This document shows, in pieces, positions 1 to 64,000 of a stretch of 64,000 nucleotides of DNA; position 1 is the stretch's first letter; the number at the start of each line of letters is the position of its first letter. The translations under genes and the position numbers were made by a program. The stretch is from NCBI GenBank assembly GCA_020523885.1, contig JAJAPY010000016.1, positions 10,359 through 74,358 of the forward strand, given 5' to 3'. The DNA comes from Candidatus Liberimonas magnetica. Its GTDB lineage: Bacteria; Elusimicrobiota; Endomicrobiia; Endomicrobiales; JAFGIL01. The notes under the pieces are model-generated. The model searched no databases. It saw only the letters and a program-made list of their open reading frames with translations, and was not told where the DNA came from.

Positions 1-1
1 T

Positions 2-562
2 AAAGGCGAACCGTATAACGCTGGTTTTTTTTTCCTTTTAGAGATACTCAGTGTATATATTCTTCCTGGAATTCTGGCCCTGGGTATCTTAGGCGCTATT
101 ATAGAACCATCGGTTAAAGGAATTGCAAGAGACACTCTTTCTGAGGATAAAAAAAGCAGCTTTAAAGATGTTTTTGTTTATGCGGGAAAAGTCTACATAT
201 TTATAATGGGACTGGTTTATCTTGGCAGAGGATTTAAACCTATTATAGACACATACATAATAAAACTGCCAAGCGCTGCGCTTTACTGGATAAACAGTAT
301 TTCAGCGATATTGGACAACGCTACTTTAACAGCTGCTGAAATAAGCCCTTTAATGAGCTTGGCGCAGATAAAATATCTGTTGATGGGTCTTCTGATAGCC
401 GGCGGTATGCTTATACCGGGGAATGTACCTAACATAATCTGTGCCGGAAGGCTTAAAGTCAGTTCCAAACAATGGGCAAAAATCGGAGTCCCTGTCGGCC
501 TTGTCCTGATGATAATTTATTTCATCATTTTTTCGTTAATAGAACACATTTTCATTACTTAA
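2..562 (+). CDS. Polytopic membrane protein, DUF1646-like putative cation transporter; 5' end cut by the window edge
   Basis: Frame 2 is open from nt 2 to the TAA at 560-562. The ORF track reports it only from an internal Met at 206. Hydrophobic helices; the LDNATLTAAEISP stretch resembles DUF1646 as I remember it. Confidence 0.4.
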   Translation, partial: KGEPYNAGFFFLLEILSVYILPGILALGILGAIIEPSVKGIARDTLSEDKKSSFKDVFVYAGKVYIFIMGLVYLGRGFKPIIDTYIIKLPSAALYWINSISAILDNATLTAAEISPLMSLAQIKYLLMGLLIAGGMLIPGNVPNIICAGRLKVSSKQWAKIGVPVGLVLMIIYFIIFSLIEHIFIT

Positions 563-664
563 AAGTAATTTAATAGCTTAAAACCGTCACTTATTTCTTA
601 CCCCGATTTCCCGCTAATCCTTAGCAAAAAAGCAAAAAAGTAAAAAACTATAGAATAAGTAATC

Positions 665-693
665 TTGACTAAAAGTATTTATTTAAGTATAAT
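665..693 (+). promoter_or_regulatory. Sigma70-type promoter candidate upstream of the rnf operon
   Basis: TTGACT (665-670), 17-nt spacer, TATAAT (688-693). Confidence 0.5.
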
Positions 694-703
694 TTTTTAA
701 CAT

Positions 704-733
704 TAGGCAGATTAGAGTCTGCCTATTTTTTTT
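704..733 (+). terminator. Intrinsic-terminator-like hairpin with U-tract (terminator of upstream gene or leader attenuator)
   Basis: TAGGCAGA-ttagag-TCTGCCTA 8-bp stem followed by T8 (726-733). It lies about 10 nt downstream of the predicted -10 box. Confidence 0.55.
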
Positions 734-787
734 AATTTTATCATGTCAAATTAATAAATAGATTTGAGCAGGATTATCAATAAGAAA

Positions 788-2116
788 ATGAAAAAAGCAT
801 TCAAATTTTACGGTGGGGTTTACCCTCCTGAAAATAAAATAACTGCCGAAAAATCCATAGAAGTCATGCCTGTTCCTGATAAAGTGGCATTGCCGCTTAT
901 CCAGCATACCGGGATAAAATGTAAAGCTCTTGTTTCAAGAGGCGATACAGTGCTTCTGGGGGAGGAGATAGCCGAAGCTCAAGGGCATATTACAGCTCCC
1001 GTACATGCTTCTGTTTCAGGGAAAGTCAGTGATATTACGGCTTACCTGCATCCGTACCTGGGTGTACCGGTAGAGGCCATAGTAATAGAATCAGACGGAA
1101 AAGATGAAAAGGTAAAACCTAAAAGAGTTTATGACGCTTATTTCCGCTGTGCGCAGAAAGAGCTTATAAGTGCCATAAAGGATGCGGGGATAACAGGGCT
1201 TGGAGGTGCGGCATTCCCTACCCATGTAAAGCTTTCTCCTCCAAAAGACTCTGAAATAGATTTCCTCATAATAAACGGCTGCGAATGCGAGCCCTATATT
1301 ACCTCTGATGACAGGCTTATGCAGGAGCATTCGAAAGAAGTAGTAGAAGGCGCAAAGATAATGATGTATATACTCGGTGCGGTAAAATGCATCATAGCTA
1401 TAGAAGACAACAAACCGCTTGCCATAGAAATAATAAAAAATATAGTTTTCAACGAGCCGAACATAGACCTGGCTGTGCTTAAGGCTCATTACCCTCAAGG
1501 CTCAGAAAAACAGCTTATAAAAGCTCTGACCGGCAGGGTAGTACCTTCTAATAAGCTGCCATTTAATAGCGGTGTTATAGTTAATAATGTGGCTACCGCG
1601 TATGCGGTAAGCCGTGCTATAAAGGAAGGGGAAACTTTAACTTCAAGGATAATAACGGTAAGCGGTAAGGGAATCAATAATCCTAAAAACCTGAAAGTGA
1701 GGCTCGGTACTCTTTTAAGCGATATTGCCGATTATTGCGGAGGGCTTACTGATGATCTGGCGCAGATAGTGATGGGCGGGCCGATGGTGGGGATCAGCAT
1801 GCCCTCGCTTAATATTCCGGTTATAAAAGGAACCACCGGTATTTTGTTCTTTTCAAAGAAAGAGGCTATAAAAAGGGAATATTCCGATTGTTTCCGCTGC
1901 GGAAGGTGCGTCAGGGTATGCCCCATGGAACTTTTCCCGAACCAGCTGAGCGTTTTTATTGAAAATAATTATATTGAAGAGTCAAAACAGTTCTACCCAA
2001 TGGAATGCATCGAGTGCGGGTGCTGCAGTTATGTGTGCCCTGCCAACAGGCCTATCGTTCAGCAGATAAGGTTTATAAAATATAAGATTTGCCAGGAGCA
2101 AAAAACGGAAAAATAA
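788..2116 (+). CDS. rnfC: Rnf electron transport complex subunit C
   Basis: GLGGAAFP nucleotide-binding motif. Two C-terminal CxxCxxCxxxCP motifs (CFRCGRCVRVCP, CIECGCCSYVCP). First gene of an rnfCDGEAB array. ATG 788 preferred over the TTG at 764 used by the ORF track. Confidence 0.9.
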   Translation: MKKAFKFYGGVYPPENKITAEKSIEVMPVPDKVALPLIQHTGIKCKALVSRGDTVLLGEEIAEAQGHITAPVHASVSGKVSDITAYLHPYLGVPVEAIVIESDGKDEKVKPKRVYDAYFRCAQKELISAIKDAGITGLGGAAFPTHVKLSPPKDSEIDFLIINGCECEPYITSDDRLMQEHSKEVVEGAKIMMYILGAVKCIIAIEDNKPLAIEIIKNIVFNEPNIDLAVLKAHYPQGSEKQLIKALTGRVVPSNKLPFNSGVIVNNVATAYAVSRAIKEGETLTSRIITVSGKGINNPKNLKVRLGTLLSDIADYCGGLTDDLAQIVMGGPMVGISMPSLNIPVIKGTTGILFFSKKEAIKREYSDCFRCGRCVRVCPMELFPNQLSVFIENNYIEESKQFYPMECIECGCCSYVCPANRPIVQQIRFIKYKICQEQKTEK

Positions 2117-3078
2117 TGGCTAAAAAAACTTTTGATTTTTCAAAACTGATAATTGCGAATTCTCCCCATATGCATGATAGAATAAGCATATCAAAGGTCA
2201 TGCTTGAAGTTATAATCGCTCTTGTCCCTGCCATAACGGCATCGGTTTATTTTTTCAGGCTTGATGCCGTGACAGTTATTTCTGTGTCGGTAATAACTTG
2301 TTTGTCTGCGGAATATCTGTGGCAGAAGCTCTTTAAGCTCAAAGTAAGGATAAATGACCTGAGTGCTGCCGTAACAGGGATACTTTTTGCCCTTACCCTT
2401 CCGCCGTCTGTCCCCTGGTGGATGGTCATGATAGGAGCTTTGATATCGATACTCCTTGCCAAGAACGTTTTCGGAGGCCTCGGGCATAACCCTTTTAACC
2501 CGGCATTAGTAGGAAGAGCGTTCCTCCAGATTTCCTGGCCGCATGAGATGTCGTCATGGAAGCCGGTCTTTGATGCAGTGACAACAGCTACATCCGTAGA
2601 AGGGGTTTCAACAGCAACGCCCCTTGCTATAAATAAGTTTCATCTGCATTACAGTCTCCCATCGTATTTTGATTTTCTTATAGGCAACCATGCAGGGTCT
2701 ATAGGAGAGACATCAATCGTAGCTCTTGTTATCGGGGGAGCCTTTCTGTTATACAGAAAACATATATTTGCCGTTATACCCTTAACTTACATCACCACTG
2801 TTGCACTTGGGGCATTTGTATTTAAACAAGGCCCGCTTTTTCATATTTTCAGCGGAGGATTGATGCTCGGAGCCATATTTATGGCAACTGACCCCGTAAC
2901 TTCGCCGTTATCAGGCGCCGGAAGGTTCATCTTTGCGATCGGATGCGGGGTTTTGACTATTTTAATACGCTTAAAAGGCGGTTTTCCCGAATGTGTATGT
3001 TTTTCCATACTCATTATGAATATGTTTACGCCTCTTATAGATAGGTATACAATACCAAAACCATTCGGTGTAAAATAG
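2116..3078 (+). CDS. rnfD: Rnf complex subunit D (membrane, FMN-carrying)
   Basis: NqrB/RnfD-like polytopic protein with a VSTATPL flavinylation-type motif. ATG 2116 overlaps the rnfC stop (TAATG); the track start at 2089 lies inside rnfC. Confidence 0.9.
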   Translation: MAKKTFDFSKLIIANSPHMHDRISISKVMLEVIIALVPAITASVYFFRLDAVTVISVSVITCLSAEYLWQKLFKLKVRINDLSAAVTGILFALTLPPSVPWWMVMIGALISILLAKNVFGGLGHNPFNPALVGRAFLQISWPHEMSSWKPVFDAVTTATSVEGVSTATPLAINKFHLHYSLPSYFDFLIGNHAGSIGETSIVALVIGGAFLLYRKHIFAVIPLTYITTVALGAFVFKQGPLFHIFSGGLMLGAIFMATDPVTSPLSGAGRFIFAIGCGVLTILIRLKGGFPECVCFSILIMNMFTPLIDRYTIPKPFGVK

Positions 3079-3100
3079 GGTTTTGAAAAATCCAATAACC

Positions 3101-3190
3101 CTTGATTATGGTGATTAACTACAAGATTACAATGATCAATTATCTTAGAAGTATCACCGTAATCAAAGTTATGAATCTCTGTAATCAGGA
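3101..3190. repeat. Stutter-arm inverted repeat, GATTACA dialect
   Basis: The left arm cttgattatggtgattaactacaagattacaatgatc is mirrored by the right arm atcaccgtaatcaaag...ctctgtaatcagg, in the rnfD/rnfG spacer. Confidence 0.7.
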
Positions 3191-3198
3191 ATTTATAA

Positions 3199-3747
3199 AT
3201 GAAGATATTTAAATCAGGATTGATACTTCTAATACTCTCGGTTGTTTCAGGGGCCAGCTTATCTTTTGTCTACAGGCAGACAGAAGGACTGATCAAAGAT
3301 GCAAAAGCTAAGAAATTATATGATATGGAAAAGGAGCTATTGCCAGATGCCCGGAGTTTTAAAGAAATTGAAGACGGCAGTGTTGTGCTTGGGTTTAATG
3401 CCGAAGGAAGAAAGGCCGGTGTGATAGTTTTGTCAAGTTACAAAGGGTATGGCGGTATGATAGATATCCTGGCAGGGATTGACGAGCAAGACCGGGTCAC
3501 AAAGGTAAAGGTACTCAAACATACTGAAACTCCCGGGCTTGGAAACAGAGTAGAAAGAGACGATTTCCTCAGCCAGTTTACAGGGAAGAACTTGGCTGCA
3601 ATTTTTCTTAAAAAAGATAATCCGAACGGGGAGATAGAAGCCGTGACAGGAGCTACTGTCTCTTCCCGCGCTATAGTAGAAAGCGTTAAAAAAGCACTTG
3701 CTAAATCGTCAAATTATGAAGAAAAGATAGAGGTGAAAGAAGAATGA
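3199..3747 (+). CDS. rnfG: Rnf complex subunit G (FMN-binding)
   Basis: N-terminal TM helix, FMN_bind domain with TGATVSS flavinylation motif, position in the rnf array. Confidence 0.85.
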   Translation: MKIFKSGLILLILSVVSGASLSFVYRQTEGLIKDAKAKKLYDMEKELLPDARSFKEIEDGSVVLGFNAEGRKAGVIVLSSYKGYGGMIDILAGIDEQDRVTKVKVLKHTETPGLGNRVERDDFLSQFTGKNLAAIFLKKDNPNGEIEAVTGATVSSRAIVESVKKALAKSSNYEEKIEVKEE

Positions 3748-4430
3748 AACTCTGGCTTCAAATATTCTTAAACGGCATAACAAAGGAAAACCCTGTACTT
3801 ATAATGATGATCGGGCTTTGCCCTGTACTTGCCTGCTCCTCAACCGCTATAGATGCTCTTGCTATGGGCATAGTTACTACTTTTGTACTTGTTTCATCGA
3901 ACATCCTGGTTTCCGCCCTAAAGAGATGGACGCCTTCTGAGGTCAGGATACCGGCCTTTATAATAATCATTGCGAGTTTTGTGACTATAGCAGACTATCT
4001 TATGCAGGGTTATTTTCCGGACATCAGCAAAAACCTTGGCGTGTTCGTACCTTTGATAGCCGTAAACTGTATAATACTCGGCCGTGCAGAAGTTTTTGCG
4101 TACAAAAATTCCATGTGGCTTTCCTTCTTGGATGGTTTTGGCATGGGCACAGGATTTACTTTAGTGATACTCCTGTTAGGTGTTATACGCGAAGCTCTTG
4201 GAGCAGGCACGGTATTTCAACATAACCTTGGAATAAGCAATCCCGCCACTTTGATGATACTTCCTCCCGGTGCTTTTATAACCATAGGATTTCTGATAAT
4301 TATCTGGAGAGCCATATATAAAAAAGATAAAATTTCCGGTGCTTCCTGTTCTCATTGTAACCTGCTGCAGATATGCCATCCTGTCGAGAGCGGGAAATGT
4401 GAAGTAATAGATGAATTGGATAAAAAATAA
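3744..4430 (+). CDS. rnfE: Rnf complex subunit E, with an unusual Cys-rich C-terminal tail
   Basis: RnfE/NqrD-type polytopic protein. ATGA overlap with rnfG. Tail is SCSHCNLLQICHPVESGKCEV. Confidence 0.9.
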   Translation: MKLWLQIFLNGITKENPVLIMMIGLCPVLACSSTAIDALAMGIVTTFVLVSSNILVSALKRWTPSEVRIPAFIIIIASFVTIADYLMQGYFPDISKNLGVFVPLIAVNCIILGRAEVFAYKNSMWLSFLDGFGMGTGFTLVILLLGVIREALGAGTVFQHNLGISNPATLMILPPGAFITIGFLIIIWRAIYKKDKISGASCSHCNLLQICHPVESGKCEVIDELDKK

Positions 4431-4454
4431 AGCGTTGAGCGTATAGAATCTCCA

Positions 4455-4513
4455 GGTTTAAGGTGTAAGGGTAAGGTTTAAGATTTAAAACTTACCCCTT
4501 ACTCCTTATCCCT
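4455..4513. repeat. Stutter-arm inverted repeat, AAGG/CCTT dialect (single copy)
   Basis: ggtttaaggtgtaagggtaaggtttaag ... cttaccccttactccttatccc in the rnfE/rnfA spacer. Confidence 0.6.
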
Positions 4514-4534
4514 GTTTTTATCATGGAGTTATAA

Positions 4535-5125
4535 ATGCATTTTAGCGAGATGTTTTCGATTTTCTTTGCTGCACTTATAATCAACAATATAATCCTGATG
4601 CGGTTCATGGGGCTTTGCTCTTTTCTAGGGGTTTCGGACAAAATGAAGCCATCGATAGGCATGAGCCTTGCGGTCGCTTTTGTAATGATTATGTCAACTG
4701 CGGTTACTTGGCCTTTATATAATTATATCCTGATCCCGTTCCATCTTGAGTTCCTGCGCACAATTTCTTTTATACTTGTGATAGTCTCTCTCGTCCAGGC
4801 CGTCGAGATTTTTATGAAAAAAAATGCCCCGGTGCTTTACGGGGCCCTGGGCATTTATCTGCCTCTTATAACAGCCAACTGTGCGATACTTGCCGTGACT
4901 TTCCTGAACACAGATCATAACTACGATTTTCTGAGATCTCTCATACATACTCTGGGAGTAGCAGGAGGATATTCGATTGCCATAATCCTTTTGACGGCTA
5001 TACGGCTCAGGCTAAACTTCGCACCGGTCCCCAGATTGATCAGGGGTTATCCGTTGATTTTTTTTACCGCAGCACTTATGTCTCTTGCTTTCATGGGCTT
5101 TACAGGCCTTTTTGGGATACATTAA
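4535..5125 (+). CDS. rnfA: Rnf complex subunit A
   Basis: RnfA/NqrE-type six-helix membrane protein, paralogous to the preceding RnfE; position in the array. Confidence 0.9.
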   Translation: MHFSEMFSIFFAALIINNIILMRFMGLCSFLGVSDKMKPSIGMSLAVAFVMIMSTAVTWPLYNYILIPFHLEFLRTISFILVIVSLVQAVEIFMKKNAPVLYGALGIYLPLITANCAILAVTFLNTDHNYDFLRSLIHTLGVAGGYSIAIILLTAIRLRLNFAPVPRLIRGYPLIFFTAALMSLAFMGFTGLFGIH

Positions 5126-5137
5126 CGACAAAAACTC

Positions 5138-5188
5138 ATTTAATAATGCCTTTAACTTTAATTTTGCATTTTGATATTTTCAATTTGA
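5138..5188. repeat. TGCAAAAT-dialect element, core box plus right arm only
   Basis: tttaataatgcctttaactttaattttgcattttgatattttcaatttga. It matches the core and right arm of the elements at 7613, 9096, 11164 and 25202. Confidence 0.65.
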
Positions 5189-5197
5189 ATTAGAAAT

Positions 5198-6040
5198 ATG
5201 ATTATTGACCCTCTCATACTACATTCAATATTATTTTTAGGAGGTCTTGGTTTTATTTTAGGGATCGGGCTTGGTTCAATATCGCAAAAACATTTTTCAA
5301 ACCCTGACCTGCGCCGGGAAAGGCTTTTTAAGCTTCTACCAGGCACAAATTGCGGAGCTTGCGGTTTTTCCGGATGCAGCGCTTATTCATCTGCTTTATT
5401 AAATAATGAAACTGAAACAGATAAGTGTACTTCTTTAAAACATGGAAATAAACTTGAAATATCAAAATTATTGGGTATACCTGAGAAAAGCTCTGAACGT
5501 AAAACAGCAGTCATATTTTGTGCAGGCGGCAGAGAATGCAAAAATAAAATTGACTATCGCGGAATTAAAAGCTGCTCAATGACCTTGTTGGAGTTTGGCG
5601 GAAACAAGGCGTGCAGCAGGGGTTGCCTCGGGTTTGATGACTGCATAACAGCATGCAGGTTCGGTGCCATAGCAAAAAAGACCAAAGGAGATGTCCCTGT
5701 AATAGATACGAACAAATGTATTGCCTGCGGGGATTGTGTAAATGCCTGCCCGAACGGTCTGATACAGCTTGTGCCTGATAAGTTCAATTATCACATACTT
5801 TGCCGGACACAGGACAGGGTCACAGATGTAAAGAATTTCTGTTCAATAGGTTGTATCGGGTGTGGGATATGCGTTAAAACCTGCCCAAAGAAAGATATTT
5901 TAATTGAAGAGAACCTTGCCTACATGAAGTATAAAGAGTGTGATAACTGCGGGCTTTGCGCTCAAAAATGCCCGACTAAGAGTATCTCATTTATTAAACC
6001 CGCTGTAGTTTCAACTAATTTTATTAATTCGGTTGATTAA
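5198..6040 (+). CDS. rnfB: Rnf complex subunit B (polyferredoxin type)
   Basis: N-terminal TM helix, CGACGFSGC cluster motif, then CIACGDCVNACP, CIGCGICVKTCP and CDNCGLCAQKCP ferredoxin motifs. Confidence 0.85.
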   Translation: MIIDPLILHSILFLGGLGFILGIGLGSISQKHFSNPDLRRERLFKLLPGTNCGACGFSGCSAYSSALLNNETETDKCTSLKHGNKLEISKLLGIPEKSSERKTAVIFCAGGRECKNKIDYRGIKSCSMTLLEFGGNKACSRGCLGFDDCITACRFGAIAKKTKGDVPVIDTNKCIACGDCVNACPNGLIQLVPDKFNYHILCRTQDRVTDVKNFCSIGCIGCGICVKTCPKKDILIEENLAYMKYKECDNCGLCAQKCPTKSISFIKPAVVSTNFINSVD

Positions 6041-6061
6041 ATTAAAAAATAATAGTATAAT
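6033..6061 (+). promoter_or_regulatory. Sigma70-type promoter candidate for rpsB-tsf
   Basis: TTGATT (6033-6038), 17 nt, TATAAT (6056-6061). Overlaps the rnfB stop codon. Confidence 0.45.
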
Positions 6062-6175
6062 ATCAAATCCAAAAATACACACACTCCCGGATTTTCTTCA
6101 AAGTCCCCGGTCCTGGACTGGGGTTGAAGGGAAGATGAACGGAGTGGAGGAAAAAACTAAGGAGGGAGTAAAGGT

Positions 6176-7012
6176 ATGGCAAACATTTCGATGAAAGCGC
6201 TTCTGGAAGCAGGCGTGCATTTTGGCCACCAGACGCGTAGGTGGAACCCGAAGATGGCAAAATACATCTTTGGAAGCAGGAATAAAATACATATTATTGA
6301 CCTGCAAAAAACCGTAAAAGAGCTTAAAAAAGCTTACAAATTCGTAAGAGATTCAATCGCGGAAGGAAAGACTATTCTTTTCGTTGGCACGAAAAAACAG
6401 GCGGTAGTCCCGGTAAAAGAGGAAGCTATTCGCTGCGGGGCTTTTTTTGTATGCCAGAGATGGCTGGGCGGGACACTTACTAATTTCGAAACGATCAAGA
6501 AATCGCTCCAAAGGCTGCGTGACCTGAACAGGATGAAAAATGAAGGCATTTTTGATGCTATGTCTAAGAAAGAATCATCCAAGAGGGAAAGAGAAAGGCT
6601 TAAAATGGAGAAGTCTATGGAGGGTATAAAAGAAATGCGTGAGCTTCCCGGTCTTCTTTTTATCATAGACCCTTCTGAAGAAGCCACGGCTGTGGCAGAG
6701 GCGAGAAAGCTGGGGATACCTGTGGTCGCGATCGTTGACACGAACTGCAACCCTGAGATTATTGACCACCCTGTGCCGGGGAATGACGATGCGATAAGGG
6801 CTGTTAAGCTTTTCTGCTCCACAATTGCCGATGCTGTAATCGAAGGCAGGAACCTGGGCGGCAGGATAGATTCTGAAACTGCACAACAGCTTGAAGATTC
6901 AGCTGTAACAGGCGAACCCGCAGACGCTATAGAAAAAACTATTAAGCTTGACGAAAGTGACAATGTACAGGAAGAGAAAAAGGAGGTAGCTGCAGATGAG
7001 CCCAACAACTGA
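6176..7012 (+). CDS. rpsB: 30S ribosomal protein S2
   Basis: [20 protein letters not shown]-terminus, GGAGG SD 8 nt upstream, acidic C-terminal tail. Confidence 0.95.
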
Positions 7013-7604
7013 TTCAATTCAAAAACTGCGTTCAATGACCGGAGCGGGAATGATGGACTGTAAAACTGCCCTTGTTGAATGTAAAGATGATATAGAAAAA
7101 GCTGTACAATATTTAAGAGAAAAAGGGATCGCTACAGCGGTCAAAAAAGCTGCGAGGTCCGCAAAAGAAGGATTGGTAGTTTCGTATATCCATGCAGGAG
7201 GCAAGCTTGGCGTACTCCTTGAGATCAACTGCGAGACTGATTTTGTGGCAAGGACAGAAGATTTTCAGAACCTTGCAAAAGAACTCAGCATGCAGATAGC
7301 CGCTGCAAACCCCCTTTATGTGTCAAGAGAAGAGGTACCTGCTGAGGTGATAGAAAAAGAAAAAGAGATATACAAGAAACAGCTTGCGGAAGAGGGGAAA
7401 CCAAAACCGGCCAATGTCATGGAAAAGATAGTCGAAGGCAAGCTTGAGAAGTTTTATACGCAGGTAGTGCTTTTAGACCAGCCTTATATCAGGGATACGT
7501 CGGGAAAAGAGAAAGTAAAAGATATCATAACTAACACCGTTGCAAAGATAGGGGAAAATATCGTTGTTCGCCGTTTTGCCAGGTTCAGGGTTGGGGAAGA
7601 ATAG
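6996..7604 (+). CDS. tsf: Translation elongation factor Ts (short form)
   Basis: UBA-like N-terminus [27 protein letters not shown] motif, AAGGAGG SD. 17-nt overlap with rpsB. Confidence 0.95.
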
Positions 7605-7612
7605 TAAAAACG

Positions 7613-7711
7613 AAATGAAAAGTGCAAAATGAAAAATGAAAAATAGCATAAAATCTTTTTAATAAAAGCCTTTAACCTTAATTTTTCATTTTAAATTTTG
7701 CATTTTTCATT
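7613..7711. repeat. Stutter-arm inverted repeat, TGCAAAAT dialect (simple form)
   Basis: Left arm aaatgaaaagtgcaaaatgaaaaatgaaaaat. Core tttaataaaagcctttaaccttaatttt. Right arm tcattttaaattttgcatttttcatt. Ends 8 nt before the GGAGG of pyrH. Confidence 0.85.
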
Positions 7712-7729
7712 GATTTCTGGAGGTTTTGC

Positions 7730-8425
7730 TTGAAGTATAAAAGGGTGTTATTAAAACTTTCCGGCGAAGCTCTTGCCGGAAGCGGCAACTTCGGAATAAA
7801 TATCCCGAGCATTGAAAACATTGCTAAAGAAATAAAAAAAGCCGTAGAAAGGAAAGTGGAGCTGGCCATTGTAATAGGCGGAGGAAATATCTGGAGAGGC
7901 GCTGGAAAAAAGATAGACAGGGTAAAAGCAGATTATATGGGTATGCTTGCCACCGTAATAAATTCTTTAGCTATACAGAACGTGCTTGAAAAAAACGGCA
8001 TAAAAGCCTGTGTTTTGTCTGCTCTTGAGGTTTCTAAAATAGCTGAACTTTACGTTAGGGATAAAGCGATAGAGAATTTGAAAAACGGTTATGTCGTAGT
8101 TTTGAGCGGCGGTACCGGCAACCCCTATTTTACCACAGATACAACGGCTGCGCTCCGTGCGGCAGAGCTTAAAGCCGACGTGCTTCTCAAAGCTACCCAG
8201 GTTGACGGTGTTTATGATTGCGATCCTAAGGTAAACAAAAATGCGAAAAAATTCAAGAGTTTAAGTTATGATGAAGCTATACGAAAAAACTTAAGAATAA
8301 TGGATACTTCCGCTTTTTCTTTATGCAAGGAAAATAAATTGAACATAATCGTATTCAACTTCCATCAAGCCGGAAACCTATTTAAAGTTCTCGCAGGAGA
8401 AAATATTGGCACTTTAGTGTCATGA
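7730..8425 (+). CDS. pyrH: UMP kinase
   Basis: KRVLLKLSGEAL N-terminus, GGGNIWRG and GTGNPYFTTDT motifs. TTG start 7 nt after GGAGG. Confidence 0.95.
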   Translation: MKYKRVLLKLSGEALAGSGNFGINIPSIENIAKEIKKAVERKVELAIVIGGGNIWRGAGKKIDRVKADYMGMLATVINSLAIQNVLEKNGIKACVLSALEVSKIAELYVRDKAIENLKNGYVVVLSGGTGNPYFTTDTTAALRAAELKADVLLKATQVDGVYDCDPKVNKNAKKFKSLSYDEAIRKNLRIMDTSAFSLCKENKLNIIVFNFHQAGNLFKVLAGENIGTLVS

Positions 8426-8463
8426 ACTTTGCGGGTTCTAGCTGAATAATAAACTAATTTATT

Positions 8464-8525
8464 GGCTCGTCTCTTCCCGCCTGATCGGCGGATAAACTGG
8501 CGAGCCCGCCAGTGAGGCGGGGAGG
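8464..8525 (+). promoter_or_regulatory. GC-rich structured leader upstream of frr
   Basis: Outer pairing GGCTCG/CGAGCC encloses hairpin CCGCC-tgatc-GGCGG. A second hairpin, CCCGCC-agtga-GGCGGG, has a 3' arm that overlaps the GGGAGG SD. Confidence 0.45.
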
Positions 8526-8530
8526 TTATT

Positions 8531-9091
8531 ATGGATTGGAAACAGATACTTGTCAACGGTGAAATACCAATGAAGAAAACGATCGAAAAGATGAGGAATG
8601 ACTTTTCTGCCATAAGAACGGGCAGGGCAAGTGCGGCGTTGGTTGAGGGGCTCAAGGTAGAGAGTTATGGGGCTTTAATGCCTATAAACCAGTTAGCCAA
8701 TATAGGTACTTCGGATGCAAGGACGATAGAGATCCGGCCCTGGGATATTTCCCAGCTGGTAAACATTGAGAAAGCTATCCTTAAGTCAGACCTCGGGCTT
8801 ACCCCGATGAACGACGGTAAAATAATACGGCTGTCAATCCCTGCTCTTACCGAAGAACGCAGGAAAGACCTGACAAAAGTAGTGCATAAGATCGCCGAAG
8901 AATTCAGGATATCCGTGAGGAACGAGCGCAGGCAGATGCTTGAACAGGTAAAGAAAGCTGAAAAAGACAAGGCTATCACGGAAGATGACAGGAAAAAAGC
9001 AGAAGTACAGCTGCAAAAAGTCACAGATGATTATATAAAAAAGATCGATGAGATCTTAAAGACAAAAGAGAAAGAGATAATGGAAGTATAA
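8531..9091 (+). CDS. frr: Ribosome recycling factor
   Basis: Full-length RRF-like sequence (FSAIRTGRASAALVEGLKV...) and the conserved pyrH-frr context. Confidence 0.95.
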   Translation: MDWKQILVNGEIPMKKTIEKMRNDFSAIRTGRASAALVEGLKVESYGALMPINQLANIGTSDARTIEIRPWDISQLVNIEKAILKSDLGLTPMNDGKIIRLSIPALTEERRKDLTKVVHKIAEEFRISVRNERRQMLEQVKKAEKDKAITEDDRKKAEVQLQKVTDDYIKKIDEILKTKEKEIMEV

Positions 9092-9095
9092 CAAA

Positions 9096-9193
9096 AAATG
9101 CAAAATAAAAAGTGCAAAATGAAAAATTAAGGAAAAATCCATTAATAAAAGTTTTAAGATTAATTTTGCATTTTAATATTTGCAATTTGCATT
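9096..9193. repeat. Stutter-arm inverted repeat, TGCAAAAT dialect (simple form)
   Basis: aaatgcaaaataaaaagtgcaaaatgaaaaattaagg ... ttaataaaagttttaagattaattttgcattttaatatttgcaatttgcatt. Abuts the GGAGG of the ferredoxin gene. Confidence 0.85.
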
Positions 9194-9205
9194 GGAGGTT
9201 TTAAA

Positions 9206-9382
9206 ATGGCTTATAGTATTAACAAGGATGAGTGCGCAGGATGCGGGGTGTGTGCAGATACATGCAAAACAGAGGCAATTACACAGGATGAAGACAAGTA
9301 TAAGATATTGGAAGAAAAATGTACGGATTGCGGTGAATGTGCTTCCACCTGCCCTGTAGGGTGCATAAGCGAAAGCAATTAG
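9206..9382 (+). CDS. 2x[4Fe-4S] ferredoxin, 58 aa (below the ORF-track size cut-off)
   Basis: Hand translation: MAYSINKDECAGCGVCADTCKTEAITQDEDKYKILEEKCTDCGECASTCPVGCISESN. It has a CxxCxxCxxxC and a CxxCxxCxxxCP motif. GGAGG lies 8 nt upstream; TAG stop at 9380-9382. Confidence 0.75.
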   Translation: MAYSINKDECAGCGVCADTCKTEAITQDEDKYKILEEKCTDCGECASTCPVGCISESN

Positions 9383-9407
9383 GTTCTGCTGAAAAAATCA
9401 TCAGACC

Positions 9408-9483
9408 CTGATTACAACGATTACACAGATTAATCATCGATGAAGTTTCTGTGTAATCTGCCTTTACAATCCGTGTAATCATG
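9408..9483. repeat. Stutter-arm inverted repeat, GATTACA dialect
   Basis: The left arm ctgattacaacgattacacagattaatcat is mirrored by the right arm ttctgtgtaatctgcctttacaatccgtgtaatcatg. Confidence 0.75.
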
Positions 9484-9507
9484 ACCGTTGAGGATTTTTC
9501 AACGGTC
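9483..9507 (+). terminator. 9-bp hairpin without a clear U-tract, just upstream of uppS
   Basis: GACCGTTGA-ggatttt-TCAACGGTC. Confidence 0.3.
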
Positions 9508-9512
9508 TAAAT

Positions 9513-10241
9513 TTGAGATCCAAGGGGCTTTCAGTGCCTTTAAAAGAGAAGATAGATCTTTCTAAGCTGCCAAGGCACATAGCTATTATTATGGACGGAA
9601 ACGGCCGGTGGGCAAAAAAACGGAAACTACCCAGGGTTTTTGGCCATCGTGCAGGTATTAAATCCGTAAGAGAAACCGTAGAAACATGCGCAGAGTTAAA
9701 AATAGAAGTTTTAACCCTGTATGCCTTTTCAACAGAAAACTGGTCCCGCCCGAAAACCGAAGTTAATGCTTTAATGGCGCTTTTAAAGCTTTATCTAATG
9801 AAAGAGTTCGACAATTTAATGCGGAACGATATCAGGCTTAATGCCATAGGGGATATTTTAGGGTTACCGGAAGCTCCTAGAAAAGAGCTTTTAGGCATAA
9901 TGGAAAAGACAAGGACTAATAAGGGCTTGGTGCTGAATTTAGCTTTGAATTACGGCGGCAGGCAAGAAATATTGAATGCAGTAACCGGGATGATCAAAGA
10001 TAAAGTAGAAAAGGCAGATGAGGGAACGTTCAAAAAATACCTGTACACAAGCCTCTTCCCTGACCCTGACCTGTTGATAAGGACATCCGGAGAGATGAGG
10101 CTTTCGAACTTCCTGCTGTGGCAGAGTGCATATACCGAATTATATATTACAGAAGTTCTCTGGCCTGAATTCAGGGCTAAAAACCTGTATGAAGCTATAA
10201 GTGATTATCAGAAAAGAGAACGCAGGTACGGGGGAATATAA
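9513..10241 (+). CDS. uppS: Undecaprenyl diphosphate synthase
   Basis: IIMDGNGRWA motif, RTSGEMRLSNFLLWQSAYTE C-terminal motif. The start is uncertain (TTG 9513 or GTG 9534). Confidence 0.95.
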   Translation: MRSKGLSVPLKEKIDLSKLPRHIAIIMDGNGRWAKKRKLPRVFGHRAGIKSVRETVETCAELKIEVLTLYAFSTENWSRPKTEVNALMALLKLYLMKEFDNLMRNDIRLNAIGDILGLPEAPRKELLGIMEKTRTNKGLVLNLALNYGGRQEILNAVTGMIKDKVEKADEGTFKKYLYTSLFPDPDLLIRTSGEMRLSNFLLWQSAYTELYITEVLWPEFRAKNLYEAISDYQKRERRYGGI

Positions 10242-10248
10242 AACAACA

Positions 10249-10325
10249 GTCTTGAGTAATGTGTCTTGAGTCGTGAGAAAGAAATTGTTTTAGGCTCAGG
10301 ACTTAGGACTTAGGACTTAGGACTC
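10249..10325. repeat. Stutter-arm inverted repeat, GTCTTGAG / GGACTTAG dialect
   Basis: Left arm gtcttgagtaatgtgtcttgagtcgtgag. Right arm ctcaggacttaggacttaggacttaggactca. The arms pair only if G:U pairs on the + strand are allowed. Confidence 0.7.
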
Positions 10326-10334
10326 ATAACAACT

Positions 10335-11162
10335 ATGCTATTACCACGCTTGATAACGGCTATTATCGGAATACCTATCGTGTTGATCGCTATCTATTGG
10401 GGAGGGATACCTTTTTTTCTCCTAATGTTCGCGGTTATATTTTTGGCTTTGAAAGAATACTTTATGCTCACAACTTACGGCGGGTACAACAACCAGAGCA
10501 TAATCGGCACTATATCCGGATTACTGCTTTTTGTTTCCATGTATTTGAATACAACGAATTTTGGCCCAAAATACTTTAACCAAGGTACAGCCCTACTTGT
10601 AACTGTTATATTTGTAGGAATATTTACAAGGGAGCTCGTACGTAAAAGCCATGAAAAGAGTATCGAAAGCCTTGCAATAACGTTTTTTGGGGCATTTATT
10701 ATTCCCTGGACCTTAGGGCATCTTGTTTTGATAAGGAATCTAAGGCCAACAGGGATGTTGTATGTATTTTTTCTTTTCATAATAATATGGATTTTAGATA
10801 CCGGCGCATACGTTTTTGGAAGCCATTTCGGGCGTAACAGCCTGGCTGAAAAAATAAGCCCTAAAAAAACCCTTGAAGGCGCCATTGGCGGTGTTATTAC
10901 GGCCGTACTGATAGGCATAATAAGCTACTTTATTTTTTTAAAGAATTATTTTACCATGCGGGAGTTAATCCTTGTATCATTTTTAATATCTATAATTGCA
11001 CAGTTTTCCGACCTGTCCGAGTCTCTGATCAAAAGAGATGTAGGTGTAAAGGATTCCGCAAATTTGCTGCCTGGCCATGGCGGTATATTAGATAGGTTCG
11101 ATTCGTTCTTATTTACTGCTCCGCTTTTCTATTATTATCTTACAATTTTTAAGGGAAACTAA
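10335..11162 (+). CDS. cdsA: Phosphatidate cytidylyltransferase
   Basis: Polytopic protein with the signature SLIKRDVGVKDSANLLPGHGGILDRFDS. Confidence 0.85.
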   Translation: MLLPRLITAIIGIPIVLIAIYWGGIPFFLLMFAVIFLALKEYFMLTTYGGYNNQSIIGTISGLLLFVSMYLNTTNFGPKYFNQGTALLVTVIFVGIFTRELVRKSHEKSIESLAITFFGAFIIPWTLGHLVLIRNLRPTGMLYVFFLFIIIWILDTGAYVFGSHFGRNSLAEKISPKKTLEGAIGGVITAVLIGIISYFIFLKNYFTMRELILVSFLISIIAQFSDLSESLIKRDVGVKDSANLLPGHGGILDRFDSFLFTAPLFYYYLTIFKGN

Positions 11163-11163
11163 G

Positions 11164-11270
11164 AAAATAATGCAAATTGAAAATTGCAAAATGAAAAATT
11201 AAGGAATAAAAACTTATTTAATAAAAGTCGTTAACCTTAATCTTGCATTTTTTATTTTGCAATTTTCATT
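11164..11270. repeat. Stutter-arm inverted repeat, TGCAAAAT dialect (simple form)
   Basis: aaaataatgcaaattgaaaattgcaaaatgaaaaattaagg ... tttaataaaagtcgttaaccttaatcttgcattttttattttgcaattttcatt. Confidence 0.85.
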
Positions 11271-11291
11271 GGTGTTTATTGGAGCAATTTT

Positions 11292-12443
11292 GTGAAAAAA
11301 ATAGTCATTCTCGGCTCGACCGGTTCTATCGGATGCCAGGCAATTAATGTCATAAAACGGCTGAGAGGGGAAATAGAAATAGCCGGCCTTACCACCTATT
11401 CAAATCTGGCCTTGCTGAAAAAACAGATAAGAGTATGCCGTCCTCAGATAGTGTCGGTATGGAAAGAAGAACAGGCTTTGGAATTGAACGAGTGGTGCAA
11501 AAGAAATAAGATCAAGCTTGAAATACTGCATGGCCTTGAAGGGCTTGTAGAAATTGCCGGCTGCGCCGCATCTGACATGGTCCTTTCTGCGGTAGTCGGC
11601 TCGATAGGTCTTAAACCACTTCTTGCGGCTATTAAGAGCAAGAAAAATATAGCTTTGGCAAATAAAGAAGCGCTGGTCATAGCCGGCGATATTATAATGG
11701 CCGAAGCAAAAAAAAATAAAGTTAAGCTGATTCCTGTAGACAGCGAGCATTCGGCGGTATTCCAATGTCTGAAACAAGAGGATGCAAAAACAGTTCATAA
11801 GATCATTTTAACGGCTTCTGGCGGCCCCTTTTACAGGTATAACAGCTCTCATTCAGATATTAAAGTTTCACAAGCCCTGGACCATCCTACATGGAAGATG
11901 GGGCAAAAGATAACGATAGATTCAGCAACTTTGATGAACAAGGGTCTTGAAGCTATTGAAGCTCATCATCTGTTCAATATCGGGTTTGATAAAATAGAAA
12001 TAGTCATTCATCCTCAATCCATAGTCCATTCAATGGTTGAATTTATAGATACTACCGTGTTGGCTCATTTGTCCTATCCTACTATGGAATTGCCTATACA
12101 GTATGCTCTAACATATCCGGAAAGGTGTAAGTTGCCTTTAAGAAGACTTGATTTATCCGTTATTAAAAGATTGGAGTTCGATGCCCCTGATTTTGACAGG
12201 TTCCCGTGTCTGAAACTTGCACTAAATGCAGGAAAGATATCCGGTACAATGCCTGCTGTCATGAATGCGGCGAACGAGAAAGCAGTAAGGTTTTTTTTAG
12301 ATGGAAAAATAAAGTTTACCGATATTGCAAAAATAATAAAAAAAGTCATGTCGCTTCATAAAACTATAGAAAACCCGTCTTTAGATGATATATTTGCAGC
12401 AGATTTATGGGCCAGGGAAGTAACTAGAGCGTTTAGCGGATAG
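11292..12443 (+). CDS. dxr: 1-deoxy-D-xylulose 5-phosphate reductoisomerase
   Basis: ILGSTGSIG NADPH motif, LANKEALV, DSEHSA, HPTWKMG motifs. GTG start. Confidence 0.95.
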   Translation: MKKIVILGSTGSIGCQAINVIKRLRGEIEIAGLTTYSNLALLKKQIRVCRPQIVSVWKEEQALELNEWCKRNKIKLEILHGLEGLVEIAGCAASDMVLSAVVGSIGLKPLLAAIKSKKNIALANKEALVIAGDIIMAEAKKNKVKLIPVDSEHSAVFQCLKQEDAKTVHKIILTASGGPFYRYNSSHSDIKVSQALDHPTWKMGQKITIDSATLMNKGLEAIEAHHLFNIGFDKIEIVIHPQSIVHSMVEFIDTTVLAHLSYPTMELPIQYALTYPERCKLPLRRLDLSVIKRLEFDAPDFDRFPCLKLALNAGKISGTMPAVMNAANEKAVRFFLDGKIKFTDIAKIIKKVMSLHKTIENPSLDDIFAADLWAREVTRAFSG

Positions 12444-12518
12444 CGTAGAGCGGATAGGAAAAACAAAGTCTTTCTGTTTTGTTGTTTACTATACGCTATA
12501 CGCTGAACGCTCTACGCT
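12426..12518. repeat. Stutter-arm inverted repeat, AGCGTAGAGCG dialect
   Basis: Left arm agagcgtttagcggatagcgtagagcggatagg, which overlaps the last dxr codons. Right arm ctatacgctatacgctgaacgctctacgct. Confidence 0.8.
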
Positions 12519-12532
12519 AAAAAGGAGATATA

Positions 12533-13591
12533 ATGTTTCATATAGCAGGACTTAACGTTACGATATTCCAGATAGTGGCTACGATATTCGGTATTGGTAT
12601 ACTGGTTTTTGTGCACGAGTTGGGCCATTTTATTATGGCAAAGAAGTTTAAACTCAAAGTAGAGAAGTTCACTTTTGGTTTCGGTCCCGAGATATTCGGC
12701 TATACTTACGGGGAAACCAGGTACGCTGTCTGTGCAATCCCTTTGGGAGGAATGGTAAAGATGCCCGGGGAAGATATAGAATCAGCTACAGGTTCTCCGG
12801 GGGAATTTTATTCGCAGCCGTGGTATAAAAGGTTAATAATCGCTTTTGCCGGGCCTTTCATGAACTATGTTTTTGCAGTCATAATCTTTGCTATTGTCAT
12901 ATTTGTCTGGGGGCTTGCAAAACCGTCCGACCTTCCTAAAATAGGCGAAGTCATAGAAGGTTATCCTGCGCAAACCGCAGGAATTCAAGCAGGGGATACC
13001 GTTCTTAAAATAAATGGCGTAGCTGTAACTAACTGGGCTGATATGGCAGGATATATCCACTCTCATTCTAACGAAGAATTAAAACTTTTAATATCGCGCA
13101 GCAATGAAAATATTACGTTTAAGATAATCCCCAAAAAGGATGATGTCTCAGGGTTTGGAGTGATAGGCATATCGCCGCAGTTTGAGACCGAGTATGTCAC
13201 TTTGCCGGCTTCTGCCTGGCTCGGCACAAAGATGGTAATATTTCAGTCCCTGTTTACATTGGAATATCTCGGCCAGAAATTGATAAAATTTGAAAAACCG
13301 GATGTTGCAGGGCCCATCGGGGTGATCCAGTACCTGGCGAAAGCAGCTAAAACAGGTTGGAGGACCTTGCTTCATTTCCTTGCAGTCATATCCACAGCTC
13401 TCGGGCTGTTTAACCTGCTACCTATCCCTATCCTTGACGGCGGACATATATTCATAGCCCTTATAGAAGGCATTATAAGAAGGCCGGTGAACAAAAAAAC
13501 TATCATAACCGCTAATATGGTGGGTCTAAGCATAATAGTCCTTATCTTTATTCTTGCTACATACAATGATATAACACGGATAATGCAATAG
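12533..13591 (+). CDS. rseP: RIP zinc metalloprotease RseP
   Basis: HELGH zinc motif in TM1, PDZ domain, C-terminal NLLPIPILDGGH motif. Confidence 0.9.
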   Translation: MFHIAGLNVTIFQIVATIFGIGILVFVHELGHFIMAKKFKLKVEKFTFGFGPEIFGYTYGETRYAVCAIPLGGMVKMPGEDIESATGSPGEFYSQPWYKRLIIAFAGPFMNYVFAVIIFAIVIFVWGLAKPSDLPKIGEVIEGYPAQTAGIQAGDTVLKINGVAVTNWADMAGYIHSHSNEELKLLISRSNENITFKIIPKKDDVSGFGVIGISPQFETEYVTLPASAWLGTKMVIFQSLFTLEYLGQKLIKFEKPDVAGPIGVIQYLAKAAKTGWRTLLHFLAVISTALGLFNLLPIPILDGGHIFIALIEGIIRRPVNKKTIITANMVGLSIIVLIFILATYNDITRIMQ

Positions 13592-13600
13592 AGGATAAAT

Positions 13601-13730
13601 ACTAAACTCTAAATCCTAAACAAACTCAAAACTCAATTAACAAAAACTAAAAAATACAACTGGATTTGTTTTGAATTTGAAGCTTTGAGTATTTGAGTTT
13701 ATCTAGAGTTTAGGATTTAGTGTTTAGGGT
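13601..13730. repeat. Stutter-arm inverted repeat, CTAAACTC / GAGTTTAG dialect
   Basis: Left arm actaaactctaaatcctaaacaaactcaaaactcaa. Right arm ttgagtatttgagtttatctagagtttaggatttagtgtttaggg. The same units appear in both arms but in a permuted order. Confidence 0.75.
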
Positions 13731-13751
13731 TTTAAATTCAGAGGTTAAAGT

Positions 13752-14840
13752 ATGTTTAAACGTTGGCAAACAAGGAAAGTTAATATAGGTAAGTTGAGTA
13801 TCGGCGGGGGCTCTCCTGTCCTTGTCCAATCTATGACAAATACCAAGACATCCGACGTCAATTCGACAGTAAGCCAGATAAAAAAACTTGAAGATGCGGG
13901 CTGCGATATTGTAAGGGTATCTGTACCTGACCTGGAGGCCGCACGCAGCATAGAAAAAATAAAGAATAAGATAAAAATACCTCTTGTCTGCGACATCCAT
14001 TTTGACTACAAGCTCGCCATCGAATCGATAAAACGGGGTGCAGATAAGATAAGGATCAACCCGGGCAATATCGGGTCAGTTGATAAAGTTCAGGCAGTGG
14101 TCGAAGCTGCAAAAAAAGCAAGGATACCTATACGCATAGGCGTTAATGCAGGGTCTTTAAAAAAAGCCCAGGGTTTAGACACGTACAAGAAAAGAGCAGA
14201 AGTTCTTGCAGGTTCGGCTCTGGAACACATCAAGTTGCTTGAGAAGTTAAACTTCTATGATACGGTAGTTGCTTTAAAAGCCTCCGATGTCCTGACCACT
14301 ATAGAAGCATACAGAGTCTTTGCATCTAAAAAAAATTATCCTTTGCATATTGGCATTTCGGAATCAGGGAGTGTTTACAGAGGCACCATTAAATCTTCGG
14401 TAGGTTTAGGAGTGCTTCTTTACATGGGACTCGGGGATACTTTAAGGGTTTCTTTGACAGGCAACCCCGTGGATGAGGTCCAGGTGGGCTATCATATCCT
14501 GCAGACTCTCGGTCTCCGTTCTACGGGCATAGATATGGTCTCGTGCCCGACTTGTTCAAGGTGCGAGGTAGATTTGATCAAAATAGTAAACAAAATAGAA
14601 GATGAAATAAAATCCGTAAAAATATCATCCAGGTACAAGAAAAAACCGTTAAAAGTAGCTGTTATGGGGTGTGTAGTCAACGGCCCGGGAGAGGCTAAGG
14701 AATCCGATTTCGGAATAGCCGGAGGGAAAAACTCAGGGTTGTTATTTGTCAAAGGCAAAATTATAAAACGATTGAAACCCAAAGATTGGGTAAAGACCAT
14801 ACTAAAACTGATAAAAGAAAAAAATAAGGGCAAAAGCTAG
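13752..14840 (+). CDS. ispG: 4-hydroxy-3-methylbut-2-enyl diphosphate synthase
   Basis: GGGSPVLVQSMTNT N-terminus, CPTCSRC and GCVVNGPGE cluster motifs. Confidence 0.95.
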   Translation: MFKRWQTRKVNIGKLSIGGGSPVLVQSMTNTKTSDVNSTVSQIKKLEDAGCDIVRVSVPDLEAARSIEKIKNKIKIPLVCDIHFDYKLAIESIKRGADKIRINPGNIGSVDKVQAVVEAAKKARIPIRIGVNAGSLKKAQGLDTYKKRAEVLAGSALEHIKLLEKLNFYDTVVALKASDVLTTIEAYRVFASKKNYPLHIGISESGSVYRGTIKSSVGLGVLLYMGLGDTLRVSLTGNPVDEVQVGYHILQTLGLRSTGIDMVSCPTCSRCEVDLIKIVNKIEDEIKSVKISSRYKKKPLKVAVMGCVVNGPGEAKESDFGIAGGKNSGLLFVKGKIIKRLKPKDWVKTILKLIKEKNKGKS

Positions 14841-14910
14841 GGCCAAAGAGGCAAGGATAAGGAAAACATGATTCCTATTGATCCTTGACCCTGAAGTTTT
14901 GACCCTGATT
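14826..14910. repeat. Imperfect stutter-arm inverted repeat, AAGG/CCTTG dialect
   Basis: aagggcaaaagctagggccaaagaggcaaggataagg ... cctattgatccttgaccctgaagttttgaccctg. The left arm overlaps the ispG stop. Confidence 0.5.
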
Positions 14911-14924
14911 TTCGGGAGTAGAAA

Positions 14925-15395
14925 ATGTCAAAAGAAATTTATTTAACCAGGGAAGGTTATGCAAAGCTGAATGAAGAGCTTGAAAGGCTCAAAAAAAGAA
15001 AACCTCAAATTTCAAAAGATATAGGGACAGCAAGAGAGATGGGCGATCTAAAAGAAAATGCAGAGTACCATGCGGCTAAAGAGACCCTGGGGCATTTGGT
15101 AAGCAGGATAGCCGAGCTTGAGGACAAGATAGCAAGGTCAAAAATAATTGACGAACAAAATATAGCTAAAGACACGATATATATAGGCGCTACGGTTACT
15201 CTTGAAGATATAGAAGAAAAAGATGAATTTGCTTATACCATCGTTGATATAGAAGAAGCAAACCCAGGCGAGGGTAAAATATCCGTACAGTCGCCTTTGG
15301 CACAGGGCCTGCTCGGGCATAAAGTAGGGGAAACCCTTGAGGTCAATTTGCCAGGCGGCAAATTAAATGTTAAAATACTAAAAATAACAAGATAA
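14925..15395 (+). CDS. greA: Transcription elongation factor GreA
   Basis: Coiled-coil N-terminus with GDLKENAEYHAAKE, C-terminal FKBP-like domain. Confidence 0.95.
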   Translation: MSKEIYLTREGYAKLNEELERLKKRKPQISKDIGTAREMGDLKENAEYHAAKETLGHLVSRIAELEDKIARSKIIDEQNIAKDTIYIGATVTLEDIEEKDEFAYTIVDIEEANPGEGKISVQSPLAQGLLGHKVGETLEVNLPGGKLNVKILKITR

Positions 15396-15404
15396 GTATA
15401 TAAC

Positions 15405-15520
15405 AAATTTCGAATCTCGAATATCGAAATCCGAAAAAAAATCAATATCAAATAGCAAATGAATCAAAATTGTTTTTTATTTAATATTTTTTCGAAATTC
15501 GAAATTGCTTATTCGAGATT
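15405..15520. repeat. Stutter-arm inverted repeat, TTCGAAAT dialect
   Basis: Left arm aaatttcgaatctcgaatatcgaaatccgaaaaaaaa. Right arm ttttttcgaaattcgaaattgcttattcgagatt. Confidence 0.8.
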
Positions 15521-15540
15521 GTAAAAGAAAAAGGATTTTT

Positions 15541-17262
15541 ATGAAGATATCGAAATTATTTCTGCCAACTTTACGGGAAGTCCCGGCTGATGCGGATGTT
15601 ATATCTGCAAAACTTATGTTAAGGTCCGGGATGATTAGAAAAGTATCTTCCGGTATCTATGAATGGCTCCCGCTCGGTTTAAAAGTATTAAAAAAAGTCG
15701 AGGAAGTGGTCAGGCTGGAAATGAATGCCATAGGAGGCCAGGAGGTCTGGTTTCCGCTGCTCCTTCCAAAAGAATTGTGGGAAGAGACCGGGCGCTGGAA
15801 TGTGTATGGGAAAGAGCTTTTCAGGATCAAAGACAGAAAAAACTCCGAGTTTTGCCTGGGACCCACTCACGAAGAAGCAGTTACTGACCTTGTAAGAAGA
15901 GATGTGCGCTCTTACAGGCAATTGCCTCTTATGCTTTACCAGTTCGGCACAAAGTTCAGAGATGAGGTCAGGCCGAGGTTCGGCGTGATGAGGGCAAGGG
16001 AATTTTATATGAAAGACGCCTATTCTTTCCATGCGGATGAAAAGGATGCGGAAAATTATTACCTGAAAGCCTTTGAAGCTTATAAAAAGATATGCGAAAG
16101 GTGCGGGTTTAAATACCGCGCAGTTGAGGCTACCAGCGGAGCTATTGGAGGCGCGTTCTCGCATGAGTTTATGGTGCTTGCCGAAACCGGAGAAGAAGAA
16201 ATAGCGTCATGCCTGTGCGGTTACGGAGCTAATACAGAAAAAACAGAATGCATTAAAACAAGTGCGGAGTGCCAAGTTCGGAGTTCGGAGCAAGAACAAC
16301 TTCAGGAAATTCTTACACCTAACATAAAGACTGTTGAAGAAGTAGGGGCTTTTTTAAAGGAAAAACCTTCGCAATTCATAAAGACGATGATTTATTTGGC
16401 TGACGGCGAACCTGTTATAGCGCTTGTACGCGGCGACTATGAGATAAACGAGCATAAACTTCAATCGGTGCTTAACTGCTCTATCCTGGCTTTGGCGGAT
16501 GAGCAAACGATAGAAAAAATAACAGGGGCACCTCTTGGTTTTGCCGGTCCGGTCAAGCTTAAAGATAATAGCGTTAAGATCATTGCGGACTATTCTGTTG
16601 AATTTATCCTTAATGGAATTTCAGGTGCGAACAGGAAAGATTATCATCTTGTAAATATAAACATAAACAGGGATTTTAAGCCCGGCGTTATTGCCGATAT
16701 AAGAAAGGTGGTCAAAGGCGATGCCTGCCCGCGGTGCAATAAAGAACTCAAATTTAACAGAGGGATCGAAGTAGGGCATACTTTCAAACTGGGAACTAAG
16801 TATTCAAAATCCATGAAAGCGGCATATCTTGACGAGCAGGGAAAAGAAAAACTGATGGTGATGGGCTGTTACGGTATCGGAGTATCCCGTATAGTCGCAG
16901 CAACGATAGAACAGTCTAATGATGAGAACGGTATCATCTGGCCTGTCCCGCTTGCCCCTTTTGAGGTAATAATCGTTCCGATAAACTGGCTTGAGGAAAA
17001 TACCAGGAAAACAAGCGAGAAACTCTATAATGAACTTTTAGAAAAAGACATCGACGTTATTCTAGATGACAGGGAAGAGCGTGCCGGAATGAAGTTTAAA
17101 GATGCAGACCTTATCGGTATCCCTTACCGCATTACGATAAGCGACCGGAACCTTAAAGATAACAAATGTGAACTTAAAGCCAGGTGGGAGAAAAAAGAAG
17201 AATCCAAGCTGATTAATGTTGACGAGATAGTAGATGTCATAATACAGCTGTTAAAAAAATAG
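15541..17262 (+). CDS. proS: Prolyl-tRNA synthetase (bacterial type with INS editing domain)
   Basis: MKISKLFLPTLRE N-terminus, class II motifs (FRDEVRPRFGVMRAREF, GCYGIGVSR). ATG 15541 preferred over the track start at 15505. Confidence 0.95.
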   Translation: MKISKLFLPTLREVPADADVISAKLMLRSGMIRKVSSGIYEWLPLGLKVLKKVEEVVRLEMNAIGGQEVWFPLLLPKELWEETGRWNVYGKELFRIKDRKNSEFCLGPTHEEAVTDLVRRDVRSYRQLPLMLYQFGTKFRDEVRPRFGVMRAREFYMKDAYSFHADEKDAENYYLKAFEAYKKICERCGFKYRAVEATSGAIGGAFSHEFMVLAETGEEEIASCLCGYGANTEKTECIKTSAECQVRSSEQEQLQEILTPNIKTVEEVGAFLKEKPSQFIKTMIYLADGEPVIALVRGDYEINEHKLQSVLNCSILALADEQTIEKITGAPLGFAGPVKLKDNSVKIIADYSVEFILNGISGANRKDYHLVNININRDFKPGVIADIRKVVKGDACPRCNKELKFNRGIEVGHTFKLGTKYSKSMKAAYLDEQGKEKLMVMGCYGIGVSRIVAATIEQSNDENGIIWPVPLAPFEVIIVPINWLEENTRKTSEKLYNELLEKDIDVILDDREERAGMKFKDADLIGIPYRITISDRNLKDNKCELKARWEKKEESKLINVDEIVDVIIQLLKK

Positions 17263-17302
17263 TCGTAAATCTTTGTAATCGTAATAAAAAGAGGTGCTGA
17301 TT

Positions 17303-17452
17303 ATGAGTTTAGTAAAAGAGTTTTTACAGTTTGCCTGGAAAGAAAAGAAATACTGGATAATACCTATGGTCCTGGTTTTCCTTATCCTGGGGTTGTTGAT
17401 TATTTTCTTTGAAAGTGCAACGGTAGTCCCTTTTGTTTATACACTTTTCTAA
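17303..17452 (+). CDS. DUF5989-like 49-aa single-TM protein (below the ORF-track cut-off)
   Basis: Hand translation: MSLVKEFLQFAWKEKKYWIIPMVLVFLILGLLIIFFESATVVPFVYTLF. GAGGTG SD upstream. The TAA stop overlaps the next ATG (TAATG). The C-terminal PFVYTLF matches my memory of DUF5989. Confidence 0.6.
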   Translation: MSLVKEFLQFAWKEKKYWIIPMVLVFLILGLLIIFFESATVVPFVYTLF

Positions 17453-17667
17453 TGATAAAAAAAGCTAAATTACTATACCGACGCTGGGTAGTTATCGCTA
17501 AAAGGATAGCTCTCTTACAGACAAAGATTTTATTTATAGTTACTTACTATATTTTTATAATACCATTTGGTACTTTTGTAAAATTATTCTACAAATTTCC
17601 AAAACCAGGCTGGCATAAAGCCGATGCGCCCGAAGACACTTTAGATGGAGCTAGAAGGCAGTTCTAA
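17452..17667 (+). CDS. Small membrane protein resembling the C-terminal half of SxtJ-family proteins
   Basis: 71 aa with one long hydrophobic segment, ending in RRQF. Translationally coupled on both sides (TAATG junctions). Confidence 0.45.
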   Translation: MIKKAKLLYRRWVVIAKRIALLQTKILFIVTYYIFIIPFGTFVKLFYKFPKPGWHKADAPEDTLDGARRQF

Positions 17668-19433
17668 TGTATATATTAGGTATATCCTGCTGGTACCATG
17701 ACGCAGCCGCCTGCCTTTTGAAGGACGGCAGAATAGCTGCCTGTTCCGAAGAAGAAAGGTTCTCAAGAAAAAAACATGATTTTGAATTTCCGGTAAATGC
17801 TATAAACTTCTGTCTTGAAGAGGCGGGCATTACTTCAAAAGATATTGAGTACGTGGTTTTTTATGACAAACCTATCAGAAAATTCGACAGGATACTTACC
17901 TCAGTAATCCAGAACATACCAAAATCCCTAAAACTTTTTTATCTTGCCGTGCCTTTGTGGCTCAAGGAAAAGCTGCAGTTTAAAAGAAAAATAAAAAAAC
18001 AACTTGGCATCGATGCAGACAAAGTGCTTTTTGCTTCTCACCACAGCTCGCATGAGGCAAGCACATTTTTTCTGTCTCCGTTTAGTGAAGCAGCGATACT
18101 GACAGTTGACGGGGTCGGAGAATGGGCTACCGCAAGCCTCGGTATAGGAAAAGAAAACAATATTATGCTCTTTGAAGAGATGCGGTTCCCACATTCAGTA
18201 GGGCTTTTGTACTCGGCTTTTACGGCTTTCCTGGGTTTCGAAATAAACGACGGTGAGTACAAGGTCATGGGCCTGGCGCCGTACGGAGAACCGAAATACA
18301 AAGATAAAGTGTATAAGGTAGTGGAACTTAACGAAGACGGCAGTATTAAGCTTAATTTAGAATATTTTTCTTTTACCTATTCGACTGATGCTACTTATAC
18401 GGATAAATTCCTTGACATCTTCGGTGAGCCTCGGGACCCGAAGTCCCTGTTCTTTACGGAAAAATCCGGGTATTTTTCCTATTACGGACAAAAGCCGGAA
18501 AATTACATTGAACAGCAGAAGAAAAACCAGTATTATGCAGATATAGCGGCAAGCATTCAGGATGTTTTAGAAGAGATACTTGTAAAAATGGCAAAGTATC
18601 TTTATCAGAAGACCAAATCAAAGAACCTTTGCTATGCTGGGGGGGTGGCTTTAAACAGTAAAGCGAATTACAGGCTTATGAAAGAATCAGGTTTTGAGAA
18701 TATATATATCCAGCCCGCTTCTACCGACGCAGGAGGAGCTATAGGCGCTGCCCTGTGGGCCTGGTGCCAGGTATTAAAAAATAAGAGGGTTGAAGTAATG
18801 GAACACGCCTATTACGGCAAAGAATACGGCGAGCAGGAAATAGTTGATGCAATAAAAGAAAACAATCTAAAATACAAAAAAATAGACGATGAGCAGCTTA
18901 TAGACGAAGTATCAGGTTTGCTTTCCAAGGGGAATGTTATCGGCTGGTATCAGGGAAGGACTGAATGGGGGCCGAGGGCTCTCGGCAACAGGTCTATTCT
19001 TGCGGATGCACGAAACCCGAAGATGAAAGACATAGTAAATACCAAAGTGAAATTCAGGGAGCCCTTCAGGCCTTTTGCCCCGTCTGTCCTTGATACTTCT
19101 GTTGCGGATTATTTTGAAGTTGATAAGGAAAGCTATGTCCAAAGGTTCATGCTTATGACTTATCCGGTAAAAAAAGAAATGCAAAAAGTGATACCTGCCG
19201 TGACCCATGAAGACGGCACTTCAAGGATCCAGTCTGTTATAAAGCAGTATAATCCCAGGTATTATAAATTGATAGAAAAGTTCAAAGAAAAAACCGGCGT
19301 CGGGGTTGTGCTTAATACTTCGTTTAATCTTAAAGGCGAGCCTATAGTAAACTCTCCGGGCAATGCTATAAAAACTTACCTTAATTCGGGTATTGACCTG
19401 CTTATTTTGGGAAATTACATCGTTTATAAATAA
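17667..19433 (+). CDS. Carbamoyltransferase (NodU/CmcH family)
   Basis: ILGISCWYHDAAACLL N-terminus, two-domain 588-aa architecture, C-terminal NTSFNLKGEPIV motif. Confidence 0.9.
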   Translation: MYILGISCWYHDAAACLLKDGRIAACSEEERFSRKKHDFEFPVNAINFCLEEAGITSKDIEYVVFYDKPIRKFDRILTSVIQNIPKSLKLFYLAVPLWLKEKLQFKRKIKKQLGIDADKVLFASHHSSHEASTFFLSPFSEAAILTVDGVGEWATASLGIGKENNIMLFEEMRFPHSVGLLYSAFTAFLGFEINDGEYKVMGLAPYGEPKYKDKVYKVVELNEDGSIKLNLEYFSFTYSTDATYTDKFLDIFGEPRDPKSLFFTEKSGYFSYYGQKPENYIEQQKKNQYYADIAASIQDVLEEILVKMAKYLYQKTKSKNLCYAGGVALNSKANYRLMKESGFENIYIQPASTDAGGAIGAALWAWCQVLKNKRVEVMEHAYYGKEYGEQEIVDAIKENNLKYKKIDDEQLIDEVSGLLSKGNVIGWYQGRTEWGPRALGNRSILADARNPKMKDIVNTKVKFREPFRPFAPSVLDTSVADYFEVDKESYVQRFMLMTYPVKKEMQKVIPAVTHEDGTSRIQSVIKQYNPRYYKLIEKFKEKTGVGVVLNTSFNLKGEPIVNSPGNAIKTYLNSGIDLLILGNYIVYK

Positions 19434-19463
19434 TTCAAGTTTGTCTTATTTCAAATATGTAAA

Positions 19464-20978
19464 ATGAACAACAAGAGCATATATTTAATCCTGTTTTTCA
19501 TTGTTTTATTCCATCTTGCAGGGAATTATTATTGGCTTAAAAAAAATGATGTCCAATATGAATCTTGCCATCCGTTCGCATTTTATACTTCTCAAGTGAT
19601 TTTTACAGGGGATAGTATCAATGTAAAAAGCATTTTAAGGTACTGTTTTGATAGTTACAATTATCCGCCTTTTCAGTTGTTGTTTGGAGCCGCGGTTATG
19701 TCAGCCAGTGACAGGAACTTTCAGGCATTGATCCTTGTAACGAACACTTTCTGGATGATTTTGTCGATATTTTTAACTTATAAAATAGGCGAATTCGTTC
19801 ATTCTAAAGAAGCAGGCATAACAGCAGCTTTGTTATTATCCATGTATCCTGCTTTTTACCTGCTTTCCAGGCATTACACTTTCCATTTTGCTTTAATACC
19901 CGCGGTTGCTTTATCTATTTATTGCCTCTTAAAAACCGAAGGTTTTGAAAATACCAAATGGTCGGTAATATTAGGCATGTCTCTCTTGCTGGGGACACTT
20001 GTAAAACACCCTTTTATTGTTTTTTTGGCCGGGCCTTTAGTTTATATGATGTCCAGGGCGCTTATAAAAAGGGCCGGTATTACCGTAATAAGAAATATGA
20101 TTTATTCTGTAGCTATAGGGCTGTCTTTTGATTCGGTGTTTTATTTTAATCCAAATGCTGTTAAAAAAATCATTTCGAACAATTTGTTGTGCGATCCGGC
20201 CGGCCCGTGGTATAAACTGGAAAATTTAAAGGTTTATACTACCGGAGTACCGCAAAGCCAGCTGTCGCCGCTCTTGTTTTTATTGTTTCTTTTCGGTCTT
20301 TATATAGTGATAAAAAAATACAAAGTAGCTTACGTTAAGGTTATTTTCATTTTATGGATACTGGTCCCGTTACTGATATTGATCTTTATGCCGCATAATA
20401 AAGAGTCGAGTTATATCACTCCGTACTTGCCTGCGCTGGCGGTTATTTCAGCGATAGGGACAGCGGGCTTAAAAAGAGGTCCCAGGTACTTTATCCTGTG
20501 TTTTAGTTTTATTCTGTCATTATTGCTTTATTCTGAATTGAGTTCGATGATTAATCTTAACCTGCAGAAAATAAATATAAGTATCGCGCCTACCATGGAA
20601 ATGAGCTATTTTCGTAAAGACGTTTTCGCTGACAACAACGAGGCCTATAAGGCTATTTCCAGTTATATCGAAAGTAAAAATAATACTGAGGGCATAAAAA
20701 CAAAAACATTAGTACTCGTGCAAAACGCCCTTGAGGTCAATATGAATGTAATAAGAAATCTATCCTGGCACAGAAAACTGGACATAGATGTTTTTGAAGG
20801 TCTTCCGACTGATTTGTTTGCACCCGGTAAAAACTATGATACAATATTGTTTGCGGGGTCTCCAAACAGGGCAAATACTTATAAATACCTAAAACTTTGG
20901 GGGTTTTTGAATAAGTACAGATCAAAAAAAACAATATATATGAAAAACGCTCTTGAAGTTATCGCATATACCAAATGA
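19464..20978 (+). CDS. GT-C fold membrane glycosyltransferase (GT39/GT83, ArnT/PMT-like), putative
   Basis: 504 aa with about 10 predicted TM helices and a soluble C-terminal domain. The call rests on overall resemblance only. Confidence 0.5.
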   Translation: MNNKSIYLILFFIVLFHLAGNYYWLKKNDVQYESCHPFAFYTSQVIFTGDSINVKSILRYCFDSYNYPPFQLLFGAAVMSASDRNFQALILVTNTFWMILSIFLTYKIGEFVHSKEAGITAALLLSMYPAFYLLSRHYTFHFALIPAVALSIYCLLKTEGFENTKWSVILGMSLLLGTLVKHPFIVFLAGPLVYMMSRALIKRAGITVIRNMIYSVAIGLSFDSVFYFNPNAVKKIISNNLLCDPAGPWYKLENLKVYTTGVPQSQLSPLLFLLFLFGLYIVIKKYKVAYVKVIFILWILVPLLILIFMPHNKESSYITPYLPALAVISAIGTAGLKRGPRYFILCFSFILSLLLYSELSSMINLNLQKINISIAPTMEMSYFRKDVFADNNEAYKAISSYIESKNNTEGIKTKTLVLVQNALEVNMNVIRNLSWHRKLDIDVFEGLPTDLFAPGKNYDTILFAGSPNRANTYKYLKLWGFLNKYRSKKTIYMKNALEVIAYTK

Positions 20979-21011
20979 AGCAATATTTTCTTGCATAGAA
21001 AACAGGTTAAA

Positions 21012-23195
21012 ATGAACACAGTTAAAAAGTTAGTGTTTACAGGTATTATTTTATGCTCACCAGCTGTCAGTTCTGTTTATGGCAGTTATGCTATTACGAC
21101 TTTTGCCGGAAACGGAATTGCAGGGTATTCCGGAGACGGAGGCAGTGCGGTTTCTGCTAAAATTAGCTATCCATACGGAGTAGCGGTTGATACAGCAGGG
21201 AATGTTTATATTTCCGGATGTACCGGTTCAATAAATCATCGGATAAGGAAAATAAACCCGTCAGGCATAATATCGAATTTTGCAGGGACCGGAACAGAAG
21301 ATTACTCAGGCGACGGAGGCCAGGCAACTTCCGCCAAACTTGATACTCCCAGAGGAGTAGCGGTTGATGCTACAGGGAACGTTTATATCGTGGATCAATT
21401 GAATAACCGGATAAGGAAAGTAAATACCTCAGGTATAATTTCTACTTTTGCGGGAAGCGGGACTGCCGGTTATTCTGGAGACGGGGGCCAGGCAGCTTCG
21501 GCTAAACTTAATTATCCTTTTGGAGTAGCGGCCGATGCTTCGGGGAACGTTTATATTGCCGATACAGGTAATTTTGTAATAAGGAAAGTAAACCCTTCAG
21601 GCATTATATCTACTTTTGCGGGAAACGGGACTTCAGGTTATTCCGGAGACGGAGGTAGTGCATCTTCAGCTCAACTTGTCCAGCCTGTAGGCATAGCGGC
21701 CGATGTTTCTGGGAATGTGTATATTGCGGATCAATCGGGCAATCGAATAAGGAAAGTAAATACATCTGGAAAAATATCTACCTTTGCAGGAAACGGGACA
21801 GCCGGTTATTCCGGAGATGGAGGTAGTGCTGATTCAGCTCAGCTTAACAATCCTCAGGCAGTAGCGGTTGATACTTTGGGGAACGTATATATATCTGACT
21901 ATGGAAATTATCGAATAAGGAAAGTAAACACTTCAGGCCTAATAGCTACTTTTGCAGGAAACGGGACAGCCGGTTTTTCAGGAGACGGAGGCAGTGCAAC
22001 TTCAGCTCAAGTTGACGGCCCTGTAGGAGTAGCGGTTGATGTTTCGGGGAATGTCTATATCTCTGATTATACTAATATTCGGGTAAGAAAAGTTTTTGTC
22101 AATTCTGAAACAGGAATTATTTCTGGTAAGATAACTAAATCCGATGGCACAACAGCGATTTCAGGAGTGCTTGTAGAAGTATTAGAATCCGGTGTTGTTA
22201 TATCAACTGCAACAAGCGACATAAGCGGTAATTATTCAATAACGGTCGGAATAGGTACTTATGATGTAAGGACTTCCTTGTCAGGGTATCAATCACAGTT
22301 GAAAAATGGCTATAGTGTAAGTGGCGGTTCTATTATAACCATCAATTTTTCTTTAACGGAAGCTCCTTCATCACAGACAGGCACTCTTTCCTGTACGATA
22401 ATAGCATCGGACGGTTCAGCCATTATTAATGCTTTAATAAAAATTTATCAGGGAAGCATACCTGTGAATGAAGGCTATTCTGACCCTTCGGGCAAATGCA
22501 GTTTTTCTTTAGGAGCCGGAAGTTATGATATCTCTGTTTCAAAGGCCGGCTTTCAAACAAAAGCGCAGAAAGGCCTTTCTGTTACTGCTGAACAGACAGC
22601 GTCCGCAAATTTTTCGCTTGCCCCTGCGGTTCAAGCCCGGACAGGGACCATTACGTGCAATATCCAGTGTAACGGAGCAGTTGTAGTAAATGCGGTGATA
22701 AGGATTACCCAAAACAACGATTTGATAGATGTAGAACAGACTGATTCCATAGGGACATACGGGTTTTCCCTTGCGGCAGGAATGTATGACATAAATGTAT
22801 CTAAAACCGGCTATCAGACGTCAAACCAGACAGGCGTTATCGTAAACAATAACCAGACTACAAAGGTATATATTTCACTTCTTCAGACAAGCCAGCAAAA
22901 ACCTCAGGCAGGCATGCAGACTACGCTCGGCAATAACTTGTTCAGCCCCGGTGCCGGCGGGACATGTAAAATTGTGTATAATGTGTCCCAAGCAGGCAAT
23001 GTAACTATAAAAATATGTGATTTGATGGGGAGACAGGTGAGAAGTGCAATTGATAATTCAAACTATACCGCGGGCAGCTACCAGTGGGACTGGGACGGCA
23101 AAGACGATAACGGGGAAAATGTGCCGTCCGGCATATATATTTTATATTTCAAATATCCCGGAGGCACTGAAACAAGGAAGATAGGCGTAAAATAG
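21012..23195 (+). CDS. Secreted protein: six NHL repeats, three CarboxypepD_reg-like domains, FlgD-Ig-like C-terminal domain
   Basis: Signal peptide MNTVKKLVFTGIILCSPAVSSVYG. Six repeats of GYSGDGG..A..L..P.GVAVD..GNVYI.D..N.RIRKVN. Tail contains WDWDGKDDNGENVPSGIYILYF. ATG 21012 preferred over the track start at 20991. Confidence 0.85.
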   Translation: MNTVKKLVFTGIILCSPAVSSVYGSYAITTFAGNGIAGYSGDGGSAVSAKISYPYGVAVDTAGNVYISGCTGSINHRIRKINPSGIISNFAGTGTEDYSGDGGQATSAKLDTPRGVAVDATGNVYIVDQLNNRIRKVNTSGIISTFAGSGTAGYSGDGGQAASAKLNYPFGVAADASGNVYIADTGNFVIRKVNPSGIISTFAGNGTSGYSGDGGSASSAQLVQPVGIAADVSGNVYIADQSGNRIRKVNTSGKISTFAGNGTAGYSGDGGSADSAQLNNPQAVAVDTLGNVYISDYGNYRIRKVNTSGLIATFAGNGTAGFSGDGGSATSAQVDGPVGVAVDVSGNVYISDYTNIRVRKVFVNSETGIISGKITKSDGTTAISGVLVEVLESGVVISTATSDISGNYSITVGIGTYDVRTSLSGYQSQLKNGYSVSGGSIITINFSLTEAPSSQTGTLSCTIIASDGSAIINALIKIYQGSIPVNEGYSDPSGKCSFSLGAGSYDISVSKAGFQTKAQKGLSVTAEQTASANFSLAPAVQARTGTITCNIQCNGAVVVNAVIRITQNNDLIDVEQTDSIGTYGFSLAAGMYDINVSKTGYQTSNQTGVIVNNNQTTKVYISLLQTSQQKPQAGMQTTLGNNLFSPGAGGTCKIVYNVSQAGNVTIKICDLMGRQVRSAIDNSNYTAGSYQWDWDGKDDNGENVPSGIYILYFKYPGGTETRKIGVK

Positions 23196-23228
23196 GACAA
23201 CAGACAACAGATTACAGGCAACTAAACT

Positions 23229-24581
23229 ATGACGAATATAGCAAAACGTAACTTTGTAATTATGTCTTTATTTTGTATTTTTTTTATGCAAAGTAAGTCT
23301 TTCGCGGATCAGTCTGCTGGAGTATTACTTGAATTGCCGACTTCAGCAAGGGCAGGAGGAATGGCGGAATGTTATACTGCCCTGGCTGATGACCCGTTCG
23401 GAGTTTATTATAACCCTGCAGGGATTTCGTTTATTAAAAAGCCGTCGGTTTCTTTTTTATACCAGCAGTATTTGCAGGATATAAACGGCAGTTTTGTGGC
23501 ATTGACGCTGCCGGGAAAGAATTTCAGTATAAATGCCGCGCCGGGTTTTATCTCAATGAAAGAAGAACCTGTATATGATTATTTCGGGAATGATACCGGG
23601 AGAAAATTTAAGTTCCAGGGGACCGTCATACCGCTATCAGGAGCATACAGGCTCAAAGATATTTCTTTCGGTGCAACGGTTAAATACTATAAGGAACAGT
23701 TAGATGACATAGCGAAAGACGTTACGACTTTTGATGCGGGTGTGATTTATAAGTATACAGATATCAGCTTAGGCACATCTTTGCTCAACATGAGCGGCAA
23801 ATTCGGTGATTACGACCTTCCAAAGACAATAAGATTCGGTATTGCCTATACAGTCAGTAAAATAAACATTCTTTTTGACTATAGTTCGCAGGTCACGGTT
23901 AAAAAAAATACTTACCATATAGGCGGCGAGGTGCCGGTATCCGATCATATCTTCATTAGGCTTGGCTATAAATTAAAAGATGAGTTTAGCGGCTTAAGCT
24001 ATGGTTTGGGAATTAAAATGAGCAAGTTTGATATTGATTATGCGGCTTCAAGCTACAGCGAGCTTGGATTGACACAGAGGGCGAGCCTTAACTATCATTT
24101 TGAAATAAAAAAGAAGAAAGAAAAAGCAAAAGAAAAAGTAGTAAAAAAAGATAAATATAAAGAAAAAGAACCGACCACCCCGTATATTAAAGGAGTTATT
24201 ACTGCAGCTGTCGCTGATCTGGTAGCTAGAAACGCATCTGCAGCCGAAGCCGCTTCCGCAACAGATTCTATAAGGAGCGAACTTAACTCAATTATGGAGG
24301 TCAATGTAATTGAAAAGGAAAATATGGAAATGCTCCTGGCTGAACAGAAATTTCCGATGTCAGGATGCTCAAGCCAGGAATGTGCGGTTAAAATGGGAAA
24401 GATACTTAATGCAAAAATCGTTATAATAGGTTCTTTATCAAAGCTTTCAGATACTTATTTTATTAATGCTTTGATAATAGATGTTTCAACCGGAGATATA
24501 TTACAATCCGTAGTCCAAGAAGGGATAAGCGCAACTAAGTTAAGGAACGCCTGCAAGCAGATCCTTGGAAGGATCAAATAG
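23229..24581 (+). CDS. PorV/PorQ-like outer-membrane beta-barrel fused to a CsgG/LpoB-like periplasmic domain
   Basis: Signal peptide; ARAGGMAECYTALADDPFGVYYNPAGISF motif typical of the PorV/PorQ family. K/E-rich linker, then a C-terminal domain with GCSSQECAVKMGKILNAKIVIIGSL. Confidence 0.6.
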   Translation: MTNIAKRNFVIMSLFCIFFMQSKSFADQSAGVLLELPTSARAGGMAECYTALADDPFGVYYNPAGISFIKKPSVSFLYQQYLQDINGSFVALTLPGKNFSINAAPGFISMKEEPVYDYFGNDTGRKFKFQGTVIPLSGAYRLKDISFGATVKYYKEQLDDIAKDVTTFDAGVIYKYTDISLGTSLLNMSGKFGDYDLPKTIRFGIAYTVSKINILFDYSSQVTVKKNTYHIGGEVPVSDHIFIRLGYKLKDEFSGLSYGLGIKMSKFDIDYAASSYSELGLTQRASLNYHFEIKKKKEKAKEKVVKKDKYKEKEPTTPYIKGVITAAVADLVARNASAAEAASATDSIRSELNSIMEVNVIEKENMEMLLAEQKFPMSGCSSQECAVKMGKILNAKIVIIGSLSKLSDTYFINALIIDVSTGDILQSVVQEGISATKLRNACKQILGRIK

Positions 24582-24602
24582 GAAATGAATAGAAAAATTG
24601 GC

Positions 24603-24631
24603 TTGCAAATATATTTCTAATTTAGTATTAT
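24603..24631 (+). promoter_or_regulatory. Sigma70-type promoter candidate for rimP-nusA-infB
   Basis: TTGCAA (24603-24608), 17 nt, TATTAT (24626-24631). Confidence 0.45.
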
Positions 24632-24739
24632 AAACAAAAGAGTGGCATGTACGTTAAGCCGCTCTTTAGTTTTTCTGGCCCAGTTGGCCAGATAAAGATA
24701 AGATTAGACAGATTAAAACGGAATAAAACGGCTGGATCT

Positions 24740-25201
24740 ATGAGCACGATAGAAGAGCTTGAAAAAGTTATTGCACCAGTACTTGAGACAGATAAATTTG
24801 AGCTTGTCGATATTAATTACGGAAAAGAAGGCGGCAAGAAGGTGTTGCGTGTTTTCATCGATAAAGAAGGCGGCGTAAAACTGGCAGATTGCGAGGCCGT
24901 GAGCCTCAAGATAGAAGAAGCGGTTGAAACTTCAGAGCTTATACCTGATGATTATGTAATAGAAGTGTCTTCGCCCGGGCTTGACAGGATAATAAAGAAA
25001 GAGAAAGACTTTATAAAGTTTACGGGGCAGGATGTGAAAATATCGGTTTTTGCACCGATTGACGGGCAGCGGAATTTTACAGGCAAACTGCTCTGGGCAG
25101 GCGAAGGAAAAGTCAAGATAGCCGATATATCCGGTAAGACGCTTGAGATAGAGATAGAAAAGATTGCAAGAGCCAGGTTGAACCCTGAGATAAGAATATA
25201 A
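24740..25201 (+). CDS. rimP: Ribosome maturation factor RimP
   Basis: MSTIEELEKVIAPVLE..., EVSSPGLDR motif, position before nusA. ATG 24740 preferred over the track start at 24647. Confidence 0.85.
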   Translation: MSTIEELEKVIAPVLETDKFELVDINYGKEGGKKVLRVFIDKEGGVKLADCEAVSLKIEEAVETSELIPDDYVIEVSSPGLDRIIKKEKDFIKFTGQDVKISVFAPIDGQRNFTGKLLWAGEGKVKIADISGKTLEIEIEKIARARLNPEIRI

Positions 25202-25303
25202 TGAAAAAATTAAAATGAAAAATGCAAAATTAAGGAAAGAACCAATATAATAAAAGTCTTTTAACCTTAATTTTTCAATTTGATATTTGCATTTTGCATT
25301 TGA
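25202..25303. repeat. Stutter-arm inverted repeat, TGCAAAAT dialect (simple form)
   Basis: tgaaaaaattaaaatgaaaaatgcaaaattaagg ... ataataaaagtcttttaaccttaatttttcaatttgatatttgcattttgcatttga. The track's nusA start at 25294 falls inside the right arm. Confidence 0.85.
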
Positions 25304-25323
25304 TTTTTATAGGGAGAATTAGG

Positions 25324-26682
25324 ATGCCAGAAAAAAGTGAAATGATTTTAGCTTTAGAACAAATAGAAAAAGACAAAGGAATCCCAAAGGGCGATATAAT
25401 AAAAGTCATTGAAAATGCACTTGTTTCAGCTTATAAGAAGCATGTCGGCAAAGACGTTAACGTAGAGGCCGTGGTTAACCCCGAGTCAGGGGAGATGGGA
25501 GCTGTCGTCATAAAGAAAGTTGTCTTGGAATTGAAAAACCCTTCTTTGGAAATTACCCTGGATGAAGCAAAGGCAATAAAAAGCGATATTAAGCTGGACG
25601 AAGACCTCAGGATGCCTCTTGATACGCAGGATTTTTCAAGGATCGCCGCCCAGATAGCAAAACAGGTCATTGTTCAAAAGATAAGAGAATCCGAAAGGCA
25701 AAGCCTTTTTGACGATTATAAAGGGAAAGTCGGTTTAATGGTTAACGGTGTCGTATGGCGTTTTGCGAACCGCAACATAATAGTTGACCTTGGAAAAACC
25801 GAAGCTATTTTACCTGTATCCGAACAGATAAGCAAGGAAAAATTCAATCTCGGCCAACATGTAAGGGCTATAATAGTAAAGGTAGAGAAAGGTTCAAGAG
25901 GGCCCGTAGTAGTGCTGTCAAGGAGCCATCCGGACCTTGTTAAAAGGCTTTTTGAAGTTGAAGTGCCAGAGATCTATGAAAAGATAGTCGAAATAGTAAA
26001 TGTTGTGCGCGAAAAAGGGATGAGGGCTAAAGTAGCCGTTACATCCAATAATCCGAAAGTCGACCCTGTAGGCGCTTGTGTCGGTATTAAAGGAGCAAGG
26101 GTAAAACCTATCATAGACGAGCTTTTCGGAGAACGCATAGACCTTATACCCTTTTCGAACGACCCGGAAAGATATATCGCATCATCTCTTTCACCTGCAA
26201 AAGTTACGCGGGTTAACCTGATATCAAAAGAAGCAAAAAAGGCGGAGGTTATAGTAAACGATGAAATGCTCTCTCTTGCCATCGGAAAGAGCGGGCATAA
26301 TGTCCGACTTGCCGCAAAATTGGTAGGATGGCACATCGATATCCGCTCAGAATCCCAGAAAAAGAAGGAAACAGAACAGAATAATACCGTGGTAAGCGAG
26401 AATCTAAGCAAACTTAAAGGCGTAGGGCAAAAAACCGTTGAAGTCTTAACGAAAGCAGGTTTTATTGACATCAATAAACTTGCCAATGCAAAAATAGATG
26501 ACTTAACGACTTTACAAGGCATCGGAGAAAAAACCGCCAAGAAAATAATAGACTCAGCAAAGGAATTAATTAACACGAAACTTCAGGAGGCAAAAGAAAC
26601 AGAAACAAAAGCAACGGAAACAGACGAAGCCCCTGCAGCAAAGCCTAAAACAAAAGAAAAATCATCAAAAAAGGAAGAGTAA
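25324..26682 (+). CDS. nusA: Transcription termination/antitermination factor NusA
   Basis: NusA N-terminal domain, S1, two KH domains (GACVGIKGARV, AIGKSGHNVRLA), C-terminal HhH region. Confidence 0.95.
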   Translation: MPEKSEMILALEQIEKDKGIPKGDIIKVIENALVSAYKKHVGKDVNVEAVVNPESGEMGAVVIKKVVLELKNPSLEITLDEAKAIKSDIKLDEDLRMPLDTQDFSRIAAQIAKQVIVQKIRESERQSLFDDYKGKVGLMVNGVVWRFANRNIIVDLGKTEAILPVSEQISKEKFNLGQHVRAIIVKVEKGSRGPVVVLSRSHPDLVKRLFEVEVPEIYEKIVEIVNVVREKGMRAKVAVTSNNPKVDPVGACVGIKGARVKPIIDELFGERIDLIPFSNDPERYIASSLSPAKVTRVNLISKEAKKAEVIVNDEMLSLAIGKSGHNVRLAAKLVGWHIDIRSESQKKKETEQNNTVVSENLSKLKGVGQKTVEVLTKAGFIDINKLANAKIDDLTTLQGIGEKTAKKIIDSAKELINTKLQEAKETETKATETDEAPAAKPKTKEKSSKKEE

Positions 26683-26705
26683 TCGTGTTTAAAGAGGATT
26701 AAAAT

Positions 26706-28886
26706 ATGGCCCCAAAAGAGAAAGACAAACCAGTTTCAAAAAAGGCGACCCCCGTAAAAAAGGCTGAACCACGCAAGGTTAAAGAGAAGAAAGCAGCAGC
26801 CCCGGAATTAAAAGAAAAATCCCCTGCTCCAGCCGGGGCTAAGGAAAAAAAACCCAGAACCAAGAAAGTACCTGCGGAACCTAAAGCCGAAAAAAAGGCA
26901 AAAATACCCAAGAAAGAACCGGCAGAAAAAAAAATAAAACCTAAAGCCATAAAACCGGCCAAGGAAGAAAAAGTAAAAGCAGCCGAAAAAATCGTAGAAA
27001 AACATAAGGAAGCAAAAGAACCGGAAGTTAAAGAAAAAAAACATGAAGTTCATATAAAACCGCCTTCAGCAGAGCCCGTTATCGAACAGAAAGCCGAAGT
27101 TCCTCAAGCAGTCCCTAAAAAAGAAGAAAAAAAGCACGGAAGAGATATCAGGATAAACGAGCTTACCACAATACGCGAGATAGCAGAAAAGCTGGGGCAA
27201 ACTACCGGCGATGTGATCAAGAAATTATTGTCTATGGGCACGCTTGCAACGATAAACCAGAGAATAGACCTGGAAGTTGCGGAGCTCTTGGCCAGTGAAT
27301 ACGGATTTGATATAAAATTTGCATCGATATTTGAAGGCGAGAAAATAGCCGAAGAAGAAGATGATGTCGAAAATCTAAAACCGAGGCCTGCGGTCGTGAC
27401 TATTATGGGCCATGTAAATCATGGAAAAACTTCTCTTTTGGATGCCATCAGGGAAACCGATGTAGCCAGTAAGGAAGCAGGGGGAATAACACAGCATATA
27501 GGCGCCTATAAAGTTAAAACAGCAAAAGGCGAGGTGACTTTCCTTGACACGCCCGGCCATGAAGCATTTACCGCGATGCGTTCGCGCGGTGCCCAGGTTA
27601 CGGATATAGTTGTGCTTGTAGTTGCTGCAGATGACGGCGTAATGCCCCAGACAGTTGAGGCCCTGGACCATGCGCGTGCAGCGGCTGTCCCCATAATCGT
27701 AGCGATCAACAAAATAGATGTTCCAGGAGCAAACCCTTCCCAGGTAAAGCAGGAGCTTACAAAATATAACCTTCTTTCCGAAGATTGGGGTGGCGATACC
27801 ATAATGGTAGAGGTTTCTGCAAAAAACAATATCAAGATCGACGCACTGCTTGAAATGATACTTTTAAAAGCTGAAATGATGGAGCTAAAGGCAAATCCGG
27901 ATACTCTGGCCAGGGGAGCTGTAGTAGAAGCCAGGCTTGACCATAAAAGAGGCCCTGTTATAACCGTTTTGATCCAGAAAGGCACTCTTCATGTCGGTGA
28001 TAATTTTATAGTGGGTACTACGTACGGCAAAGTGCGCGCCATGACCGATGACCACGGCAAAAAGCTTGATGAAGCAAAACCTGTGACACCCGTTGAGATC
28101 CTGGGAGTAAATTCTCTTCCCCATGCAGGCGACAGGTTCATCGCGATGGATGACGAACGAAAAGCAAGAGAAATAGCCCAGACCAGGTTCAGCCGGGCAA
28201 GAGAAGAAAGGATGAAACCGAGGCATCATTTGTCATTGGAAGATATCAGCTCCGGAAAAGTCAAAGAACTAAGGCTTGTCCTAAAGGCTGATGTTCAGGG
28301 GTCTTTAGGAGCGCTGCGCGATTCCTTAGATAAGCTTTCAACACCGGAAATAAAACTTACGATAATTCACGGCGGGATCGGCACCATAAACGAATCGGAC
28401 GTGACCTTAGCCGCTGCAAGCGATGCTATAATAATGGGGTTCAGCATTAAACCTGACACCGCAGTCGAGCGCATGGCTGAACGCGAAGGGGTAAGCATCA
28501 GGATTTACCGCATTATATACGAGGTCATTGCCGATGTAAGGGCGGCAATGGAAGGCATGCTTGAACCGCAATTAAAGGAAATAAGCCTTGGAAAAGCCCA
28601 GGTAAGGCAGGTTTTTAAAATATCCAAGGTGGGCACTATTGCGGGATGCAGTGTCCTGGAAGGGAAAATACAGAGGGGTTGTAAAGTGAGGATCCTTCGT
28701 GACAACGTAATAATTTATGACGGAAATATAATTACCTTAAGAAGGTTCAAAGATGACGTCAAAGAAGTTGACAAAGGTTTTGAATGCGGTATAGGCCTTG
28801 AGAGATATTCTGACTTTAAGAATGGAGATATTTTGGATTTATATACTTTTGAAAAAATAGCAAGAAAACTTGAAGACAATAAATAA
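26706..28886 (+). CDS. infB: Translation initiation factor IF-2
   Basis: K/E/P-rich N-terminus. G domain with GHVNHGKTS, DTPGHEAF and NKID motifs. Confidence 0.95.
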   Translation: MAPKEKDKPVSKKATPVKKAEPRKVKEKKAAAPELKEKSPAPAGAKEKKPRTKKVPAEPKAEKKAKIPKKEPAEKKIKPKAIKPAKEEKVKAAEKIVEKHKEAKEPEVKEKKHEVHIKPPSAEPVIEQKAEVPQAVPKKEEKKHGRDIRINELTTIREIAEKLGQTTGDVIKKLLSMGTLATINQRIDLEVAELLASEYGFDIKFASIFEGEKIAEEEDDVENLKPRPAVVTIMGHVNHGKTSLLDAIRETDVASKEAGGITQHIGAYKVKTAKGEVTFLDTPGHEAFTAMRSRGAQVTDIVVLVVAADDGVMPQTVEALDHARAAAVPIIVAINKIDVPGANPSQVKQELTKYNLLSEDWGGDTIMVEVSAKNNIKIDALLEMILLKAEMMELKANPDTLARGAVVEARLDHKRGPVITVLIQKGTLHVGDNFIVGTTYGKVRAMTDDHGKKLDEAKPVTPVEILGVNSLPHAGDRFIAMDDERKAREIAQTRFSRAREERMKPRHHLSLEDISSGKVKELRLVLKADVQGSLGALRDSLDKLSTPEIKLTIIHGGIGTINESDVTLAAASDAIIMGFSIKPDTAVERMAEREGVSIRIYRIIYEVIADVRAAMEGMLEPQLKEISLGKAQVRQVFKISKVGTIAGCSVLEGKIQRGCKVRILRDNVIIYDGNIITLRRFKDDVKEVDKGFECGIGLERYSDFKNGDILDLYTFEKIARKLEDNK

Positions 28887-28890
28887 AGAG

Positions 28891-28927
28891 ATTGCAAATT
28901 GCAAAATGAAAATTGCAAAATGAAGAT
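28891..28927. repeat. TGCAAAAT-dialect left arm only
   Basis: attgcaaattgcaaaatgaaaattgcaaaatgaagat. I saw no matching right arm before rbfA. Confidence 0.6.
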
Positions 28928-28971
28928 TATATACAGCAAACCAACAAAAAAACTAATTACAGTAGGGATAT

Positions 28972-29343
28972 ATGGAAAGTTATAAACGGGCTGTCAGGGT
29001 GGGGGAGCTGATACAGCATGAAATATCGAAGATCGTACAGGAACTGAAAGAGCCAGGGTTGGGGTTTATTACGATTACGGGAGTTAAGCTTACCGATGAC
29101 CTGAAATCTGCCAGGGTTTTTTACTCGATAATAGGCGATGAAAAAGACAAAAAAATAAATGACGAGATATTAAAGAACGTGACCCCTTTTATAAGGCATA
29201 TGCTAGCTGTCCGTGTAAATTTAAGATATACCCCTACTATAGAATTTAACTATGACGATACACCGGAACGTGCAACCAGGATTTTTGAGATATTGGAAAA
29301 GATAAAGAAAGAGGAATCATTAGAAAATCCAAATGATTCCTGA
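28972..29343 (+). CDS. rbfA: Ribosome-binding factor A
   Basis: RbfA-like KH fold sequence (RVGELIQHEISKIV...), position after infB. Confidence 0.9.
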   Translation: MESYKRAVRVGELIQHEISKIVQELKEPGLGFITITGVKLTDDLKSARVFYSIIGDEKDKKINDEILKNVTPFIRHMLAVRVNLRYTPTIEFNYDDTPERATRIFEILEKIKKEESLENPNDS

Positions 29344-29406
29344 TTATGATGATTAAAAAATAGATTACATAGATTATGGTTCTACAGTATTATCTGTATA
29401 ATCAAG
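29341..29406. repeat. Stutter-arm inverted repeat, GATTACA dialect
   Basis: tgattatgatgattaaaaaatagattacatagattatgg ... ctacagtattatctgtataatcaag. Confidence 0.6.
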
Positions 29407-29431
29407 TCCCTAAATAGACTGAAAAAAGAAA

Positions 29432-30403
29432 ATGATACCGAGAGATAAAGAGTTTTCGTTAATAGCAAAGACTATCAAAAAAAATAAAACATTTTTTATA
29501 GCCGGGCATCTTAACCCGGACGGGGATACTATAGGCACGGCTTTGGCTTTGTCGTCGCTATTGACCAGGCTTGGCAAAAAACCCAGGGTGTATTCCAAAG
29601 ATGTTGTCCCTGAATATCTCTCATTTTTGCAGGGTGCCGGTAAAATAATAGTTGCGGATAAAGTAAAAGGAAGGTTTGACTGTGCTATTATTTTAGAATG
29701 CCTTGATATGAACAGGATGGGAGACTTAATATCGCCGGGACAGGCTAAAGAAGTAATTAATATTGACCACCATGCGAATTTTAACCATTTTGGGCATGTA
29801 AATTATATAGATTCAAGCGCTTCTTCCAGCTCCGAGATAATATTCCATCTGTTCAGGCATCTTAAAATGAAGCTGACTCCGCAAGAGGCGAACGCTCTTT
29901 ACGTGGGGGTAGTGACAGATACGGGAAAATTCCAGTATAACAATACAACTTCCTCGGCTGTTTATATGGCGTCTTGTTTGATCGATGCTGGAGTTAAGCC
30001 TTACTATATCTATAATAAACTTTATTCTACGAAAACATTCTCTTCGCTTAAGCTTTTTGGGCTTGCCCTGTCAGGATTAAAAAAAACCGATTCCGGAAAA
30101 ATAGCGTACATTGAAATAACAAAAGAAATGTATAAGAAATCAGGTTCAAACGTTACTGAGAGCGAAGGGATAGTGAATGAAACTCTGAAGATACCAGGTG
30201 TCGTGATAGGAGCCCTTTTCAGGGAAGAAAAAGAAAGAAACATAACAAAAATAAGTTTACGCTCCCATGAAAAATATAATGTAAATAAGGTCGTCCAGGT
30301 TTTTGGCGGGGGCGGCCATAAGAATGCCTCAGGATGCACTTACAAAGGCACGATGGAAACTGCAAAAAAAGTCATCTTAAGCCATTTGGAAAAGCTAGTA
30401 TGA
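29432..30403 (+). CDS. nrnA: DHH/DHHA1 phosphoesterase (NrnA-like nanoRNase/pAp phosphatase)
   Basis: GHLNPDGD, NIDHH and GGGGH motifs. Confidence 0.75.
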   Translation: MIPRDKEFSLIAKTIKKNKTFFIAGHLNPDGDTIGTALALSSLLTRLGKKPRVYSKDVVPEYLSFLQGAGKIIVADKVKGRFDCAIILECLDMNRMGDLISPGQAKEVINIDHHANFNHFGHVNYIDSSASSSSEIIFHLFRHLKMKLTPQEANALYVGVVTDTGKFQYNNTTSSAVYMASCLIDAGVKPYYIYNKLYSTKTFSSLKLFGLALSGLKKTDSGKIAYIEITKEMYKKSGSNVTESEGIVNETLKIPGVVIGALFREEKERNITKISLRSHEKYNVNKVVQVFGGGGHKNASGCTYKGTMETAKKVILSHLEKLV

Positions 30404-31134
30404 CGTTCAACCTGGCAGAATCAGGCCTGCTGGTCATTAATAAACCGTCAGGCATAACATCCTATGGTGTTGTACGGAAGGTCAAGCACCTGTTGCAAAT
30501 TGACAAAGTCGGACATTGCGGAACGCTGGACCCTATGGCAGAAGGGGTCCTTTTAGTGCTGTTCGGTTCCTCAACGAAAATGCAGAGCGTGTTGATGGGC
30601 CAGAGGAAAGTTTACAGGACTGTTTTGTCCCTGGGTGTAAGAACTGACACCGGCGATATAACAGGAAAGATAATAGAAAAAAAAGAAACCAGGGATATCC
30701 AAAAGGAAGATCTTTTAAATGCGCTAAAAAAGTTTAGCGGGGAGATAAGACAGCTTACTCCGCATTTTTCCGCTGTAAAGGTGAACGGGAAAAAAATGTA
30801 CGAGCTTGCCCGCGAAGGGATAACGGTGGAAAGGCCGCCAAGGATAGTAAATATACATGAAATAGAGCTTCGCGGCTTTAATAGAGATGAGGTCAGTTTA
30901 AGGGTGGAGTGCTCAAGCGGGACATATATCAGGACTTTATGCGAAGATATAGGCGAAGAGCTGGGAATGCCAGCGACCATGAAATATTTGTGCAGGGAAA
31001 AGATAGGAAATTACGATATAAGCGCAGCAATAGCATTAAGTGAAATGGATAAATTAGGCAGGGACGGTTTGCTAGATAGAAAAATAAATTTAAGTTCAGA
31101 AATTCAAAATGCAAATTGCAAAATGCAAAATTAA
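30400..31134 (+). CDS. truB: tRNA pseudouridine(55) synthase
   Basis: GLLVINKPSGITS, HCGTLDPMAEGVL catalytic motif. ATGA overlap with nrnA. The last 11 codons read into the TGCAAAAT element. Confidence 0.9.
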   Translation: MTFNLAESGLLVINKPSGITSYGVVRKVKHLLQIDKVGHCGTLDPMAEGVLLVLFGSSTKMQSVLMGQRKVYRTVLSLGVRTDTGDITGKIIEKKETRDIQKEDLLNALKKFSGEIRQLTPHFSAVKVNGKKMYELAREGITVERPPRIVNIHEIELRGFNRDEVSLRVECSSGTYIRTLCEDIGEELGMPATMKYLCREKIGNYDISAAIALSEMDKLGRDGLLDRKINLSSEIQNANCKMQN

Positions 31135-31220
31135 TGTGTCGCCTTTGGCGACTTATTTAAATTATCCCGCCAAGGCGGGATTCCGCAATTTTGCACTTTG
31201 CAATTTTCATTTTGCAATTA
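31101..31220. repeat. TGCAAAAT-dialect element, complex form with two internal GC hairpins
   Basis: Left arm aattcaaaatgcaaattgcaaaatgcaaaatt. Hairpins GTCGCC-ttt-GGCGAC (31138-31152) and ATCCCGCC-aa-GGCGGGAT (31164-31181). Right arm caattttgcactttgcaattttcattttgcaatt. Confidence 0.85.
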
Positions 31221-31244
31221 AGTTAGCCGTTATAGGGGGCTAAC

Positions 31245-32138
31245 TTGAGGCCTTCTTGTGTCAGCATAGGTACGTTTGACGGTGTTCATCTCGGGCACCA
31301 GCATTTAATAAAAAATCTTTTAAAGACAGCGCGAAAAAAAAACCTTAAGAGCATTCTTGTTACAATAGCTTCGCCTGTCCGGCCTGTACCCGGAGTTTTG
31401 ACCGTTCAAAAAGAAAAGCTGGAGCTGTTAAAGAGCTTTTCTTTAGACGAAATAATCATACTCCCGAATACAAGTGAAATATTAGAACAGTCAGCCCTTT
31501 CTTTTTTCGAGAATTTTATTTGCCGGAAACTTAAGACAAAATACATAATAGCAGGCGAAAACTTTGCTTTTGGCCGTAACAGGGAAGGGGATATCCAGTG
31601 GTTGAAAGAAAAATCAAAGGCAGAAGGCATCAGGATCGAAATAGTCAAACCCTATCTGGATAACGGTTTAGTTTCGTCAACAAGGATAAGAAGGCTTATG
31701 CTCTGTGGAAAACTGAGTGAAGCGAATAAGCTTCTAGGCAGAGAATATCAGTTCGAAGGAATGCCTGTAAAAGGAAGAGGGTTGGGTAGGAAATTAGGTT
31801 TTCCTACGATAAATTTGAAAGTTGACCCGGAAAAACTCCTCCCTACAGGAGTTTATGCAGCCTGGGCCGTGATAGGGGCCGGAGATGAAAAGGAGAATGC
31901 GGCAGCCTGGCCTTCTGTAGTAAACATAGGGACGCGGCCGACGTTCTTTAACAAAGGCAATATTCATTCGGAAGTGCATTTACTGGATGTCAAATGTCTA
32001 TGTCCGGACAAAAGAACGATAGTAGCTTTGCACAAGTTCATAAGGCCGGAAAAAAAATTTGAGAATATAGAACGGTTGACAAAACAGGTCAATTTGGACA
32101 TAAGCGAAGCAAAAAACTTCTTTAAGGTGATAAGCTAA
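31245..32138 (+). CDS. ribF: Bifunctional riboflavin kinase / FMN adenylyltransferase
   Basis: IGTFDGVHLGHQHLI motif, C-terminal riboflavin kinase domain. TTG start. Confidence 0.9.
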   Translation: MRPSCVSIGTFDGVHLGHQHLIKNLLKTARKKNLKSILVTIASPVRPVPGVLTVQKEKLELLKSFSLDEIIILPNTSEILEQSALSFFENFICRKLKTKYIIAGENFAFGRNREGDIQWLKEKSKAEGIRIEIVKPYLDNGLVSSTRIRRLMLCGKLSEANKLLGREYQFEGMPVKGRGLGRKLGFPTINLKVDPEKLLPTGVYAAWAVIGAGDEKENAAAWPSVVNIGTRPTFFNKGNIHSEVHLLDVKCLCPDKRTIVALHKFIRPEKKFENIERLTKQVNLDISEAKNFFKVIS

Positions 32139-32175
32139 AATGATCCACAACATCAATGGAACGGAGGTATTTTAA

Positions 32176-34149
32176 ATGAAGGCTTATGATAGTGAATCCA
32201 TACGGAATGTTTGCCTGGTCGGATCTCAAGGCGACGGAAAGACTTCTGTCGCGGAAGCGATGCTTTTTAACGCAAAAGTAACTACCCGTTTGGGGACTAT
32301 AGCTGAAGGAAATACTGTATGTGATTCAAGCGACGAAGAGATCGAAAGAAAGATATCAATAAGCATGAGCCTTTCTTTTTTGGAACATAAAGATAAAAAG
32401 ATCAACCTTCTTATTACGCCCGGCTACGGGGATTTTATCGGAGAGGTTTTAGCAGGTCTTGCGGTAGCAGAGACCGCTGTTTTTACTGTTTCCGCAGATT
32501 CAGGGGTTACGCCGGTAGGGGAAAATCTTTGGGAGATACTTGAAGAAAAGTCCATACCTACCGCGATTTTTTTAAACAAACTGGATAGGGACAATATTAA
32601 TTTCGAACAACTGATAAAAGAACTTAAAGAAAAGTTGAACCAGCAGGTGGCAGTAATAAATATGCCGAATGCAACCGGCCCGGATTTCAAAAATGTAACG
32701 AACATCCTGGAAGGGAATTCAAAGGACTCCTGGTATGAGAACCTGCTTGAAATAGTCTCTTCGGCGGACGATACATTAACTGAAAAATATCTTGACGGCA
32801 AGGAAATAACCCTTGAGGAAGTCAAGGCAGCGCTTAAAAAAGCCATGATAGAGCGTAAAGTATTCCCTTTGCTGTGCGGCAGTGCCGTAAAAAATATAGG
32901 CATTAAAGAACTGTCGGATTTTATAGCGGATTACTTTTCGCCGCCTAAACCGTCGGCTGACAATGCTCATTTTTCAGGGCTTGTTTTTAAGACTATTAAC
33001 GAACCCGGCATGGGGCAGGTAAACTTTGCAAAGATATATTCGGGTGCCCTGGTACACGGGAAGGATATATATAATTTTACCAAAAGCACTACCGAACGCA
33101 TAGGCCAGCTCAGTTTTGTCCAGGGTAAAAAGAAAGTTGATGCAGCTAACGTTTGCGTAGGCGACCTGGTAGCTCTTTTAAAGCTTAAAGATACAAGGAC
33201 TAACGATATACTCTGCGATGAAAAGTCTCAGCCGAACATAAAGCAAATATCTTTTCCAGAACCGATATACAAAAAAGCCATTATAACGGCTTCCAAAGGG
33301 GATGCGGAAAAAGTCGGCAATGCACTTGCGACTGCTATAACTGAAAACCCGACCATTACTTATAAATTTGACGCTGAAACGAAAGAGATGACTCTGTCGG
33401 GCATGGGGTCTTTACAGCTTGAGGTGATGATAAAAAAGATAAAAGGCCGCTATGGTGTTGATGTAAGCCTTCAAAAGCCCCGTGTGCCTTTCAAAGAAAC
33501 GCTGCATGGAAAATCCGAAGTGCAGGGTAAGTATAAACGGCAGTCAGGCGGCCGCGGCCAGTACGGAGACTGCTGGCTGAGGGTTGAGCCTTTGCCAAGA
33601 AGCAAAGGTTTTGAATTTGTAAATAAAATAGTCGGCGGAGTCATACCCCGCAACTATATACCCGCAATAGAAAAAGGCGTTAAGGAAGCGATGGAGCAGG
33701 GAGTCATAGCAGGATACCCTGTAGTGGATATCTCCGTTACGGTCTTTGACGGTTCATATCATGAAGTAGATTCGTCAGATATGGCTTTCAAGATAGCAGG
33801 GGCTATGGCATTTAGAAAGGGGTTTGTAGAAGCTAAACCGGGCATACTTGAGCCGATATGCGACCTGGAAGTTATAATTCCGGACGGTTACATGGGGGCG
33901 ATCATGGGCGACCTGAATTCCCGCAGAGGCAGGGTCATGGGAATGGATAAAGCCGGCAAAAAACAGCTTATCAAAGCCCAGGTACCGATGGGTGAGATAT
34001 TTGAATATGCCACGGACCTTCGTTCCTTGACAAAAGGGAGCGGTAAATATTCAATGAGGTTCTCCCATTACGAGGACTCACCGCCTCAGATAGCGCAGCC
34101 TTTAATAGACCTGTTCGCTAAGACAAAAGAAAGTGAAAGTGAAAAATAA
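32176..34149 (+). CDS. Elongation factor G paralog with a degenerate G3 motif
   Basis: Five-domain EF-G architecture. G1 GSQGDGKT and G4 NKLD are present, but the canonical IIDTPGHVDF is replaced by LLITPGYGDF. Confidence 0.85.
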   Translation: MKAYDSESIRNVCLVGSQGDGKTSVAEAMLFNAKVTTRLGTIAEGNTVCDSSDEEIERKISISMSLSFLEHKDKKINLLITPGYGDFIGEVLAGLAVAETAVFTVSADSGVTPVGENLWEILEEKSIPTAIFLNKLDRDNINFEQLIKELKEKLNQQVAVINMPNATGPDFKNVTNILEGNSKDSWYENLLEIVSSADDTLTEKYLDGKEITLEEVKAALKKAMIERKVFPLLCGSAVKNIGIKELSDFIADYFSPPKPSADNAHFSGLVFKTINEPGMGQVNFAKIYSGALVHGKDIYNFTKSTTERIGQLSFVQGKKKVDAANVCVGDLVALLKLKDTRTNDILCDEKSQPNIKQISFPEPIYKKAIITASKGDAEKVGNALATAITENPTITYKFDAETKEMTLSGMGSLQLEVMIKKIKGRYGVDVSLQKPRVPFKETLHGKSEVQGKYKRQSGGRGQYGDCWLRVEPLPRSKGFEFVNKIVGGVIPRNYIPAIEKGVKEAMEQGVIAGYPVVDISVTVFDGSYHEVDSSDMAFKIAGAMAFRKGFVEAKPGILEPICDLEVIIPDGYMGAIMGDLNSRRGRVMGMDKAGKKQLIKAQVPMGEIFEYATDLRSLTKGSGKYSMRFSHYEDSPPQIAQPLIDLFAKTKESESEK

Positions 34150-34204
34150 GTAATTATTTTATATAATAATAAAAAAAAACAGTAGAAACTAGAGGAGGTT
34201 TCAA

Positions 34205-34465
34205 ATGGAACCGGTCAAAAAAACGATTATTGAAGATTTTAAAGTGCATGCTACGGACACAGGTTCATCGGAAGTACAGGTGGCCCTATTGACAAGCAGG
34301 ATAAATTACTTGTCAGATCATTTTAAGAACCATCCGAAAGATTTCGCATCCCGTTCCGGTTTCTTAAAGATGATTAACCAGAGGCGCAAGTTATTAGACT
34401 ATTTAAAGAAGCACAGCCATGAAAAATACAAAACAATAATCGAAAAACTCGATTTAAGAAAATAA
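34205..34465 (+). CDS. rpsO: 30S ribosomal protein S15
   Basis: TGSSEVQVALLTSRINYLSDHFKNHPKD..., GAGGAGG SD. Confidence 0.95.
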   Translation: MEPVKKTIIEDFKVHATDTGSSEVQVALLTSRINYLSDHFKNHPKDFASRSGFLKMINQRRKLLDYLKKHSHEKYKTIIEKLDLRK

Positions 34466-34469
34466 TAAA

Positions 34470-34507
34470 TGATTACACAGATTAGTAAATGCGATTACAT
34501 AGATTAA
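34470..34507. repeat. GATTACA-dialect left arm
   Basis: tgattacacagattagtaaatgcgattacatagattaa. A weak partner, aaatctgtgaat, lies at about 34548-34560. Confidence 0.55.
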
Positions 34508-34595
34508 AATCATATACAAGTAATAAAATCCGGATAAGCTTTTTAAGAAATCTGTGAATTCAAAGTTAGCGAAGCTAGCTTTAAAAGGAGTTATA

Positions 34596-36665
34596 GTGAA
34601 CAGAATATCAAAGTCAATAGATGTCGGAGGCAAAACTCTTACTATACAGACAGGCCATTTGGCAAAGCAGGCGAATGGTTCATGCCTGGTAAGTATGGGA
34701 GATACGGTTGTCCTGGTTGCGGTAGTTGCAGCAAAAGAACCGAAGGAAGGCGGAGATTTTCTGCCTTTGACGGTAGATTACCGCGAGCGTACCTATGCCG
34801 CTGGAAAGATACCGGGAGGTTTCTTTAAAAGAGAAGGAAGGCCCAGAGAAAAAGAAATATTGTCATCAAGGATCGTTGACAGGAGCATAAGGCCGTTGTT
34901 TGATGAAAAATGGAAAAACGAAACCCAGGTATCTATTCTTGTGCTTTCTTTTGACGGCGAGAATGACCCAGATGTGTTAAGCGTGATAGGCGCTTCCAGC
35001 GCCCTGAGATTATCGAATGTACCGTTTACCAGCCTCCTTTCCTGTGTCAGGATCGGCAGGATAGATGGAAAGTTGATAGTCAACCCCACTCTTTCAGAGC
35101 GGAAACTGAGCGACCTGGACCTTCTGGTGAGCGGAAAAAGCGATGCTTTGTGTATGGTGGAAGCAGGCGCAAATGAAATGTCCGAACAAGAAATGCTTGC
35201 GGCACTCAATTTTGCCCAGGATGAAATAAAGAAAATATGTGCCTTCCAGGAAACTCTCCCGGCGAAAGATAAAATGGCCCTCATTGAGCCCGAAAAAATA
35301 CAAGAACTGGAAAGTGAAATTAAAAACACAGTCACAGAACAGGTAAAGAACATCCTTACGGTCAGCGATAAAACCAGCCGCGATGAGCAATGGAGCAGCC
35401 TTAAGAAAGCTGTTGTTGAAAAACATATAGCGCAGTACCCCGAAAAAGAAGGGTATATTGACAGCGTTCTGGAAAATATATTCTATTGCCAGGCAAGAGA
35501 GCTTATTTTAGGAAAAAAAGTAAGGTCGGACGGAAGGCAATTTGACGAAATCCGGCCGATCGAATGTAATATCGGGGTTTTGCCGCGAGCCCATGGTTCT
35601 GCCGTATTTACAAGAGGCCAGACCCAAAGTTTAGCCACGGTCACGCTCGGCAGCCCTCAAGATATGCAGATAAAGGATGAACTGGAAGGCGAATATAAAG
35701 AAAGGTTTATGCTTCACTATAATTTTCCCGGTTTTGCGACGGGAGAGTCAAAGCCTGAGCGTGGGACAAGCCGCAGGGAAACAGGCCACGGCGCCCTTGC
35801 AAGGAAATCCCTGCTGCCGTTACTGCCGAAAGAAGACGATTTTCCTTATACTATAAGGGTAGTTTCGGATATCCTGGAATCGAACGGTTCTTCGTCTATG
35901 GCTTCGGTTTGCGGAGGTTCTCTTGCTCTTTTTGATGCAGGAGTACCTATAAAGTCATCCTGTGCAGGGGTTGCCATGGGGCTTGTGAAAGAGGGCGAAA
36001 CATACGCGATACTTACGGATATAATGGGAATGGAAGACCATCTTGGAGACATGGATTTCAAAGTTGCTGGCACAAAGAACGGGATCACTGCCCTTCAAAT
36101 GGATATAAAGATATCCGGGTTGTCAGCCCAGCTCATGAGCGAAGCCCTGGAAAAAGCAAGGGCTGCAAGGCTTAAGATACTTGAGAAGATGGAAACAACT
36201 ATAGCAAGCCCAAAATCCGACATATCCAGTTTTGCGCCGAGGATGCTCACTATTATGATACCCCAGTCAAAGATAGGGGAGTTAATAGGTCCTGGCGGCA
36301 AAAATATAAGAAAGATCCAGGAAGATACAAAAGTTGAGATAAATATAGAAGAAGACGGAAGGGTGTTTATTTCCAGCCCCGACAAAGCTGCTGTTGAGGC
36401 GGCAAGGACCATTGTTGAAGCCCTTACCCAGGAAGCAGAGGTCGGGAAAGTCTATAAGGGAAGAGTGACAAGGCTGATGAACTTCGGCGCTTTTGTCGAA
36501 ATCCTTCCAGGCAAAGAAGGGCTGGTCCATATATCCCAGCTGGCTGAAAAAAGAGTAGCAAAAGTCGAAGATGTCGTAAAAGAGGGTGACGAGATAACCG
36601 TCAAGGTAATTGAAATCGACAACCAGGGCAGGATAAACCTGAGCAAGAAAGCAGTCGATAAGTAA
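34596..36665 (+). CDS. pnp: Polyribonucleotide nucleotidyltransferase (PNPase)
   Basis: Two RNase PH domains, KH and S1 domains. GTG 34596 has an AAGGAG SD 7 nt upstream and is preferred over the track start at 34554. Confidence 0.95.
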   Translation: MNRISKSIDVGGKTLTIQTGHLAKQANGSCLVSMGDTVVLVAVVAAKEPKEGGDFLPLTVDYRERTYAAGKIPGGFFKREGRPREKEILSSRIVDRSIRPLFDEKWKNETQVSILVLSFDGENDPDVLSVIGASSALRLSNVPFTSLLSCVRIGRIDGKLIVNPTLSERKLSDLDLLVSGKSDALCMVEAGANEMSEQEMLAALNFAQDEIKKICAFQETLPAKDKMALIEPEKIQELESEIKNTVTEQVKNILTVSDKTSRDEQWSSLKKAVVEKHIAQYPEKEGYIDSVLENIFYCQARELILGKKVRSDGRQFDEIRPIECNIGVLPRAHGSAVFTRGQTQSLATVTLGSPQDMQIKDELEGEYKERFMLHYNFPGFATGESKPERGTSRRETGHGALARKSLLPLLPKEDDFPYTIRVVSDILESNGSSSMASVCGGSLALFDAGVPIKSSCAGVAMGLVKEGETYAILTDIMGMEDHLGDMDFKVAGTKNGITALQMDIKISGLSAQLMSEALEKARAARLKILEKMETTIASPKSDISSFAPRMLTIMIPQSKIGELIGPGGKNIRKIQEDTKVEINIEEDGRVFISSPDKAAVEAARTIVEALTQEAEVGKVYKGRVTRLMNFGAFVEILPGKEGLVHISQLAEKRVAKVEDVVKEGDEITVKVIEIDNQGRINLSKKAVDK

Positions 36666-36820
36666 AAAAATCTCGAATATCGAATTTCGAAATCCGAAAA
36701 AATATTCAAGAAACAAATACGGCAAAAAAGCGCATAGAAATCCTTGATTATTTGATTATTAGATATTTGAAATTGCAGTTTTTTTCGGAATTCGTGCTTC
36801 GGATTTCGAATTTGATATTG
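36666..36820. repeat. Stutter-arm inverted repeat, TTCGAAAT dialect
   Basis: Left arm aaaaaatctcgaatatcgaatttcgaaatccgaaaaaa. Right arm tttttttcggaattcgtgcttcggatttcgaatttgatattg. Confidence 0.8.
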
Positions 36821-36835
36821 TAAGGAGAGAAGAAA

Positions 36836-37309
36836 GTGAACGAAATAGATCCTAAGAAGAAAAAAATAGCGTCCATTAAGGAACGGGTCGGAGAACTCTA
36901 TGACCTGATGAAAAATGAAAACCTGGAAGAACTTGAAATCAAGGATCAGGATACCTACATCAATTTAAAGAGGAAAGGGAAAAGGTTATTTTCTGAACCA
37001 CTAATATACGCTAATCCCCAAGTAGAACGGAACGTTGTGCAATCAGCAGATACCAGACATGCAGAAGTTAAAGGAGAAACGATAAAATCACCTATCATCG
37101 GAACCTTTTACCGTTCGCCTTCGCCGACGTCCGCACCTTTTGTTAAGGACGGAGATACTGCCGATGAAGGCAAGACTCTTTGCATTATAGAAGCCATGAA
37201 AGTTATGAATGAGATAAAAGCCGAATCTCGCATAAAGATATTGAAAATACTTGTAGAGAACGGCAAACCCGTAACTTCAGGGCAGGATTTGTTTTTAATT
37301 GAGAAATAA
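36836..37309 (+). CDS. accB: Biotin carboxyl carrier protein
   Basis: Biotinyl-lysine motif [15 protein letters not shown] start after an AAGGAG SD. Confidence 0.85.
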
Positions 37310-37328
37310 ATCCCGGCAGGGATAAAAG

Positions 37329-37430
37329 AATTGCAAATTGCAAATCGAGAAATTGCAAATTTAAAATTGTAGGTTTTGAAATACAGTTGTTAAATTTGCA
37401 TTTTGCAATTTGCAATTTTCAATTTGCAAT
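37329..37430. repeat. Stutter-arm inverted repeat, TGCAAAAT/ATTGCAA dialect
   Basis: Left arm aattgcaaattgcaaatcgagaaattgcaaatttaaaattg. Right arm taaatttgcattttgcaatttgcaattttcaatttgcaat. Preceded by the hairpin ATCCC-ggca-GGGAT at 37310-37323. The right arm abuts the ftsK ATG. Confidence 0.8.
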
Positions 37431-39645
37431 GAAGTCGGTAATAATAAATATGTATTTTAAAGTTAAAGCAAAATCAAAACCTAAGTTCGGGTACGAAAGC
37501 GAGTTAAAAGGATTGGCCTTTATTCTGACCGCCTTTTTGCTTTCCTATTGCCTGGTCATACCGCAGCAATCAGGCGCTCTCGGCCAGGCAGCGGCCAGGA
37601 TATTGTTTTTATTTTTCGGAAAAGCTGCCTTCGTAATACCTTTGATAATGCTCTGGTGGGGCTATTCTTTCTTAAGGGCTTCGCTTGATATTCAATGGCG
37701 TATAAACTTTGTTTTAAGCCTTATTTTCTTAGGGGTCTTAAGCAGCCTGCTTTCTTTATTGGGACAGAGGTTTTATGCCGTCAATTCCGGCGGATTTCTG
37801 GGCCTTAAAATGGCACCGTTTTTCTACAGGATATTCGGCCCGAATTTTGCGCTTGTTATAACAACAGTTATCCTGGTTTATCTCGGAAGTCTTATCTTCA
37901 GGGTCTCATTGAGGGATGTTTTTGTTACAGCCTGCAATAAACTGGTAGAAGATTATAAACTCTGGCAGAAAGAAAGAGCCCAGTGGAAAAAGGCTTTGCC
38001 GCCAAAAATAAAAACAAGAGAAGAAGCACAAAAACCTCAAGCCGCTAAACCTGAGCCCGAAGCAAAGCCCAAAATAATAGAGCCTCAAAAGCCCGTTATT
38101 ACAAAGACAGAAGAAAAAAGAGCAGAAAAAAAACCTGCTGATGCAGAAACTGCCAAGAAATCCAAAGCAAATACAGAAGAAAAACAGCCAGCATACAATA
38201 AATACCAGCTGCCTCTTTTCAGCCTTCTTTCATCTTCAGGCGATATAGTTGTAAAGCATGACCAAAGTGAGCATCTGGCAAATGCTGAACTTCTTACTAA
38301 AACACTTGAACAATTCAATATTTCTGCAAAGGTCAAAGAGATAATCCCGGGCCCGGTAGTCACGAGATATGATATAGAACTTGCTCCGGGCATAAAAATA
38401 CAGGCTGTAACTGCTTTAAGCGACAATATTTCTTTATCAATGAAAGTCCCTGCAGTACGGATAATAGCAGTACCGGAAAAATCGGCCGTGGGAATTGAAG
38501 TCCCTAACAGCGAAACCAGGATAGTCAACCTTAAAGGAATTTTTGAAAGCCAGGAATTTGCAAATTCAAAATCTCTTCTTACTCTTGCCCTCGGAAGGAC
38601 AACCGACGGGGCCTCCTATGTTACGGACCTTGTTCCCATGCCTCATCTGCTCATAGCAGGCGCTACGGGTTCGGGAAAAAGCGTGGGCATACACAGCATT
38701 ATAGCTTCCATACTTTATAAGGCAAGGCCTGATGAAGTGAAATTCCTTCTTATTGATCCGAAACGCCTGGAACTGCCTATGTACCATGGAATACCTCATA
38801 TCTATGACCCCAGCGTTGCACCCGAGCAGGCCGATATAATAACCCAGCCCAAGGAAGCTGCCTTGTCCTTGAAAAAACTTGTCAAAGTGATGGAAAAAAG
38901 GTATGAGAAATTTGCAAAAGAAACCGTAAGGAATATCGAAGGTTATAATGAGAAAATGCAGGAAACAGGCGGCGAGAAGGAGTTCTATATAGTGGTGGTG
39001 ATAGATGAGCTTGCCGACCTTATGCTGATCGCTACAAAAGAAGTCGAAGATTCCATACAACGGCTTGCCCAGATGGCAAGGGCCGTAGGTATCCATTTGA
39101 TACTTGCCACGCAGAGGCCGTCGGTGGATGTTATTACGGGTGTTATTAAAGCTAATTTCCCTGCCAGGATAGCTTTCCAGACGACTTCAAAAGTGGATTC
39201 ACGCGTTATCCTTGACACCATAGGCGCAGAGGACCTGTTCGGAAAAGGCGATATGCTTTTTGTCCCTCCCGGAGAATCAAAGCAGATACGTTTACAGGGC
39301 GGTTTTATATCACAGAAAGAGATAGAAAAGGTGGTCAAGTTCATAAAAGACCAGAACCTGCCTGCCCATTACGAGGACATCTTTGAAAAATCAGGTGCCT
39401 CGGAGGTTCTGGATGAAGAGGAAGAAAAGCATTCCGAAGACCTTTCCAGAGCCTTACAGCTTGTAAGGGAACGCAAACGCGTTTCCCAGGACCTTTTAAA
39501 AGCCCATTTCGGTTCGTCAGCCCGTGCAACGAATATATTAAGTCTGCTTGAAACCAAGGGTTTTATACATAAACCCGAAGGCACGAACCGCTGGCAGATC
39601 CATTTCGATAAGATAGACGAATACTTGAACCTCACTGGAAATTAA
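37429..39645 (+). CDS. ftsK: DNA translocase FtsK
   Basis: N-terminal TM helices, P/K/E-rich linker, motor domain with GATGSGKS Walker A, C-terminal winged-helix gamma domain. The start is uncertain (37429 or 37451). Confidence 0.9.
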   Translation: MKSVIINMYFKVKAKSKPKFGYESELKGLAFILTAFLLSYCLVIPQQSGALGQAAARILFLFFGKAAFVIPLIMLWWGYSFLRASLDIQWRINFVLSLIFLGVLSSLLSLLGQRFYAVNSGGFLGLKMAPFFYRIFGPNFALVITTVILVYLGSLIFRVSLRDVFVTACNKLVEDYKLWQKERAQWKKALPPKIKTREEAQKPQAAKPEPEAKPKIIEPQKPVITKTEEKRAEKKPADAETAKKSKANTEEKQPAYNKYQLPLFSLLSSSGDIVVKHDQSEHLANAELLTKTLEQFNISAKVKEIIPGPVVTRYDIELAPGIKIQAVTALSDNISLSMKVPAVRIIAVPEKSAVGIEVPNSETRIVNLKGIFESQEFANSKSLLTLALGRTTDGASYVTDLVPMPHLLIAGATGSGKSVGIHSIIASILYKARPDEVKFLLIDPKRLELPMYHGIPHIYDPSVAPEQADIITQPKEAALSLKKLVKVMEKRYEKFAKETVRNIEGYNEKMQETGGEKEFYIVVVIDELADLMLIATKEVEDSIQRLAQMARAVGIHLILATQRPSVDVITGVIKANFPARIAFQTTSKVDSRVILDTIGAEDLFGKGDMLFVPPGESKQIRLQGGFISQKEIEKVVKFIKDQNLPAHYEDIFEKSGASEVLDEEEEKHSEDLSRALQLVRERKRVSQDLLKAHFGSSARATNILSLLETKGFIHKPEGTNRWQIHFDKIDEYLNLTGN

Positions 39646-39647
39646 AA

Positions 39648-40337
39648 ATGAAAAAACTTTTTGTAGAATTATCGCTTGTTTGTATAGTTTCTGTTAATTG
39701 TTCTGTAAGCTTGACGGCTTATGAAACAAAATTGGACGAGATACTCAGTAACCTCGAAAAAAACGACGAGGCCGTAGAAAATATAAAATTCAATTATACC
39801 CAGGATATAACATATACGCTTACCAATGAGATACAACATACTTATGGACAGATGATATTTAGTAAACCGAATAATTTTTATTTCAAACAGGATAAACCCC
39901 TCGATCAGGAGATCGTTTCGAACGGAAAAAAGGTCTGGATCTATACACCATCCTACAAGCAGGTGATAGTTGATGATGTACAGAGATGGCTTAAGAGCGG
40001 TATCCTGCCTAATTCTACTATAAGCCTTAATTTAAACTGGAAGGAGTTAAAAAGTAAATATTCTTTTGAATACCTGGGAGAAGAAAACGGGGCATACCTG
40101 CTCCTTTTTACTCCGCTTGCAGTTCAAGCTGAGGCCAAAGACGGTTCTTTAAATAGCTGGAAAATGAAGCTGTGGTTCGACACAAAAGAATACAGCCCGT
40201 TGAGGGTTGACCTGCTCGGGGAAAATATTTCCGTGATAACAAAAATAAGCGGCTATGCCAGGGACCAGAAAATAGATAAGAAAATATTTGTTTTTAAAGC
40301 CCCTAAAGGTGTGGATATTATGAGGATGAGTAAATAA
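39648..40337 (+). CDS. lolA: LolA-like outer-membrane lipoprotein carrier protein
   Basis: Signal peptide, LolA-fold length and pattern (GQMIFSKPNNFYFKQDKP...VSNGKKVWIYTP), ftsK-lolA synteny. Confidence 0.7.
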   Translation: MKKLFVELSLVCIVSVNCSVSLTAYETKLDEILSNLEKNDEAVENIKFNYTQDITYTLTNEIQHTYGQMIFSKPNNFYFKQDKPLDQEIVSNGKKVWIYTPSYKQVIVDDVQRWLKSGILPNSTISLNLNWKELKSKYSFEYLGEENGAYLLLFTPLAVQAEAKDGSLNSWKMKLWFDTKEYSPLRVDLLGENISVITKISGYARDQKIDKKIFVFKAPKGVDIMRMSK

Positions 40338-41318
40338 ATGGAAATAAAAACAGCGCTGAATAATACCACGATGAAAATAGGAAAGTCCCTGAAAGATAGA
40401 AGGGCAGCCAAGAATATATCTATAGAGGCCATAAACCAGGAGACCCGCATACCGAAGATTTATATAAAGGCTATAGAAGAAGGGGACATGTCCAAGTTCT
40501 CTGCCGATGTATATTACACCGGTTCTTTACGGAAGTATGCGTCTTATCTGGGTCTGAATGCGAATGAGCTTGTAGACCAGTATTTGAATGAAAAAAGTGC
40601 GGCAAAGAACGAGTTAAAGGCAAAAACAGAAAAAAAAGAAAAAGCCAGTCTTAAAAGGATACTGGTTGCAGCCTTAGCGGTGCTTTTCCTGTGGGCTGCA
40701 GCTTTTATATCTATCTTAAGCCTGAATAAAATAAACGAAAATAAATCCGTTAATAAAAGTAAAATAAGCGCAGTCAAAGAAAATGAGCTGCTTAAGCCGA
40801 AACACCTTAAAAAAAATGAACTTGATCTTGAGGTAAAAGCCATTTCCTCCACCTGGATAAGAGTAAAAAGTGACGGCAATTTGGTATTCGAGAACGTACT
40901 TCCTGCCGGTGAAAAAAGGAACTGGATAGCAAAAGAAAACCTCGTTCTGAGAATAGGTTATGTCCCTGGTGTTGAAGTGAGCCTTAACGGTAAACGCGTG
41001 GACACTATGATAGGTGCAAAAGAATATATAAACGAGATCCAGTTCACAAAAGAATCCTTAAAAAAAGAAAAGCAGTCAAAGGATGTGGAGAGCCCTGTGA
41101 AAAAAAACCGGTCAAAAACGGGGATACCGCCCCAGGGTAGGTCCGGCATGGACGGGAATGTCAATAACGGCGGTATACCGCACCTCCTTCAGCCGTCCCA
41201 GGATAAAGGGAGGACTACGGAGGGCAAACGATTTTCAAAGGAATCCTTGGACCAGCCGGAGGGGGCCCGCGACCTTGACTTGAACAAAGGACCCAGGGAA
41301 ATTCAAAATGCAAGATGA
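40338..41318 (+). CDS. rodZ: RodZ-like cytoskeleton protein (HTH, TM, DUF4115)
   Basis: XRE-type HTH N-terminus, single TM (ILVAALAVLFLWAAAFISIL), DUF4115-like segment WIRVKSDGNLVFENVLPAGEKRNW. The last ~70 codons look like read-through into repeat-derived sequence. Confidence 0.7.
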   Translation: MEIKTALNNTTMKIGKSLKDRRAAKNISIEAINQETRIPKIYIKAIEEGDMSKFSADVYYTGSLRKYASYLGLNANELVDQYLNEKSAAKNELKAKTEKKEKASLKRILVAALAVLFLWAAAFISILSLNKINENKSVNKSKISAVKENELLKPKHLKKNELDLEVKAISSTWIRVKSDGNLVFENVLPAGEKRNWIAKENLVLRIGYVPGVEVSLNGKRVDTMIGAKEYINEIQFTKESLKKEKQSKDVESPVKKNRSKTGIPPQGRSGMDGNVNNGGIPHLLQPSQDKGRTTEGKRFSKESLDQPEGARDLDLNKGPREIQNAR

Positions 41319-41409
41319 AAAATCTCCCGGTGACAAACAGGGTGCCTCTTATCGCCCCGCTGCACAAAAAGCCCAATCCAAGGCGGGAATAAATGTAAAT
41401 GATGACGGG

Positions 41410-42777
41410 ATGTCACGTTCTCAAAGTCCCGCTAGGGCGGGATCTCTCAAGGCGGGAGAGGGGTTCCACAGGGATAAAAATAAAGTTTGTCTTGTAGCGC
41501 TGGGATGCCCCAAAAATATGGTTGAAGTTGAAAGCCTGGCTGGCCTGGTAAAGGATAACGGCTGGGATTTAACGACGGACCTGGATAACTCCAAAGCTGC
41601 CATAGTACATACGTGTTCGTTCATAAAAGATGCAAGGGATGAATCAGCCGGAGCCATTAAAGCACTGTCCGAGATAAAGAAAAAAGGAAAGCTTGAAAAA
41701 CTTATCGTTTCCGGCTGTATGGTTCAGGGAGAAGGAAAAAGGCTTATAAAAGAATTCCCTGATGTTGACGGGTTTATCGGTACGGGTAATTTAAAAGGTA
41801 TATTAAAACTGCTTTCAGGAGAAAAAAAATTTATTTTAGGAACACCCGGCGGGCTTTTAGATTCTTATGCGCCCAGGCTGCTATCCTCAAATTTACCTAC
41901 CGCATATTTAAGGCTGGCAGAAGGCTGTAATCATAGATGCAGTTTTTGTTCGATACCTTATCTAAGAGGAAAGTATAAAAGCAGAAATATAAGTTCCATT
42001 ATTAAAGAGGCAGAAGACCTTTCCTTTAACGGTATAAAGGAATTGATACTTGTAGCCCAGGATACTACTTATTACGGGCACGACATTTACGGCAAGAACA
42101 GCCTGCCGGAGCTTCTAAGGAAATTGACTGCTATAAAAGGTATTTCCTGGATAAGGATTATGTACACTTATCCGGACAGTATAGATGAAAGGCTCTTAGA
42201 TATAGTAAAGTCACAAGACAAGGTATGCAAGTATTTAGATATGCCTCTTCAGCATATCAGTGAAAACGTTTTAAAGAGGATGCGCAGGCATCAAAACGTA
42301 AGAGAAACAGTAAAAAGTATAAAGAATAGGATCCCTGATTTAGCACTGCGGACCGCTCTGATAGTGGGTTTTCCTGGAGAGTCAGAAAAGGATTTTAAGG
42401 AGATGCATGATTTTGTAGCTCAAGGGTGGTTCGACCAGCTCGGTGTATTTGAATACTCCGATGACAAGAACATCGTTTCACATAAGTTAACCGGTCAGGT
42501 CTCGCAGGAAATAAGGCATGGAAGAAGAAAACAGCTTATGCTCAAGCAGAAGGAGATAGTCTTAAATAAGAACAGGGCAATGAAAGGAAAGGTTTTTAAG
42601 GTTTTAGTTGAAACCGCAGATAAAAACAATATTTGTTCAGGCAGGGCATATTTCCAGGCTCCGGAAATAGACAATAAAATATTTTTTAAAGGCAGTGCAG
42701 CAATAGGCAGTTTTAGGGATGTTAAAATAACTGGATACAAAGGATATGACCTCTACGGCGAGATAGCGTCTGCTTAA
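41410..42777 (+). CDS. rimO: Ribosomal protein S12 methylthiotransferase RimO
   Basis: MTTase N-domain VALGCPKNMVEVE, radical-SAM CNHRCSFC, TRAM domain. ATG 41410 is the nearest in-frame start; the track start at 41308 adds a repeat-derived extension. Confidence 0.85.
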   Translation: MSRSQSPARAGSLKAGEGFHRDKNKVCLVALGCPKNMVEVESLAGLVKDNGWDLTTDLDNSKAAIVHTCSFIKDARDESAGAIKALSEIKKKGKLEKLIVSGCMVQGEGKRLIKEFPDVDGFIGTGNLKGILKLLSGEKKFILGTPGGLLDSYAPRLLSSNLPTAYLRLAEGCNHRCSFCSIPYLRGKYKSRNISSIIKEAEDLSFNGIKELILVAQDTTYYGHDIYGKNSLPELLRKLTAIKGISWIRIMYTYPDSIDERLLDIVKSQDKVCKYLDMPLQHISENVLKRMRRHQNVRETVKSIKNRIPDLALRTALIVGFPGESEKDFKEMHDFVAQGWFDQLGVFEYSDDKNIVSHKLTGQVSQEIRHGRRKQLMLKQKEIVLNKNRAMKGKVFKVLVETADKNNICSGRAYFQAPEIDNKIFFKGSAAIGSFRDVKITGYKGYDLYGEIASA

Positions 42778-42848
42778 AATTTAGCAGGCTCCTGATTACG
42801 GTGATTGATTTTTTAGATGTAATAAGGAAATGGTATAGAGTTAAATAA

Positions 42849-43466
42849 ATGAACTTAGCAAATAAATTGACCTTACTTCGCATCGGCCTGGTGCCGTTTC
42901 TGATATTCTGTATGTACCTGAACAATTTTTGGACAAGAGTAATAGCCCTTGTGATTTTTGTCGGGGCCGCTTTGACCGATACTTTAGACGGTTTTATAGC
43001 AAGAAAATTAAATACAGTAACTACTCTGGGAAAATTTTTGGACCCTTTAGCCGATAAATTGCTTATATCCGCCGTCCTTATAACATTTGTTGGTTTAAGA
43101 GAGCTCCGTATCCCTTCCTGGATGGTGGTTTTGATAATTTCAAGGGAATTCATCATAAGCGGTTTAAGGATGCATGCAGCTTCAAAAAACGTGATTATCG
43201 CAGCTCATATGTCGGGCAAATTCAAAACCACTTCGCAGATGGTTTCCATAATTATTGTTATGCTTATATTGATAATAAATGCCGCCATCTGGCATACGAA
43301 ACACCTTACACCTACGCAGCTGCTGTCAACTTCTGCAGGGATGAAGTATTTTATAGAATGGTGCCTGCTTATGCTCCCCTATTATTTAATGTTGATTACT
43401 ACAATACTGACCGTTTATTCCGGTTTAGCTTACCTCTATGAACACAGAGATTTATTAAGAGAATAA
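42849..43466 (+). CDS. pgsA: CDP-diacylglycerol--glycerol-3-phosphate 3-phosphatidyltransferase
   Basis: CDP-alcohol phosphatidyltransferase motif DTLDGFIARKLNTVTTLGKFLDPLADK. Confidence 0.85.
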   Translation: MNLANKLTLLRIGLVPFLIFCMYLNNFWTRVIALVIFVGAALTDTLDGFIARKLNTVTTLGKFLDPLADKLLISAVLITFVGLRELRIPSWMVVLIISREFIISGLRMHAASKNVIIAAHMSGKFKTTSQMVSIIIVMLILIINAAIWHTKHLTPTQLLSTSAGMKYFIEWCLLMLPYYLMLITTILTVYSGLAYLYEHRDLLRE

Positions 43467-43609
43467 GGCCTTCCTACGCAAAACATCCGCCGCAGAATTA
43501 TTGGAGGATTGCCGCGGAGGGTCACCTAAGTTTTGTGAGCATCTGGCATTATGTTTGAAAAATCAAAGTATGCTTGAGTATAGAAAAGCAATTTTAGGAG
43601 TGTCTTCAG

Positions 43610-44062
43610 GTGAAAATACTAATTAAATTTCTTTCAACGGGATTTTTTATAGGCTACTTTCCCTTGATTCCAGGCACCCTGGGCACTTTTGCAAGTGCCT
43701 TTATATACTGGCAGCTCCTGCCAAAAAACAACATCCTATTTTTGTTAATTACATTGGTAATGGTTGCGGTTTCCGTGCCCGTATGCACAAAGGCTGAAGT
43801 AGTATTCGGCAAAAAAGACGAAAAAAGAATAATTATCGATGAAATAGCGGGTTTTTGGGTTTCGATGCTTCTGCTTCCCCGTTCTTCGGGCGTCCTTTTC
43901 GCAGGTATCGTTCTGTTCAGGCTTTTTGATATTTATAAACCTTTCTTTATAAAAAAAGTGCAGGTTTGGAACGGCGGGCTTGGAGTGGTAGCAGATGATG
44001 TTTTTGCCGGCCTTTTCACGAACATTATTTTATGGGTATTTGTAGCAGTAAAAAATATATAG
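43610..44062 (+). CDS. pgpA: Phosphatidylglycerophosphatase A
   Basis: PgpA-like GYFPLIPGTLGT N-terminus and DEIAG / ADD motifs. GTG start. Confidence 0.8.
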   Translation: MKILIKFLSTGFFIGYFPLIPGTLGTFASAFIYWQLLPKNNILFLLITLVMVAVSVPVCTKAEVVFGKKDEKRIIIDEIAGFWVSMLLLPRSSGVLFAGIVLFRLFDIYKPFFIKKVQVWNGGLGVVADDVFAGLFTNIILWVFVAVKNI

Positions 44063-44065
44063 CTT

Positions 44066-44701
44066 ATGAATAAATATTTAATAAGATCGTTAACGGTAGG
44101 CTCTCTTCAGGTTAACTGCTATCTTCTTGCGGACATTAACTCAAAAGAGACTATAATAATAGACCCCGGCGATGAGCCTAAAACTATAATAAAAGAAGTA
44201 AGTAAAAATGGTTTAAAGCCTATAATTATATTGAATACACACGGGCATATAGACCACATCGGAGCGAATAAATATTTAAAAAACCACTATAATATACCAA
44301 TAGTTATTCATAAAGAAGATGCAGATTATCTTACTGACCCATCGTTGAACGGAGCAGGCCTTGTCGGTTACGCAGATAACCGGCAAAAAGCCGACAGGCT
44401 GCTTGAAAATAACCAAAAAATTGTGATAGGAAGCTTGGAGTTAAAAATAATCCATACCCCGGGGCATACACCCGGCGGGGTCTGTGTCATAACAGAAGGC
44501 CTCATATTTACCGGAGATACTCTTTTTTGCGGTTCGATAGGTAGATGGGATTTTAAGGGCGGGGATAAAGCCGCATTGGTCAAGTCTTTAGAAATATTTA
44601 AAAAACTTGATCCGAAGTTAATGGTCTTGCCCGGGCACGGCCCTTCAAGCACCCTGGAAGAAGAATTGGAAAGTAATCCGTACCTGGCAGGGGAATTTTA
44701 A
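44066..44701 (+). CDS. MBL-fold metallo-hydrolase (glyoxalase II-like)
   Basis: THGHIDHIG metal motif, HTPGHTPG, later PGHG. Confidence 0.85.
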   Translation: MNKYLIRSLTVGSLQVNCYLLADINSKETIIIDPGDEPKTIIKEVSKNGLKPIIILNTHGHIDHIGANKYLKNHYNIPIVIHKEDADYLTDPSLNGAGLVGYADNRQKADRLLENNQKIVIGSLELKIIHTPGHTPGGVCVITEGLIFTGDTLFCGSIGRWDFKGGDKAALVKSLEIFKKLDPKLMVLPGHGPSSTLEEELESNPYLAGEF

Positions 44702-44710
44702 CTTCAACAT

Positions 44711-44835
44711 ATAATTGCAAATTGCAAAATTAAAAATGTAAAATTAAGGTGTCCCGCTGTGCGGGGATGTATTTAAATTAATCCCGCCTTGGCGGGATAC
44801 ATTAATTTTTCATTTTGCAATTTTCAATTTGCAAT
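44711..44835. repeat. TGCAAAAT-dialect element, complex form with two internal GC hairpins
   Basis: Left arm ataattgcaaattgcaaaattaaaaatgtaaaattaagg. Hairpins CCCGC-tgt-GCGGG (about 44752-44767) and ATCCCGCC-tt-GGCGGGAT (44781-44798). Right arm attaatttttcattttgcaattttcaatttgcaat. Confidence 0.85.
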
Positions 44836-44855
44836 AGATCTTAGGGTGTCTATCC

Positions 44856-45737
44856 ATGGATGCTTATCTTAAAGATTTTGTTTCATATATAGAGGCAGAA
44901 AAGGGCTTGAGCAAGAACACCGTCCTTGCATACACTTCAGACTTAAAACACTACTTCAAATACCTTGATAAAATAAAAAAGCCTCTATTGAATCTTGAAC
45001 ACCAGGACCTGACCGAATTTCTCTGGCAGAAGAAACTGGAGGGGTTAAAACCGCGTTCGTTAAGCCGCCTCATAGAAACATTGAGGCAGTTCCACAGGTT
45101 CCTTATAATCGAAGGATATACGTCAAATGACCCGACTCTAGACCTATTGGCCCCTCGCATCCCGGCAAAGCTTCCCAATATGCTTACTAACGAAGAAGTA
45201 GAGCGCCTCCTTTTTACTATATCCGGAGAAAAGGAGCGCCAGATAAGGAACAGGGCTATGGTAGAGCTTATGTATGCCTCAGGTTTAAGGGTATCTGAAC
45301 TTGTCAATCTGACCGCAGAAAACCTTGATCTTAGCCTCGGGTTTGTGAAGGTATTTGGAAAGGGAAATAAAGAAAGGATAGTCCCTGTAGGTAAAACAGC
45401 GCTAAAGTTTCTGGCGAAATACCTTGAATTAAGGAATAAAAACCCCAGAAACCAGGGAAAACACGAATTGTTTTTGACTAAATTAGGCACCAAAATGTCC
45501 AGGATAGAATTCTGGCGCCAGCTTAAAAACCACGCAAAAAAAGCCGGAATTACAAAGAATATGACGCCGCACGTCCTGCGCCATTCTTTTGCCTCTCACA
45601 TGCTTGCCCACGGTGCGGACCTGAGGTTCGTACAGGAGATGCTGGGCCACAGCTCAATTGCAACCACGCAGATATACACTCATGTCGACAAAGAAAGGTT
45701 AAAAGAACTCCACAAAAAATACCATCCCAGAGGTTGA
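44856..45737 (+). CDS. xerD: Tyrosine recombinase XerD/XerC type
   Basis: N-terminal SAM-like domain (EKGLSKNTVLAYTSDL). Catalytic residues in ASGLRVSEL, HVLRHSFASH, LGHSSIATTQIYTHV. Confidence 0.75.
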   Translation: MDAYLKDFVSYIEAEKGLSKNTVLAYTSDLKHYFKYLDKIKKPLLNLEHQDLTEFLWQKKLEGLKPRSLSRLIETLRQFHRFLIIEGYTSNDPTLDLLAPRIPAKLPNMLTNEEVERLLFTISGEKERQIRNRAMVELMYASGLRVSELVNLTAENLDLSLGFVKVFGKGNKERIVPVGKTALKFLAKYLELRNKNPRNQGKHELFLTKLGTKMSRIEFWRQLKNHAKKAGITKNMTPHVLRHSFASHMLAHGADLRFVQEMLGHSSIATTQIYTHVDKERLKELHKKYHPRG

Positions 45738-45779
45738 TCCTGAAATTTAGCGGCAAGTAAGAATTAAAAGTTAAAAATT

Positions 45780-45788
45780 TGATATAAT
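45780..45788 (+). promoter_or_regulatory. Extended -10 promoter candidate placed so the transcript would be nearly leaderless
   Basis: TGaTATAAT ends 6 nt before the ATG at 45795. No SD lies between them. Confidence 0.35.
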
Positions 45789-45794
45789 CATTTT

Positions 45795-46022
45795 ATGAAA
45801 ACAGTTGGAAAAAGATCGGAAAACCAGATAGATTTTCATGCTTCCGCAGAAAAACTTAAAACCGGGGCGCTGTTTAATGATGAGATGCAAAAACTTGCGC
45901 TTACATACGGTGGTTTTTTTAAGAAAGGTGTTTACAGGTACAAAACGCATGAAGATGCAAATAAACATTGGGAAGACAGCCTGGTAAAAAATGTTGCAAG
46001 GAAAAACATTAATGGAAAATGA
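45795..46022 (+). CDS. Small hypothetical protein, possible antitoxin-like partner of the downstream nucleotidyltransferase
   Basis: 75 aa. Overlaps the next ORF by 11 nt. The opposite-strand 102-aa ORF is F/C/K-rich and looks spurious. Confidence 0.4.
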   Translation: MKTVGKRSENQIDFHASAEKLKTGALFNDEMQKLALTYGGFFKKGVYRYKTHEDANKHWEDSLVKNVARKNINGK

Positions 46023-46494
46023 TGTTTCAAGGCCGGCTACATTGGATGATTTAAAAAAACTTGTTGAGGCTTTAAACAAGGAGAATGCAGATTATATCCT
46101 TATAGGCGGTTACGCCCTTTATGCCCATGGTTTGTATCGGACAACGACAGATATAGATATATTAGTCCCGCCTAATGAGGAATCAGGAAAAAAAGTCATA
46201 AATGCGCTTCTTGTTTTACCCGATAGAGCAGCCCGTGATATAGATGTTTCGTGGTTCGAAGAAAAAGATACAATAAGGTTGGCTGATGAAATTGTTGTAG
46301 ATATAATGTTTAATGCTGCAGGCGAAACATATGAATCTTTAAAAAAATACATGGAAGTTATAAAGATAGACGGCATCCCTGTTAAAACTATCAATCTTGA
46401 AGGCCTCTTGCTTACCAAAAATACTTTCCGTGAAAAGGATCTTACGGATAAAAAACTCCTAAAAAGCATTTTAAACGAAATAAACAAGTCATAA
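46012..46494 (+). CDS. Minimal nucleotidyltransferase-fold protein (DUF6036/AbiEii-like)
   Basis: The pol-beta-type NTase pattern (hG[GS]..., then DhDh) is seen as LIGGYALYAHGLYRTTTDIDILV. Confidence 0.55.
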   Translation: MENDVSRPATLDDLKKLVEALNKENADYILIGGYALYAHGLYRTTTDIDILVPPNEESGKKVINALLVLPDRAARDIDVSWFEEKDTIRLADEIVVDIMFNAAGETYESLKKYMEVIKIDGIPVKTINLEGLLLTKNTFREKDLTDKKLLKSILNEINKS

Positions 46495-46505
46495 ACAGAG
46501 AACAA

Positions 46506-49463
46506 ATGACTATAATTAAAAAAATAATATTCATAGGTATTATTTTACGTACGATATCTGCCAGCTCTGTTTTCGGCCAGGATGTCATTACTACTTTTGC
46601 CGGAACCGGAACTTACGGTTATTCAGGCGACGGAGGGTTGGCCGCTTCAGCCAGGCTATATAATCCTAAAGGAGTAGCGGTTGATAATAATTCGGGAGTT
46701 GTTTATATCTGTGATAGTAATAATCATCGAATACGGAAAGTAAACGCTTCGGGAATAATATCAACTTTTGCCGGAACGGGAACAGCCGGTTTTTCAGGAG
46801 ACGGCAGCCTTGCAACTTCAGCTGAACTTGATACACCTTATGGAGTAGCGGTTGACACTTCAGGGAATGTCTATATCTCTGACCAGGGTAACAACCGGAT
46901 ACGGAAAGTAAACACTTCAAGCACAATAGCAACTTTTGCCGGAGGCGGGACCGGTGGTTTAGGCGACGGCGGCCCTGCAACCTCCGCCCAACTTAATAGT
47001 CCTTACGGAGTAGCGGTTGATTCTTCAGGGAATGTCTATATCTCTGACCAGGGTAACAACCGGATACGGAAAGTAAACACTTCAGGCACAATAGCAACTT
47101 TTGCCGGAGGCGGGACCGGCGGTTTAGGCGACGGCGGCCCTGCAGTCTTAGCTCAACTTAATAACCCTTATGGAGTAACGGTTGACACTCAAGGGAGTGT
47201 CTATATCTCTGATTATACTAATAATTTAATCAGGAAAGTAAACGCTTCAGGCACAATAGCAACTTTTGCCGGAGGCGGGGTCGGCGGTTTAGGCGACGGC
47301 GGCCCTGCAACTTCAGCCCGGCTCACAAATCCCAGTGGTATAGCGGTTGATGATTTAGGGAATGTTTATATTTCTTCCTTTATTGATTTTCGAATACGGA
47401 AAGTGGACACTTCAGGAATAATATCAACTTTTGCGGGGACTGGAATTGCAGGTGATTCAGGCGACGGAGGGAAAGCTACGTTAGCTCAGATAAGTAATTC
47501 TTACGGAGTAGCTGTCGATACTTCAGGGCATGTTTATATCTCTGACTATAACAGTCATCGAATAAGGAAAGTTATTTTGGGGCGCGGGGCTATTGCAGGG
47601 CAGGTATTAGATTCTTATGGAAAAACAGCGGTTTCGGGAGTGCTCATAGAAATATTGCAGTCGGGTGTGCTTAAATCAAGTACGACAAGCGATACGTTCG
47701 GAAATTATGCAGTCAAAGTTGATACCGGGGTTTATAATGTGCGGGCTTCTTTGACAGGCTACCAACCTCAGACTAAAAACGGGTATAATGTAAAAACTAG
47801 TTCGACTGTAACGGTAAATTTTTCCCTTGCACGGATCATCGGCGTTATTTCCGGAAAAGTAACAAAATCGGACGGAACAACGGCGGTTTCAGGAGCGCTC
47901 GTAGAAGCAATGCAATCCGGAGTAACAAAAGCAAGCATTAATACGAATACAAGCGGCAATTACTCAATGAAAATAACTCCGGGGACGTATGATGTAAGAG
48001 TGTCTTCTACAGGTTATGAGCCCCAGCTTAAAACAGGTTATACCGTAGCCGATGGTTCAACTGCCACAGTAAATTTTTCTCTTCTGCAGATCCCAGGTGT
48101 TATTTCAGGCAAAGTGACAAAATCAGACGGAACAACACCTGTCCCAGGAGCCCTTATAGAAATATTACAGTCCGGCGCAGTTAAAGCAAGCGCAACAAGC
48201 GATATAAGCGGCAATTATTCTATAACAACAGATGTGGGAACCTATAATGTAAAGGCATCTAAAACAGGATACCTGTCCCAGACAAAAACCGGGTATGACG
48301 TGACAACCGGTTCGACAAAAACCGTTGATTTTTTGCTTGTCGAGCTTTCTGCAGCTAAAACAGGCGTCATTTCAGGTAAAGTTACACGGTCAAATGGCAC
48401 AACTCCTGTCTCCGGAGCGATGGTAGAAGCGTTAATTTCAGGAATAACAAAAGCAAATGCAACAACAGATGCAAGCGGCAATTATTCTATAAGAGCAGGG
48501 ACGGGGACATATAATGTAAAGGCATCTAAAGCAGGGTACATGTCACAGACAAAAACCGGATACTATGTGGCAGACGGTTCGACAAAAACCGTTAATTTTT
48601 CGCTTGTCGAGCTTGCGGCAGCCAAAACCGGGGTTATTTCAGGGAACGTGACACGGTCGGACGGCATAACACCTGCTTCCGGAGCGGTAGTAGAAGCATT
48701 AATTTCCGGAATAACAAAAGCAAATGTAACAACAGATCTGTACGGCAATTATTCTATAACAGTAGGGACGGGGGCCTATGACGTAAAGGCATCTAAAGGC
48801 GGGTACCTGTCTCAAACAAAAACAGGGTATGACGTGACAACAGGATCGACAAAAACCGTTAATTTTTCGCTTGTAGAGCTTTCAGGGGGCAGCTATGGCG
48901 AAATTGCCGGAAGAGTGACAAAATCCGACGGAGTGACACCTGTTTTTGGTGCGGTAATTGAGGTATTTGAGGCAGGCGTGGAAAGATCAAATGCGATGAC
49001 CGATATAGACGGTTATTATTACCTGGCGGTATCGACAGGGATTTATGATATAAAAGCTTCTATTACAGGATTTCAATCTCAGACAAAAACCTTTTATGCG
49101 CTGGACAGCGCGTCGTTAGTTACTGTAGATTTTTCTTTAGTTGAGGAAATACAGGAAAAACAGGAGATACCTCACGACGACAAAGTGATCGCTCTCGGAG
49201 ATAACTTGTTTAATCCGAGGGCGGGCGGGACATGCAAGGTATGGTTTAACCTTTCACAACCGGGCGATGTAACGATAAAAGTGTATGATTTTATGGGCTC
49301 TCAGGTAAGAACCGGCCTGGACAATGCAAACCATGCTTCGGGGATATCCCAGTGGAACTGGGACGGTAAAGATAATGACGGGAAAATCGTCCCGCCCGGC
49401 ATCTATATTCTGTATTTTAAATACCCGGGTGGAATTATAAAAAGAAAAATAGGCGTAAAATGA
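46506..49463 (+). CDS. Secreted protein: six NHL repeats, six CarboxypepD_reg-like domains, FlgD-Ig-like C-terminal domain (paralog of 21012-23195)
   Basis: Signal peptide, six ...VYIS.. NHL blades, six GVISGKVT.SDGTT.VSGA.VE... domains. The tail WNWDGKDNDGKIVPPGIYILYFKYPGG is nearly the same as the paralog's. Confidence 0.85.
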   Translation: MTIIKKIIFIGIILRTISASSVFGQDVITTFAGTGTYGYSGDGGLAASARLYNPKGVAVDNNSGVVYICDSNNHRIRKVNASGIISTFAGTGTAGFSGDGSLATSAELDTPYGVAVDTSGNVYISDQGNNRIRKVNTSSTIATFAGGGTGGLGDGGPATSAQLNSPYGVAVDSSGNVYISDQGNNRIRKVNTSGTIATFAGGGTGGLGDGGPAVLAQLNNPYGVTVDTQGSVYISDYTNNLIRKVNASGTIATFAGGGVGGLGDGGPATSARLTNPSGIAVDDLGNVYISSFIDFRIRKVDTSGIISTFAGTGIAGDSGDGGKATLAQISNSYGVAVDTSGHVYISDYNSHRIRKVILGRGAIAGQVLDSYGKTAVSGVLIEILQSGVLKSSTTSDTFGNYAVKVDTGVYNVRASLTGYQPQTKNGYNVKTSSTVTVNFSLARIIGVISGKVTKSDGTTAVSGALVEAMQSGVTKASINTNTSGNYSMKITPGTYDVRVSSTGYEPQLKTGYTVADGSTATVNFSLLQIPGVISGKVTKSDGTTPVPGALIEILQSGAVKASATSDISGNYSITTDVGTYNVKASKTGYLSQTKTGYDVTTGSTKTVDFLLVELSAAKTGVISGKVTRSNGTTPVSGAMVEALISGITKANATTDASGNYSIRAGTGTYNVKASKAGYMSQTKTGYYVADGSTKTVNFSLVELAAAKTGVISGNVTRSDGITPASGAVVEALISGITKANVTTDLYGNYSITVGTGAYDVKASKGGYLSQTKTGYDVTTGSTKTVNFSLVELSGGSYGEIAGRVTKSDGVTPVFGAVIEVFEAGVERSNAMTDIDGYYYLAVSTGIYDIKASITGFQSQTKTFYALDSASLVTVDFSLVEEIQEKQEIPHDDKVIALGDNLFNPRAGGTCKVWFNLSQPGDVTIKVYDFMGSQVRTGLDNANHASGISQWNWDGKDNDGKIVPPGIYILYFKYPGGIIKRKIGVK
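46836..47165 (+). repeat. Intragenic tandem repeat, 2 x 165 bp (one NHL blade each)
   Basis: The copies start at 46836 and 47001. By eye I count about a dozen mismatches, including one run of 62 identical nt. A third, more diverged copy follows. Confidence 0.85.
48336..48869 (+). repeat. Intragenic tandem repeat, 2 x 267 bp (one CarboxypepD_reg-like domain each)
   Basis: Units begin with cttgtcgagctt at 48336 and 48603; the next unit starts at 48870. The encoded units, LVEL(S/A)AAKTGVISG..., are highly similar. Confidence 0.8.
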
Positions 49464-49519
49464 GACAACACAACAAGACACAAGACACAAGACTATACTA
49501 TATTGCTTAGGAATTATGG

Positions 49520-50845
49520 ATGAACATAGCAAAACGTAACTTAGTAATTATATTTTTATTTTGTATTTTATTCATGCAAAGTAAGTTGTTCGCGGACCAG
49601 CCTGCCGGGGTGTTCCTTGGGCTGCCTGTATCAGCAAGGGCAGGGGGAATGGCTGATTGTTTTACCGCTTTGGCTGATGACCCGTTCGGCGCATATTATA
49701 ACCCGGCCGGAATATCGTTTATTAGATATCCTGCAGCTTCTTTTTCATACCAGGAGTACTTAGTAGATACAAACGGTACTTTTGCGGCAATAGCTGTTCC
49801 GGGAAGGAATTTCAGTATGAGTATCGCACCCGGATTTGTTACGATGCAAGAAGAACCTATATATGATTCCTTGTGGAATGATACAGGAAAGAAATTCAAG
49901 TTCCAGGCAACGATAGTCCCAGTATCAGGTGCATACAGGATTGGAGGCTTTTCTTTAGGGGCTTCGGCTAAATACTATAAAGAAGAGATAGCTGATGAAG
50001 CGCAAGACGTTTCAACGTTTGATGCCGGCATAATTTATAAGTTTAAAAACATAAGTTTTGGCGCATCCTGGCTTAACATGAACGGTAAATTGTGGGATTA
50101 TGACCTTCCGGGTACGATAAAATACGGTGCCGCCTGCAAGATCATGAAAACAAACCTTCTTTTTGATTACAATTCTCAAATTAATATAAGGAAGGATTCT
50201 TATAATTTGGGCGGAGAGGTTGCGCTGTATGAAGCTTTGTTTATAAGGTTCGGGTATAAGTTAAAAGACGAGTTTGGCGGGTTAAGCTATGGTTTAGGCA
50301 TTAAGATCGGCAAATTTGATATTGATTATGCATCTTCAAACTACAGCGAGCTTGGAGTGACCCAGAGAGTAGCCTTGAACTGTCGTTTTAGCGGTGAAAA
50401 GGCGGAAGAGCCTGTAAAAAGAAAGGAAGAGAAGGTCAGCCGTGTTAAAAAACTGGAAAAAGGCTCAAGGATAGCCGTCTGCGAATTTAAGGCTGAAAAC
50501 ACTTCTCAAGCCAGTGTTTCGATGCTAAGACGTGCCATATTTAACGAACTTAGTTCGAACAGGAAGTTCGAAACGCTTAGCAAGGAAAATATGGAAACGG
50601 CCCTTACCAAAAAGGGGTTTAAATCGACAGGGTGCACAAACGATGAATGTGCAGTTAGAATGGGAAAGGCCCTTAAAGTAAAAGTTGTCTTAACAGGTTC
50701 ATTATCAAAGACTGAGGATACTTATCACATTAAAATTTCATTGGTAGAGGTCAAAACCGGAGAGGTTATGCAGTCCATTGCCCAGGATGCGACCTTGGCC
50801 ACGTTATTACAGGCCTGCAAGCAAATCGTTGAAAGAATAGAATAG
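49520..50845 (+). CDS. PorV/PorQ-like outer-membrane beta-barrel fused to a CsgG/LpoB-like periplasmic domain (paralog of 23229-24581)
   Basis: ARAGGMADCFTALADDPFGAYYNPAGISF. C-terminal domain with GCTNDECAVRMGKALKVKVVLTGSL. The 5' ~170 nt are very similar to the paralog at the DNA level. Confidence 0.6.
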   Translation: MNIAKRNLVIIFLFCILFMQSKLFADQPAGVFLGLPVSARAGGMADCFTALADDPFGAYYNPAGISFIRYPAASFSYQEYLVDTNGTFAAIAVPGRNFSMSIAPGFVTMQEEPIYDSLWNDTGKKFKFQATIVPVSGAYRIGGFSLGASAKYYKEEIADEAQDVSTFDAGIIYKFKNISFGASWLNMNGKLWDYDLPGTIKYGAACKIMKTNLLFDYNSQINIRKDSYNLGGEVALYEALFIRFGYKLKDEFGGLSYGLGIKIGKFDIDYASSNYSELGVTQRVALNCRFSGEKAEEPVKRKEEKVSRVKKLEKGSRIAVCEFKAENTSQASVSMLRRAIFNELSSNRKFETLSKENMETALTKKGFKSTGCTNDECAVRMGKALKVKVVLTGSLSKTEDTYHIKISLVEVKTGEVMQSIAQDATLATLLQACKQIVERIE

Positions 50846-50880
50846 CTGTATGTCCTGTTTGAAATCAATTTAAAAAAGCC

Positions 50881-50991
50881 GTCATTCCTGCCCCCGATTT
50901 AGGGCATTCGAGGGTAAACTCCAGCAGGAATCCAGAGAAGTTGTTTGTCGTCGATATTCCTGGATTCCCGCTAAAGGCATGCAGGAATGAC
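50881..50991. repeat. Nested inverted repeat with GTCATT...AATGAC termini (REP/MITE-like)
   Basis: Outer pair GTCATTCCTGC / GCAGGAATGAC. Inner pair GCAGGAATCCAG / CCTGGATTCCCGC. Confidence 0.75.
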
Positions 50992-51033
50992 AAAATATGT
51001 TGGAGAGTAGTGAAAATATAATAAAATAAAATG

Positions 51034-51062
51034 TTGATTTTTGTGCGTAAAATAGATAAAAT
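51034..51062 (+). promoter_or_regulatory. Sigma70-type promoter candidate for the 51126 gene
   Basis: TTGATT (51034-51039), 17 nt, TAAAAT (51057-51062). Confidence 0.35.
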
Positions 51063-51125
51063 AACGTCAGTCAATGCATTGAAAAACTCCGTTTTTTTAA
51101 CGGAAATCATAGCCGGGGAGTTGTT

Positions 51126-52757
51126 ATGAAAAAAATTATATTTTTATCAGCTGTTATCTGTATAAATTGTTCCTTTGTTTATGCCGCCTTATCTCAAAAG
51201 ATTAATTTTCAGGGCCAGCTGACAAATTCAAACGGCAGCCCTGTGACAGGTACCGTTTCCATGACTTTCAATATCCATGACGCCTTGACGGGAGGGAATA
51301 CCCTAAAAACCATAACTAATTCAAGCGTTTCATTTAATGAAAACGGATTGTATAACGTTGAGCTGGATTTAACGGGTTTAAACTTAAACCAGGATATGTG
51401 GCTCGGCATTAAGGTGGGCTCGGATTCCGAGATGACGCCCAGGGTCCCCATACTTCCTTCCGCATCTTCAATTTTTTCAATAACGGCCCAGAGCGCTCAG
51501 GCTTCCCAGGATAGCAGCCAGTTGGGAGGCATAAGCGCTAATTCTTACTTCTTAAAATCAGGCGGCACGCTAACAGGCCAGATAAACATGGGAAATTTCT
51601 CTATACTTACATCGAGCTCTATCGTAGGGATAACAAAGATAAAATGGGCTGACGGGTCTACAAGCACCCATGCGGCGTCATGCAGCGGCGCCGACATGAC
51701 AAAAGCGACTTATGATGTTAACTCAAACAATAGCGTTGACGATTCAGAGAGGCTGGGCGGAGCATTGCCTTCCATATATTTAACTAAAGCTGTTGCCACC
51801 ACTACTTACTTGCCCTTATCTGTTGCCGCGACTACATATTTGAAATTAGCTGTAGCTAATACAGCTTATATGAAATTATCCGGAGGCACTCTTGGCGGCA
51901 AATTGAACATGAGCAATTTTTCTGTTATTTCTTCCAGTTCCATAGAAGGCATATCAAAGATAAGATGGGCAGACGGGTCTGTAAGTACCCATGCAGCCTC
52001 GATGAGCAGTGCTGATATGACAAAGTCCACCTATGATACAGATACAGATAATATAGTTGACAATTCAGAAAGGCTTGGCGGCAGCCTGCCTTCCCTATAT
52101 TTAACTAAAGCTGTTGCCACTACTACTTACCTGCCTTTAGCTGTTGCATCCACTACGTATTTGAGATTGTCTGTTGCCAATACCACTTATATGAAATTAT
52201 CCGGCGGGACGTTTAGCGGTGACATAACTTCATCGCAAAACAGATTGCAAATATCTACTAATGTGTATACAGTCGGCTATTCCTCAGCTGCCGCATTTTA
52301 CGGAGACGGCTCAAACCTCAGCCTGGGCAGGTCATACGGAGAGATGTTTGCAACTGCTTCTGCGGATCTTAGTGACGTAACCGTTGCCGGCACTTATTTG
52401 AAAGCAGCCACTGTTACTACAGCTGGTGATCTTAAGAATTTCACCCATTCATCAGGAAGGTTGACTTATACTGGAACAAAAACAAAGATATTTAAATGCA
52501 GCGTTTCTTTAACCTCGGCAGTAGCCGCAGGCACACACCTGACAGGTTATAAGATCTATAAAAATGGGGCGCCAATTGCAAAGAGCGAAATATTATCTGT
52601 AACTGGAACAACAGCAATTAATAGATCGGATGTTAATCTTGGATGTCTCGCCCAATTAAACCAAAATGATTTCCTTGAACTTTGGCTTACAACCACTGAT
52701 GCAATTATAGATGTGACAGTATCCTATTTGAATTTTAGTTTAACAGAGGTGCAATAG
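51126..52757 (+). CDS. Secreted tail-fibre-like repeat protein with a possible jelly-roll (C1q/TNF-like) C-terminal head
   Basis: Signal peptide. The N-terminal INFQGQLTNSNGSPVTG domain is a type common in bacterial fibre proteins. Two 107-aa repeats contain ERLGG.LPS.YLTK and YMKLSGGT..G motifs reminiscent of phage tail fibres. Confidence 0.55.
   Translation: MKKIIFLSAVICINCSFVYAALSQKINFQGQLTNSNGSPVTGTVSMTFNIHDALTGGNTLKTITNSSVSFNENGLYNVELDLTGLNLNQDMWLGIKVGSDSEMTPRVPILPSASSIFSITAQSAQASQDSSQLGGISANSYFLKSGGTLTGQINMGNFSILTSSSIVGITKIKWADGSTSTHAASCSGADMTKATYDVNSNNSVDDSERLGGALPSIYLTKAVATTTYLPLSVAATTYLKLAVANTAYMKLSGGTLGGKLNMSNFSVISSSSIEGISKIRWADGSVSTHAASMSSADMTKSTYDTDTDNIVDNSERLGGSLPSLYLTKAVATTTYLPLAVASTTYLRLSVANTTYMKLSGGTFSGDITSSQNRLQISTNVYTVGYSSAAAFYGDGSNLSLGRSYGEMFATASADLSDVTVAGTYLKAATVTTAGDLKNFTHSSGRLTYTGTKTKIFKCSVSLTSAVAAGTHLTGYKIYKNGAPIAKSEILSVTGTTAINRSDVNLGCLAQLNQNDFLELWLTTTDAIIDVTVSYLNFSLTEVQ
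51558..52199 (+). repeat. Intragenic tandem repeat, 2 x 321 bp
   Basis: The units start with tc(a/c)gg(c/a)ggcac at 51558 and 51879, and a third unit begins at 52200. They encode SGGTL.G..NM.NFS...SSSI.GI.KI.WADGS.STHAAS... Confidence 0.8.
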
Positions 52758-52782
52758 GAGCATAAATATTTTTTAAAATAAA

Positions 52783-53349
52783 ATGAAAATAAAAAACTGT
52801 TATAAATTTATTTTATTGTTTCTCTATGGTTTTCTGTTTTTTTATTCCAAATGCCTGGCGGCAAGCGCGAGCGCTAACTATACGCTTGTCAATTACAGCT
52901 TGAATTCAAGCGCGGCAGCGGGGCTTTCCTCTGAAAATAACAAAGCGAAGGCGGCGATAGGGCAGAACATAGTTGTCTTAAGCGAAAGCCCGCTTTATAA
53001 GTCCCTGCCGGGCTACATCTCCGGGATTACGGCTACTGCGCTGACCTTTGCCTCGGATACCCTGGACAACGTTTACGTTTACCCTAACCCTTATAAGCCA
53101 AGCTCACAGGGAAGCATTTATCAGGCCCAGTACCTGACGTTTAAAAACCTTCCCCAGAGAGCTACAATAAAAATTTTCAGCCTCTCGGGTGAGTTGATAG
53201 CCGCGCTTGAAAAAGATTCAAGCTTGAACCAGTGCCAGTGGGTTCCGAAAAATGATGCCGGGAACCGGTTGTCGAGCGGTTTATATTTTTATTACATTAC
53301 AGATGGCCAGGGAAGAAAATCAAAAGGCAAATTTACCGTAATACGCTAA
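52783..53349 (+). CDS. Small secreted protein with an FlgD-Ig / T9SS-sorting-like C-terminal domain
   Basis: Signal peptide. C-terminal VYVYPNPYKP...ATIKIFSLSGELIA...SSGLYFYYITDGQGRKSKGKFTVIR. Confidence 0.55.
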   Translation: MKIKNCYKFILLFLYGFLFFYSKCLAASASANYTLVNYSLNSSAAAGLSSENNKAKAAIGQNIVVLSESPLYKSLPGYISGITATALTFASDTLDNVYVYPNPYKPSSQGSIYQAQYLTFKNLPQRATIKIFSLSGELIAALEKDSSLNQCQWVPKNDAGNRLSSGLYFYYITDGQGRKSKGKFTVIR

Positions 53350-53364
53350 AAAACGAAACGCTGT

Positions 53365-55119
53365 ATGAAGAATAAATCCGGAATTATCCTTGTTTTATGG
53401 TTTGCGCTTGCAGGTTTTGCTTCTATTTCAAAAGCGGCTCTATTTTCCAGGGATGACGCAGGGACTACTTCGGCACAGTTTTTAAAACTCGGGACAGGCG
53501 CAAGGCCTGTTGCCATGGGCGAGGCCTTCACCGGCCTGGCAGACGACATAAATGCGATATACTGGAACCCTGCAGGCCTGACAAACATAAATAATAGGGA
53601 AATTACAGCAATGAGGGCTCAGTGGTTCGAAGACGTTTCTTTCAACTGGGCAGCCTATACTCAGCCTGCCTTTGGCGGCAGTCTCGGGTTAGGGTTGTTT
53701 TATCTCGGGTCAGGTGATATAAAAAAATACGACAATACAGGTAAGGCAAGAAACGAGTCTTACAGCGGTTTTGACTCTGCTTTAAGCGTTTCCTACGCAA
53801 GGCAGTCGCTCTCTATACCGCTCGGCATTACAGTGAAGTTCCTGAATTCAAAACTGGAGGAGGAGTCTGCCTCTGGCATTGCTGCGGATATAGGGTTGCT
53901 TAAGACGCTATCCAAAGCAAAAGATATTATTTTCGGCCTTGCCCTGCAAAACATAGGGACAGGTTTAAAGTATGTCCAGGATAACTCACCGCTTCCTTTG
54001 ACGTTGAGGGCAGGCGTTTCGTTTAAACAGCTCAACAAAAAACTCCTTCTTGTTTCAGACCTGAACTTTCCCGTTGATAATGAAATAAATGCACACCTGG
54101 GAGCCGAATACAAACAGAATTTTGGCGCGTTTGACCTGTTCCCCAGAGTAGGTTTTAAGACAAATACGGTCCGCTCTAGGGATGTTTTGTCCGGGGTTTC
54201 CGGAGGCTTCGGCATTTCTTATAACGATATAAGCGTAAACTACGCCTGGGTCCCGTATTGGGAGCTGGGAGCTACCCAGAGGGTTGACATCGGGTTTAAG
54301 TTCAGCGAAACAAAAAAGAAAATAAAAATAGACTATTCCTCATATTCATCGCAGTATGCCTGTGTTGATTGTGTTAACATAGCAGCTCAAAACATCCACT
54401 TCGATTTCGGCAATTATAGCGTCAAAGAAATAGAAATGCCGATCCTGGATACCGTAGCCGCTCTGATATTCAAATACGACCCTTACAAAGTGCGCATTTC
54501 AGGGCATTCTGACACCGTGGAGGATAAAGCTTTTGGCAAAGATATCTCTTTTATGAGAGCGAATTTTGTTATGAAGTATTTAGTTGAAAGAGGCGTTCCG
54601 CAGGACAAGATTTATGCGGCAGGCTACGGGAGTGATTTACCCGTAGAACCTAACGACGCCGAAGCGGGGCGAAGCAAAAACAGGCGGGTAGAGTTTTTAA
54701 TAACCGATAATAAAGGCGGAGAAGAATTAAAGTTTTCACTTTATGCTTCTTTAAAGGAAAAAGAAGAACTTATAAACATGGATTTAAAGCTTGGCCAGAG
54801 CCTATTTGCAGAAGATAACTATGATAAAGCTATAGAGGAATTTAAAAAAGTTTTACAGCTTGACCCTGACAATACCGAGGCCAAAGAGTATATAAGGAAG
54901 GCCGAAGACATGAAAATCGGCAAAAAGAGCGTAACGGCTGATAATATAGATAAAAAGATAACCAGGATGCGCGGGTATTTTCAGAATGGGCAGGAGTTAT
55001 TTAAAAAAGGAAAATACAGGAAATCAATTAAAGAATTTGAAAAGGTTTTAAAAATAGACCCTATGCATGTCAAATCTATGAGATATATCTTGCGTGCCAC
55101 AGAAGAGATTAATAAATAG
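53365..55119 (+). CDS. PorV/PorQ-like beta-barrel fused to an OmpA C-terminal domain and TPR repeats
   Basis: GARPVAMGEAFTGLADDINAIYWNPAGL motif. OmpA-like RISGHSD...NRRVEFLI peptidoglycan-binding domain. C-terminal TPR-like repeats. Confidence 0.7.
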   Translation: MKNKSGIILVLWFALAGFASISKAALFSRDDAGTTSAQFLKLGTGARPVAMGEAFTGLADDINAIYWNPAGLTNINNREITAMRAQWFEDVSFNWAAYTQPAFGGSLGLGLFYLGSGDIKKYDNTGKARNESYSGFDSALSVSYARQSLSIPLGITVKFLNSKLEEESASGIAADIGLLKTLSKAKDIIFGLALQNIGTGLKYVQDNSPLPLTLRAGVSFKQLNKKLLLVSDLNFPVDNEINAHLGAEYKQNFGAFDLFPRVGFKTNTVRSRDVLSGVSGGFGISYNDISVNYAWVPYWELGATQRVDIGFKFSETKKKIKIDYSSYSSQYACVDCVNIAAQNIHFDFGNYSVKEIEMPILDTVAALIFKYDPYKVRISGHSDTVEDKAFGKDISFMRANFVMKYLVERGVPQDKIYAAGYGSDLPVEPNDAEAGRSKNRRVEFLITDNKGGEELKFSLYASLKEKEELINMDLKLGQSLFAEDNYDKAIEEFKKVLQLDPDNTEAKEYIRKAEDMKIGKKSVTADNIDKKITRMRGYFQNGQELFKKGKYRKSIKEFEKVLKIDPMHVKSMRYILRATEEINK

Positions 55120-55180
55120 CATCCCATCCCCGTTGTCCCTCATAATTGTTTTTTCTTTAAACTGTCAAATTTGAAGTAAG

Positions 55181-55209
55181 TTGAAATATGATTGAAAATT
55201 GAGTATAAT
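55181..55209 (+). promoter_or_regulatory. Sigma70-type promoter candidate for the MoxR operon
   Basis: TTGAAA (55181-55186), 17 nt, TATAAT (55204-55209). Confidence 0.5.
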
Positions 55210-55244
55210 TTATAAAGTTTCATTATTCTGAACGGAGGCGTAAC

Positions 55245-56249
55245 GTGAAAGAAATCAAGGACAAGAACGACCTGGCTCTCGTTGAAAAACTTCAGGAAGG
55301 ATATAAATCTATCAAGGACCAGCTGTCAAAGGTCATAGTGGGACAGGACGAAGTTATTGAAAAACTTTTAATAGCGCTTTTTTCTAAGGGCCATGTTTTG
55401 ATAGTAGGGGTGCCCGGCCTTGCAAAGACACTCCTTATCTCAAGCCTTGCAAACATCCTGGACCTCAATTTTAGCAGGATACAGTTCACTCCTGACCTTA
55501 TGCCCGCGGACATTACAGGCACTGAGCTGATAGAACAGGATCCGTCTACAGGCAAAAGGAGTTTCAGGTTCGTCAAAGGGCCGTTGTTCGGGCAGATAAT
55601 CCTTGCAGATGAAATAAACCGCACTCCTCCTAAGACCCAGGCAGCTCTGCTCCAGGCGATGCAGGAATATAAGATAACAGCAGGCGGCCAGACCTATCCT
55701 TTGATGCTTCCTTTTTTTGTTCTGGCTACCCAGAATCCCATAGAACAGGAAGGTACCTACCCTTTGCCGGAAGCGCAGCTGGACAGGTTTTTCTTTCAGA
55801 TAAATATTGATTATCCGAGCGCAGAACAGGAAAAGGCGATCATTACGCGGACGACCGGTGCCTACGAACCTAAACTTGAGAAAGTGCTGGCTGCAAATGA
55901 AATTTTAAGCCTTCAGGAAATTGTGAGAAAAGTCCCTGCCTCGGACCATGCAGTCGATTTTGCTGTCCGTTTGACCAGGTCATCGAGGCCGAATGAAAAA
56001 GACTCACCTGATTTTATTAAGCAGTTCGTAAGCTGGGGAGCCGGCCCGCGCGGAGCCCAGGCCTTGATAATCGGCGCCAAGGCGAGGGCTATCCTGTCCG
56101 GCCGCTATGCGGTTTCAATAGAAGATATTAAGGAACTGGTTTACACGAGCTTGCGGCACAGGGTTTTAGTTAATTTTCATGCAGAAGCTGAAGGAATAAC
56201 CAGCGAAGAGATAATAAAGCGGTTGTTAGCTCAAGTCGCAAGCGAATAA
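55245..56249 (+). CDS. MoxR-family AAA+ ATPase
   Basis: Walker A GVPGLAKT, Walker B ILADEINR, LATQNPIEQEGTYPLPEAQLDRF motif. GTG start after GGAGG. Confidence 0.9.
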   Translation: MKEIKDKNDLALVEKLQEGYKSIKDQLSKVIVGQDEVIEKLLIALFSKGHVLIVGVPGLAKTLLISSLANILDLNFSRIQFTPDLMPADITGTELIEQDPSTGKRSFRFVKGPLFGQIILADEINRTPPKTQAALLQAMQEYKITAGGQTYPLMLPFFVLATQNPIEQEGTYPLPEAQLDRFFFQINIDYPSAEQEKAIITRTTGAYEPKLEKVLAANEILSLQEIVRKVPASDHAVDFAVRLTRSSRPNEKDSPDFIKQFVSWGAGPRGAQALIIGAKARAILSGRYAVSIEDIKELVYTSLRHRVLVNFHAEAEGITSEEIIKRLLAQVASE

Positions 56250-56267
56250 ACTAAGCGGAACTAAAGT

Positions 56268-56387
56268 AAATTCAAAATGAAAAATGAAAAATGCAAAATT
56301 AATGTGTCCGCTATGGCGGACGTATTAAAATTATTCGCAAAAGGCGAATACCTCAATTTTGCATTTTGCATTTTGCAATTTGCATTT
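56268..56387. repeat. TGCAAAAT-dialect element, complex form with two internal GC hairpins
   Basis: Left arm aaattcaaaatgaaaaatgaaaaatgcaaaattaatg. Hairpins GTCCGC-tatg-GCGGAC (56306-56321) and ATTCGC-aaaag-GCGAAT (56333-56349). Right arm caattttgcattttgcattttgcaatttgcattt. Confidence 0.85.
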
Positions 56388-56416
56388 AAGTCAGCTGCAA
56401 TAGGCGGTCTGACTTT

Positions 56417-57292
56417 ATGAAATTTTTCGATCCGGTTTCTCTGGCAAAACTTGCAAATATGCATATCCGGGCAAAATCCGTGGTAGAAGGCCTTTTGTCC
56501 GGGCTGCATAACAGCCCTTATAAAGGGCATTCGCTTGAGTTTTCCCAGCACAGGGAATATTCCTACGGCGACGAGTTAAGGCATATTGACTGGAAGGTTT
56601 TCGGCAGGTCCGATAAATTCTTCATAAAACAATTCCAGGATGAAACAAATTTAAGGGGCTATATACTTTTAGACGCTTCAGGTTCCATGAACTTTGCCTC
56701 AAGCGGGCATATAACCAAGCTTGATTATGCCAAATTTCTTGCCGCTTCATTGGCCTACCTTTTCCTTCACCAGGAGGATTCCGCATCTTTGAGCGCTTTT
56801 GATTCCGGCCTTCGTTTTTATCTTCCTCCAAGGCACCAACTCTCGCATCTTTCGGTAATCTTTGATAAATTAGAGGAATTATCAAGCGGAGGCGAGACCG
56901 AGATAGAAAATGTCCTGAAGCTGTTCGGCCAATATTTAAAAAAGCGGGGGCTTATAATCTTTATCTCCGACCTCTTAGCGGACCCGCAGAACGTCCTTAA
57001 GGCCTTAAAATACCTGCGTTTCAGGCACCATGAGATAATCGTCCTTCAGGTGCTTGACCCAAGTGAGGTAAAATTCCCTTTCCTGGGAGACAATCTTTTC
57101 ATCCATCTGGAAAATGAAAAAGAAATCTTTGCCGATGCGGATACGCTGCGGGCAGAATACATAAAACTTTTCAAACAATTCCTGGATGAATACAAAACCG
57201 GTTTCCGCAAGGCCGATATAGATTATTATTTGATAACCACAGATACACCGGTCGAGATCGCCCTGGGACAGTGCTTGAGCAATAGAAGCTAA
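56417..57292 (+). CDS. DUF58 domain protein (MoxR partner)
   Basis: REYSYGDELRHIDWKVFGRSDKFFIKQF motif typical of DUF58; immediately follows MoxR. Confidence 0.85.
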   Translation: MKFFDPVSLAKLANMHIRAKSVVEGLLSGLHNSPYKGHSLEFSQHREYSYGDELRHIDWKVFGRSDKFFIKQFQDETNLRGYILLDASGSMNFASSGHITKLDYAKFLAASLAYLFLHQEDSASLSAFDSGLRFYLPPRHQLSHLSVIFDKLEELSSGGETEIENVLKLFGQYLKKRGLIIFISDLLADPQNVLKALKYLRFRHHEIIVLQVLDPSEVKFPFLGDNLFIHLENEKEIFADADTLRAEYIKLFKQFLDEYKTGFRKADIDYYLITTDTPVEIALGQCLSNRS

Positions 57293-57296
57293 AAAA

Positions 57297-57390
57297 CATA
57301 GCGTAGAGCGTATAGCGGATAGCGTAGAGAAAAGCTAAAACATGAACAGACTTTGACGTTCCTATACGCTCTACGCTATCCGCTATCCGC
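57297..57390. repeat. Stutter-arm inverted repeat, AGCGTAGAGCG dialect
   Basis: Left arm catagcgtagagcgtatagcggatagcgtagag. Right arm cctatacgctctacgctatccgctatccgc. Same dialect as 12426-12518. Confidence 0.85.
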
Positions 57391-57404
57391 TTTCAGTTAA
57401 ATAT

Positions 57405-59405
57405 ATGAATCTTTCTTTCCTTAATATTTCAATTCTCTGGGCCTTGCCTGTAGTATTATTACCGCTTATACTCCATCTTTTTTTCAAGAAGAACCCGAAA
57501 AAACAAGAGTTCAGCGATTTTCGTTTTATCTATCTTGCATTACAAAAACTGCAGAATAAATTCAGGTTGAGGCAGTATTTATTGCTTTTAACCAGGATGC
57601 TTATACTCTTTCTTTTGGTATTGTTTTTTGCAAAACCGATACTGCAATTCAACTTGCAGAAAGGTTCCGAAAGTAAAGATAACCTGATAGCCCTGGTTTT
57701 ATTGATAGATACTTCATATTCCATGGACTACAACCAGGAAGGCAGGCCGCGCTTTGAACATAACAAAGTGATAGCAAAAAAGATAATTTCTATGCTTTCT
57801 GCAAGAGACAGGATAGGCATCATAGCATATTCAAACAGGATAGAAGCTGCAACACCCAGCCTGAGCAACGACAAGAAATACCTTTTAAAGATAATCGATG
57901 AGCTGAAGGTTACTAACCGTCCGACCGATTTCAGCGCGGCGTGGCCTGTCTTAAAACAGCTCCTGGGCCAGTTCCCGGCGTCAAACCAGGCGGCGGTCGT
58001 ACTTTCCGACCTTGCTTCTCACGGGTTTAACACAACCCTGCCGGAAGATGACAGGAGCATCAAGGTGTTTTATTTTAAGCCAAAAGGGGGGGATAACTAT
58101 TGGTTAAATGAAGTAAAAGCGGGGTTCTCTGATGTTCAAAACATGTGGAATATAGAATCCGTGTGCAGGTTTGATTCCGGAAAGTACCCATTTTTATGGC
58201 CTGTGAACTATTTTATAGACAATAAGAAGGCAGGCAGTGATGTCCTTGATGTTTCATCGAAAGACAAAATAAAGGTTTTTTTCTCCTGCCCGGGTGAAAC
58301 CGACGGCCTGCCTTTCAGGGCCAGGCTGGAACAGGATAACCTGGACAGGGATAATAATTATTACTTACTGCTTGACCAGCCAAAAAAATGCAAGACCTGG
58401 ATAGTCGACGGGGACCCGAGGTTCGGAGGCGTTACGTCCGAGAGTTTTTATTTAAAGAATGCCCTCTTAAATGCCGTAACAGTAGGCGAAGACAAGGTAG
58501 ATGAAACGCAGTTAAAGCCTCCCGGAGTCGTTATCCTTGCAAATTTAAGGAAAGACCATGAAAATATAGACCGGTTCATAAACTCCGGAGGAGGGGCGCT
58601 TATTTTTCTTGGCGACAGGACAGCTGATGAATTCAATCCCGATTACCTGCCGGGGAATATCGGTTCCAGGTTTGAGAAAACCCAAAGCATAAACTGGGAA
58701 TCCAAGGACCATGTTTTGAACAAGTTAATGGATATGTCCGAATTTGAGATCGCCAATATCGCCGTAAATCAGGGTTTTGTGCTTCAGGCAAAACCGGGTT
58801 CTCAGGTACTGGCGAGCCTTTCATCGGGCTGGCCTTATCTGCTTGAATCGAAGTACGGCGACGGCAGGGTTATCCTGTGCGCGACCAGGGCAAACCGCGA
58901 GTGGGGCAACATCGTAAGTAAAACCGTTTTTATGCCCCTGATAAAAAATATCGCAGCTTATTTGTCCGGTGGTGCCGAGGAAACGAATACAGCTTCTTTA
59001 AAAATAGGCGAAGCTTTTAGGTATAAAACTTCTATGCCGGATAGCAGGGTTCTTAAGCCCGACGGCACTGTCGTAAAGGCTGTAAAGGGAGGCGAAGAGG
59101 CTCTTTTTACCGATACCGAAGAACCGGGCATATATGCTATGGTTTCAGGCGGCAGGGTTATAAAAAAGTTTGCGGTAAATCTAGACACATCTATTGAAAG
59201 CGAGCTTTCACCCGCGGGCGATACAAGCCTTAAGAGGTATTTTTCAAAGAATTACCTCATAAAGCTTGACGAAGCTAACTGGGAAAGCCAGTTCATTTCG
59301 GCCATATCCGGAAAAGATATATCCAGATGGCTGCTCCTAATCATATTTTTGCTTATAATAGCCGAAATTTATCTTGCAAACCCGATGTCTAAAAAAATAA
59401 ATTAG
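57405..59405 (+). CDS. BatA-N-terminal-domain / von Willebrand factor A membrane protein
   Basis: Aerotolerance-regulator N-terminal motif (ILWALPVVLLPLILHLF), VWA MIDAS DTSYS, C-terminal TM anchor. Confidence 0.75.
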   Translation: MNLSFLNISILWALPVVLLPLILHLFFKKNPKKQEFSDFRFIYLALQKLQNKFRLRQYLLLLTRMLILFLLVLFFAKPILQFNLQKGSESKDNLIALVLLIDTSYSMDYNQEGRPRFEHNKVIAKKIISMLSARDRIGIIAYSNRIEAATPSLSNDKKYLLKIIDELKVTNRPTDFSAAWPVLKQLLGQFPASNQAAVVLSDLASHGFNTTLPEDDRSIKVFYFKPKGGDNYWLNEVKAGFSDVQNMWNIESVCRFDSGKYPFLWPVNYFIDNKKAGSDVLDVSSKDKIKVFFSCPGETDGLPFRARLEQDNLDRDNNYYLLLDQPKKCKTWIVDGDPRFGGVTSESFYLKNALLNAVTVGEDKVDETQLKPPGVVILANLRKDHENIDRFINSGGGALIFLGDRTADEFNPDYLPGNIGSRFEKTQSINWESKDHVLNKLMDMSEFEIANIAVNQGFVLQAKPGSQVLASLSSGWPYLLESKYGDGRVILCATRANREWGNIVSKTVFMPLIKNIAAYLSGGAEETNTASLKIGEAFRYKTSMPDSRVLKPDGTVVKAVKGGEEALFTDTEEPGIYAMVSGGRVIKKFAVNLDTSIESELSPAGDTSLKRYFSKNYLIKLDEANWESQFISAISGKDISRWLLLIIFLLIIAEIYLANPMSKKIN

Positions 59406-59482
59406 AGGGGAAATCATAGATGTCCCAATTTGGTGTCATACCCGCGAACAGACTGTGTCGCAATCGGTAAAAATGAAGGTTT

Positions 59483-59560
59483 TGTCATTGCGAGGCGTCT
59501 TTTGCCGAAGCAATCCATATTTTAACGACGAGATTGCTTCGCCTTCGGCTCGCAATGACA
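59483..59560. repeat. Nested inverted repeat with TGTCATTGC...GCAATGACA termini (REP/MITE-like)
   Basis: Outer pair TGTCATTGCGAG / CTCGCAATGACA. Inner pair GCCGAAGCAATC / GATTGCTTCGCC. Followed by the hairpin CCTCTCC-tgcc-GGAGAGG. Confidence 0.8.
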
Positions 59561-59609
59561 TTCTGGCACCTCCTCTCCTGCCGGAGAGGTTTCACAGGAG
59601 AAGAATACT

Positions 59610-60341
59610 ATGATGATTTTGAGGATACTTCTTGTTATAATCTTTTCAATAAATCTTTGTTTTTCCCAGGAAGGGAATTATTTTAAGTTCGTACAGCTGA
59701 AATATGACGGCAAATGTGACCCTTACCCGGAGGCCTGGCAGGATATACTGGAGTTTATTACCACTACTACTACAATAAAACCGCTCAAGGAAAGGAAACT
59801 GGTCACTTTAGATGACGAAGAACTGTTCTCATACCCGTATTTGTTCATCCTGGGCACAGAAAGCTTCCCGGGTTTAAGCGATAAAGACTGTGCTGTGATT
59901 AGGAGGTACCTCTCTAACGGCGGGATGATATTTGCCGAGGATTCTTCCGGGATAAAAGGCAGTGCTTTTGATTCTTCCTTCAGGAAAGAAATAGCCAAGG
60001 CCTTTCCTGAAAGCAAGCTTAAAAAACTGCCCTTTGACCACCCGCTTTACAGGGCTTATTATCTGTTAAGAAAGGTGGGAGGGAGGCGTTTGACAAATAA
60101 TTATATGGAAGGAATAGATATTTCAGGAAGGACTGCGCTCATCTATTCGCAGAATGACCTTATCGGTGCCTGGGCAAAAGACCGTCTGGGGAATTACTTG
60201 TGGCACTGCCTGCCCGGGGAAGAGACCCAGAGGTTTGAAGCGCAGAAACTGACCTTGAACCTGATAATGTATTTTGTCACAGGCACCTATAAAAGCGATG
60301 CTGTGCATAAACCGTACATACAGGAAAAGCTGGGAAGATAA
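59610..60341 (+). CDS. DUF4159 domain protein
   Basis: FKFVQLKYDGKCDPYPEAWQDIL...FSYPYLFILGTESF...IRRYLSNGGMIFAED matches the DUF4159 pattern and its usual Bat/MoxR context. Confidence 0.7.
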   Translation: MMILRILLVIIFSINLCFSQEGNYFKFVQLKYDGKCDPYPEAWQDILEFITTTTTIKPLKERKLVTLDDEELFSYPYLFILGTESFPGLSDKDCAVIRRYLSNGGMIFAEDSSGIKGSAFDSSFRKEIAKAFPESKLKKLPFDHPLYRAYYLLRKVGGRRLTNNYMEGIDISGRTALIYSQNDLIGAWAKDRLGNYLWHCLPGEETQRFEAQKLTLNLIMYFVTGTYKSDAVHKPYIQEKLGR

Positions 60342-60347
60342 TAATAT

Positions 60348-60476
60348 GGCAATTTCGAAATCCGAAGCACTAATTTCGAAAAAAATCGCAAACTTAAAAA
60401 AGCAAAATATTTTTTCTTTTTGCCTATTGGTCATTGATTATTTTTTCGAGATTCGAAATTGGTTATTCGAGATTGG
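60348..60476. repeat. Stutter-arm inverted repeat, TTCGAAAT dialect
   Basis: Left arm ggcaatttcgaaatccgaagcactaatttcgaaaaaaatcg. Right arm ttattttttcgagattcgaaattggttattcgagattgg. Confidence 0.8.
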
Positions 60477-60484
60477 AACTATAA

Positions 60485-62644
60485 ATGAGCATTGAACTAT
60501 TTAAATTTGATTATATTTTTGCTCTGTCTGTGCTTTTAGCCGCAGGCGGGCTGGTTTTGCTTTGGCATCTGCAGAACAGGAAGGCTGTTTTTTTATGGAG
60601 GGCGGCCAACATTGTAGTCCTTTTACTGCTTATCTGCCAGCCTGTGCTGGTAAATTATTCGAGCGACGACAGGCCCCTGGTGGCTGTTGCCGTAGATGTT
60701 TCTCCGAGCATGGTGACAGCAGGCCGGATAAAGACAGTGGAAGATATCCTGGAGCGAAACTATGAATCTTTGAGCGAAAAGCTAAGGCTTAAAAACTATG
60801 TTTTTTCGTCTTTGTCAGGCCAGTTAAATACCGGCCTTGATAAATATTTGAAAGACAAAAAATCAGCGGAATCGCTGGGTTTTTATACGGACCTCTACAG
60901 GTCGCTGTGGGACATAAGAAGAGAGAACGGCGAGAAATTGTCCGGCATAATACTTCTTTCGGACGGGAACCATAACGCCGGTACCCTGCCGGAGTCCTGG
61001 ATAAAAGAGCTGAATATCCCTGTTTTCCCTGTCAATTTAGGAAATAAAGGCGGCTTAAAAGACCTGGCCATAAACGGTTTAAAAGTCAGCGATTTTGCTT
61101 TCAAGAACCTTCCTTTGAAGATAACGGTAAACTTAAGCGCTATCGGTTTTTCTGGCAGGTATGCCACGGTAAATTTAAGAAGGATTGATTCGAACGCAAC
61201 ACTTGCGTCGCATACGGCCAAAATAAACTCGGATAATGAGAGTTTTGATGCCGTCCTTGATTATACGCCGAGCCTGAGCGGCAGGTTCATGTATGAAGCC
61301 GAAGCCCTGCCTTTAAAAGGCGAAACAACCCTTGCAAATAACAAAAAACGATTTTATCTTGATATAATCCGCGACAAAATACGGGTGCTTTACCTCTGCG
61401 GCCAGCCGGGCCCGGAATATTCTTTTTTAAGGCACTATCTCAAAAACGACCCGCTGGTTGAGCTGGTATCTTTTGTTATCTTAAGGAACCCTGAGAACAT
61501 TACCCTGGTATCGGATTACGACCTGTCCTTGATACCGTTTCCGGTGGAAACGATATTTGTCAGTGACCTGAAGAATTTTGATGTCTTTATACTTGATAAC
61601 TTTACTTACCGGAGGTTCGGTTTCCTGCCGGAATACCTTGCCAATATCAAGAGATGGGTGGTTGAAAAGGGCGGCGGGCTTATCATGATAGGAGGAGAAA
61701 ATTCTTTCGGGAAAGGCGGCTGGGCCGGGACTCCTCTGGAAAGTATCCTGCCTGTGATATTCGATAAACCGCAGGACGAAGACGAGAACGGGCTGTTCAG
61801 CCCTAAAATAGAGGATACGCGGCAGGACATAATGAGGTTAAACGATGACGAAAAAAAGAACCTGGAACTCTGGAAAAACGCCCCGCAGCTTGAGGGCTGC
61901 CAGGCGCTTGTTAAAAACTTAAATGCAAAGGTATTGCTGCGCCATCCATGGAAGAACTGGGTTGTGCTGGCCTCGTGGGATATAGGAAAAGGCAGGGCTG
62001 CCGCGCTTGGGGCCAATACGACCTGGCGCTGGGCTTTAGCCGGCCAATCAACGGAATTGTATTATAGTTTCTGGAAAAATATGATCCGCTACCTTTCGCA
62101 TTCCGAAAAATCGTTCGAAGGGAAGATAAACTTAGACAGGCCGGAATACTTTTCCGGGCAGGAATACAGCTTAAAGCTAAGGGGGAACAAAGACCTGAAT
62201 AGGAAAAATATGAAGCTTGTCCTGGTGGAGCCGTCAGGACAAAGGTCTGAACTGGAGGTTAACAAAATAAGCGAGAAAGAATGGGAAGCCAAAGGCGTAT
62301 TTAGGGCCAGCGGGAAATACTCTTTTCAGTTTTATTTAAATGAGAACGGGGTTTTTGCTGCCAAGGATTCTGCCGGCGTGGACGTAAAACCATTTTTATT
62401 GCAGGAAAAAACGAACCTGAAACAGAACGATGAGCTCTTAAACAGCGCAGCCGCAGAGTCGGGCGGGGAATACTTTGATAAAGATGAAATATTGGTAAAT
62501 AAGTTGTATAGTAAATTAAGGGATATAAAAAAGAGGGCTGTAATTAACAAAACAACTCTGTGGTCAAACCCCTGGCTTATGGCTCTTATTATCTTGAGTT
62601 TTTTAGGCGAGTGGATATACAGAAGAAAAATCGGGCTGTGGTGA
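60485..62644 (+). CDS. Membrane protein with a VWA-like N-domain and a class-I glutamine-amidotransferase-like domain (Bat-operon terminal gene)
   Basis: N- and C-terminal TM helices, DVSPS MIDAS-like motif, IRVLYLCGQP...FDVFILDNF...GGGLIMIGGENSFG segment. Confidence 0.55.
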   Translation: MSIELFKFDYIFALSVLLAAGGLVLLWHLQNRKAVFLWRAANIVVLLLLICQPVLVNYSSDDRPLVAVAVDVSPSMVTAGRIKTVEDILERNYESLSEKLRLKNYVFSSLSGQLNTGLDKYLKDKKSAESLGFYTDLYRSLWDIRRENGEKLSGIILLSDGNHNAGTLPESWIKELNIPVFPVNLGNKGGLKDLAINGLKVSDFAFKNLPLKITVNLSAIGFSGRYATVNLRRIDSNATLASHTAKINSDNESFDAVLDYTPSLSGRFMYEAEALPLKGETTLANNKKRFYLDIIRDKIRVLYLCGQPGPEYSFLRHYLKNDPLVELVSFVILRNPENITLVSDYDLSLIPFPVETIFVSDLKNFDVFILDNFTYRRFGFLPEYLANIKRWVVEKGGGLIMIGGENSFGKGGWAGTPLESILPVIFDKPQDEDENGLFSPKIEDTRQDIMRLNDDEKKNLELWKNAPQLEGCQALVKNLNAKVLLRHPWKNWVVLASWDIGKGRAAALGANTTWRWALAGQSTELYYSFWKNMIRYLSHSEKSFEGKINLDRPEYFSGQEYSLKLRGNKDLNRKNMKLVLVEPSGQRSELEVNKISEKEWEAKGVFRASGKYSFQFYLNENGVFAAKDSAGVDVKPFLLQEKTNLKQNDELLNSAAAESGGEYFDKDEILVNKLYSKLRDIKKRAVINKTTLWSNPWLMALIILSFLGEWIYRRKIGLW

Positions 62645-62683
62645 AAACAATTGGAAAATTAGGCTGTTGACGGACTCCTAAGG

Positions 62684-62722
62684 TGTCATTGCTTCTCCCG
62701 CAAAGCGGGAGAAGCAATGACA
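62684..62722. repeat. Perfect 18-bp hairpin with TGTCATTGC...GCAATGACA termini
   Basis: TGTCATTGCTTCTCCCGC-aaa-GCGGGAGAAGCAATGACA, 40 nt after the stop of the 719-aa gene. Confidence 0.85.
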
Positions 62723-62932
62723 GAAAATCAAGTTCAGCAACAGCCTCATTTGAAATATTACAATCCCGCAGAATTCACTGAAAAATGCTCGCTCATCACT
62801 GGCTCCACGGTTAAGGAGGTAAAAAATGTAAACCAAACTTCTCAATTGCACATCCCACCAAATCGTCAAAAAACAGGTATCAGTCAAGCCTGCAAGGTCA
62901 AACTAATCAAAAAATTAAATGTAAAAAACCCC

Positions 62933-62960
62933 TTGAATGTTTAATTAAATCTATTATAAT
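62933..62960 (+). promoter_or_regulatory. Sigma70-type promoter candidate for the response regulator
   Basis: TTGAAT (62933-62938), 16 nt, TATAAT (62955-62960). Followed by three aataatc(a/c)aa(a) decamers in the leader. Confidence 0.4.
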
Positions 62961-63016
62961 AATAATGCAAGTTTAGAATAATCAAAATAATCCAAATAAT
63001 CAAAAATGGAGGAAAT

Positions 63017-63646
63017 ATGTCTAACGAGAAGATTTTGATAGTTGATGATGATTCGGCAATACTACAGACATGTCTAAAAGCTGTCCAGAGTATGGCCTAC
63101 GATGCTAAAGGTGTCAGCAGTGGTGAAGAAGCAGTTGAGGTGCTTAAAGAAGAACACGTTGACCTTGTTGTTACTGATTTACAGATGGGCGGTATGAGTG
63201 GAATAGACCTTCTCAAATATATAAAGGCTAACAATCCCAATACCAGTGTTATTATTATTACAGCTTACCCAAGTGCAGATAGTGCCATTGAATCCCTGCG
63301 TGCAGGCGTGAGCGACTATATAAAGAAACCCTTTAACGTTTTTGAGTTCAGGGATGCAGTCAAAAGATGCCTTGAGGCAAGAGCTGACCTGAAAGAAAAA
63401 CATACAGAATCAGCTTCTTCAACAGCAAACAGGCCGGGTGCAGAATACAGCGCCAAAAATGAGGTTCTGACCACATACCAGGTAAGCAGGTACTGCGGTG
63501 TGACACTTACTACGGTAACGAACTGGATAGAACACGGGTTGATCCCTGCTTATAAAACGCCAGGCGGCCACAGAAGAGTTAAAAAAGATGACCTGATCGA
63601 ATTCTTAAAAAACTACAACATGCCGATTCCTGATGAACTGAAATAG
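63017..63646 (+). CDS. Response regulator: receiver domain plus excisionase/MerR-type HTH
   Basis: REC residues (DDD, VVTDLQMGG, KKPF). C-terminal LTTYQVSRYCGVTLTTVTNWIEHGLIPAYKTPGGHRRVKKDDL helix-turn-helix. Confidence 0.85.
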   Translation: MSNEKILIVDDDSAILQTCLKAVQSMAYDAKGVSSGEEAVEVLKEEHVDLVVTDLQMGGMSGIDLLKYIKANNPNTSVIIITAYPSADSAIESLRAGVSDYIKKPFNVFEFRDAVKRCLEARADLKEKHTESASSTANRPGAEYSAKNEVLTTYQVSRYCGVTLTTVTNWIEHGLIPAYKTPGGHRRVKKDDLIEFLKNYNMPIPDELK

Positions 63647-63647
63647 T

Positions 63648-63760
63648 CCAAAAAGCACCAATCCCACCTACGCGGTGGGATAAGGTCATGCCGGTTCCTG
63701 AAGGGCTTAAATAGAGTTTGTCCAAATAACACCGATTCCAACTACGCGGGGAACAAGGGT
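63648..63760 (+). repeat. Two ~39-nt direct repeats, each with a stem-loop around a conserved CTACGCGG loop
   Basis: tccaaaaagcaccaATCCCACCtacgcGGTGGGATaagg and tccaaataacaccgaTTCCaactacgcggGGAAcaaggg, about 74 nt apart. Confidence 0.6.
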
Positions 63761-63766
63761 TAAGAT

Positions 63767-64000
63767 ATGGACAGGGTTTTACGTCTCATTCAAAGTATCG
63801 TAATAGCATTTTTTCTGTTCTTAAGCGCCATCCCCTGCCTGGCTGATACGGCAGCTTATGATTACCTCACAGGCGCTGGTACGAATAAATTTGCGTATGA
63901 AAAGAAAGGCGAAGCAAGCAACATTCCGGCTACAGGCCCTGACATATCCGGGCAAACCGTTATAACTTCATACCCAGCCATTGAGTCGGCCAACGACGTC
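63767..64000 (+). CDS. Secreted hypothetical protein, 3' end cut by the window edge
   Basis: ATG followed by a signal-peptide-like MDRVLRLIQSIVIAFFLFLSAIPCLA. The frame stays open to the end of the window. Not in the ORF track because it has no stop. Confidence 0.4.
   Translation, partial: MDRVLRLIQSIVIAFFLFLSAIPCLADTAAYDYLTGAGTNKFAYEKKGEASNIPATGPDISGQTVITSYPAIESANDV

Follow-up and report, generated by a model that had tools for sequence, protein, structure and literature searches.

Our results support a unit conserved across Elusimicrobiota, in a fixed gene order and often with translational coupling, in which a gene for a secreted protein with a C-terminal T9SS type-A/FlgD-Ig tail is followed by a gene for a PorV/PorQ-family barrel. 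The window, a 64-kb stretch of the 3.4-Mb genome of Candidatus Liberimonas magnetica DUR002 (Elusimicrobiota), holds three genes with such a tail and no more according to an in-house HMM grown from the three tails, and a barrel HMM run over the same 64 kb finds three PorV/PorQ-family barrels and no more. Therefore, the pairing of tail and barrel is complete in the window (3/3), with 15-56 bp between each tail gene and the barrel gene downstream. The initial annotation had pointed to this adjacency of secreted protein and barrel and had placed seven module ORFs, and both the adjacency and all seven placements proved correct. Signal-peptide-like N-termini are present in 7/7 module proteins.

The two large secreted proteins are paralogues. 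Cargo 1 (21012..23195, + strand) carries a signal peptide, an NHL beta-propeller, three CarboxypepD_reg domains and a C-terminal domain (CTD) tail of the T9SS type-A/FlgD-Ig type (22941..23189, + strand; aa 651-733). Its mechanical ORF spans 20991-23195 with a TTG start at 20991, and translation from the ATG at 21012 yields a clean signal peptide. Cargo 2 (46506..49463, + strand) has an NHL propeller, six CarboxypepD_reg domains and an FlgD_ig CTD tail (nt 49209-49457, + strand; aa 902-984) that is 64% identical to the tail of cargo 1. The domain combination first read from the sequence, NHL, CarboxypepD_reg and FlgD_ig, is borne out by domain matches in both proteins, with Pfam E-values in cargo 1 of 2.5e-54 for TEN_NHL and 5.6e-31 for CarboxypepD_reg. 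The tail of cargo 1 scores 33.3 bits with FlgD_ig and 99.8 bits with the in-house tail HMM. All three window tails exceed the 23-bit cutoff of TIGR04183, the T9SS type-A C-terminal sorting domain (26.0 bits in cargo 1, 24.6 in cargo 2 and 29.6 in the small protein of the third cluster), and they also have the extreme C-terminal position, lying 1-2 residues from the stop codon. The same position is seen in 54/60 matches of the in-house HMM.

Sequence comparison supports the identification of the three barrels as true PorV homologues. Barrel 1 (23229..24581, + strand; barrel domain aa 33-291) and barrel 3 (53365..55119, + strand; aa 34-313) score 111.1 and 157.9 bits against the NCBIfam PorV/PorQ family model NF033709 (cutoff 90 bits), and barrel 2 (49520..50845, + strand), a paralogue of barrel 1 with 56% identity over the full length and 64% over the barrel domain, falls slightly short at 88.2 bits. 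None belongs to PorV or PorQ proper: the scores of barrels 1-3 are 32.6, 26.0 and 60.4 bits against the 250 bits of the PorV equivalog NF033710, and 71.4, 55.8 and 113.6 bits against the 220 bits of the PorQ equivalog NF033711. The motif AR..GM....TA.ADD....YYNPAG, initially noted in barrels 1 and 2, matches both without deviation and occurs in barrel 3 as the variant AR..AM....TG.ADD....YWNPAG. Barrel 1, the one barrel that was modelled, gave an AF2 model with a pLDDT of 89.7, and its best Foldseek matches were PorV structures (8gl6_F at 1.4e-13, 6h3i_F at 2.7e-12), with FadL, TbuX and TodX ranked below them. Since FadL, TodX and TbuX are the next best matches in sequence and fold, the barrel could be imagined as a FadL-type channel that takes up hydrophobic compounds, with the neighbouring protein capturing or processing the substrate. 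We regard this as very improbable. The profile of the barrel family is far closer to F. johnsoniae PorV (6h3i_F, E=1.4e-35) than to FadL-type proteins (about 1e-3), the partner bodies are unrelated (NHL, Kelch, protease, fibre adaptor) and share nothing but the tail, and the neighbourhoods examined hold no hint of a catabolic pathway. Two-partner secretion of the TpsB/Omp85 kind finds no counterpart in Omp85 or POTRA family matches, and CdiB appears at Foldseek rank 16 with a TM of 0.30. Membership in PorP/SprF (TIGR03519) was also rejected, as barrel 1 reaches 18.7 bits (cutoff 90.55) and barrels 2 and 3 have no match at E<=0.01.

Each barrel continues into a domain of a periplasmic type, which the initial annotation had overlooked. 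In barrel 1 a disordered Lys/Glu linker leads to an LpoB/CsgG-like domain (aa ~320-450) with conserved cysteines, and barrel 2 likewise ends in an LpoB-like domain. The likeness to LpoB is at fold level only, with a TM of 0.68 between the C-terminal domain of barrel 1 and LpoB 4q6z (Foldseek) and scores of 18.5-20.5 bits below the 22.3-bit cutoff of the LpoB family proper. A CsgG curli channel was discarded because positions 32-101 of the 210 in the CsgG profile are matched, not its full length. Barrel 3 carries an OmpA peptidoglycan-binding domain (aa 346-440, 1.4e-14) and TPR matches (aa ~456-584).

The third cluster consists of a fibre protein, a small tail-bearing protein and barrel 3. It had been described as a fibre-like protein with a tailed small protein and a PorV-like barrel; the latter two stand, and the fibre can now be specified as a protein without family match and with a predicted TNF/C1q-like head. 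The fibre protein (51126..52757, + strand) has a signal peptide, an N-terminal beta-sandwich (aa 25-110), a repeat shaft that did not fold as a monomer in AF2 and the head (aa ~425-543), and it lacks a CTD. It has no match in Pfam, NCBIfam, PHROG or PDB sequences, and Foldseek relates the predicted head to 4-1BBL, ExsF/BxpB, Cbln1 and BclA at about 1e-5. The small protein of 188 aa (52783..53349, + strand) comprises a signal peptide, a short N-terminal part and the CTD tail (aa 104-186, nt 53092-53340), and among NCBIfam models it comes closest to the CTD end of PorZ (NF052228 positions 664-752, 7e-15). It is a candidate adaptor linking the fibre and barrel 3. The unit of fibre, 188-aa tail protein and barrel is kept in two other contexts: fibre homologues occupy the equivalent gene position in loci L029 and L163, and the L029 homologue of the 188-aa protein is 39% identical.

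Adjacency recurs in about 37-45 related loci. Among these, 37 tail genes have a barrel gene directly behind them, and about 8 more are separated from it by one small ORF; as these loci were gathered by their barrel, they overestimate how often a tail is accompanied by one. Among 38 pairs, a 4-bp overlap is found in 14/38 and a gap of at most 60 bp in 32/38, and the independently fetched loci L002, L163 and L165 have the same order of tail and barrel. As a control, FlgD-Ig-tailed genes from metagenomes had a barrel downstream in 2/68 cases, which supports that barrel pairing is not general to such tails. The cargo bodies in the related loci vary between NHL, Kelch, fn3, CARDB, Laminin_G and peptidase M6 and range from 190 to 2155 aa, and despite this the tail and the barrel are constant. 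At least five such PorV-like barrels occur within the same MAG. Collectively, the barrels and the tails are each homologous and are arranged in conserved, ordered and tightly coupled pairs that duplicate as units. Tail and barrel divergence is correlated (r=0.85, reached by 0/2000 Mantel permutations), a mirror-tree signal that is equally expected from plain co-inheritance of adjoining genes.

We tentatively propose, with a little under even confidence, that each module is a cognate anchor pair of the kind formed by PorU-PorV, PorZ-PorQ and type-B CTD-PorP/SprF, here multiplied and tied to the cell wall. The tail-bearing protein would be exported by Sec, and its Ig-like C-terminal domain would be held non-covalently by the PorV/PorQ-family barrel encoded directly downstream. 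The barrel can be seen as a trimmed PorV with a periplasmic domain (LpoB/CsgG-like or OmpA+TPR), and this domain might anchor the complex, either to periplasmic partners or to the cell wall. In module 3, the 188-aa tail protein would link barrel 3 with the TNF/C1q-headed fibre, taken to be trimeric. The likeliest end state is cargo on the cell surface, and the candidate routes across the outer membrane are the barrel itself, the PilQ secretin, which is reported for the DUR002 genome, or an undetected translocon. We infer the physical binding of tail and barrel, the one-to-one specificity and the surface location. The binding mode may differ from that of PorV, because T9SS substrates bind the extracellular loops of PorV, and in the barrels here about 64 aa (PorV 256-319) are missing along with other PorV loop insertions.

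The tail proteins might instead stay inside the outer membrane, with the tail docked to the barrel from the periplasmic side or to the attached LpoB-like, OmpA or TPR domain, giving outer-membrane-anchored periplasmic assemblies that require no translocon. The C-terminal domains of the barrels (OmpA, LpoB fold, TPR) are indeed periplasmic by type, and in some related proteins domains of the kinds seen in cargo are inserted between the barrel and its periplasmic domain. P0056 has CarboxypepD_reg at this place, P0099 and P0070 have Ig repeats, and P0018 has a cargo repeat of 125 aa. This overlap in domain content between the cargo and the periplasmic portion of certain barrels keeps the periplasmic reading in play, as do Kelch propellers fused directly to the LpoB-like domain, the lack of a reported T9SS in the phylum and a thioredoxin-like gene after the barrel in 18/51 cases. 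However, the cargo domains are typical of extracellular proteins, with bodies that reach 2155 aa and include adhesin-like domains and peptidase M6, and with the TNF/C1q-headed fibre, the CTD binds extracellular loops of PorV in the homologous T9SS, and the Ig repeats of the fusion proteins resemble the tail weakly (at most 16 bits vs 64-100 bits for true tails). We therefore consider retention in the periplasm rather unlikely.

The cargo might also be exported by a canonical T9SS (SprA/Sov, PorKLMN and PorU) encoded elsewhere in the genome, and the adjoining barrels would then be specialised carriers or anchors like PorP/SprF. The tails pass the type-A CTD model and the barrels the PorV/PorQ family model, dedicated barrels act in exactly this way in Bacteroidota, and the DNA scanned is 64 kb of a 3.4-Mb genome. 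Within the window no T9SS core gene was found, as the initial annotation had stated: HMMs of the core families matched none of the module proteins nor 10 less obvious and 10 housekeeping proteins, the other ORFs were judged by reading the sequence, and the largest ORF, at 985 aa, is too short for SprA or PorU. For the genome as a whole, published data suggest that the translocon is absent. TXSScan detected no T9SS outside Bacteroidetes and no known secretion system of any kind in Elusimicrobium minutum or TG1 Rs-D17, a 2024 review describes T9SS genes as absent outside FCB phyla, and the authors of the MAG count DUR002 as one of the Elusimicrobiota 'lacking the Gld system', a wording that may cover only GldAFG. 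We found no link between Elusimicrobia and T9SS in the open-access literature, and the missing PorV loop insertions also speak against a canonical system, which we judge improbable.

A bolder form of the anchor-pair proposal is that tail and barrel are a self-sufficient, T9SS-free device for both export across the outer membrane and anchoring, where the barrel, a trimmed PorV-like member of the FadL family whose periplasmic domain fastens it to the wall, would let its neighbour's protein out and then hold it by the Ig-like tail. This seems doubtful to us, but if true the pair would correspond to the carrier/attachment step of T9SS in a minimal or ancestral version, and it would explain surface display in a phylum without a detected known secretion system.

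T9SS is described as restricted to Bacteroidota and perhaps further FCB phyla. Two of its hallmarks, the CTD signal and the PorV-like carrier, occur here outside that range, in one-to-one gene pairs that are present in several copies and bring a wall anchor of their own. If the genomes lack a translocon, SprA may be, or may once have been, dispensable for the carrier/attachment half of T9SS, which bears on T9SS evolution, and Elusimicrobiota and neighbouring candidate phyla would have an unrecognised route for surface proteins. Even with a T9SS present, the PorP/SprF principle would be broadened to PorV-family anchors dedicated to type-A-like tails. With the paralogous pairs 1 and 2 to set against pair 3, one genome also offers a compact system for tail-barrel recognition. 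A one-cargo/one-receptor arrangement had been put forward as not previously described; this goes too far, since CTD proteins with a barrel of their own are known from PorU-PorV, PorZ-PorQ and the type-B systems.

The PorU-PorV and PorZ-PorQ pairs of P. gingivalis are close parallels. There, PorV and PorQ hold PorU and PorZ, respectively, the uncleaved Ig-like CTD is kept, and porU (PG0026) and porV (PG0027) adjoin with the CTD gene first. Our modules share the CTD protein, the PorV/PorQ-family barrel and this gene order, and binding would be shared as well. The likeness to PorZ-PorQ extends to module 3, where the tail of the 188-aa protein is closest to the PorZ CTD and barrel 3 is closest to PorQ among the equivalog models. 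In contrast to the P. gingivalis pairs, the modules number five or more per genome, the cargo is varied and not part of the machinery, the barrels are shorter, without the loop insertions and with LpoB-like or OmpA-TPR domains, the equivalog scores stay below cutoff, and the host phylum has no reported T9SS. F. johnsoniae PorV (PDB 6H3I/8GL6), the best match of the barrels in sequence and structure, binds CTDs, but it is one PorV for all type-A substrates and sits inside SprA, whereas here a separate barrel is encoded for each cargo, lacks segment 256-319 and further loop insertions of PorV, and has an extra periplasmic domain.

As in the modules described here, the genes for type-B cargo and PorP/SprF-like barrels typically adjoin. 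Type-B CTD proteins bind their cognate PorP/SprF-like barrels independently of PorU and PorV (PG1035-PorP-PorE; SprB-SprF), and one dedicated barrel per cargo is common to both arrangements. Unlike type-B systems, which still require the SprA translocon, the modules have barrels of the PorV/PorQ family and tails that fit the type-A model. PorE supplies TPR and OmpA wall binding in the type-B case, and barrel 3 has both domains in its own polypeptide.

The T. pallidum proteins in which a FadL-like barrel leads into periplasmic TPR helices offer a further likeness, and we know of no CTD-tailed partner gene for the Treponema UPF0164/FadL-like proteins. As with these outer membrane proteins with C-terminal TPR extensions, the barrels here match Pfam UPF0164, barrel 3 with 27.1 bits against a cutoff of 21.4.

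The seven ORFs of the three proposed pairings are present as the initial annotation described them, and all seven proteins have signal-peptide-like N-termini. Cargo 1 (21012-23195) and cargo 2 (46506-49463) are paralogues in which an NHL propeller is followed by three and six CarboxypepD_reg domains, respectively, and HMM search matched the C-terminal tails of both to FlgD_ig, as had been proposed. TIGR04183, the model for the T9SS type-A sorting domain (cutoff 23 bits), was passed by cargo 1 (26.0 bits), cargo 2 (24.6 bits) and the 188-aa tail protein of the third cluster (52783-53349; 29.6 bits), and the best match of the latter's tail is the C-terminal domain (CTD) end of PorZ (7e-15). An HMM iterated from the three tails found these three ORFs only across the 64 kb, and a barrel HMM found only barrel 1 (23229-24581), barrel 2 (49520-50845) and barrel 3 (53365-55119). 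Thus, each tail gene in the window is followed by a barrel gene, with a spacing of 15-56 bp in all three cases. The spacers between cargo and barrel in module 1 (23196-23228) and module 2 (49464-49519) both open with CA-rich repeats right after the stop codon (GACAACAGACAACAGA... and GACAACACAACAAGACACAAGACACAAGAC...). Readings as two-partner secretion, a CsgG channel or PEP-CTERM/ScyF were rejected; in the last case, the NCBIfam matches were due to the NHL domain only.

The PorV/PorQ family model NF033709 (cutoff 90 bits) gives 111.1 bits for barrel 1, 157.9 bits for barrel 3 and 88.2 bits, just under the cutoff, for barrel 2, in line with the family first suggested. The equivalog cutoffs for PorV and PorQ are reached by none of the three. 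The barrel motif of the initial annotation is exact in barrels 1 and 2, but takes a variant form in barrel 3. A profile of 59 family members matches F. johnsoniae PorV (6H3I chain F) at E=1.4e-35, and FadL and TodX are far weaker in the same search. Additionally, AlphaFold models barrel 1 with confidence (mean pLDDT 89.7), and Foldseek ranks PorV best, both substrate-bound in the translocon (8gl6_F, 1.4e-13) and apo (6h3i_F, 2.7e-12), followed by FadL, TbuX and TodX. Judged by sequence profile and predicted fold, the window barrels are PorV-like. Compared with the family profile, PorV has 64 extra residues (256-319) and several smaller insertions; the barrel family is a trimmed PorV.

The initial annotation missed what follows the barrels. 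In barrels 1 and 2, a disordered Lys/Glu-rich linker leads to a domain of ~130 aa with weak matches to CsgG, LpoB, DUF3280 and TolB_N. Its predicted fold resembles the LpoB C-terminal domain (Foldseek, TM 0.68), and three of its cysteines, C380, C385 and C442, are invariant. The C-terminal part of barrel 3 consists of an OmpA peptidoglycan-binding domain and TPR repeats. Since LpoB-like and OmpA plus TPR domains are periplasmic domain types, each barrel is probably anchored to the cell wall or to partners in the periplasm.

The genes for the fibre protein (51126-52757), the small tail protein and barrel 3 recur together elsewhere as a conserved unit of three. An Endomicrobiales MAG (L029) encodes, one after another and with gaps of 3 bp, homologues of the fibre (36% identity, 3e-25), of the tail protein (193 aa, 39%) and of the barrel (43%). 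On a JGI contig (L163), a FlgD_ig protein of 189 aa and a barrel-OmpA-TPR protein of 583 aa accompany two paralogues of the fibre. The fibre protein has no Pfam, NCBIfam, PHROG or PDB sequence match and no DNA tandem repeat. Its AF2 model comprises a confident N-terminal beta-sandwich, a shaft that is unfolded as a monomer, and a C-terminal head; as the model is poor overall (pLDDT 47.9), the fold match of the head domain alone is usable. Foldseek places this head with TNF/C1q-like trimeric heads at ~1e-5 (4-1BBL, Cbln1, Bacillus BclA, ExsF/BxpB and BC2L-C). The model thus fits a trimeric surface fibre, and we infer that the small tail protein may be the adaptor linking fibre to barrel. A Bat/aerotolerance-type cluster (MoxR AAA ATPase, DUF58, BatA/VWA, DUF4159 and GATase1-like; 55245-62644) begins 125 bp downstream of barrel 3. 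Its link to the fibre module is probably incidental, because the homologous module of L163 instead adjoins an ATP synthase operon, a context unlike that of the window.

The adjacency of tail and barrel genes, on which the initial annotation was built, is kept in related genomes. Barrel homologues come nearly all from Elusimicrobiota MAGs, and ~100 clusters (50% identity) match barrel 1 at E≤1e-30, some over the barrel only or the LpoB-like domain only. To link the module to Elusimicrobium minutum, a complete genome without T9SS in TXSScan, an Elusimicrobiaceae barrel was used as query, and it retrieved MAG proteins only. The barrel alignment picked up 78 loci in a scan of species-representative genomes, most of them in Elusimicrobiota; Firestonebacteria, Desantisbacteria and unclassified MAGs contributed a few. 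By in-house HMMs, 37 related tail genes are directly followed by a barrel gene on the same strand, and ~8 more are separated from it by one small ORF. The order, tail gene then barrel gene, is invariable in the related loci and was found again in independently fetched loci with precomputed Pfam labels. Among 38 non-redundant pairs, the genes overlap by 4 bp in 14 and lie within a gap of ≤60 bp in 32. The bodies of the cargo proteins vary (NHL, Kelch, fn3, CARDB, Laminin_G_3 and peptidase M6; 190 to 2155 aa), and the constant part is the tail. At least two more barrels (P0001 and P0002) are encoded on other contigs of the same MAG, with a tail gene upstream of P0001.

As a control without barrel selection, metagenome contigs were scanned with a narrow tail alignment, requiring at least 1.2 kb of downstream sequence. 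A PorV-like barrel lay downstream of 2 of the 68 C-terminal-tail genes, and the better of these two barrels is of the Elusimicrobiota type with an LpoB-like domain. Therefore, the pairing belongs to the Elusimicrobiota-type barrel lineage and not to FlgD-Ig tails generally. Divergence of the tails correlates with that of the barrels (r=0.85; 0 of 2000 permutations as high), but as co-inheritance explains this correlation, it is not evidence of binding and is read only as co-duplication of the pair. The tail scan also returned tandem arrays of two to four FlgD-Ig-tailed genes (L093 2-6225, L117 2690-6228, and L104) with no PorV-like barrel nearby, the opposite of the Elusimicrobiota modules.

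[quoted passage not shown] PorU and PorZ, which retain their CTDs, are fixed at the cell surface by PorV and PorQ, respectively; PG0026 and PG0027 are neighbouring genes. In PG1035-PorP-PorE and SprB-SprF, a cargo and its cognate barrel form an anchor complex. The Elusimicrobiota modules resemble a multiplied form of the anchoring principle of PorU-PorV, PorZ-PorQ, PG1035-PorP-PorE and SprB-SprF. Unlike in PG1035-PorP-PorE, the PorE-like wall-binding function is fused to the barrel, as OmpA plus TPR or as the LpoB-like domain. Due to this likeness to known CTD-barrel anchoring, we favour the tentative reading, which we hold to be somewhat short of an even chance, that each module is a cognate anchor pair whose cargo is exposed at the surface. 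Each cargo would be held by its own barrel via the tail, and the wall-binding part would be fused to that barrel.

The natural fusions make a periplasmic tether, for which no translocon is needed, a real rival, albeit an unlikely one, as cargo-type domains and Kelch propellers are fused near the barrel or the LpoB-like domain. These fusions (P0099, P0070, P0056 and P0139-P0153) are of three kinds. In P0099 and P0070, a PorV-like barrel is combined with FlgD_ig-like Ig repeats and OmpA, and P0056 joins a barrel, two CarboxypepD_reg domains and an LpoB-like domain; in all three proteins the cargo-type domains sit between the barrel and the periplasmic domain. The third kind comprises proteins with Kelch, IPT or PEGA domains that end in the LpoB-like domain in place of the CTD tail. 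Barrel variants of 560-600 aa hold a ~125-aa insert, without a Pfam name, between the barrel and the LpoB-like domain; in P0018 (L014 9388-11070; residues 299-423), it is 45-55% identical to tandem repeats inside the tail-bearing proteins P0115, P0117, P0111 and P0121. However, the cargo is large, and both it and the fibre head are extracellular in character, which argues against a periplasmic location, and cognate anchoring at the surface is preferred.

A Desantisbacteria MAG (L054 4905-10227; L051 7471-9266) encodes the barrel (353 aa) and the LpoB-like domain (232 aa) in two adjacent genes, with a tail gene before and a thioredoxin-like gene after the pair. This apparent fission supports that the two parts work together. 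Among 51 related barrels, 18 are directly followed by a gene for a ~445-aa protein with an N-terminal AhpC/TSA thioredoxin-like domain, and in 8 a ~490-aa DUF1573 Ig-domain protein comes after the thioredoxin-like gene. Such downstream genes lie at L004 11353-12633, L020 11295-14086, L044 8247-11296 and L165 6525-7949. These genes, along with the LpoB-like domain's invariant cysteines, hint at a disulfide-handling step; the window modules have neither gene.

The literature bears indirectly on a T9SS translocon elsewhere in this genome. TXSScan places T9SS in Bacteroidetes only and detected no known secretion system in either E. minutum or TG1 Rs-D17, and a 2024 paper reports T9SS genes to be absent outside FCB phyla. 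The authors of DUR002, the MAG of the window, count it with the Elusimicrobiota 'lacking the Gld system', which may mean GldAFG only, and report type IV pilus genes, PilQ included. The initial annotation regarded the arrangement as undescribed. Searches of the open-access literature gave no paper on the pairing or on T9SS parts in Elusimicrobiota, and nothing relevant on PorV together with FlgD Ig-like; however, dedicated barrels that hold a CTD are known in principle. The NCBI pipeline already gives names to the module proteins. What is new is a PorV-family barrel dedicated to one type-A-like cargo, a periplasmic domain fused to such a barrel, the multiplication of the pairs within one genome, and their presence in a phylum without known T9SS.

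The window is core chromosome. The fibre protein is identical to MCB4792412.1 (LHV68_11100) of DUR002, a magnetotactic Elusimicrobiota MAG from bog soil (3.4 Mb, 94.4% complete, GC 39.8%). Every ORF judged real in the 64 kb lies on the + strand. The GC fraction is ~0.41, and of the 2-kb intervals only one lacks a positive GC skew. The modules are flanked by housekeeping genes: Rnf, uppS, cdsA, dxr and rseP; FtsK, LolA, RodZ, a radical-SAM methylthiotransferase and the MoxR/BatA cluster; and, by sequence reading only, the rimP-nusA-infB region. tRNA genes and Rfam families had no match anywhere in the window, and promoter and terminator scans were at background level, giving no information on operon limits. 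Directly upstream of cargo 2 (44856-46494) are genes for an XerD-like recombinase, assigned by reading the sequence, and a DUF6036/AbiEii-like nucleotidyltransferase. These two genes could mark where modules 2 and 3 were inserted; GC shows no shift. Directly upstream of cargo 1 (17667-20978), genes for a carbamoyltransferase-like protein and a PMT_2 family glycosyltransferase end 12 bp ahead of the TTG start of the cargo ORF. A carbamoyltransferase gene with 69% identity (L041 504-2279) lies upstream of two modules on its contig, and other modules (L001, L002 and others) are set among glycosyltransferase, flippase and epimerase genes. Such sugar-gene neighbours may point to a link with glycosylation of the cargo or the envelope.

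Follow-up and report, generated by a model that had tools for sequence, protein, structure and literature searches.

The three complex elements found between genes in an uncultured member of the Elusimicrobia can best be regarded as a modular palindromic repeat, and are not demonstrated to be a purpose-built three-way-junction RNA. They were examined in a window that is the whole stretch of DNA analysed, 64,000 nucleotides (64 kb) in length. Each element is about 125 bases long (120-130 nt), is intergenic and consists of two small GC hairpins nested within a long AT-rich hairpin, as is the case in 3/3 copies. The explanation that we favour, to which we give about even confidence, is a BIME/MITE-like nested palindromic repeat that is lineage-specific and co-transcribed, and that forms a generic stem-loop barrier at cistron boundaries.

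Structure of the complex elements

The earlier note had placed three copies at 31101-31220, 44711-44835 and 56268-56387, each with two GC hairpins separated by a conserved linker. Direct reading confirmed the coordinates and sequences, the presence of both hairpins at the expected positions in all three copies, and the linker as quoted (tTATTTAAATTa, gTATTTAAATTa and gTATTAAAATTa in copies 1, 2 and 3). In an alignment of the three copies, mean column identity was 81%, spanning arms, junction and linker. The best-conserved portions are the junction and the linker, which are near-invariant (TTAAKGTGT and TATTWAAATTA, respectively), and the stems of the small GC palindromes (13-18 nt) differ from copy to copy. 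The inverted arms (33-45 nt, 82-92% complementarity) are composed of tandem heptamers, A-rich on the left and U-rich on the right. TGCAAAAT occurs 24 times, against an expectation of 6.8±2.6. In copies 1 and 3, a third hairpin, which the earlier note had overlooked, directly follows the right arm and has a Shine-Dalgarno-like sequence (ATAGGGGG / ATAGGCGG) in or near its loop.

Copy 1 (+ strand throughout) begins with a left arm of A-rich tandem heptamers, AAATGCA x4.6 (31100-31132; pair I6, 33 nt, 88% complementary). The truB frame enters this arm and stops at the TAA of AAAATTAA (31132-31134). The 5' junction, AATGT of TTAATGTGT (31133-31137), extends hairpin 1 and forms a weak pairing with the linker's first nucleotides. 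Hairpin 1, GTCGCC-ttt-GGCGAC (31138-31152), has pair probabilities of 0.97-0.99 and is followed by the AT-rich conserved linker TTATTTAAATT (31153-31163), which is U-rich immediately 3' of hairpin 1 and whose complement is likewise U-rich 3' of hairpin 2 on the opposite strand. Hairpin 2, ATCCCGCC-aa-GGCGGGAT (31164-31181), and a junction of 5 nt, TCCGC (31182-31186), precede the right arm of U-rich heptamers, GCAATTT x4.9 (31187-31219). The 3' hairpin, AAGTTAGCC-gttataggg-GGCTAACTT (31220-31246), carries the Shine-Dalgarno-like AGGGGG within or beside its loop, and the TTG start of ribF (31245) overlaps the end of its stem.

In copy 2, also on the + strand, the left arm (44713-44747; pairs I1 and I15) is followed by hairpin 1, CCCGC-tgt-GCGGG (44753-44765), whose stem can be extended by a U.G pair, the linker GATGTATTTAAATTA (44766-44780; pair I1), hairpin 2, ATCCCGCC-tt-GGCGGGAT (44781-44798), and the right arm (44803-44835). 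ATTTAAAT is the centre of a palindrome that comprises the whole element, with 65-nt arms of 78% complementarity. A short hairpin, ATAGA-tcttagggtg-TCTAT (44834-44853, +), then leads to the xerD ATG at 44856. Copy 3 (+) comprises a left arm (56267-56299; pair I2), hairpin 1, GTCCGC-tatg-GCGGAC (56306-56321), the linker GTATTAAAATT (56322-56332), hairpin 2, ATTCGC-aaaag-GCGAAT (56333-56349), and a right arm (56355-56388). Its 3' hairpin, AAGTCAG...CTGACTT with ATAGGCGG inside (56388-56415, +), is homologous to that of copy 1 with one T-A to C-G exchange, and the downstream ATG is at 56417.

Predicted folds and covariation

The fold energies of the complex copies are -41 to -54 kcal/mol each (z = -5.7 to -8.9), with 0/200 shuffles as good, whereas the simple elements reach only -18 to -34 kcal/mol. 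Concerning the three-way junction predicted in the earlier note, copies 1 and 3 are indeed predicted to form a Y, with hairpin pair probabilities of 0.8-1.0. Copy 2, on the other hand, prefers a rod (-53.7 kcal/mol, against -43.6 kcal/mol for the junction, a difference of 10 kcal/mol), as hairpin 1 and hairpin 2 of this copy are mutually complementary. A consensus prediction with RNAalifold on a plain MAFFT alignment of the three copies, a check that had been proposed for the junction, also resulted in a rod and not a Y. A three-way-junction covariance model matched exactly the three copies within the window, with 119-146 bits on the + strand and 82-97 bits on the - strand, and gave no comparable match over 51 kb of relatives. 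No Rfam family, three-way-junction ribozymes included, matched the elements at the gathering score or at E<=5, and the complex elements have no hammerhead-type core.

Both strands of the three complex copies fold about equally well, and thus nothing there points to RNA over DNA. Strand asymmetry, considered for the three complex copies only, was uninformative as evidence, with one copy favouring the - strand, one favouring the + strand and one giving a tie. Of 19 intergenic hairpins, 13 are more stable when folded from the sense strand, 5 are less stable and 1 shows no difference. The hairpin at 10242-10334 gave values of -35.3 on the + strand and -13.2 on the - strand.

The observation that the stems differ between the copies and yet remain self-complementary proved correct for all three, and had been taken as a signature of selection on structure. 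This interpretation is supported by paired cells and by covariation, but neither by point-by-point compensation nor by any RNA-specificity. In a model-fitted alignment, pairing was found in 93.1% of the cells, compared with 25-51% when partners were slid by 1-3 columns, both sides had changed in six pairs (three in the arms, two in hairpin 1 and one in hairpin 2), and the observed covariation score was reached by just 6 of 500 shuffles, all of these figures being from three sequences only and from an alignment fitted to the structure. Hairpin 1 varies through run lengths that change in step on both sides, GTC(C)nGC / GC(G)nGAC. In hairpin 2, the stems of copies 1 and 2 are identical and the loops are aa and tt, making the two hairpins exact reverse complements. 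This 'compensation' between copies is something other than stepwise point covariation. Template switching during replication can make and mend perfect stems without selection (PMC8794818), and at the DNA level it could yield the same covariation pattern.

Genomic setting, modules and phage relatives

The window belongs to a contig from an Elusimicrobia metagenome-assembled genome (MAG). Every real gene in the window lies on the + strand (about 53 same-strand genes), and the elements occupy gaps between one stop codon and the next ribosome-binding site. The orientation of the core relative to transcription is identical, sense, in 3 complex and 5 simple copies. The genes downstream of the complex copies are unrelated: copy 1 precedes ribF, copy 2 xerD and copy 3 a gene that lacks a family match and lies after one for a MoxR-like ATPase. 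The truB-ribF gap measures 58 nt and is element-free in relatives whose RibF is 62% identical, and it is 6 nt in a relative with 50% identity. Between mbl and xerD, relatives whose XerD is 82-83% identical have a gap of 11 nt. The sites that copies 1 and 2 occupy are thus empty in the nearest relatives, indicating lineage-specific gains. Taking into account that these orthologous sites are empty and that the downstream genes are unrelated, sequence comparison indicates that the elements are not a gene-specific regulatory RNA.

Inverted repeats number 63 in the 64-kb window, compared with 5 in 21 kb and 2 in 11 kb of relatives. TTAAGTT at 31090-31096 (+) is repeated at 31218-31224, flanking copy 1, and the pair may represent a 7-bp target-site duplication. 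Excising the element along with one TTAAGTT restores the truB stop codon (...KINLS*). The flanks of copy 3 are merely TAAAGT / TTAAGT, and copy 2 has no flanking duplication. No transposase was noticed among 10 window proteins scanned, and no RAYT or parent element was seen within the 64-kb window. DNA pattern scans of a genome contig collection and a metagenome contig collection, both without the MAG or its close kin, gave 81 and 44 matches, respectively, all of them single chance matches in unrelated organisms. A protein-database search with the peptide encoded by the element's open frame gave no matches. The short Logan contigs of the MAG (SRR16235686) break inside elements.

The proposal of a modular toolkit was borne out, as component hairpins and arms recur separately. 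Stand-alone CCCGCC...GGCGGG hairpins had been reported at four positions, and those at 8477 (CCGCC-tgatc-GGCGG), 8505 (CCCGCC-agtga-GGCGGG; the two spanning 8477-8521, +) and 41427 (TCCCGC-tagg-GCGGGA) were found as such; the one at 37310 is related, yet reads ATCCC-ggca-GGGAT. The 8505 hairpin shares bases with the Shine-Dalgarno sequence of the gene that follows. In the 64-kb window, CCCGC..GCGGG hairpins lie outside coding sequence in 6/6 cases. Both the window and a relative contain the 'TAAKGTGTC...GAC' hairpin module on its own. A long stand-alone form of the hairpin-1 module, TAAGGTGTC-ATTGCTTCT-CCCGC-aaa-GCGGG-AGAAGCAAT-GACA (62679-62725, +), shares with hairpin 1 its 5' flank, GTC/GAC base and CCCGC tip. 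In the relative (L127 4102), ATTAATGTGTCCCGC-gata-GCGGGACGT stands alone, and a sister strain (L129) has a nested insertion of ~170 nt at the matching site.

Arrays with a period of 7 or 14 are intergenic in 34 cases and coding in 3 (64-kb window), and a period-7 array is present in 18 of the 35 gaps of at least 60 nt. In all three complex copies, the arms were scored as arrays of period 7. No fewer than seven unrelated heptamers occur within the window, and the arrays end 0-30 nt from a Shine-Dalgarno sequence or start codon. The intergenic DNA of this Elusimicrobia lineage is dominated by heptamer-armed hairpins. Heptanucleotide arrays, together with an explanation by polymerase slippage, have already been published (PMC4679880, introduction).

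A few phage contigs with terminase and portal genes harbour the same arm, the TTAAKG junction and GC hairpin(s), and here too the elements are sense-oriented and separate genes that run in the same direction. Among these phage contigs are IMGVR_UViG_3300035211_000217, 3300035136_000053, 3300017963_000121 and 3300024429_000013. The layout is co-linear, with unrelated hairpin sequences and a similar linker (TATTTNAA). The element on contig L181 has a single hairpin. In the phage copies, GGUUUUU / GGUUUUAAUAUUU is found directly 3' of the second hairpin, and in L188 and L178 the (AAATGCA)n array directly adjoins TTAAGGAG / ATAGGGAGG and ATG. The same 21-mer arm is found in phages of 41-58% GC. 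The phage versions are without a stable long stem (z of -0.1 to -1.2), so that a duplex or RNase III mechanism cannot apply across the whole of the wider family. Viral scans with the 5' and 3' junctions joined, or with arm plus linker, gave mostly chance matches in coding DNA, and the real ones were confined to L229 plus three known beforehand (L181, L183 and L187). By BLAST, the copies resemble the phage loci in the arms only, and it was also by the arms that these loci were fetched. The putative homology of the core is based on co-linearity and on the comparison of GATTCCACAATTTT in L181 with GATTCCGCAATTTT in copy 1.

Origin and possible roles of the elements

We suppose that a repeat family colonised short gaps between co-directional genes of this bacterium. 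Each copy consists of separable modules, namely heptamer arms, the 'TAAKGTGTC...GAC' GC hairpin, an AT-rich linker and a mirror-placed GC hairpin of the 'AT-CCCGCC' type, to which copies 1 and 3 add a hairpin presenting a Shine-Dalgarno-like sequence just upstream of the next start codon. The Y shape would be the outcome of palindromising a unit (arm, junction and small hairpin) that already held a small palindrome, and selection on the three-way junction as such would not be necessary. The similarity among the three complex copies known suggests that they derive from one composite ancestor. They may have spread to unrelated gaps through some copy mechanism, and pairing in the stems may have been kept by template switching or slippage in the hairpins along with selection against copies that do not fold. 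The position in long same-strand gene arrays, always in sense orientation, suggests that the elements are transcribed. In the mRNA, they would most likely act at the cistron boundary as a generic block made by a very stable stem-loop, and the GC hairpins would roughly double the predicted stability compared with that of the simple elements. RNase III-type processing could take place on the long AU duplex, the structure could bar 3' exonucleases, and the ribosome-binding site of the next gene would stay exposed. Against this reading, conservation of junction and linker above the stems is what would be expected of a specific recognised RNA/DNA site, and is more than a generic barrier requires. 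It is conceivable, at rather low probability, that the elements are an undescribed gene-boundary signal common to the Elusimicrobia lineage and its phages that a particular host factor recognises in the transcript. The layout of such a signal would be A-rich heptamers, TTAAKG, GC hairpin, (U)AUUUNAA linker, GC hairpin, U-rich heptamers and start codon, and its reader a junction- or linker-binding protein or nuclease, leaving the hairpin sequence free and fixing position and linker.

Only one canonical intergenic terminator (704-733) is present in the 64 kb with its single-strand gene array, and some other signal is therefore plausible. Hairpin 1 with the U-rich half of the linker might stop sense transcription and hairpin 2 with the complementary half antisense transcription, the heptamer arms being overgrown A- and U-tracts. 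A lenient scanner flagged hairpin 1 or 2 with its tail in 3/3 copies (2-3 sites per 700 nt versus 0.8-1.0 expected), the linker is T-rich directly 3' of each hairpin on that hairpin's strand, and the U-rich sequence at once after the second phage hairpin fits as well. A stricter scan, which required 6 or more T in 8, flagged 704-733 and no element hairpin. The tails are interrupted (UUAUUUAAAUU, GUAUUAAAAUU), the stems are merely 5-6 bp, 5-6 nt separate hairpin 2 from the U-rich arm, and inside conserved operons (truB-ribF; phage terS-terL) efficient termination would require a new promoter. We consider terminators or attenuators unlikely, although with a real chance. A scan for sigma-70-like promoters found none in two of the three regions and, in copy 2, a match within chance expectation; -35/-10 combinations tested by hand had the wrong spacing. 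A dedicated structured RNA, for example a protein-binding riboregulator or ribozyme in which the junction itself is selected, would have the single-stranded junction and linker as its active or recognised core, with helices free to vary. The contrast between variable stems and a nearly invariant junction and linker, pairing in 93% of cells with covariation in six pairs, the strictly sense orientation and the co-linear phage layout agree with this idea. The rod of copy 2 and of the RNAalifold consensus, the equal folding of both strands, the Rfam and hammerhead results, the empty orthologous sites and unrelated downstream genes, the single hairpin of L181 and the sample of just three sequences argue against it, and we regard such an RNA as improbable.

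The proximity of the arrays to ribosome-binding sites and start codons, seen also in L188 and L178, would suit a translation-control cassette at the gene start whose active parts the hairpins merely position or mask. The occurrence of one 21-mer arm in phages of differing GC content agrees with this, and there is a precedent (PMC4679880). A single sequence-specific binder is difficult to reconcile with the variety of unrelated heptamers, and the A-rich array of the complex copies is paired and lies ~100 nt away from the start codon. Such a cassette is, in our estimate, quite improbable. The least probable reading in our estimate is a site acting in DNA, either a cruciform or a protein-bound site of the kind found in BIMEs (nucleoid protein, gyrase or IHF-type), or else a sequence for recombination or attachment that phages also carry. 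The palindromic nature of the whole element, as in copy 2, its strand-symmetric folding and the sequence in common with phage contigs are in its favour. An asymmetric core that is always sense would be unexpected for a symmetric DNA site, the intergenic hairpins favour the sense strand, and an attachment site is unlikely at many copies per 64 kb.

The nested palindromic repeat that we favour resembles several known systems. BIMEs and REP elements of enterobacteria, studied by Gilson, Bachellier and colleagues, are reportedly mosaics of inverted palindromic units and conserved linkers. A REP is an imperfect palindrome of 20-40 nt with a sequence conserved within the genome and a conserved 5' GT[AG]G, and the cognate transposase is RAYT (Y1 HUH). 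Our elements are likewise extragenic between co-directional genes, with mirror-oriented small GC-rich imperfect palindromes, a conserved linker (11-12 nt), modular combinations, hairpins that would be co-transcribed and could stabilise upstream mRNA and, in copy 2, halves that are mutually reverse complementary. In contrast to REPs, they have TAAKGTGT as the conserved 5' flank instead of a GTAG-type tetranucleotide, the palindromes are 13-18 nt with stems not kept between copies, so that they fall outside the REP definition, and long AT-rich heptamer arms enclose the hairpin pair. Correia and ERIC-type MITE-like repeats are about 100-150 bp, co-transcribed and form long hairpins, and Correia RNAs are cut by RNase III. 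Length (120-130 nt), terminal inverted arms as in MITEs, short intergenic gaps, filled and empty sites between relatives (copies 1 and 2) and a long duplex predicted in mRNA are shared, but the arms are tandem heptamers rather than unique terminal repeats, the core holds two nested GC hairpins and a target duplication is arguable for copy 1 alone.

Intergenic heptanucleotide tandem repeats are said to be among the long simple-sequence repeats of Mrazek et al. The TAACTGA repeats of Beggiatoaceae are of this type (PMC4679880). The period of 7, the overwhelmingly intergenic location, often a few nt from a start codon, and the patchy phylogenetic distribution are similar; inverted array pairs forming one hairpin, several unrelated heptamers and GC hairpins enclosed by some arrays are different. 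An A-rich tract, GC-rich stem-loop and U-rich tract, and a linker that is U-rich after each hairpin, recall intrinsic (bidirectional) terminators, from which the elements differ in their interrupted or displaced U-tracts, two hairpins and location inside conserved operons. Phage T7-type RNase III processing hairpins are long hairpins between cistrons of one transcript. The elements described here are also long intercistronic hairpins, in phage and host-type contexts, but have no sequence relation to them, and the phage versions do not form a stable long duplex.

To our knowledge, there is no genetic system in the phylum Elusimicrobia. The results document an uncultured lineage of this phylum with heptamer-armed intergenic hairpins, some of them common to phages, and offer a way into the punctuation of long single-strand gene arrays, be it by processing, stability or termination. 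If our reading is true, a complex-looking RNA shape would have arisen naturally without selection for that shape, the Y 'junction' and the apparent covariation both coming from nested, palindromised, slippage-prone heptamer arrays and GC hairpins, and this would be a warning for covariation-based RNA discovery in repeat-rich genomes.

Architecture and genomic setting of the three copies

The three complex elements lie exactly where the earlier note had placed them, at 31101-31220 (copy 1), 44711-44835 (copy 2) and 56268-56387 (copy 3). In every copy, the left arm, A-rich and composed of tandem heptamers (AAATGCA and variants), is followed by the junction TTAAKGTGT, a GC hairpin of 5-6 bp (hairpin 1), the linker (K)TATTWAAATTA, a second GC hairpin of 6-8 bp (hairpin 2), a 5-nt junction and, at the 3' end, a U-rich right arm. 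Copies of the octamer TGCAAAAT number 24 across the window, where 6.8±2.6 would be expected. The left half of copy 2 (arm, junction and hairpin 1) is approximately the reverse complement of its right half, with ATTTAAAT at the centre. A Y-shaped fold, that is, a three-way junction, arises automatically when a unit that already holds a small palindrome is itself palindromised. Copies 1 and 3 possess a fourth helix directly 3' of the right arm, with stems AAGTTAGCC/GGCTAACTT and AAGTCAG/CTGACTT that show a T-A to C-G exchange at one pair. The helix contains ATAGGGGG / ATAGGCGG, and the start codon is situated at or just beyond its 3' end. Because the period is 7, AUG appears in all three frames across successive heptamers. 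The last heptamer and junction read AUG-NAA-AAU-UAA, a three-codon mini-ORF, at 31124-31134, at 56292-56303 and in simple copies; at the arm/junction of copy 2 (44737-44748) the mini-ORF reads AUG-UAA.

All real genes in the window are on the + strand, and include the housekeeping array rimP-nusA-infB-rbfA-truB-ribF-EF-G-rpsO-pnp...ftsK...xerD. The elements occupy intergenic gaps, starting 5-20 nt past a stop codon and leaving 0-30 nt to the following ribosome-binding site. Copy 1 is found between truB and ribF, copy 2 between genes for an MBL-fold hydrolase and XerD, and copy 3 between a MoxR-like ATPase gene and a gene without a family match. RibF and XerD each have a 100% identical counterpart in an Elusimicrobia MAG, and the nearest relatives display protein identities of only 62% for RibF and 82-83% for XerD. 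In the 62% relative, two contigs have an element-free truB/ribF gap of 58 nt; the gap is 6 nt long in an Endomicrobiales MAG. In the 82-83% relative, the mbl/xerD gap of four contigs consists of AAATAAACTTT and nothing else. Copies 1 and 2 are lineage-specific gains. We counted 63 pairs of inverted repeats in the window; intergenic ones in relatives are few (5 in 21 kb and 2 in 11 kb).

Concerning copy 1, a 1-nt difference relative to the gene in relatives has cost truB (30334-31134) its ancestral stop. The truB frame reads on through 13 codons of the left arm until the TAA of AAAATTAA, a stop supplied by the element. The 7-bp direct repeat TTAAGTT flanks the copy, and deleting the copy with one TTAAGTT recreates the truB stop (KINLS*). 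The repeat and the restored stop, clear in this one copy only, are suggestive of insertion. As a separate observation, the ribF start codon is apparently TTG in the window (31245), ATA in the 62% relatives (L129 ~1374) and ATG in a 50% relative (L130 10001), and the ribF gene call in the 62% relatives begins 16 codons late, at a GTG.

Folding and covariation

The copies are very stable when folded. Folding energies of copies 1, 2 and 3 were -48.9, -53.7 and -41.1 kcal/mol (z-scores -7.9, -8.9 and -5.7), better than those of every shuffled sequence. A covariance model based on the Y fold matched exactly copies 1-3 in the window (119-146 bits), with the simpler TGCAAAAT elements scoring 19-50 bits, and found nothing comparable in 51 kb of related genomes. 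The three-way junction predicted in the earlier note is recovered in the computed folds of copies 1 and 3, whose hairpin pair probabilities are 0.8-1.0. Copy 2 folds as a rod at -53.7 kcal/mol, compared with -43.6 when the junction is enforced; its hairpins 1 and 2 are near-identical palindromes, able to pair together. The RNAalifold consensus on an unforced alignment was likewise a rod.

Covariation was measured on three sequences with the alignment fitted to the Y structure. A standard pair was formed in 93.1% of cells, compared with 25-51% when partners were slid 1-3 columns; six pairs had changed on both sides, and 6 of 500 shuffles reached the covariation score. With three sequences and a structure-fitted alignment, the signal is real but thin. 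The compensatory changes had been taken as a mark of selection on structure; the six two-sided changes agree with this, but the pattern departs from stepwise covariation of the classic kind. Across copies, hairpin 1 varies as a series, GTC(C)nGC / GC(G)nGAC with n = 0, 1 and 2, in which run lengths shift together in both halves. The hairpin 2 stems of copies 1 and 2 are identical and, with aa and tt loops, are exact reverse complements of each other. That template switching within hairpins can generate perfect stems and mend them has been demonstrated (PMC8794818). The patterns of change in both hairpins are compatible with slippage and template switching, and equally with selection on RNA.

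Copies 1-3 fold about equally on either strand. Among 19 intergenic hairpins, the sense strand folds better than the antisense in 13, worse in 5 and equally in 1 (one-sided sign test, ~0.05), with 48 versus 29 G.U pairs. The heptamer-armed hairpin at 10242-10334 (5 G.U pairs) reaches -35.3 kcal/mol on the + strand and -13.2 on the - strand, a signature of either RNA-level structure or strand-biased C-to-T mutation. The sense-strand bias thus makes RNA-level relevance plausible for the class of intergenic hairpins, the complex copies themselves being strand-balanced.

Related repeats in the window and in phage contigs

Arrays of period 7 (or 14) number 34 in ~5.8 kb of intergenic DNA versus 3 in 58 kb of coding DNA in the window, and are present in 18 of the 35 gaps of at least 60 nt. 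Examples are at 4431-4524, 10242-10334, 12425-12514, 13596-13732 and 15406-15520, and further loci at 23196-23222, 36673-36813, 49473-49493, 57307-57391 and 60345-60482. At least seven unrelated heptamers are in use (AAATGCA, AGCGKAT, TCGAAAT, CTAAAYY, AGGTKTA, TTAGGAC and GACAACA), and the arrays mostly form inverted arms of one long hairpin. None was found in 23.7 kb scanned from the closest relatives. Intergenic heptanucleotide arrays, and 7 nt as a trace of polymerase slippage, have already been described (PMC4679880, citing Mrazek et al. 2007).

The stand-alone hairpins listed previously do exist, although the one at 37310 is ATCCC/GGGAT rather than CCCGCC. None of the six CCCGC...GCGGG hairpins in the window falls within a gene. 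The hairpin-1 module occurs alone upstream of ftsK in a relative, as ATTAATGTGTCCCGC-gata-GCGGGACGT (L127 4102; region 4075-4160). In a sister strain (L129 5280-5520), an insertion of ~170 nt, a hairpin element of the 'GTCATTGCGA...' type, is nested within the ATTAATGTGTCCCGC...GCGGGACGT hairpin upstream of ftsK. A long form of the module, TAAGGTGTC-ATTGCTTCT-CCCGC-aaa-GCGGG-AGAAGCAAT-GACA, is present at 62679. The lone and long forms therefore make hairpin 1 a short member of a 'GTC...GAC' hairpin family. With the arms and the hairpin-1 module found as separable parts, the modular toolkit suggested earlier is supported.

Other repeats were also observed. Long GC-rich hairpins of the 'GTCATT(G/C)C...G(C/G)AATGAC' type constitute a second family (50870-51000, 59465-59560 and 62684-62722); one member has an 18-bp perfect stem, and base and tip are related to hairpin 1. 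The motif 'GATTACAnAGATTA' recurs in the gaps at 29345-29425, 34466-34506 (period 22) and 42790-42805. At 15309-15387, the 3' end of a gene with its stop at 15395 matches RAGATH-32 in Rfam below threshold (29.8 bits, gathering score 41.8, E = 0.007). Large genes contain long tandem repeats in frame (165-168 and 267 nt), at 21099-22061 in the 20991-23195 gene and at 46728-47434 and 48183-48883; the product of 46506-49463 has matches to NHL-repeat and T9SS-tail protein families.

Counterparts were found by scanning IMG/VR viral contigs with the arm 21-mer, so that the arm match is built into the search. Two phage contigs, L183 and L187, encode small terminase, large terminase and portal proteins. 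Their terS-terL gap and another gap (L183 2126-2246; L187 7228-7351 and 9939-10059) carry (AAAATGC)n-AAAATTAAGG, CAGGC-ttc-GCCTG and TATTTYAARAG, and then a second GC hairpin, GGUUUU, a TTTGATA heptamer array and a start codon, a layout co-linear with the bacterial copies. A one-hairpin version, AAAATTAATGAGTC-ATCAGCC-taa-GGCTGAT-TCCACAATTTT, lies 3' of a 522-aa ORF in L181 (1578-1690), its 3' junction identical to that of copy 1 at 13 of 14 positions. In L188 (6947-6982) and L178 (~4773-4795), the array is directly 5' of TTAAGGAG / ATAGGGAGG and an ATG; a further site is at L229 389-450. All phage sites are in sense orientation and occupy gaps that separate co-directional genes; the arm and TTAAKG junction are often followed by GC hairpins, and other period-7 arrays are abundant in these contigs. 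The phage versions have no stable long stem (z of -0.1 to -1.2). Array, junction and GC-hairpin layout are common to phage and bacterial elements, whereas the enclosing duplex is not shared. BLAST of the copies against the phage loci revealed similarity in the arms only; homology of the cores would rest on co-linearity and the L181 junction.

Origin and possible role

The copies are lineage-specific, interspersed, modular nested palindromes at cistron boundaries, always in sense orientation. The main rival explanation is that they are terminators or attenuators. A U-rich linker half is directly 3' of each hairpin on the hairpin's own strand, a lenient terminator scanner flags the hairpins, and the window has just one canonical intergenic terminator. 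However, the U tails are interrupted, and the elements are located within conserved operons, with no promoter-like site above chance expectation. On the coding strand of the 64 kb, only TAGGCAGA-ttagag-TCTGCCTA with a following T8, at 704-733, is convincing as a canonical intrinsic terminator. A dedicated three-way-junction RNA is a less likely alternative; in its favour, the helices differ among copies around a conserved junction and linker. Against this stand the rod fold of copy 2, the phage form with a single hairpin, the orthologous sites in relatives, which are empty, and an Rfam search that gave no match.

As interspersed nested palindromes, the elements most resemble BIME/REP mosaics, Correia/ERIC-type MITE-like hairpins and intergenic heptanucleotide repeats. 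They have the mirror palindromes, conserved linker and extragenic position of BIME/REP architecture, but lack the conserved palindrome and GTAG that define REP. With MITEs they share inverted termini and filled versus empty sites, although a target duplication is arguable, and in copy 1 only. Our literature search turned up neither heptamer-armed, doubly nested elements nor their phage counterparts. We presume that the copies spread from a single composite ancestor, and that DNA-level templated repair and selection for foldability would have kept the stems paired. In mRNA, the element may act as a generic stem-loop block, either an RNase III-type processing duplex or an exonuclease barrier, that would leave the next ribosome-binding site exposed. 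The GC hairpins would roughly double stability, from -18 to -34 kcal/mol in simple elements to -41 to -54 in complex ones. The elements offer a useful caution on apparent covariation in repeats, and a lead into the gene-boundary signals of an uncultured phylum.

Follow-up and report, generated by a model that had tools for sequence, protein, structure and literature searches.

An EFG II-type elongation factor G paralog lacking the catalytic His and the G3 Asp in a small clade of Endomicrobia

EF-G2 paralogs have recently provided the main natural evidence that ribosomal translocation needs no GTP hydrolysis. In translational GTPases, the Walker-B Asp of the G3 motif positions the Mg2+–water network. 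The EFG II signature combines a G2 motif of the form xxxSx, with Ser, and a conserved G3 motif, DxPG (Margus, Remm & Tenson 2011, PLoS One 6:e22789). Among 305 surveyed genomes, those with one EFG always had EFG I, and EFG II always occurred together with another EFG, either EFG I or an spdEFG pair (Margus et al. 2011). [quoted passage not shown] A Bacteroides EF-G paralog is described as carrying out translocation that does not require GTP to be hydrolysed (Han et al. 2023, EMBO J 42:e112372). T. thermophilus EF-G-2, a His-less EFG II member, is reported to have ribosome-dependent GTPase and translocation activity, so that a missing His alone is no proof of a dead GTPase. The EF-G2 of B. thetaiotaomicron is starvation-induced under the regulator Cur, and a 26-residue element is reportedly responsible for the behaviour of the Bacteroides protein.

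We analysed an EF-G paralog encoded in a 64-kb stretch of DNA (the window) from Candidatus Liberimonas magnetica DUR002 (Elusimicrobiota, Endomicrobia), an obligate fermenter with a 3.4-Mb genome. Features of the gene and its surroundings are listed in Table 1. An earlier note on this DNA had described a protein with the full five-domain EF-G layout, with G1, G4 and G5 retained and with a G3 motif in which neither the Asp nor the catalytic His is present. Each of these points was confirmed. Pfam searches recovered GTP_EFTU (residues 8–255), EF-G_D2 (266–348), EFG_III (360–433), EFG_IV (435–554) and EFG_C (557–641), and AlphaFold2 returned a confident model (pLDDT 89.6, pTM 0.83) whose predicted fold matched ribosome-bound EF-G with TM values of 0.87–0.93. 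The G1 (GSQGDGKT), G4 (NKLD) and G5 (GSA) motifs were found intact, and ITPGY, at the G3 position, lies within the codon series ctt ctt ATT acg ccc ggc TAC ggg gat ttt.

Table 1. Coordinates of the EF-G2-type gene, its motifs and its neighbours (positions within the window)
Feature	Position	Strand	Remarks
rimP	24647-25201	+	upstream array
nusA	25294-26682	+	upstream array
infB	26706-28886	+	upstream array
rbfA	28972-29343	+	upstream array
DHH/nrnA-like	29432-30403	+	upstream array
truB	30334-31134	+	upstream array
ribF (riboflavin kinase/FAD synthetase)	31245..32138	+	TIGR00083, 216 bits; directly upstream, 37-nt gap
Shine-Dalgarno GGAGG	32163..32167	+	8 nt 5' of ATG; direct sequence reading
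EFG II/EF-G2-type EF-G paralog	32176..34149	+	657 aa, MCB4792396.1; ATG-started ORF, five EF-G Pfam domains
G1/P-loop GSQGDGKT, residues 16-23	32221..32244	+	Asp20 is the clade-specific acidic residue, P-loop position 5
G2/switch I ERKISI, residues 57-62	32344..32361	+	Ser61 instead of the Thr of canonical RGITI
G3/switch II ITPGY, residues 80-84	32413..32427	+	att acg ccc ggc tac; Ile80 for Walker-B Asp, Tyr84 for catalytic His
G4 NKLD, residues 134-137	32575..32586	+	guanine-specificity motif, kept; D137 invariant, N134 nearly so (alignment A1)
G5 GSA, residues 235-237	32878..32886	+	kept; G235 and S236 nearly invariant (alignment A1)
Domain IV tip loop I QSGGRGQYG, residues 456-464	33541..33567	+	invariant Q456, G458, G459, G461, Q462, Y463, G464 (alignment A1)
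Domain IV tip loop II HEVDSS, residues 529-534	33760..33777	+	invariant H529, V531, D532, S533, S534 (alignment A1)
Promoter-like site before rpsO	34139-34167		match not above shuffled background
rpsO (ribosomal protein S15)	34205..34465	+	TIGR00952; directly downstream, 55-nt gap
pnp (polynucleotide phosphorylase)	34554..36665	+	NF008805, 982 bits

The two departures from the canonical G3 motif differ in their distribution among homologs. None of the 118 closest aligned homologs has His at the catalytic position, which is occupied by Tyr or Phe instead, and His is almost absent at G3 among 150 representatives at 50% identity. The statement that DTPGH is universally conserved was not borne out: the change from His to Tyr or Phe is the normal, published state of EFG II/EF-G2, and for this reason the missing His is not novel as a headline feature. 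The G3 Asp, on the other hand, is lost in all 17 members of a clade that was monophyletic in 199 of 200 bootstraps, with seven kinds of residue in its place, all of them uncharged and either hydrophobic, small or polar (Ile, Val, Leu, Ala, Ser, Thr, Asn). No further Asp-less G3 was detected among the 150 representatives, nor among 94 additional G-domain matches, and orthologs with DTPGH, in which ITPGY would have looked like a sequencing error or a strain-specific mutation, were not encountered among the 118 homologs (His) or the 17 clade members (Asp). An acidic residue at P-loop position 5 was present in 16 of the 17 Asp-less sequences as compared with none of 100 Asp-containing homologs, and Ser61 of the G2 motif was invariant in alignment A1. 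Judged from its sequence, the protein lacks the GTPase-centre elements that hydrolysis activated by the ribosome requires, with His changed to Tyr, AHIDA to GSQGD and RGITI to RKISI. The new part is the loss of the G3 Asp in a small Endomicrobia clade; otherwise the protein represents mostly known biology.

Family profiles and phylogeny were used to place the protein. Residues 1–651 matched positions 1–689 of the 692 in NCBIfam model NF009381 (PRK12740.1-5) with 789 bits, above the cut-off of 583. Scores fell below the cut-offs for canonical EF-G (TIGR00484, 588.9 versus 659.4 bits), for NF009377 ('elongation factor G-like protein EF-G2', 542.7 versus 890 bits) and for NF058620 (EFG2_Bacteroid, 501 bits in three fragments versus 1000). 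Canonical EF-G was rejected as an identity on its TIGR00484 score, on the absence of AHIDAGKT, RGITI and DTPGH, and on a position that is not next to rpsG or tuf. In NJ trees, the only kind built, with 31 tuf-linked canonical EF-Gs and no spdEFG as labelled references, these 31 and only His-type sequences were separated from the query and all non-His sequences in 200 of 200 bootstraps; the same split between EFG I and non-His sequences was recovered from domains II–V alone. With respect to the published EFG II signature, the G2 motif shows the relaxation of RGITI to xxxSx (ERKISI, Ser61 in place of the Mg2+-coordinating Thr); the clade as a whole has conserved G1 GxxxxGKT, G4 NKxD and G5 (g)SAx motifs; and the gene, with ribF and rpsO on either side, is not part of the str operon (rpsL-rpsG-fusA-tuf), no S12, S7 or EF-Tu being encoded in the window. 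The exception is G3 DxPG, which reads ITPG in the query and keeps its Asp in all other homologs surveyed. Because the family is defined by phylogeny, the loss of Asp makes the protein a variant and does not exclude it from EFG II. On its tree position and motifs, the 657-aa protein is classified as a member of the EFG II/EF-G2 subfamily with a derived loss of the G3 Asp. A scan of contigs with the clade alignment, based on generic domain-IV peptides, returned, among the matches listed, relatives of at most 44% identity from other phyla and none from Elusimicrobiota; these loci then served as labelled canonical and EFG II references. No entry for K02355, fusA or 'elongation factor G' was found in the supplements of the DUR002 paper and the Endomicrobia genomics paper.

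Comparison with described EF-Gs revealed a mixture of shared and divergent features. Like other EFG II members, the protein has five domains, a gene outside the str operon, retained G1, G4 and G5 motifs, a G2 motif of the 'RxxSI' type (ERKISI) and a G domain far more divergent than domains IV–V. It differs in that the Asp described as conserved in DxPG is replaced by one or other of the seven residues given above in the query and 16 close orthologs, in the acidic P-loop position 5 of its clade, and in the fixed location of the gene between ribF and rpsO. The best solved match to the G domain was M. smegmatis EF-G2 (PDB 9K0Z, 9K10; 149 bits; model TM 0.89), with which it shares the context TPGY.DF.GE, the change of His to Tyr and the loss of AHIDA and RGITI. 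In the M. smegmatis protein, however, the G3 Asp is still present (DTPGY), G4 and G5 are degenerate (TKLD, no GSA) and the length is 709 aa; identity in the Foldseek structural alignment was about 35%. The second-best solved G-domain match, B. thetaiotaomicron EF-G2 (PDB 7UVP, 8DMF; TM 0.86), is also His-less (DCPGS), but retains the G3 Asp, contains Bacteroidetes-specific insertions and, at 718 aa, is 61 aa longer than the query. Given the difference in length and the NF058620 score of about half its cut-off, the 26-residue Bacteroides element is probably absent from the query.

T. thermophilus EF-G-2 (PDB 1WDT, 2DY1), a structurally characterised EFG II member, gave a model TM of 0.84 and 401 bits. 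The query was nearer to canonical T. thermophilus EF-G (508 bits) because its domains II–V are very EF-G-like, matching T. thermophilus EF-G with 424 bits. The overall fold is the same, and the tip loops of domain IV are nearly unchanged, QSGGRGQYG in the query corresponding to QTGGRGQYG in T. thermophilus EF-G and YHEVDSS being identical. Canonical EF-Gs are longer, at about 691–704 aa, and the G' region is shorter in the query.

Conservation was assessed across the protein and relative to neighbouring genes. Domain IV was the most conserved domain, with a mean identity of 0.81 as compared with 0.62 for the G domain and 0.64 for the whole protein, and GKT and NKxD were invariant across the alignment, like the domain-IV tips. 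The invariant tips point to engagement of the A site and decoding centre as in translocation. Identities to orthologs were 72, 68 and 56% for the EF-G2-type gene, as compared with 75, 70 and 67% for nusA, 69, 65 and 64% for infB, and 71, 66 and 67% for pnp. Such values indicate purifying selection on the gene as strong as on nusA, infB and pnp.

Profile matches to the neighbours supported the earlier assignment of the gene to a position between ribF and rpsO, within the nusA-infB...rpsO-pnp cluster. The short gaps suggest that the gene probably shares an operon with ribF and possibly with rpsO as well. No terminator-like site was found between ribF and the EF-G2-type gene in a promoter/terminator scan whose matches did not exceed shuffled background, and Rfam and tRNA scans yielded nothing, with no recognisable rpsO or pnp leader. 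The order rimP-nusA-infB-rbfA-nrnA-truB-ribF-EFG-rpsO-pnp was present in all five Asp-less contigs, the window included, and in the nearest Asp-containing sister, P0072; adjacency of ribF and the EFG gene was conserved in L081, L082, L084, L085, L089 and L090. Only the ribF adjacency is kept in P0061, and three more distant Elusimicrobiota orthologs adjoin yebC-ruvCAB, smc or scpAB. The position between ribF and rpsO is common only to the Asp-less clade and its nearest sisters, and its linkage is recent and narrow, since distant orthologs lie elsewhere and P0061 keeps only one of the two neighbours. The housekeeping array also carries accB and ftsK.

Taken with the motifs and the phylogeny, these features suggest that the protein is probably a ribosome-binding but hydrolysis-incompetent EFG II paralog that works alongside a canonical fusA elsewhere in the genome, whether by slow translocation without hydrolysis or by occupying ribosomes as a stress-specific regulator. 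Its predicted docking place is the EF-G site of the ribosome, where domain IV would reach into the A site; a guanine nucleotide would probably be bound, and the SRL would not stimulate GTP hydrolysis. As a slow translocase it might save GTP in an energy-limited obligate fermenter, like B. thetaiotaomicron EF-G2; as a regulator it might occupy ribosomes under specific stress, like M. smegmatis EF-G2. Fast translocation and recycling would be left to canonical fusA. Loss of the Asp could represent further degeneration of a GTPase centre, tolerable once hydrolysis had become dispensable; the acidic residue that arose at P-loop position 5 may compensate for it in part. The earlier proposal, that the protein may bind the ribosome yet not hydrolyse GTP in the normal way, is in line with what experiments have shown for characterised EF-G2 proteins. 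B. thetaiotaomicron EF-G2 is induced by starvation, whereas the query gene sits in a housekeeping array, and such tight placement in a constitutive array is not obviously a good fit to a starvation-induced factor.

Several other explanations were considered. High variability at position 80, with seven residue types in 17 clade sequences, might be taken as a sign of a sequencing or assembly error, or of a pseudogene-like paralog in decay whose G domain is under relaxed constraint. We rejected this reading, which we regard as having almost no chance of being correct: the frame is intact, the reads behind this DNA (SRR16235686), assembled independently in Logan, encode an identical 657-aa protein, conversion of the ATT at codon 80 to an Asp codon (GAY) takes two substitutions, the Asp is missing in all 17 orthologs, which come from different samples, and the G domain is as conserved as the whole protein (0.62 versus 0.64) and as neighbouring core genes. 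A tetracycline-type ribosomal protection protein of the TetM, TetO or TetQ family is just as improbable and was likewise rejected. Similarity to NF012153 (tet_protect) is weak, at 358.7 bits far under the cut-off of 775; TetM and TetO scored far below EF-G; the domain-IV tip is EF-G-like; and the PDB chain labelled 'TetQ' in 7uvp/8dmf, which might seem to favour such an origin, is in fact B. thetaiotaomicron EF-G2. It is also conceivable, although very improbable, that the protein is the only or primary EF-G of these genomes and translocates without the catalytic His and Walker-B Asp. In its favour, the gene's rate of evolution is as low as that of core translation genes, and no other EF-G homolog was found within the 64-kb window. 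The window, however, covers less than 2% of the 3.4-Mb genome, the str operon lies outside it, and in the 305-genome survey EFG II was never the sole EFG.

A more serious competitor, possible but clearly less probable than the reading preferred above, is a pure ribosome-occupying regulator with no translocase activity. Like M. smegmatis EF-G2, such a protein would attach under stress to 50S subunits or non-rotated 70S ribosomes, either damping translation or shielding the ribosomes, with nucleotide being at most a structural cofactor. MsmEF-G2, the closest solved G domain, has no ribosome-dependent GTPase or recycling activity and is described as stress-specific, and once nucleotide cycling has ceased, loss of the Asp at the Mg2+ site would be in keeping. 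Strong conservation of G4, G5 and the P-loop Lys and Thr argues instead for a functional nucleotide pocket, and invariant tips in domain IV would suit a translocase just as well; the two readings overlap and differ in the output step alone, and sequence cannot separate a regulator from hydrolysis-free translocation. The earlier note had drawn from the neighbourhood a role in assembly or rescue. In such a role the factor would employ the EF-G scaffold for checking or remodelling immature or stalled subunits, in functional coupling to rimP, rbfA, truB and rpsO. This is unlikely. Although the conserved gene order in the five Asp-less contigs and P0072, the short gaps and the lack of a terminator after ribF are in its favour, support from the neighbourhood is weak: the distant orthologs occur in unrelated contexts and P0061 retains ribF alone, the array consists of general housekeeping genes, ribF, accB and ftsK among them, and no assembly role is found among characterised EFG II members in the EFG II literature. 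Moreover, the strongest constraint falls on the decoding-centre loops of domain IV, as would be predicted if the protein engages the A site of mature ribosomes.

The picture of EF-G biology is unchanged by the Asp-less clade, the loss of His being already known for EFG II/EF-G2. The clade nevertheless offers a natural experiment in how much of its GTPase centre a translational GTPase can lose and still be of use: without His and the Mg2+-site Asp, its members keep the P-loop Lys and Thr, NKxD and SA, and evolve as slowly as IF-2 or NusA. A bolder and rather doubtful proposal is that the metal-site carboxylate was relocated and not lost, the Walker-B Asp having been given up and an Asp or Glu having become fixed at P-loop position 5 (GxQG[D/E]GKT). 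A pocket rewired in this manner might have an altered Mg2+ dependence or a constitutively 'GTP-like' state, and might allow a ribF/rpsO-linked EF-G2, expressed constitutively, to translocate or hold ribosomes without GTP turnover in an energy-limited obligate fermenter. I80D, Y84H and D20A are defined mutants with which to probe the contribution of nucleotide binding without hydrolysis. As to the order of events, coincidence of the Asp loss with the move into the ribF–rpsO slot was ruled out by P0072, which contains the Asp and has full synteny; relocation therefore preceded the loss of Asp.

The open reading frame of the EF-G paralog was confirmed at exactly the position given in the earlier note, as were its five-domain layout, with every domain matched by a Pfam model, and its G1, G3, G4 and G5 motifs (see table). 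The encoded protein matches MCB4792396.1 ('elongation factor G [Candidatus Liberimonas magnetica]') at every residue, and also occurs in a Logan assembly of SRR16235686, the DUR002 MAG read set. The G3 region is encoded by ctt ctt ATT acg ccc ggc TAC ggg gat ttt, in which conversion of ATT to any Asp codon requires two substitutions. An AlphaFold2 model made from an input alignment of 28 sequences was confident (pLDDT 89.6, pTM 0.83) and superposed on ribosome-bound EF-G structures with TM 0.87-0.93.

Features of the EF-G2 gene and its product
Feature	Window position	Strand	Query residues	Remark
EF-G2 gene ORF	32176..34149	+		657 aa, ATG start
Shine-Dalgarno GGAGG	8 nt 5' of EF-G2 ATG	+		DNA sequence
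GTP_EFTU			8-255	Pfam
EF-G_D2			266-348	Pfam
EFG_III			360-433	Pfam
EFG_IV			435-554	Pfam
EFG_C			557-641	Pfam
G1 GSQGDGKT	32221-32244	+	16-23	
Asp20	32233-32235	+	20	P-loop position 5
G2 ERKISI				versus ERGITI
G3 ITPGY			80-84	
G4 NKLD			134-137	
G5 GSA			235-237	

By sequence comparison the query is an EFG II/EF-G2-type paralog, an assignment based on NCBIfam scores, G-domain matches, published subfamily features and tree topology. NF009381, an 'elongation factor G' subfamily, was the only NCBIfam model that the query matched above cut-off (789 versus 583 bits); scores fell below it for canonical EF-G (TIGR00484, 589 versus 659), the EF-G2 equivalog (NF009377, 543 versus 890) and the Bacteroides EF-G2 model (501 versus 1000). 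A Tet protection protein was rejected on the same grounds (359 versus 775). The top PDB-sequence match of the whole query was canonical T. thermophilus EF-G, with domains II-V scoring ~425 bits and the G domain only ~78 bits. For the G domain, the best solved relative was M. smegmatis EF-G2 (9k0z; switch II DTPGYADFVGE), with B. thetaiotaomicron EF-G2 (7uvp/8dmf; DCPGSDDFVG) also near the top. In the definition of Margus et al. (2011), the G domain of EFG II is divergent and its RGITI has relaxed to xxxSx, with Ser; G1, G3 (DxPG), G4 and G5 are kept, and the gene is found outside the str operon. The query agrees with this description in all but G3. Neighbour-joining trees (200 bootstraps) were run on all columns and on domains II-V only, with 31 canonical EF-Gs from among the loci listed, identified by the tuf gene downstream of them, as reference. 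Both column sets gave a 200/200 split, with these 31 and none but His-type sequences on one side and the query plus every non-His sequence on the other.

The missing catalytic His is ordinary and already known for EFG II/EF-G2. None of the 118 sequences aligned at G3 among the best 120 homologs has His at this position; all have Tyr or Phe. Nearly all of 150 representatives of 50%-identity clusters have DxPG and then a residue other than His (Tyr, Phe or another). His occurs in just three (two DTPGH, one DCPGH), and the two with DTPGH also have AHIDAGKT and ERGITI and are therefore canonical. In M. smegmatis EF-G2, Y98 replaces the catalytic H88 and is directed away from the gamma-phosphate; in this protein, described as stress-specific, ribosome-dependent GTPase is minimal and recycling activity is absent. 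H88Y nearly abolished the GTPase of EF-G1. Han et al. (2023) are cited for a Bacteroides EF-G paralog that drives translocation without hydrolysing GTP. As a caveat to any argument from His loss, the EF-G-2 of T. thermophilus reportedly still has both GTPase and translocation activity.

Unlike the His loss, clade-wide loss of the G3 Asp is not ordinary; it is the new part of the finding, along with the P-loop acid that accompanies it, the strong selection and the constant position between ribF and rpsO. The Asp is absent from all 17 closest homologs (P0001-P0016 and P0020; 55-72% identical), which come from different samples and assemblies and form a clade (bootstrap 199/200). DTPGH, which by the earlier note would have refuted the observation, was found in none of them. 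The residues replacing Asp (I, N, A, S, V, T or L) are so varied that the aligned sequences show loss of constraint at this position. The Asp is kept in 100 of the best 120 homologs (three more being partial, without the G1/G3 region), in all other 50%-identity representatives (150 surveyed) and, among the matches listed, in 94 further G-domain matches from distant loci. The nearest sisters of the clade (P0061, P0063, P0072 and P0096) have D-T-P-G-Y/F.

The P-loop pattern G[SAP]QG[D/E]GKT was found, among the homologs, only in the Asp-less clade. An acid occupies position 5 in 16/17 Asp-less versus 0/100 Asp-containing homologs, and is maintained across the clade; the nearest sisters, with GPQG[ASGT]GKT, have the position-3 Gln without the acid. 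Because acid and Asp loss trace to a single branch, their association has no statistical weight as covariation. Judged from these alignments, Asp20 may be a relocated carboxylate for the lost G3 Asp.

Could the altered G3 reflect an error or a decaying copy? Rates were calibrated with syntenic neighbours in three other genomes of the clade. The EF-G2 gene (72/68/56% identity) was on a par with nusA (75/70/67%), infB (69/65/64%), pnp (71/66/67%) and ftsK (69/63/63%), and was clearly more conserved than ribF (51/50/45%) and truB (53/48/56%). The gene is thus functional and under strong purifying selection, and both an error and decay are rejected. Within the clade, mean pairwise identity is 0.62 in the G domain versus 0.64 overall, and P-loop G..G.GKT, switch-I EGNTV.D..EEIERKIS, PGY.DF and FLNK.D are kept. 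Domain IV is the most conserved domain (0.81), and its tip loops QSGGRGQYG and HEVDSS are invariant.

The query thus retains the EF-G fold and conserved nucleotide-pocket elements and has lost the Mg2+-site Asp. Hydrolysis-activating residues are also absent, with Tyr at the His84 position and the P-loop His/Ile/Asp and switch-I Arg-Gly-Ile-Thr altered. Such a protein would bind to the ribosomal EF-G site, probably with nucleotide bound, and without hydrolysis activated by the SRL. There it could either drive slow hydrolysis-free translocation, as in B. thetaiotaomicron, or occupy ribosomes as a regulator, as in M. smegmatis; the Walker-B Asp could go once hydrolysis was dispensable. Most of the work would be left to a canonical fusA; that the genome has none, with the EF-G2 gene its only EF-G, we consider very improbable. 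An Asp-less EF-G2 is no surprise at the family level, and the clade is a good natural test case for the role of nucleotide binding in a hydrolysis-free EF-G. The DUR002 MAG (JAJAPY000000000; Elusimicrobiota, class Endomicrobia, GTDB family JAFGIL01; 3.4 Mb, 94.4% complete, 39.8% GC) is predicted to represent a magnetotactic obligate fermenter, a lifestyle that GTP-sparing translation would plausibly, if speculatively, fit.

The neighbours named in the earlier note were borne out by the gene order rimP, nusA, infB, rbfA, DHH/nrnA-like, truB, ribF, EF-G2 gene, rpsO, pnp, accB, ftsK. The order from rimP to pnp recurred in 5/5 Asp-less contigs examined (the window, L081, L082, L084 and L085). In L084 (ENA ERZ27297473, k141_3254795), a 399-aa radical-SAM/SPASM gene (10031-11230), absent from the window and other relatives, lies between the EF-G2 gene and rpsO. 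P0072, the nearest Asp-containing sister, has the same rimP...pnp order, P0061 keeps only the ribF adjacency, and more distant Elusimicrobiota orthologs adjoin yebC-ruvCAB, smc or scpAB. The move beside ribF is therefore older than the Asp loss, and in the contigs compared the placement is confined to a narrow lineage. The assembly or rescue role read from this neighbourhood finds weak evidence there, because the array is a generic housekeeping block and the strongest constraint falls on decoding-centre loops; the earlier observation stands in full, and its interpretation only in part.

Gaps of 37 and 55 nt separate the EF-G2 gene from ribF and rpsO, respectively. In scans that as a whole were not above background, no terminator-like site was found between ribF and the EF-G2 gene, and a promoter-like site was found 5' of rpsO. 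Upstream of ribF and the EF-G2 gene, the one plausible transcript boundary is a terminator-like perfect 6-bp GC-rich hairpin (GTCGCC-TTT-GGCGAC, 31138-31152, both strands) 4 nt after truB, again from scans not above background. As called mechanically, the truB ORF overlaps the DHH/nrnA-like 3' end by 70 nt (30334-30403), and the TruB model aligns from residue 30 onwards only. Translation probably begins with the ATG at 30400, overlapping the upstream stop codon as ATGA, an arrangement that would suggest translational coupling.

Elsewhere the window holds ordinary housekeeping genes, all on the plus strand, including rnfCDGEAB, rpsB-tsf-pyrH-frr-uppS-cdsA-dxr-rseP-ispG, greA and proS. Family-assigned ORFs of at least 150 aa are all on the + strand (1-64000), the few long minus-strand ORFs lying inside plus-strand genes, and GC skew is positive in all 2-kb bins but one (-0.006). 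No Rfam families or tRNAs were detected in the 64-kb window. Six ORFs (167-719 aa; 45991-46494, 49520-50845, 51126-52757, 52783-53349, 60485-62644 and 19464-20978) had no library match, three having been scanned against Pfam and the other three against NCBIfam. The complete rnfCDGEAB operon (764-6040) fits the Rnf-based energy conservation that the paper describing DUR002 predicts. PorV/PorQ-family outer-membrane proteins, one fused to an OmpA-like domain, and large NHL/beta-propeller proteins, one with a T9SS type-A sorting (Por_Secre_tail) domain, are encoded within 20991-24581, 46506-49463 and 53365-55119; these are type-IX-secretion-like components found outside Bacteroidota. A MoxR-type AAA+ ATPase, a DUF58/VWA protein, a double-transmembrane-anchor protein and a DUF4159 protein follow in a row at 55245-60341, and look like a Bat/aerotolerance-like MoxR-VWA cluster.
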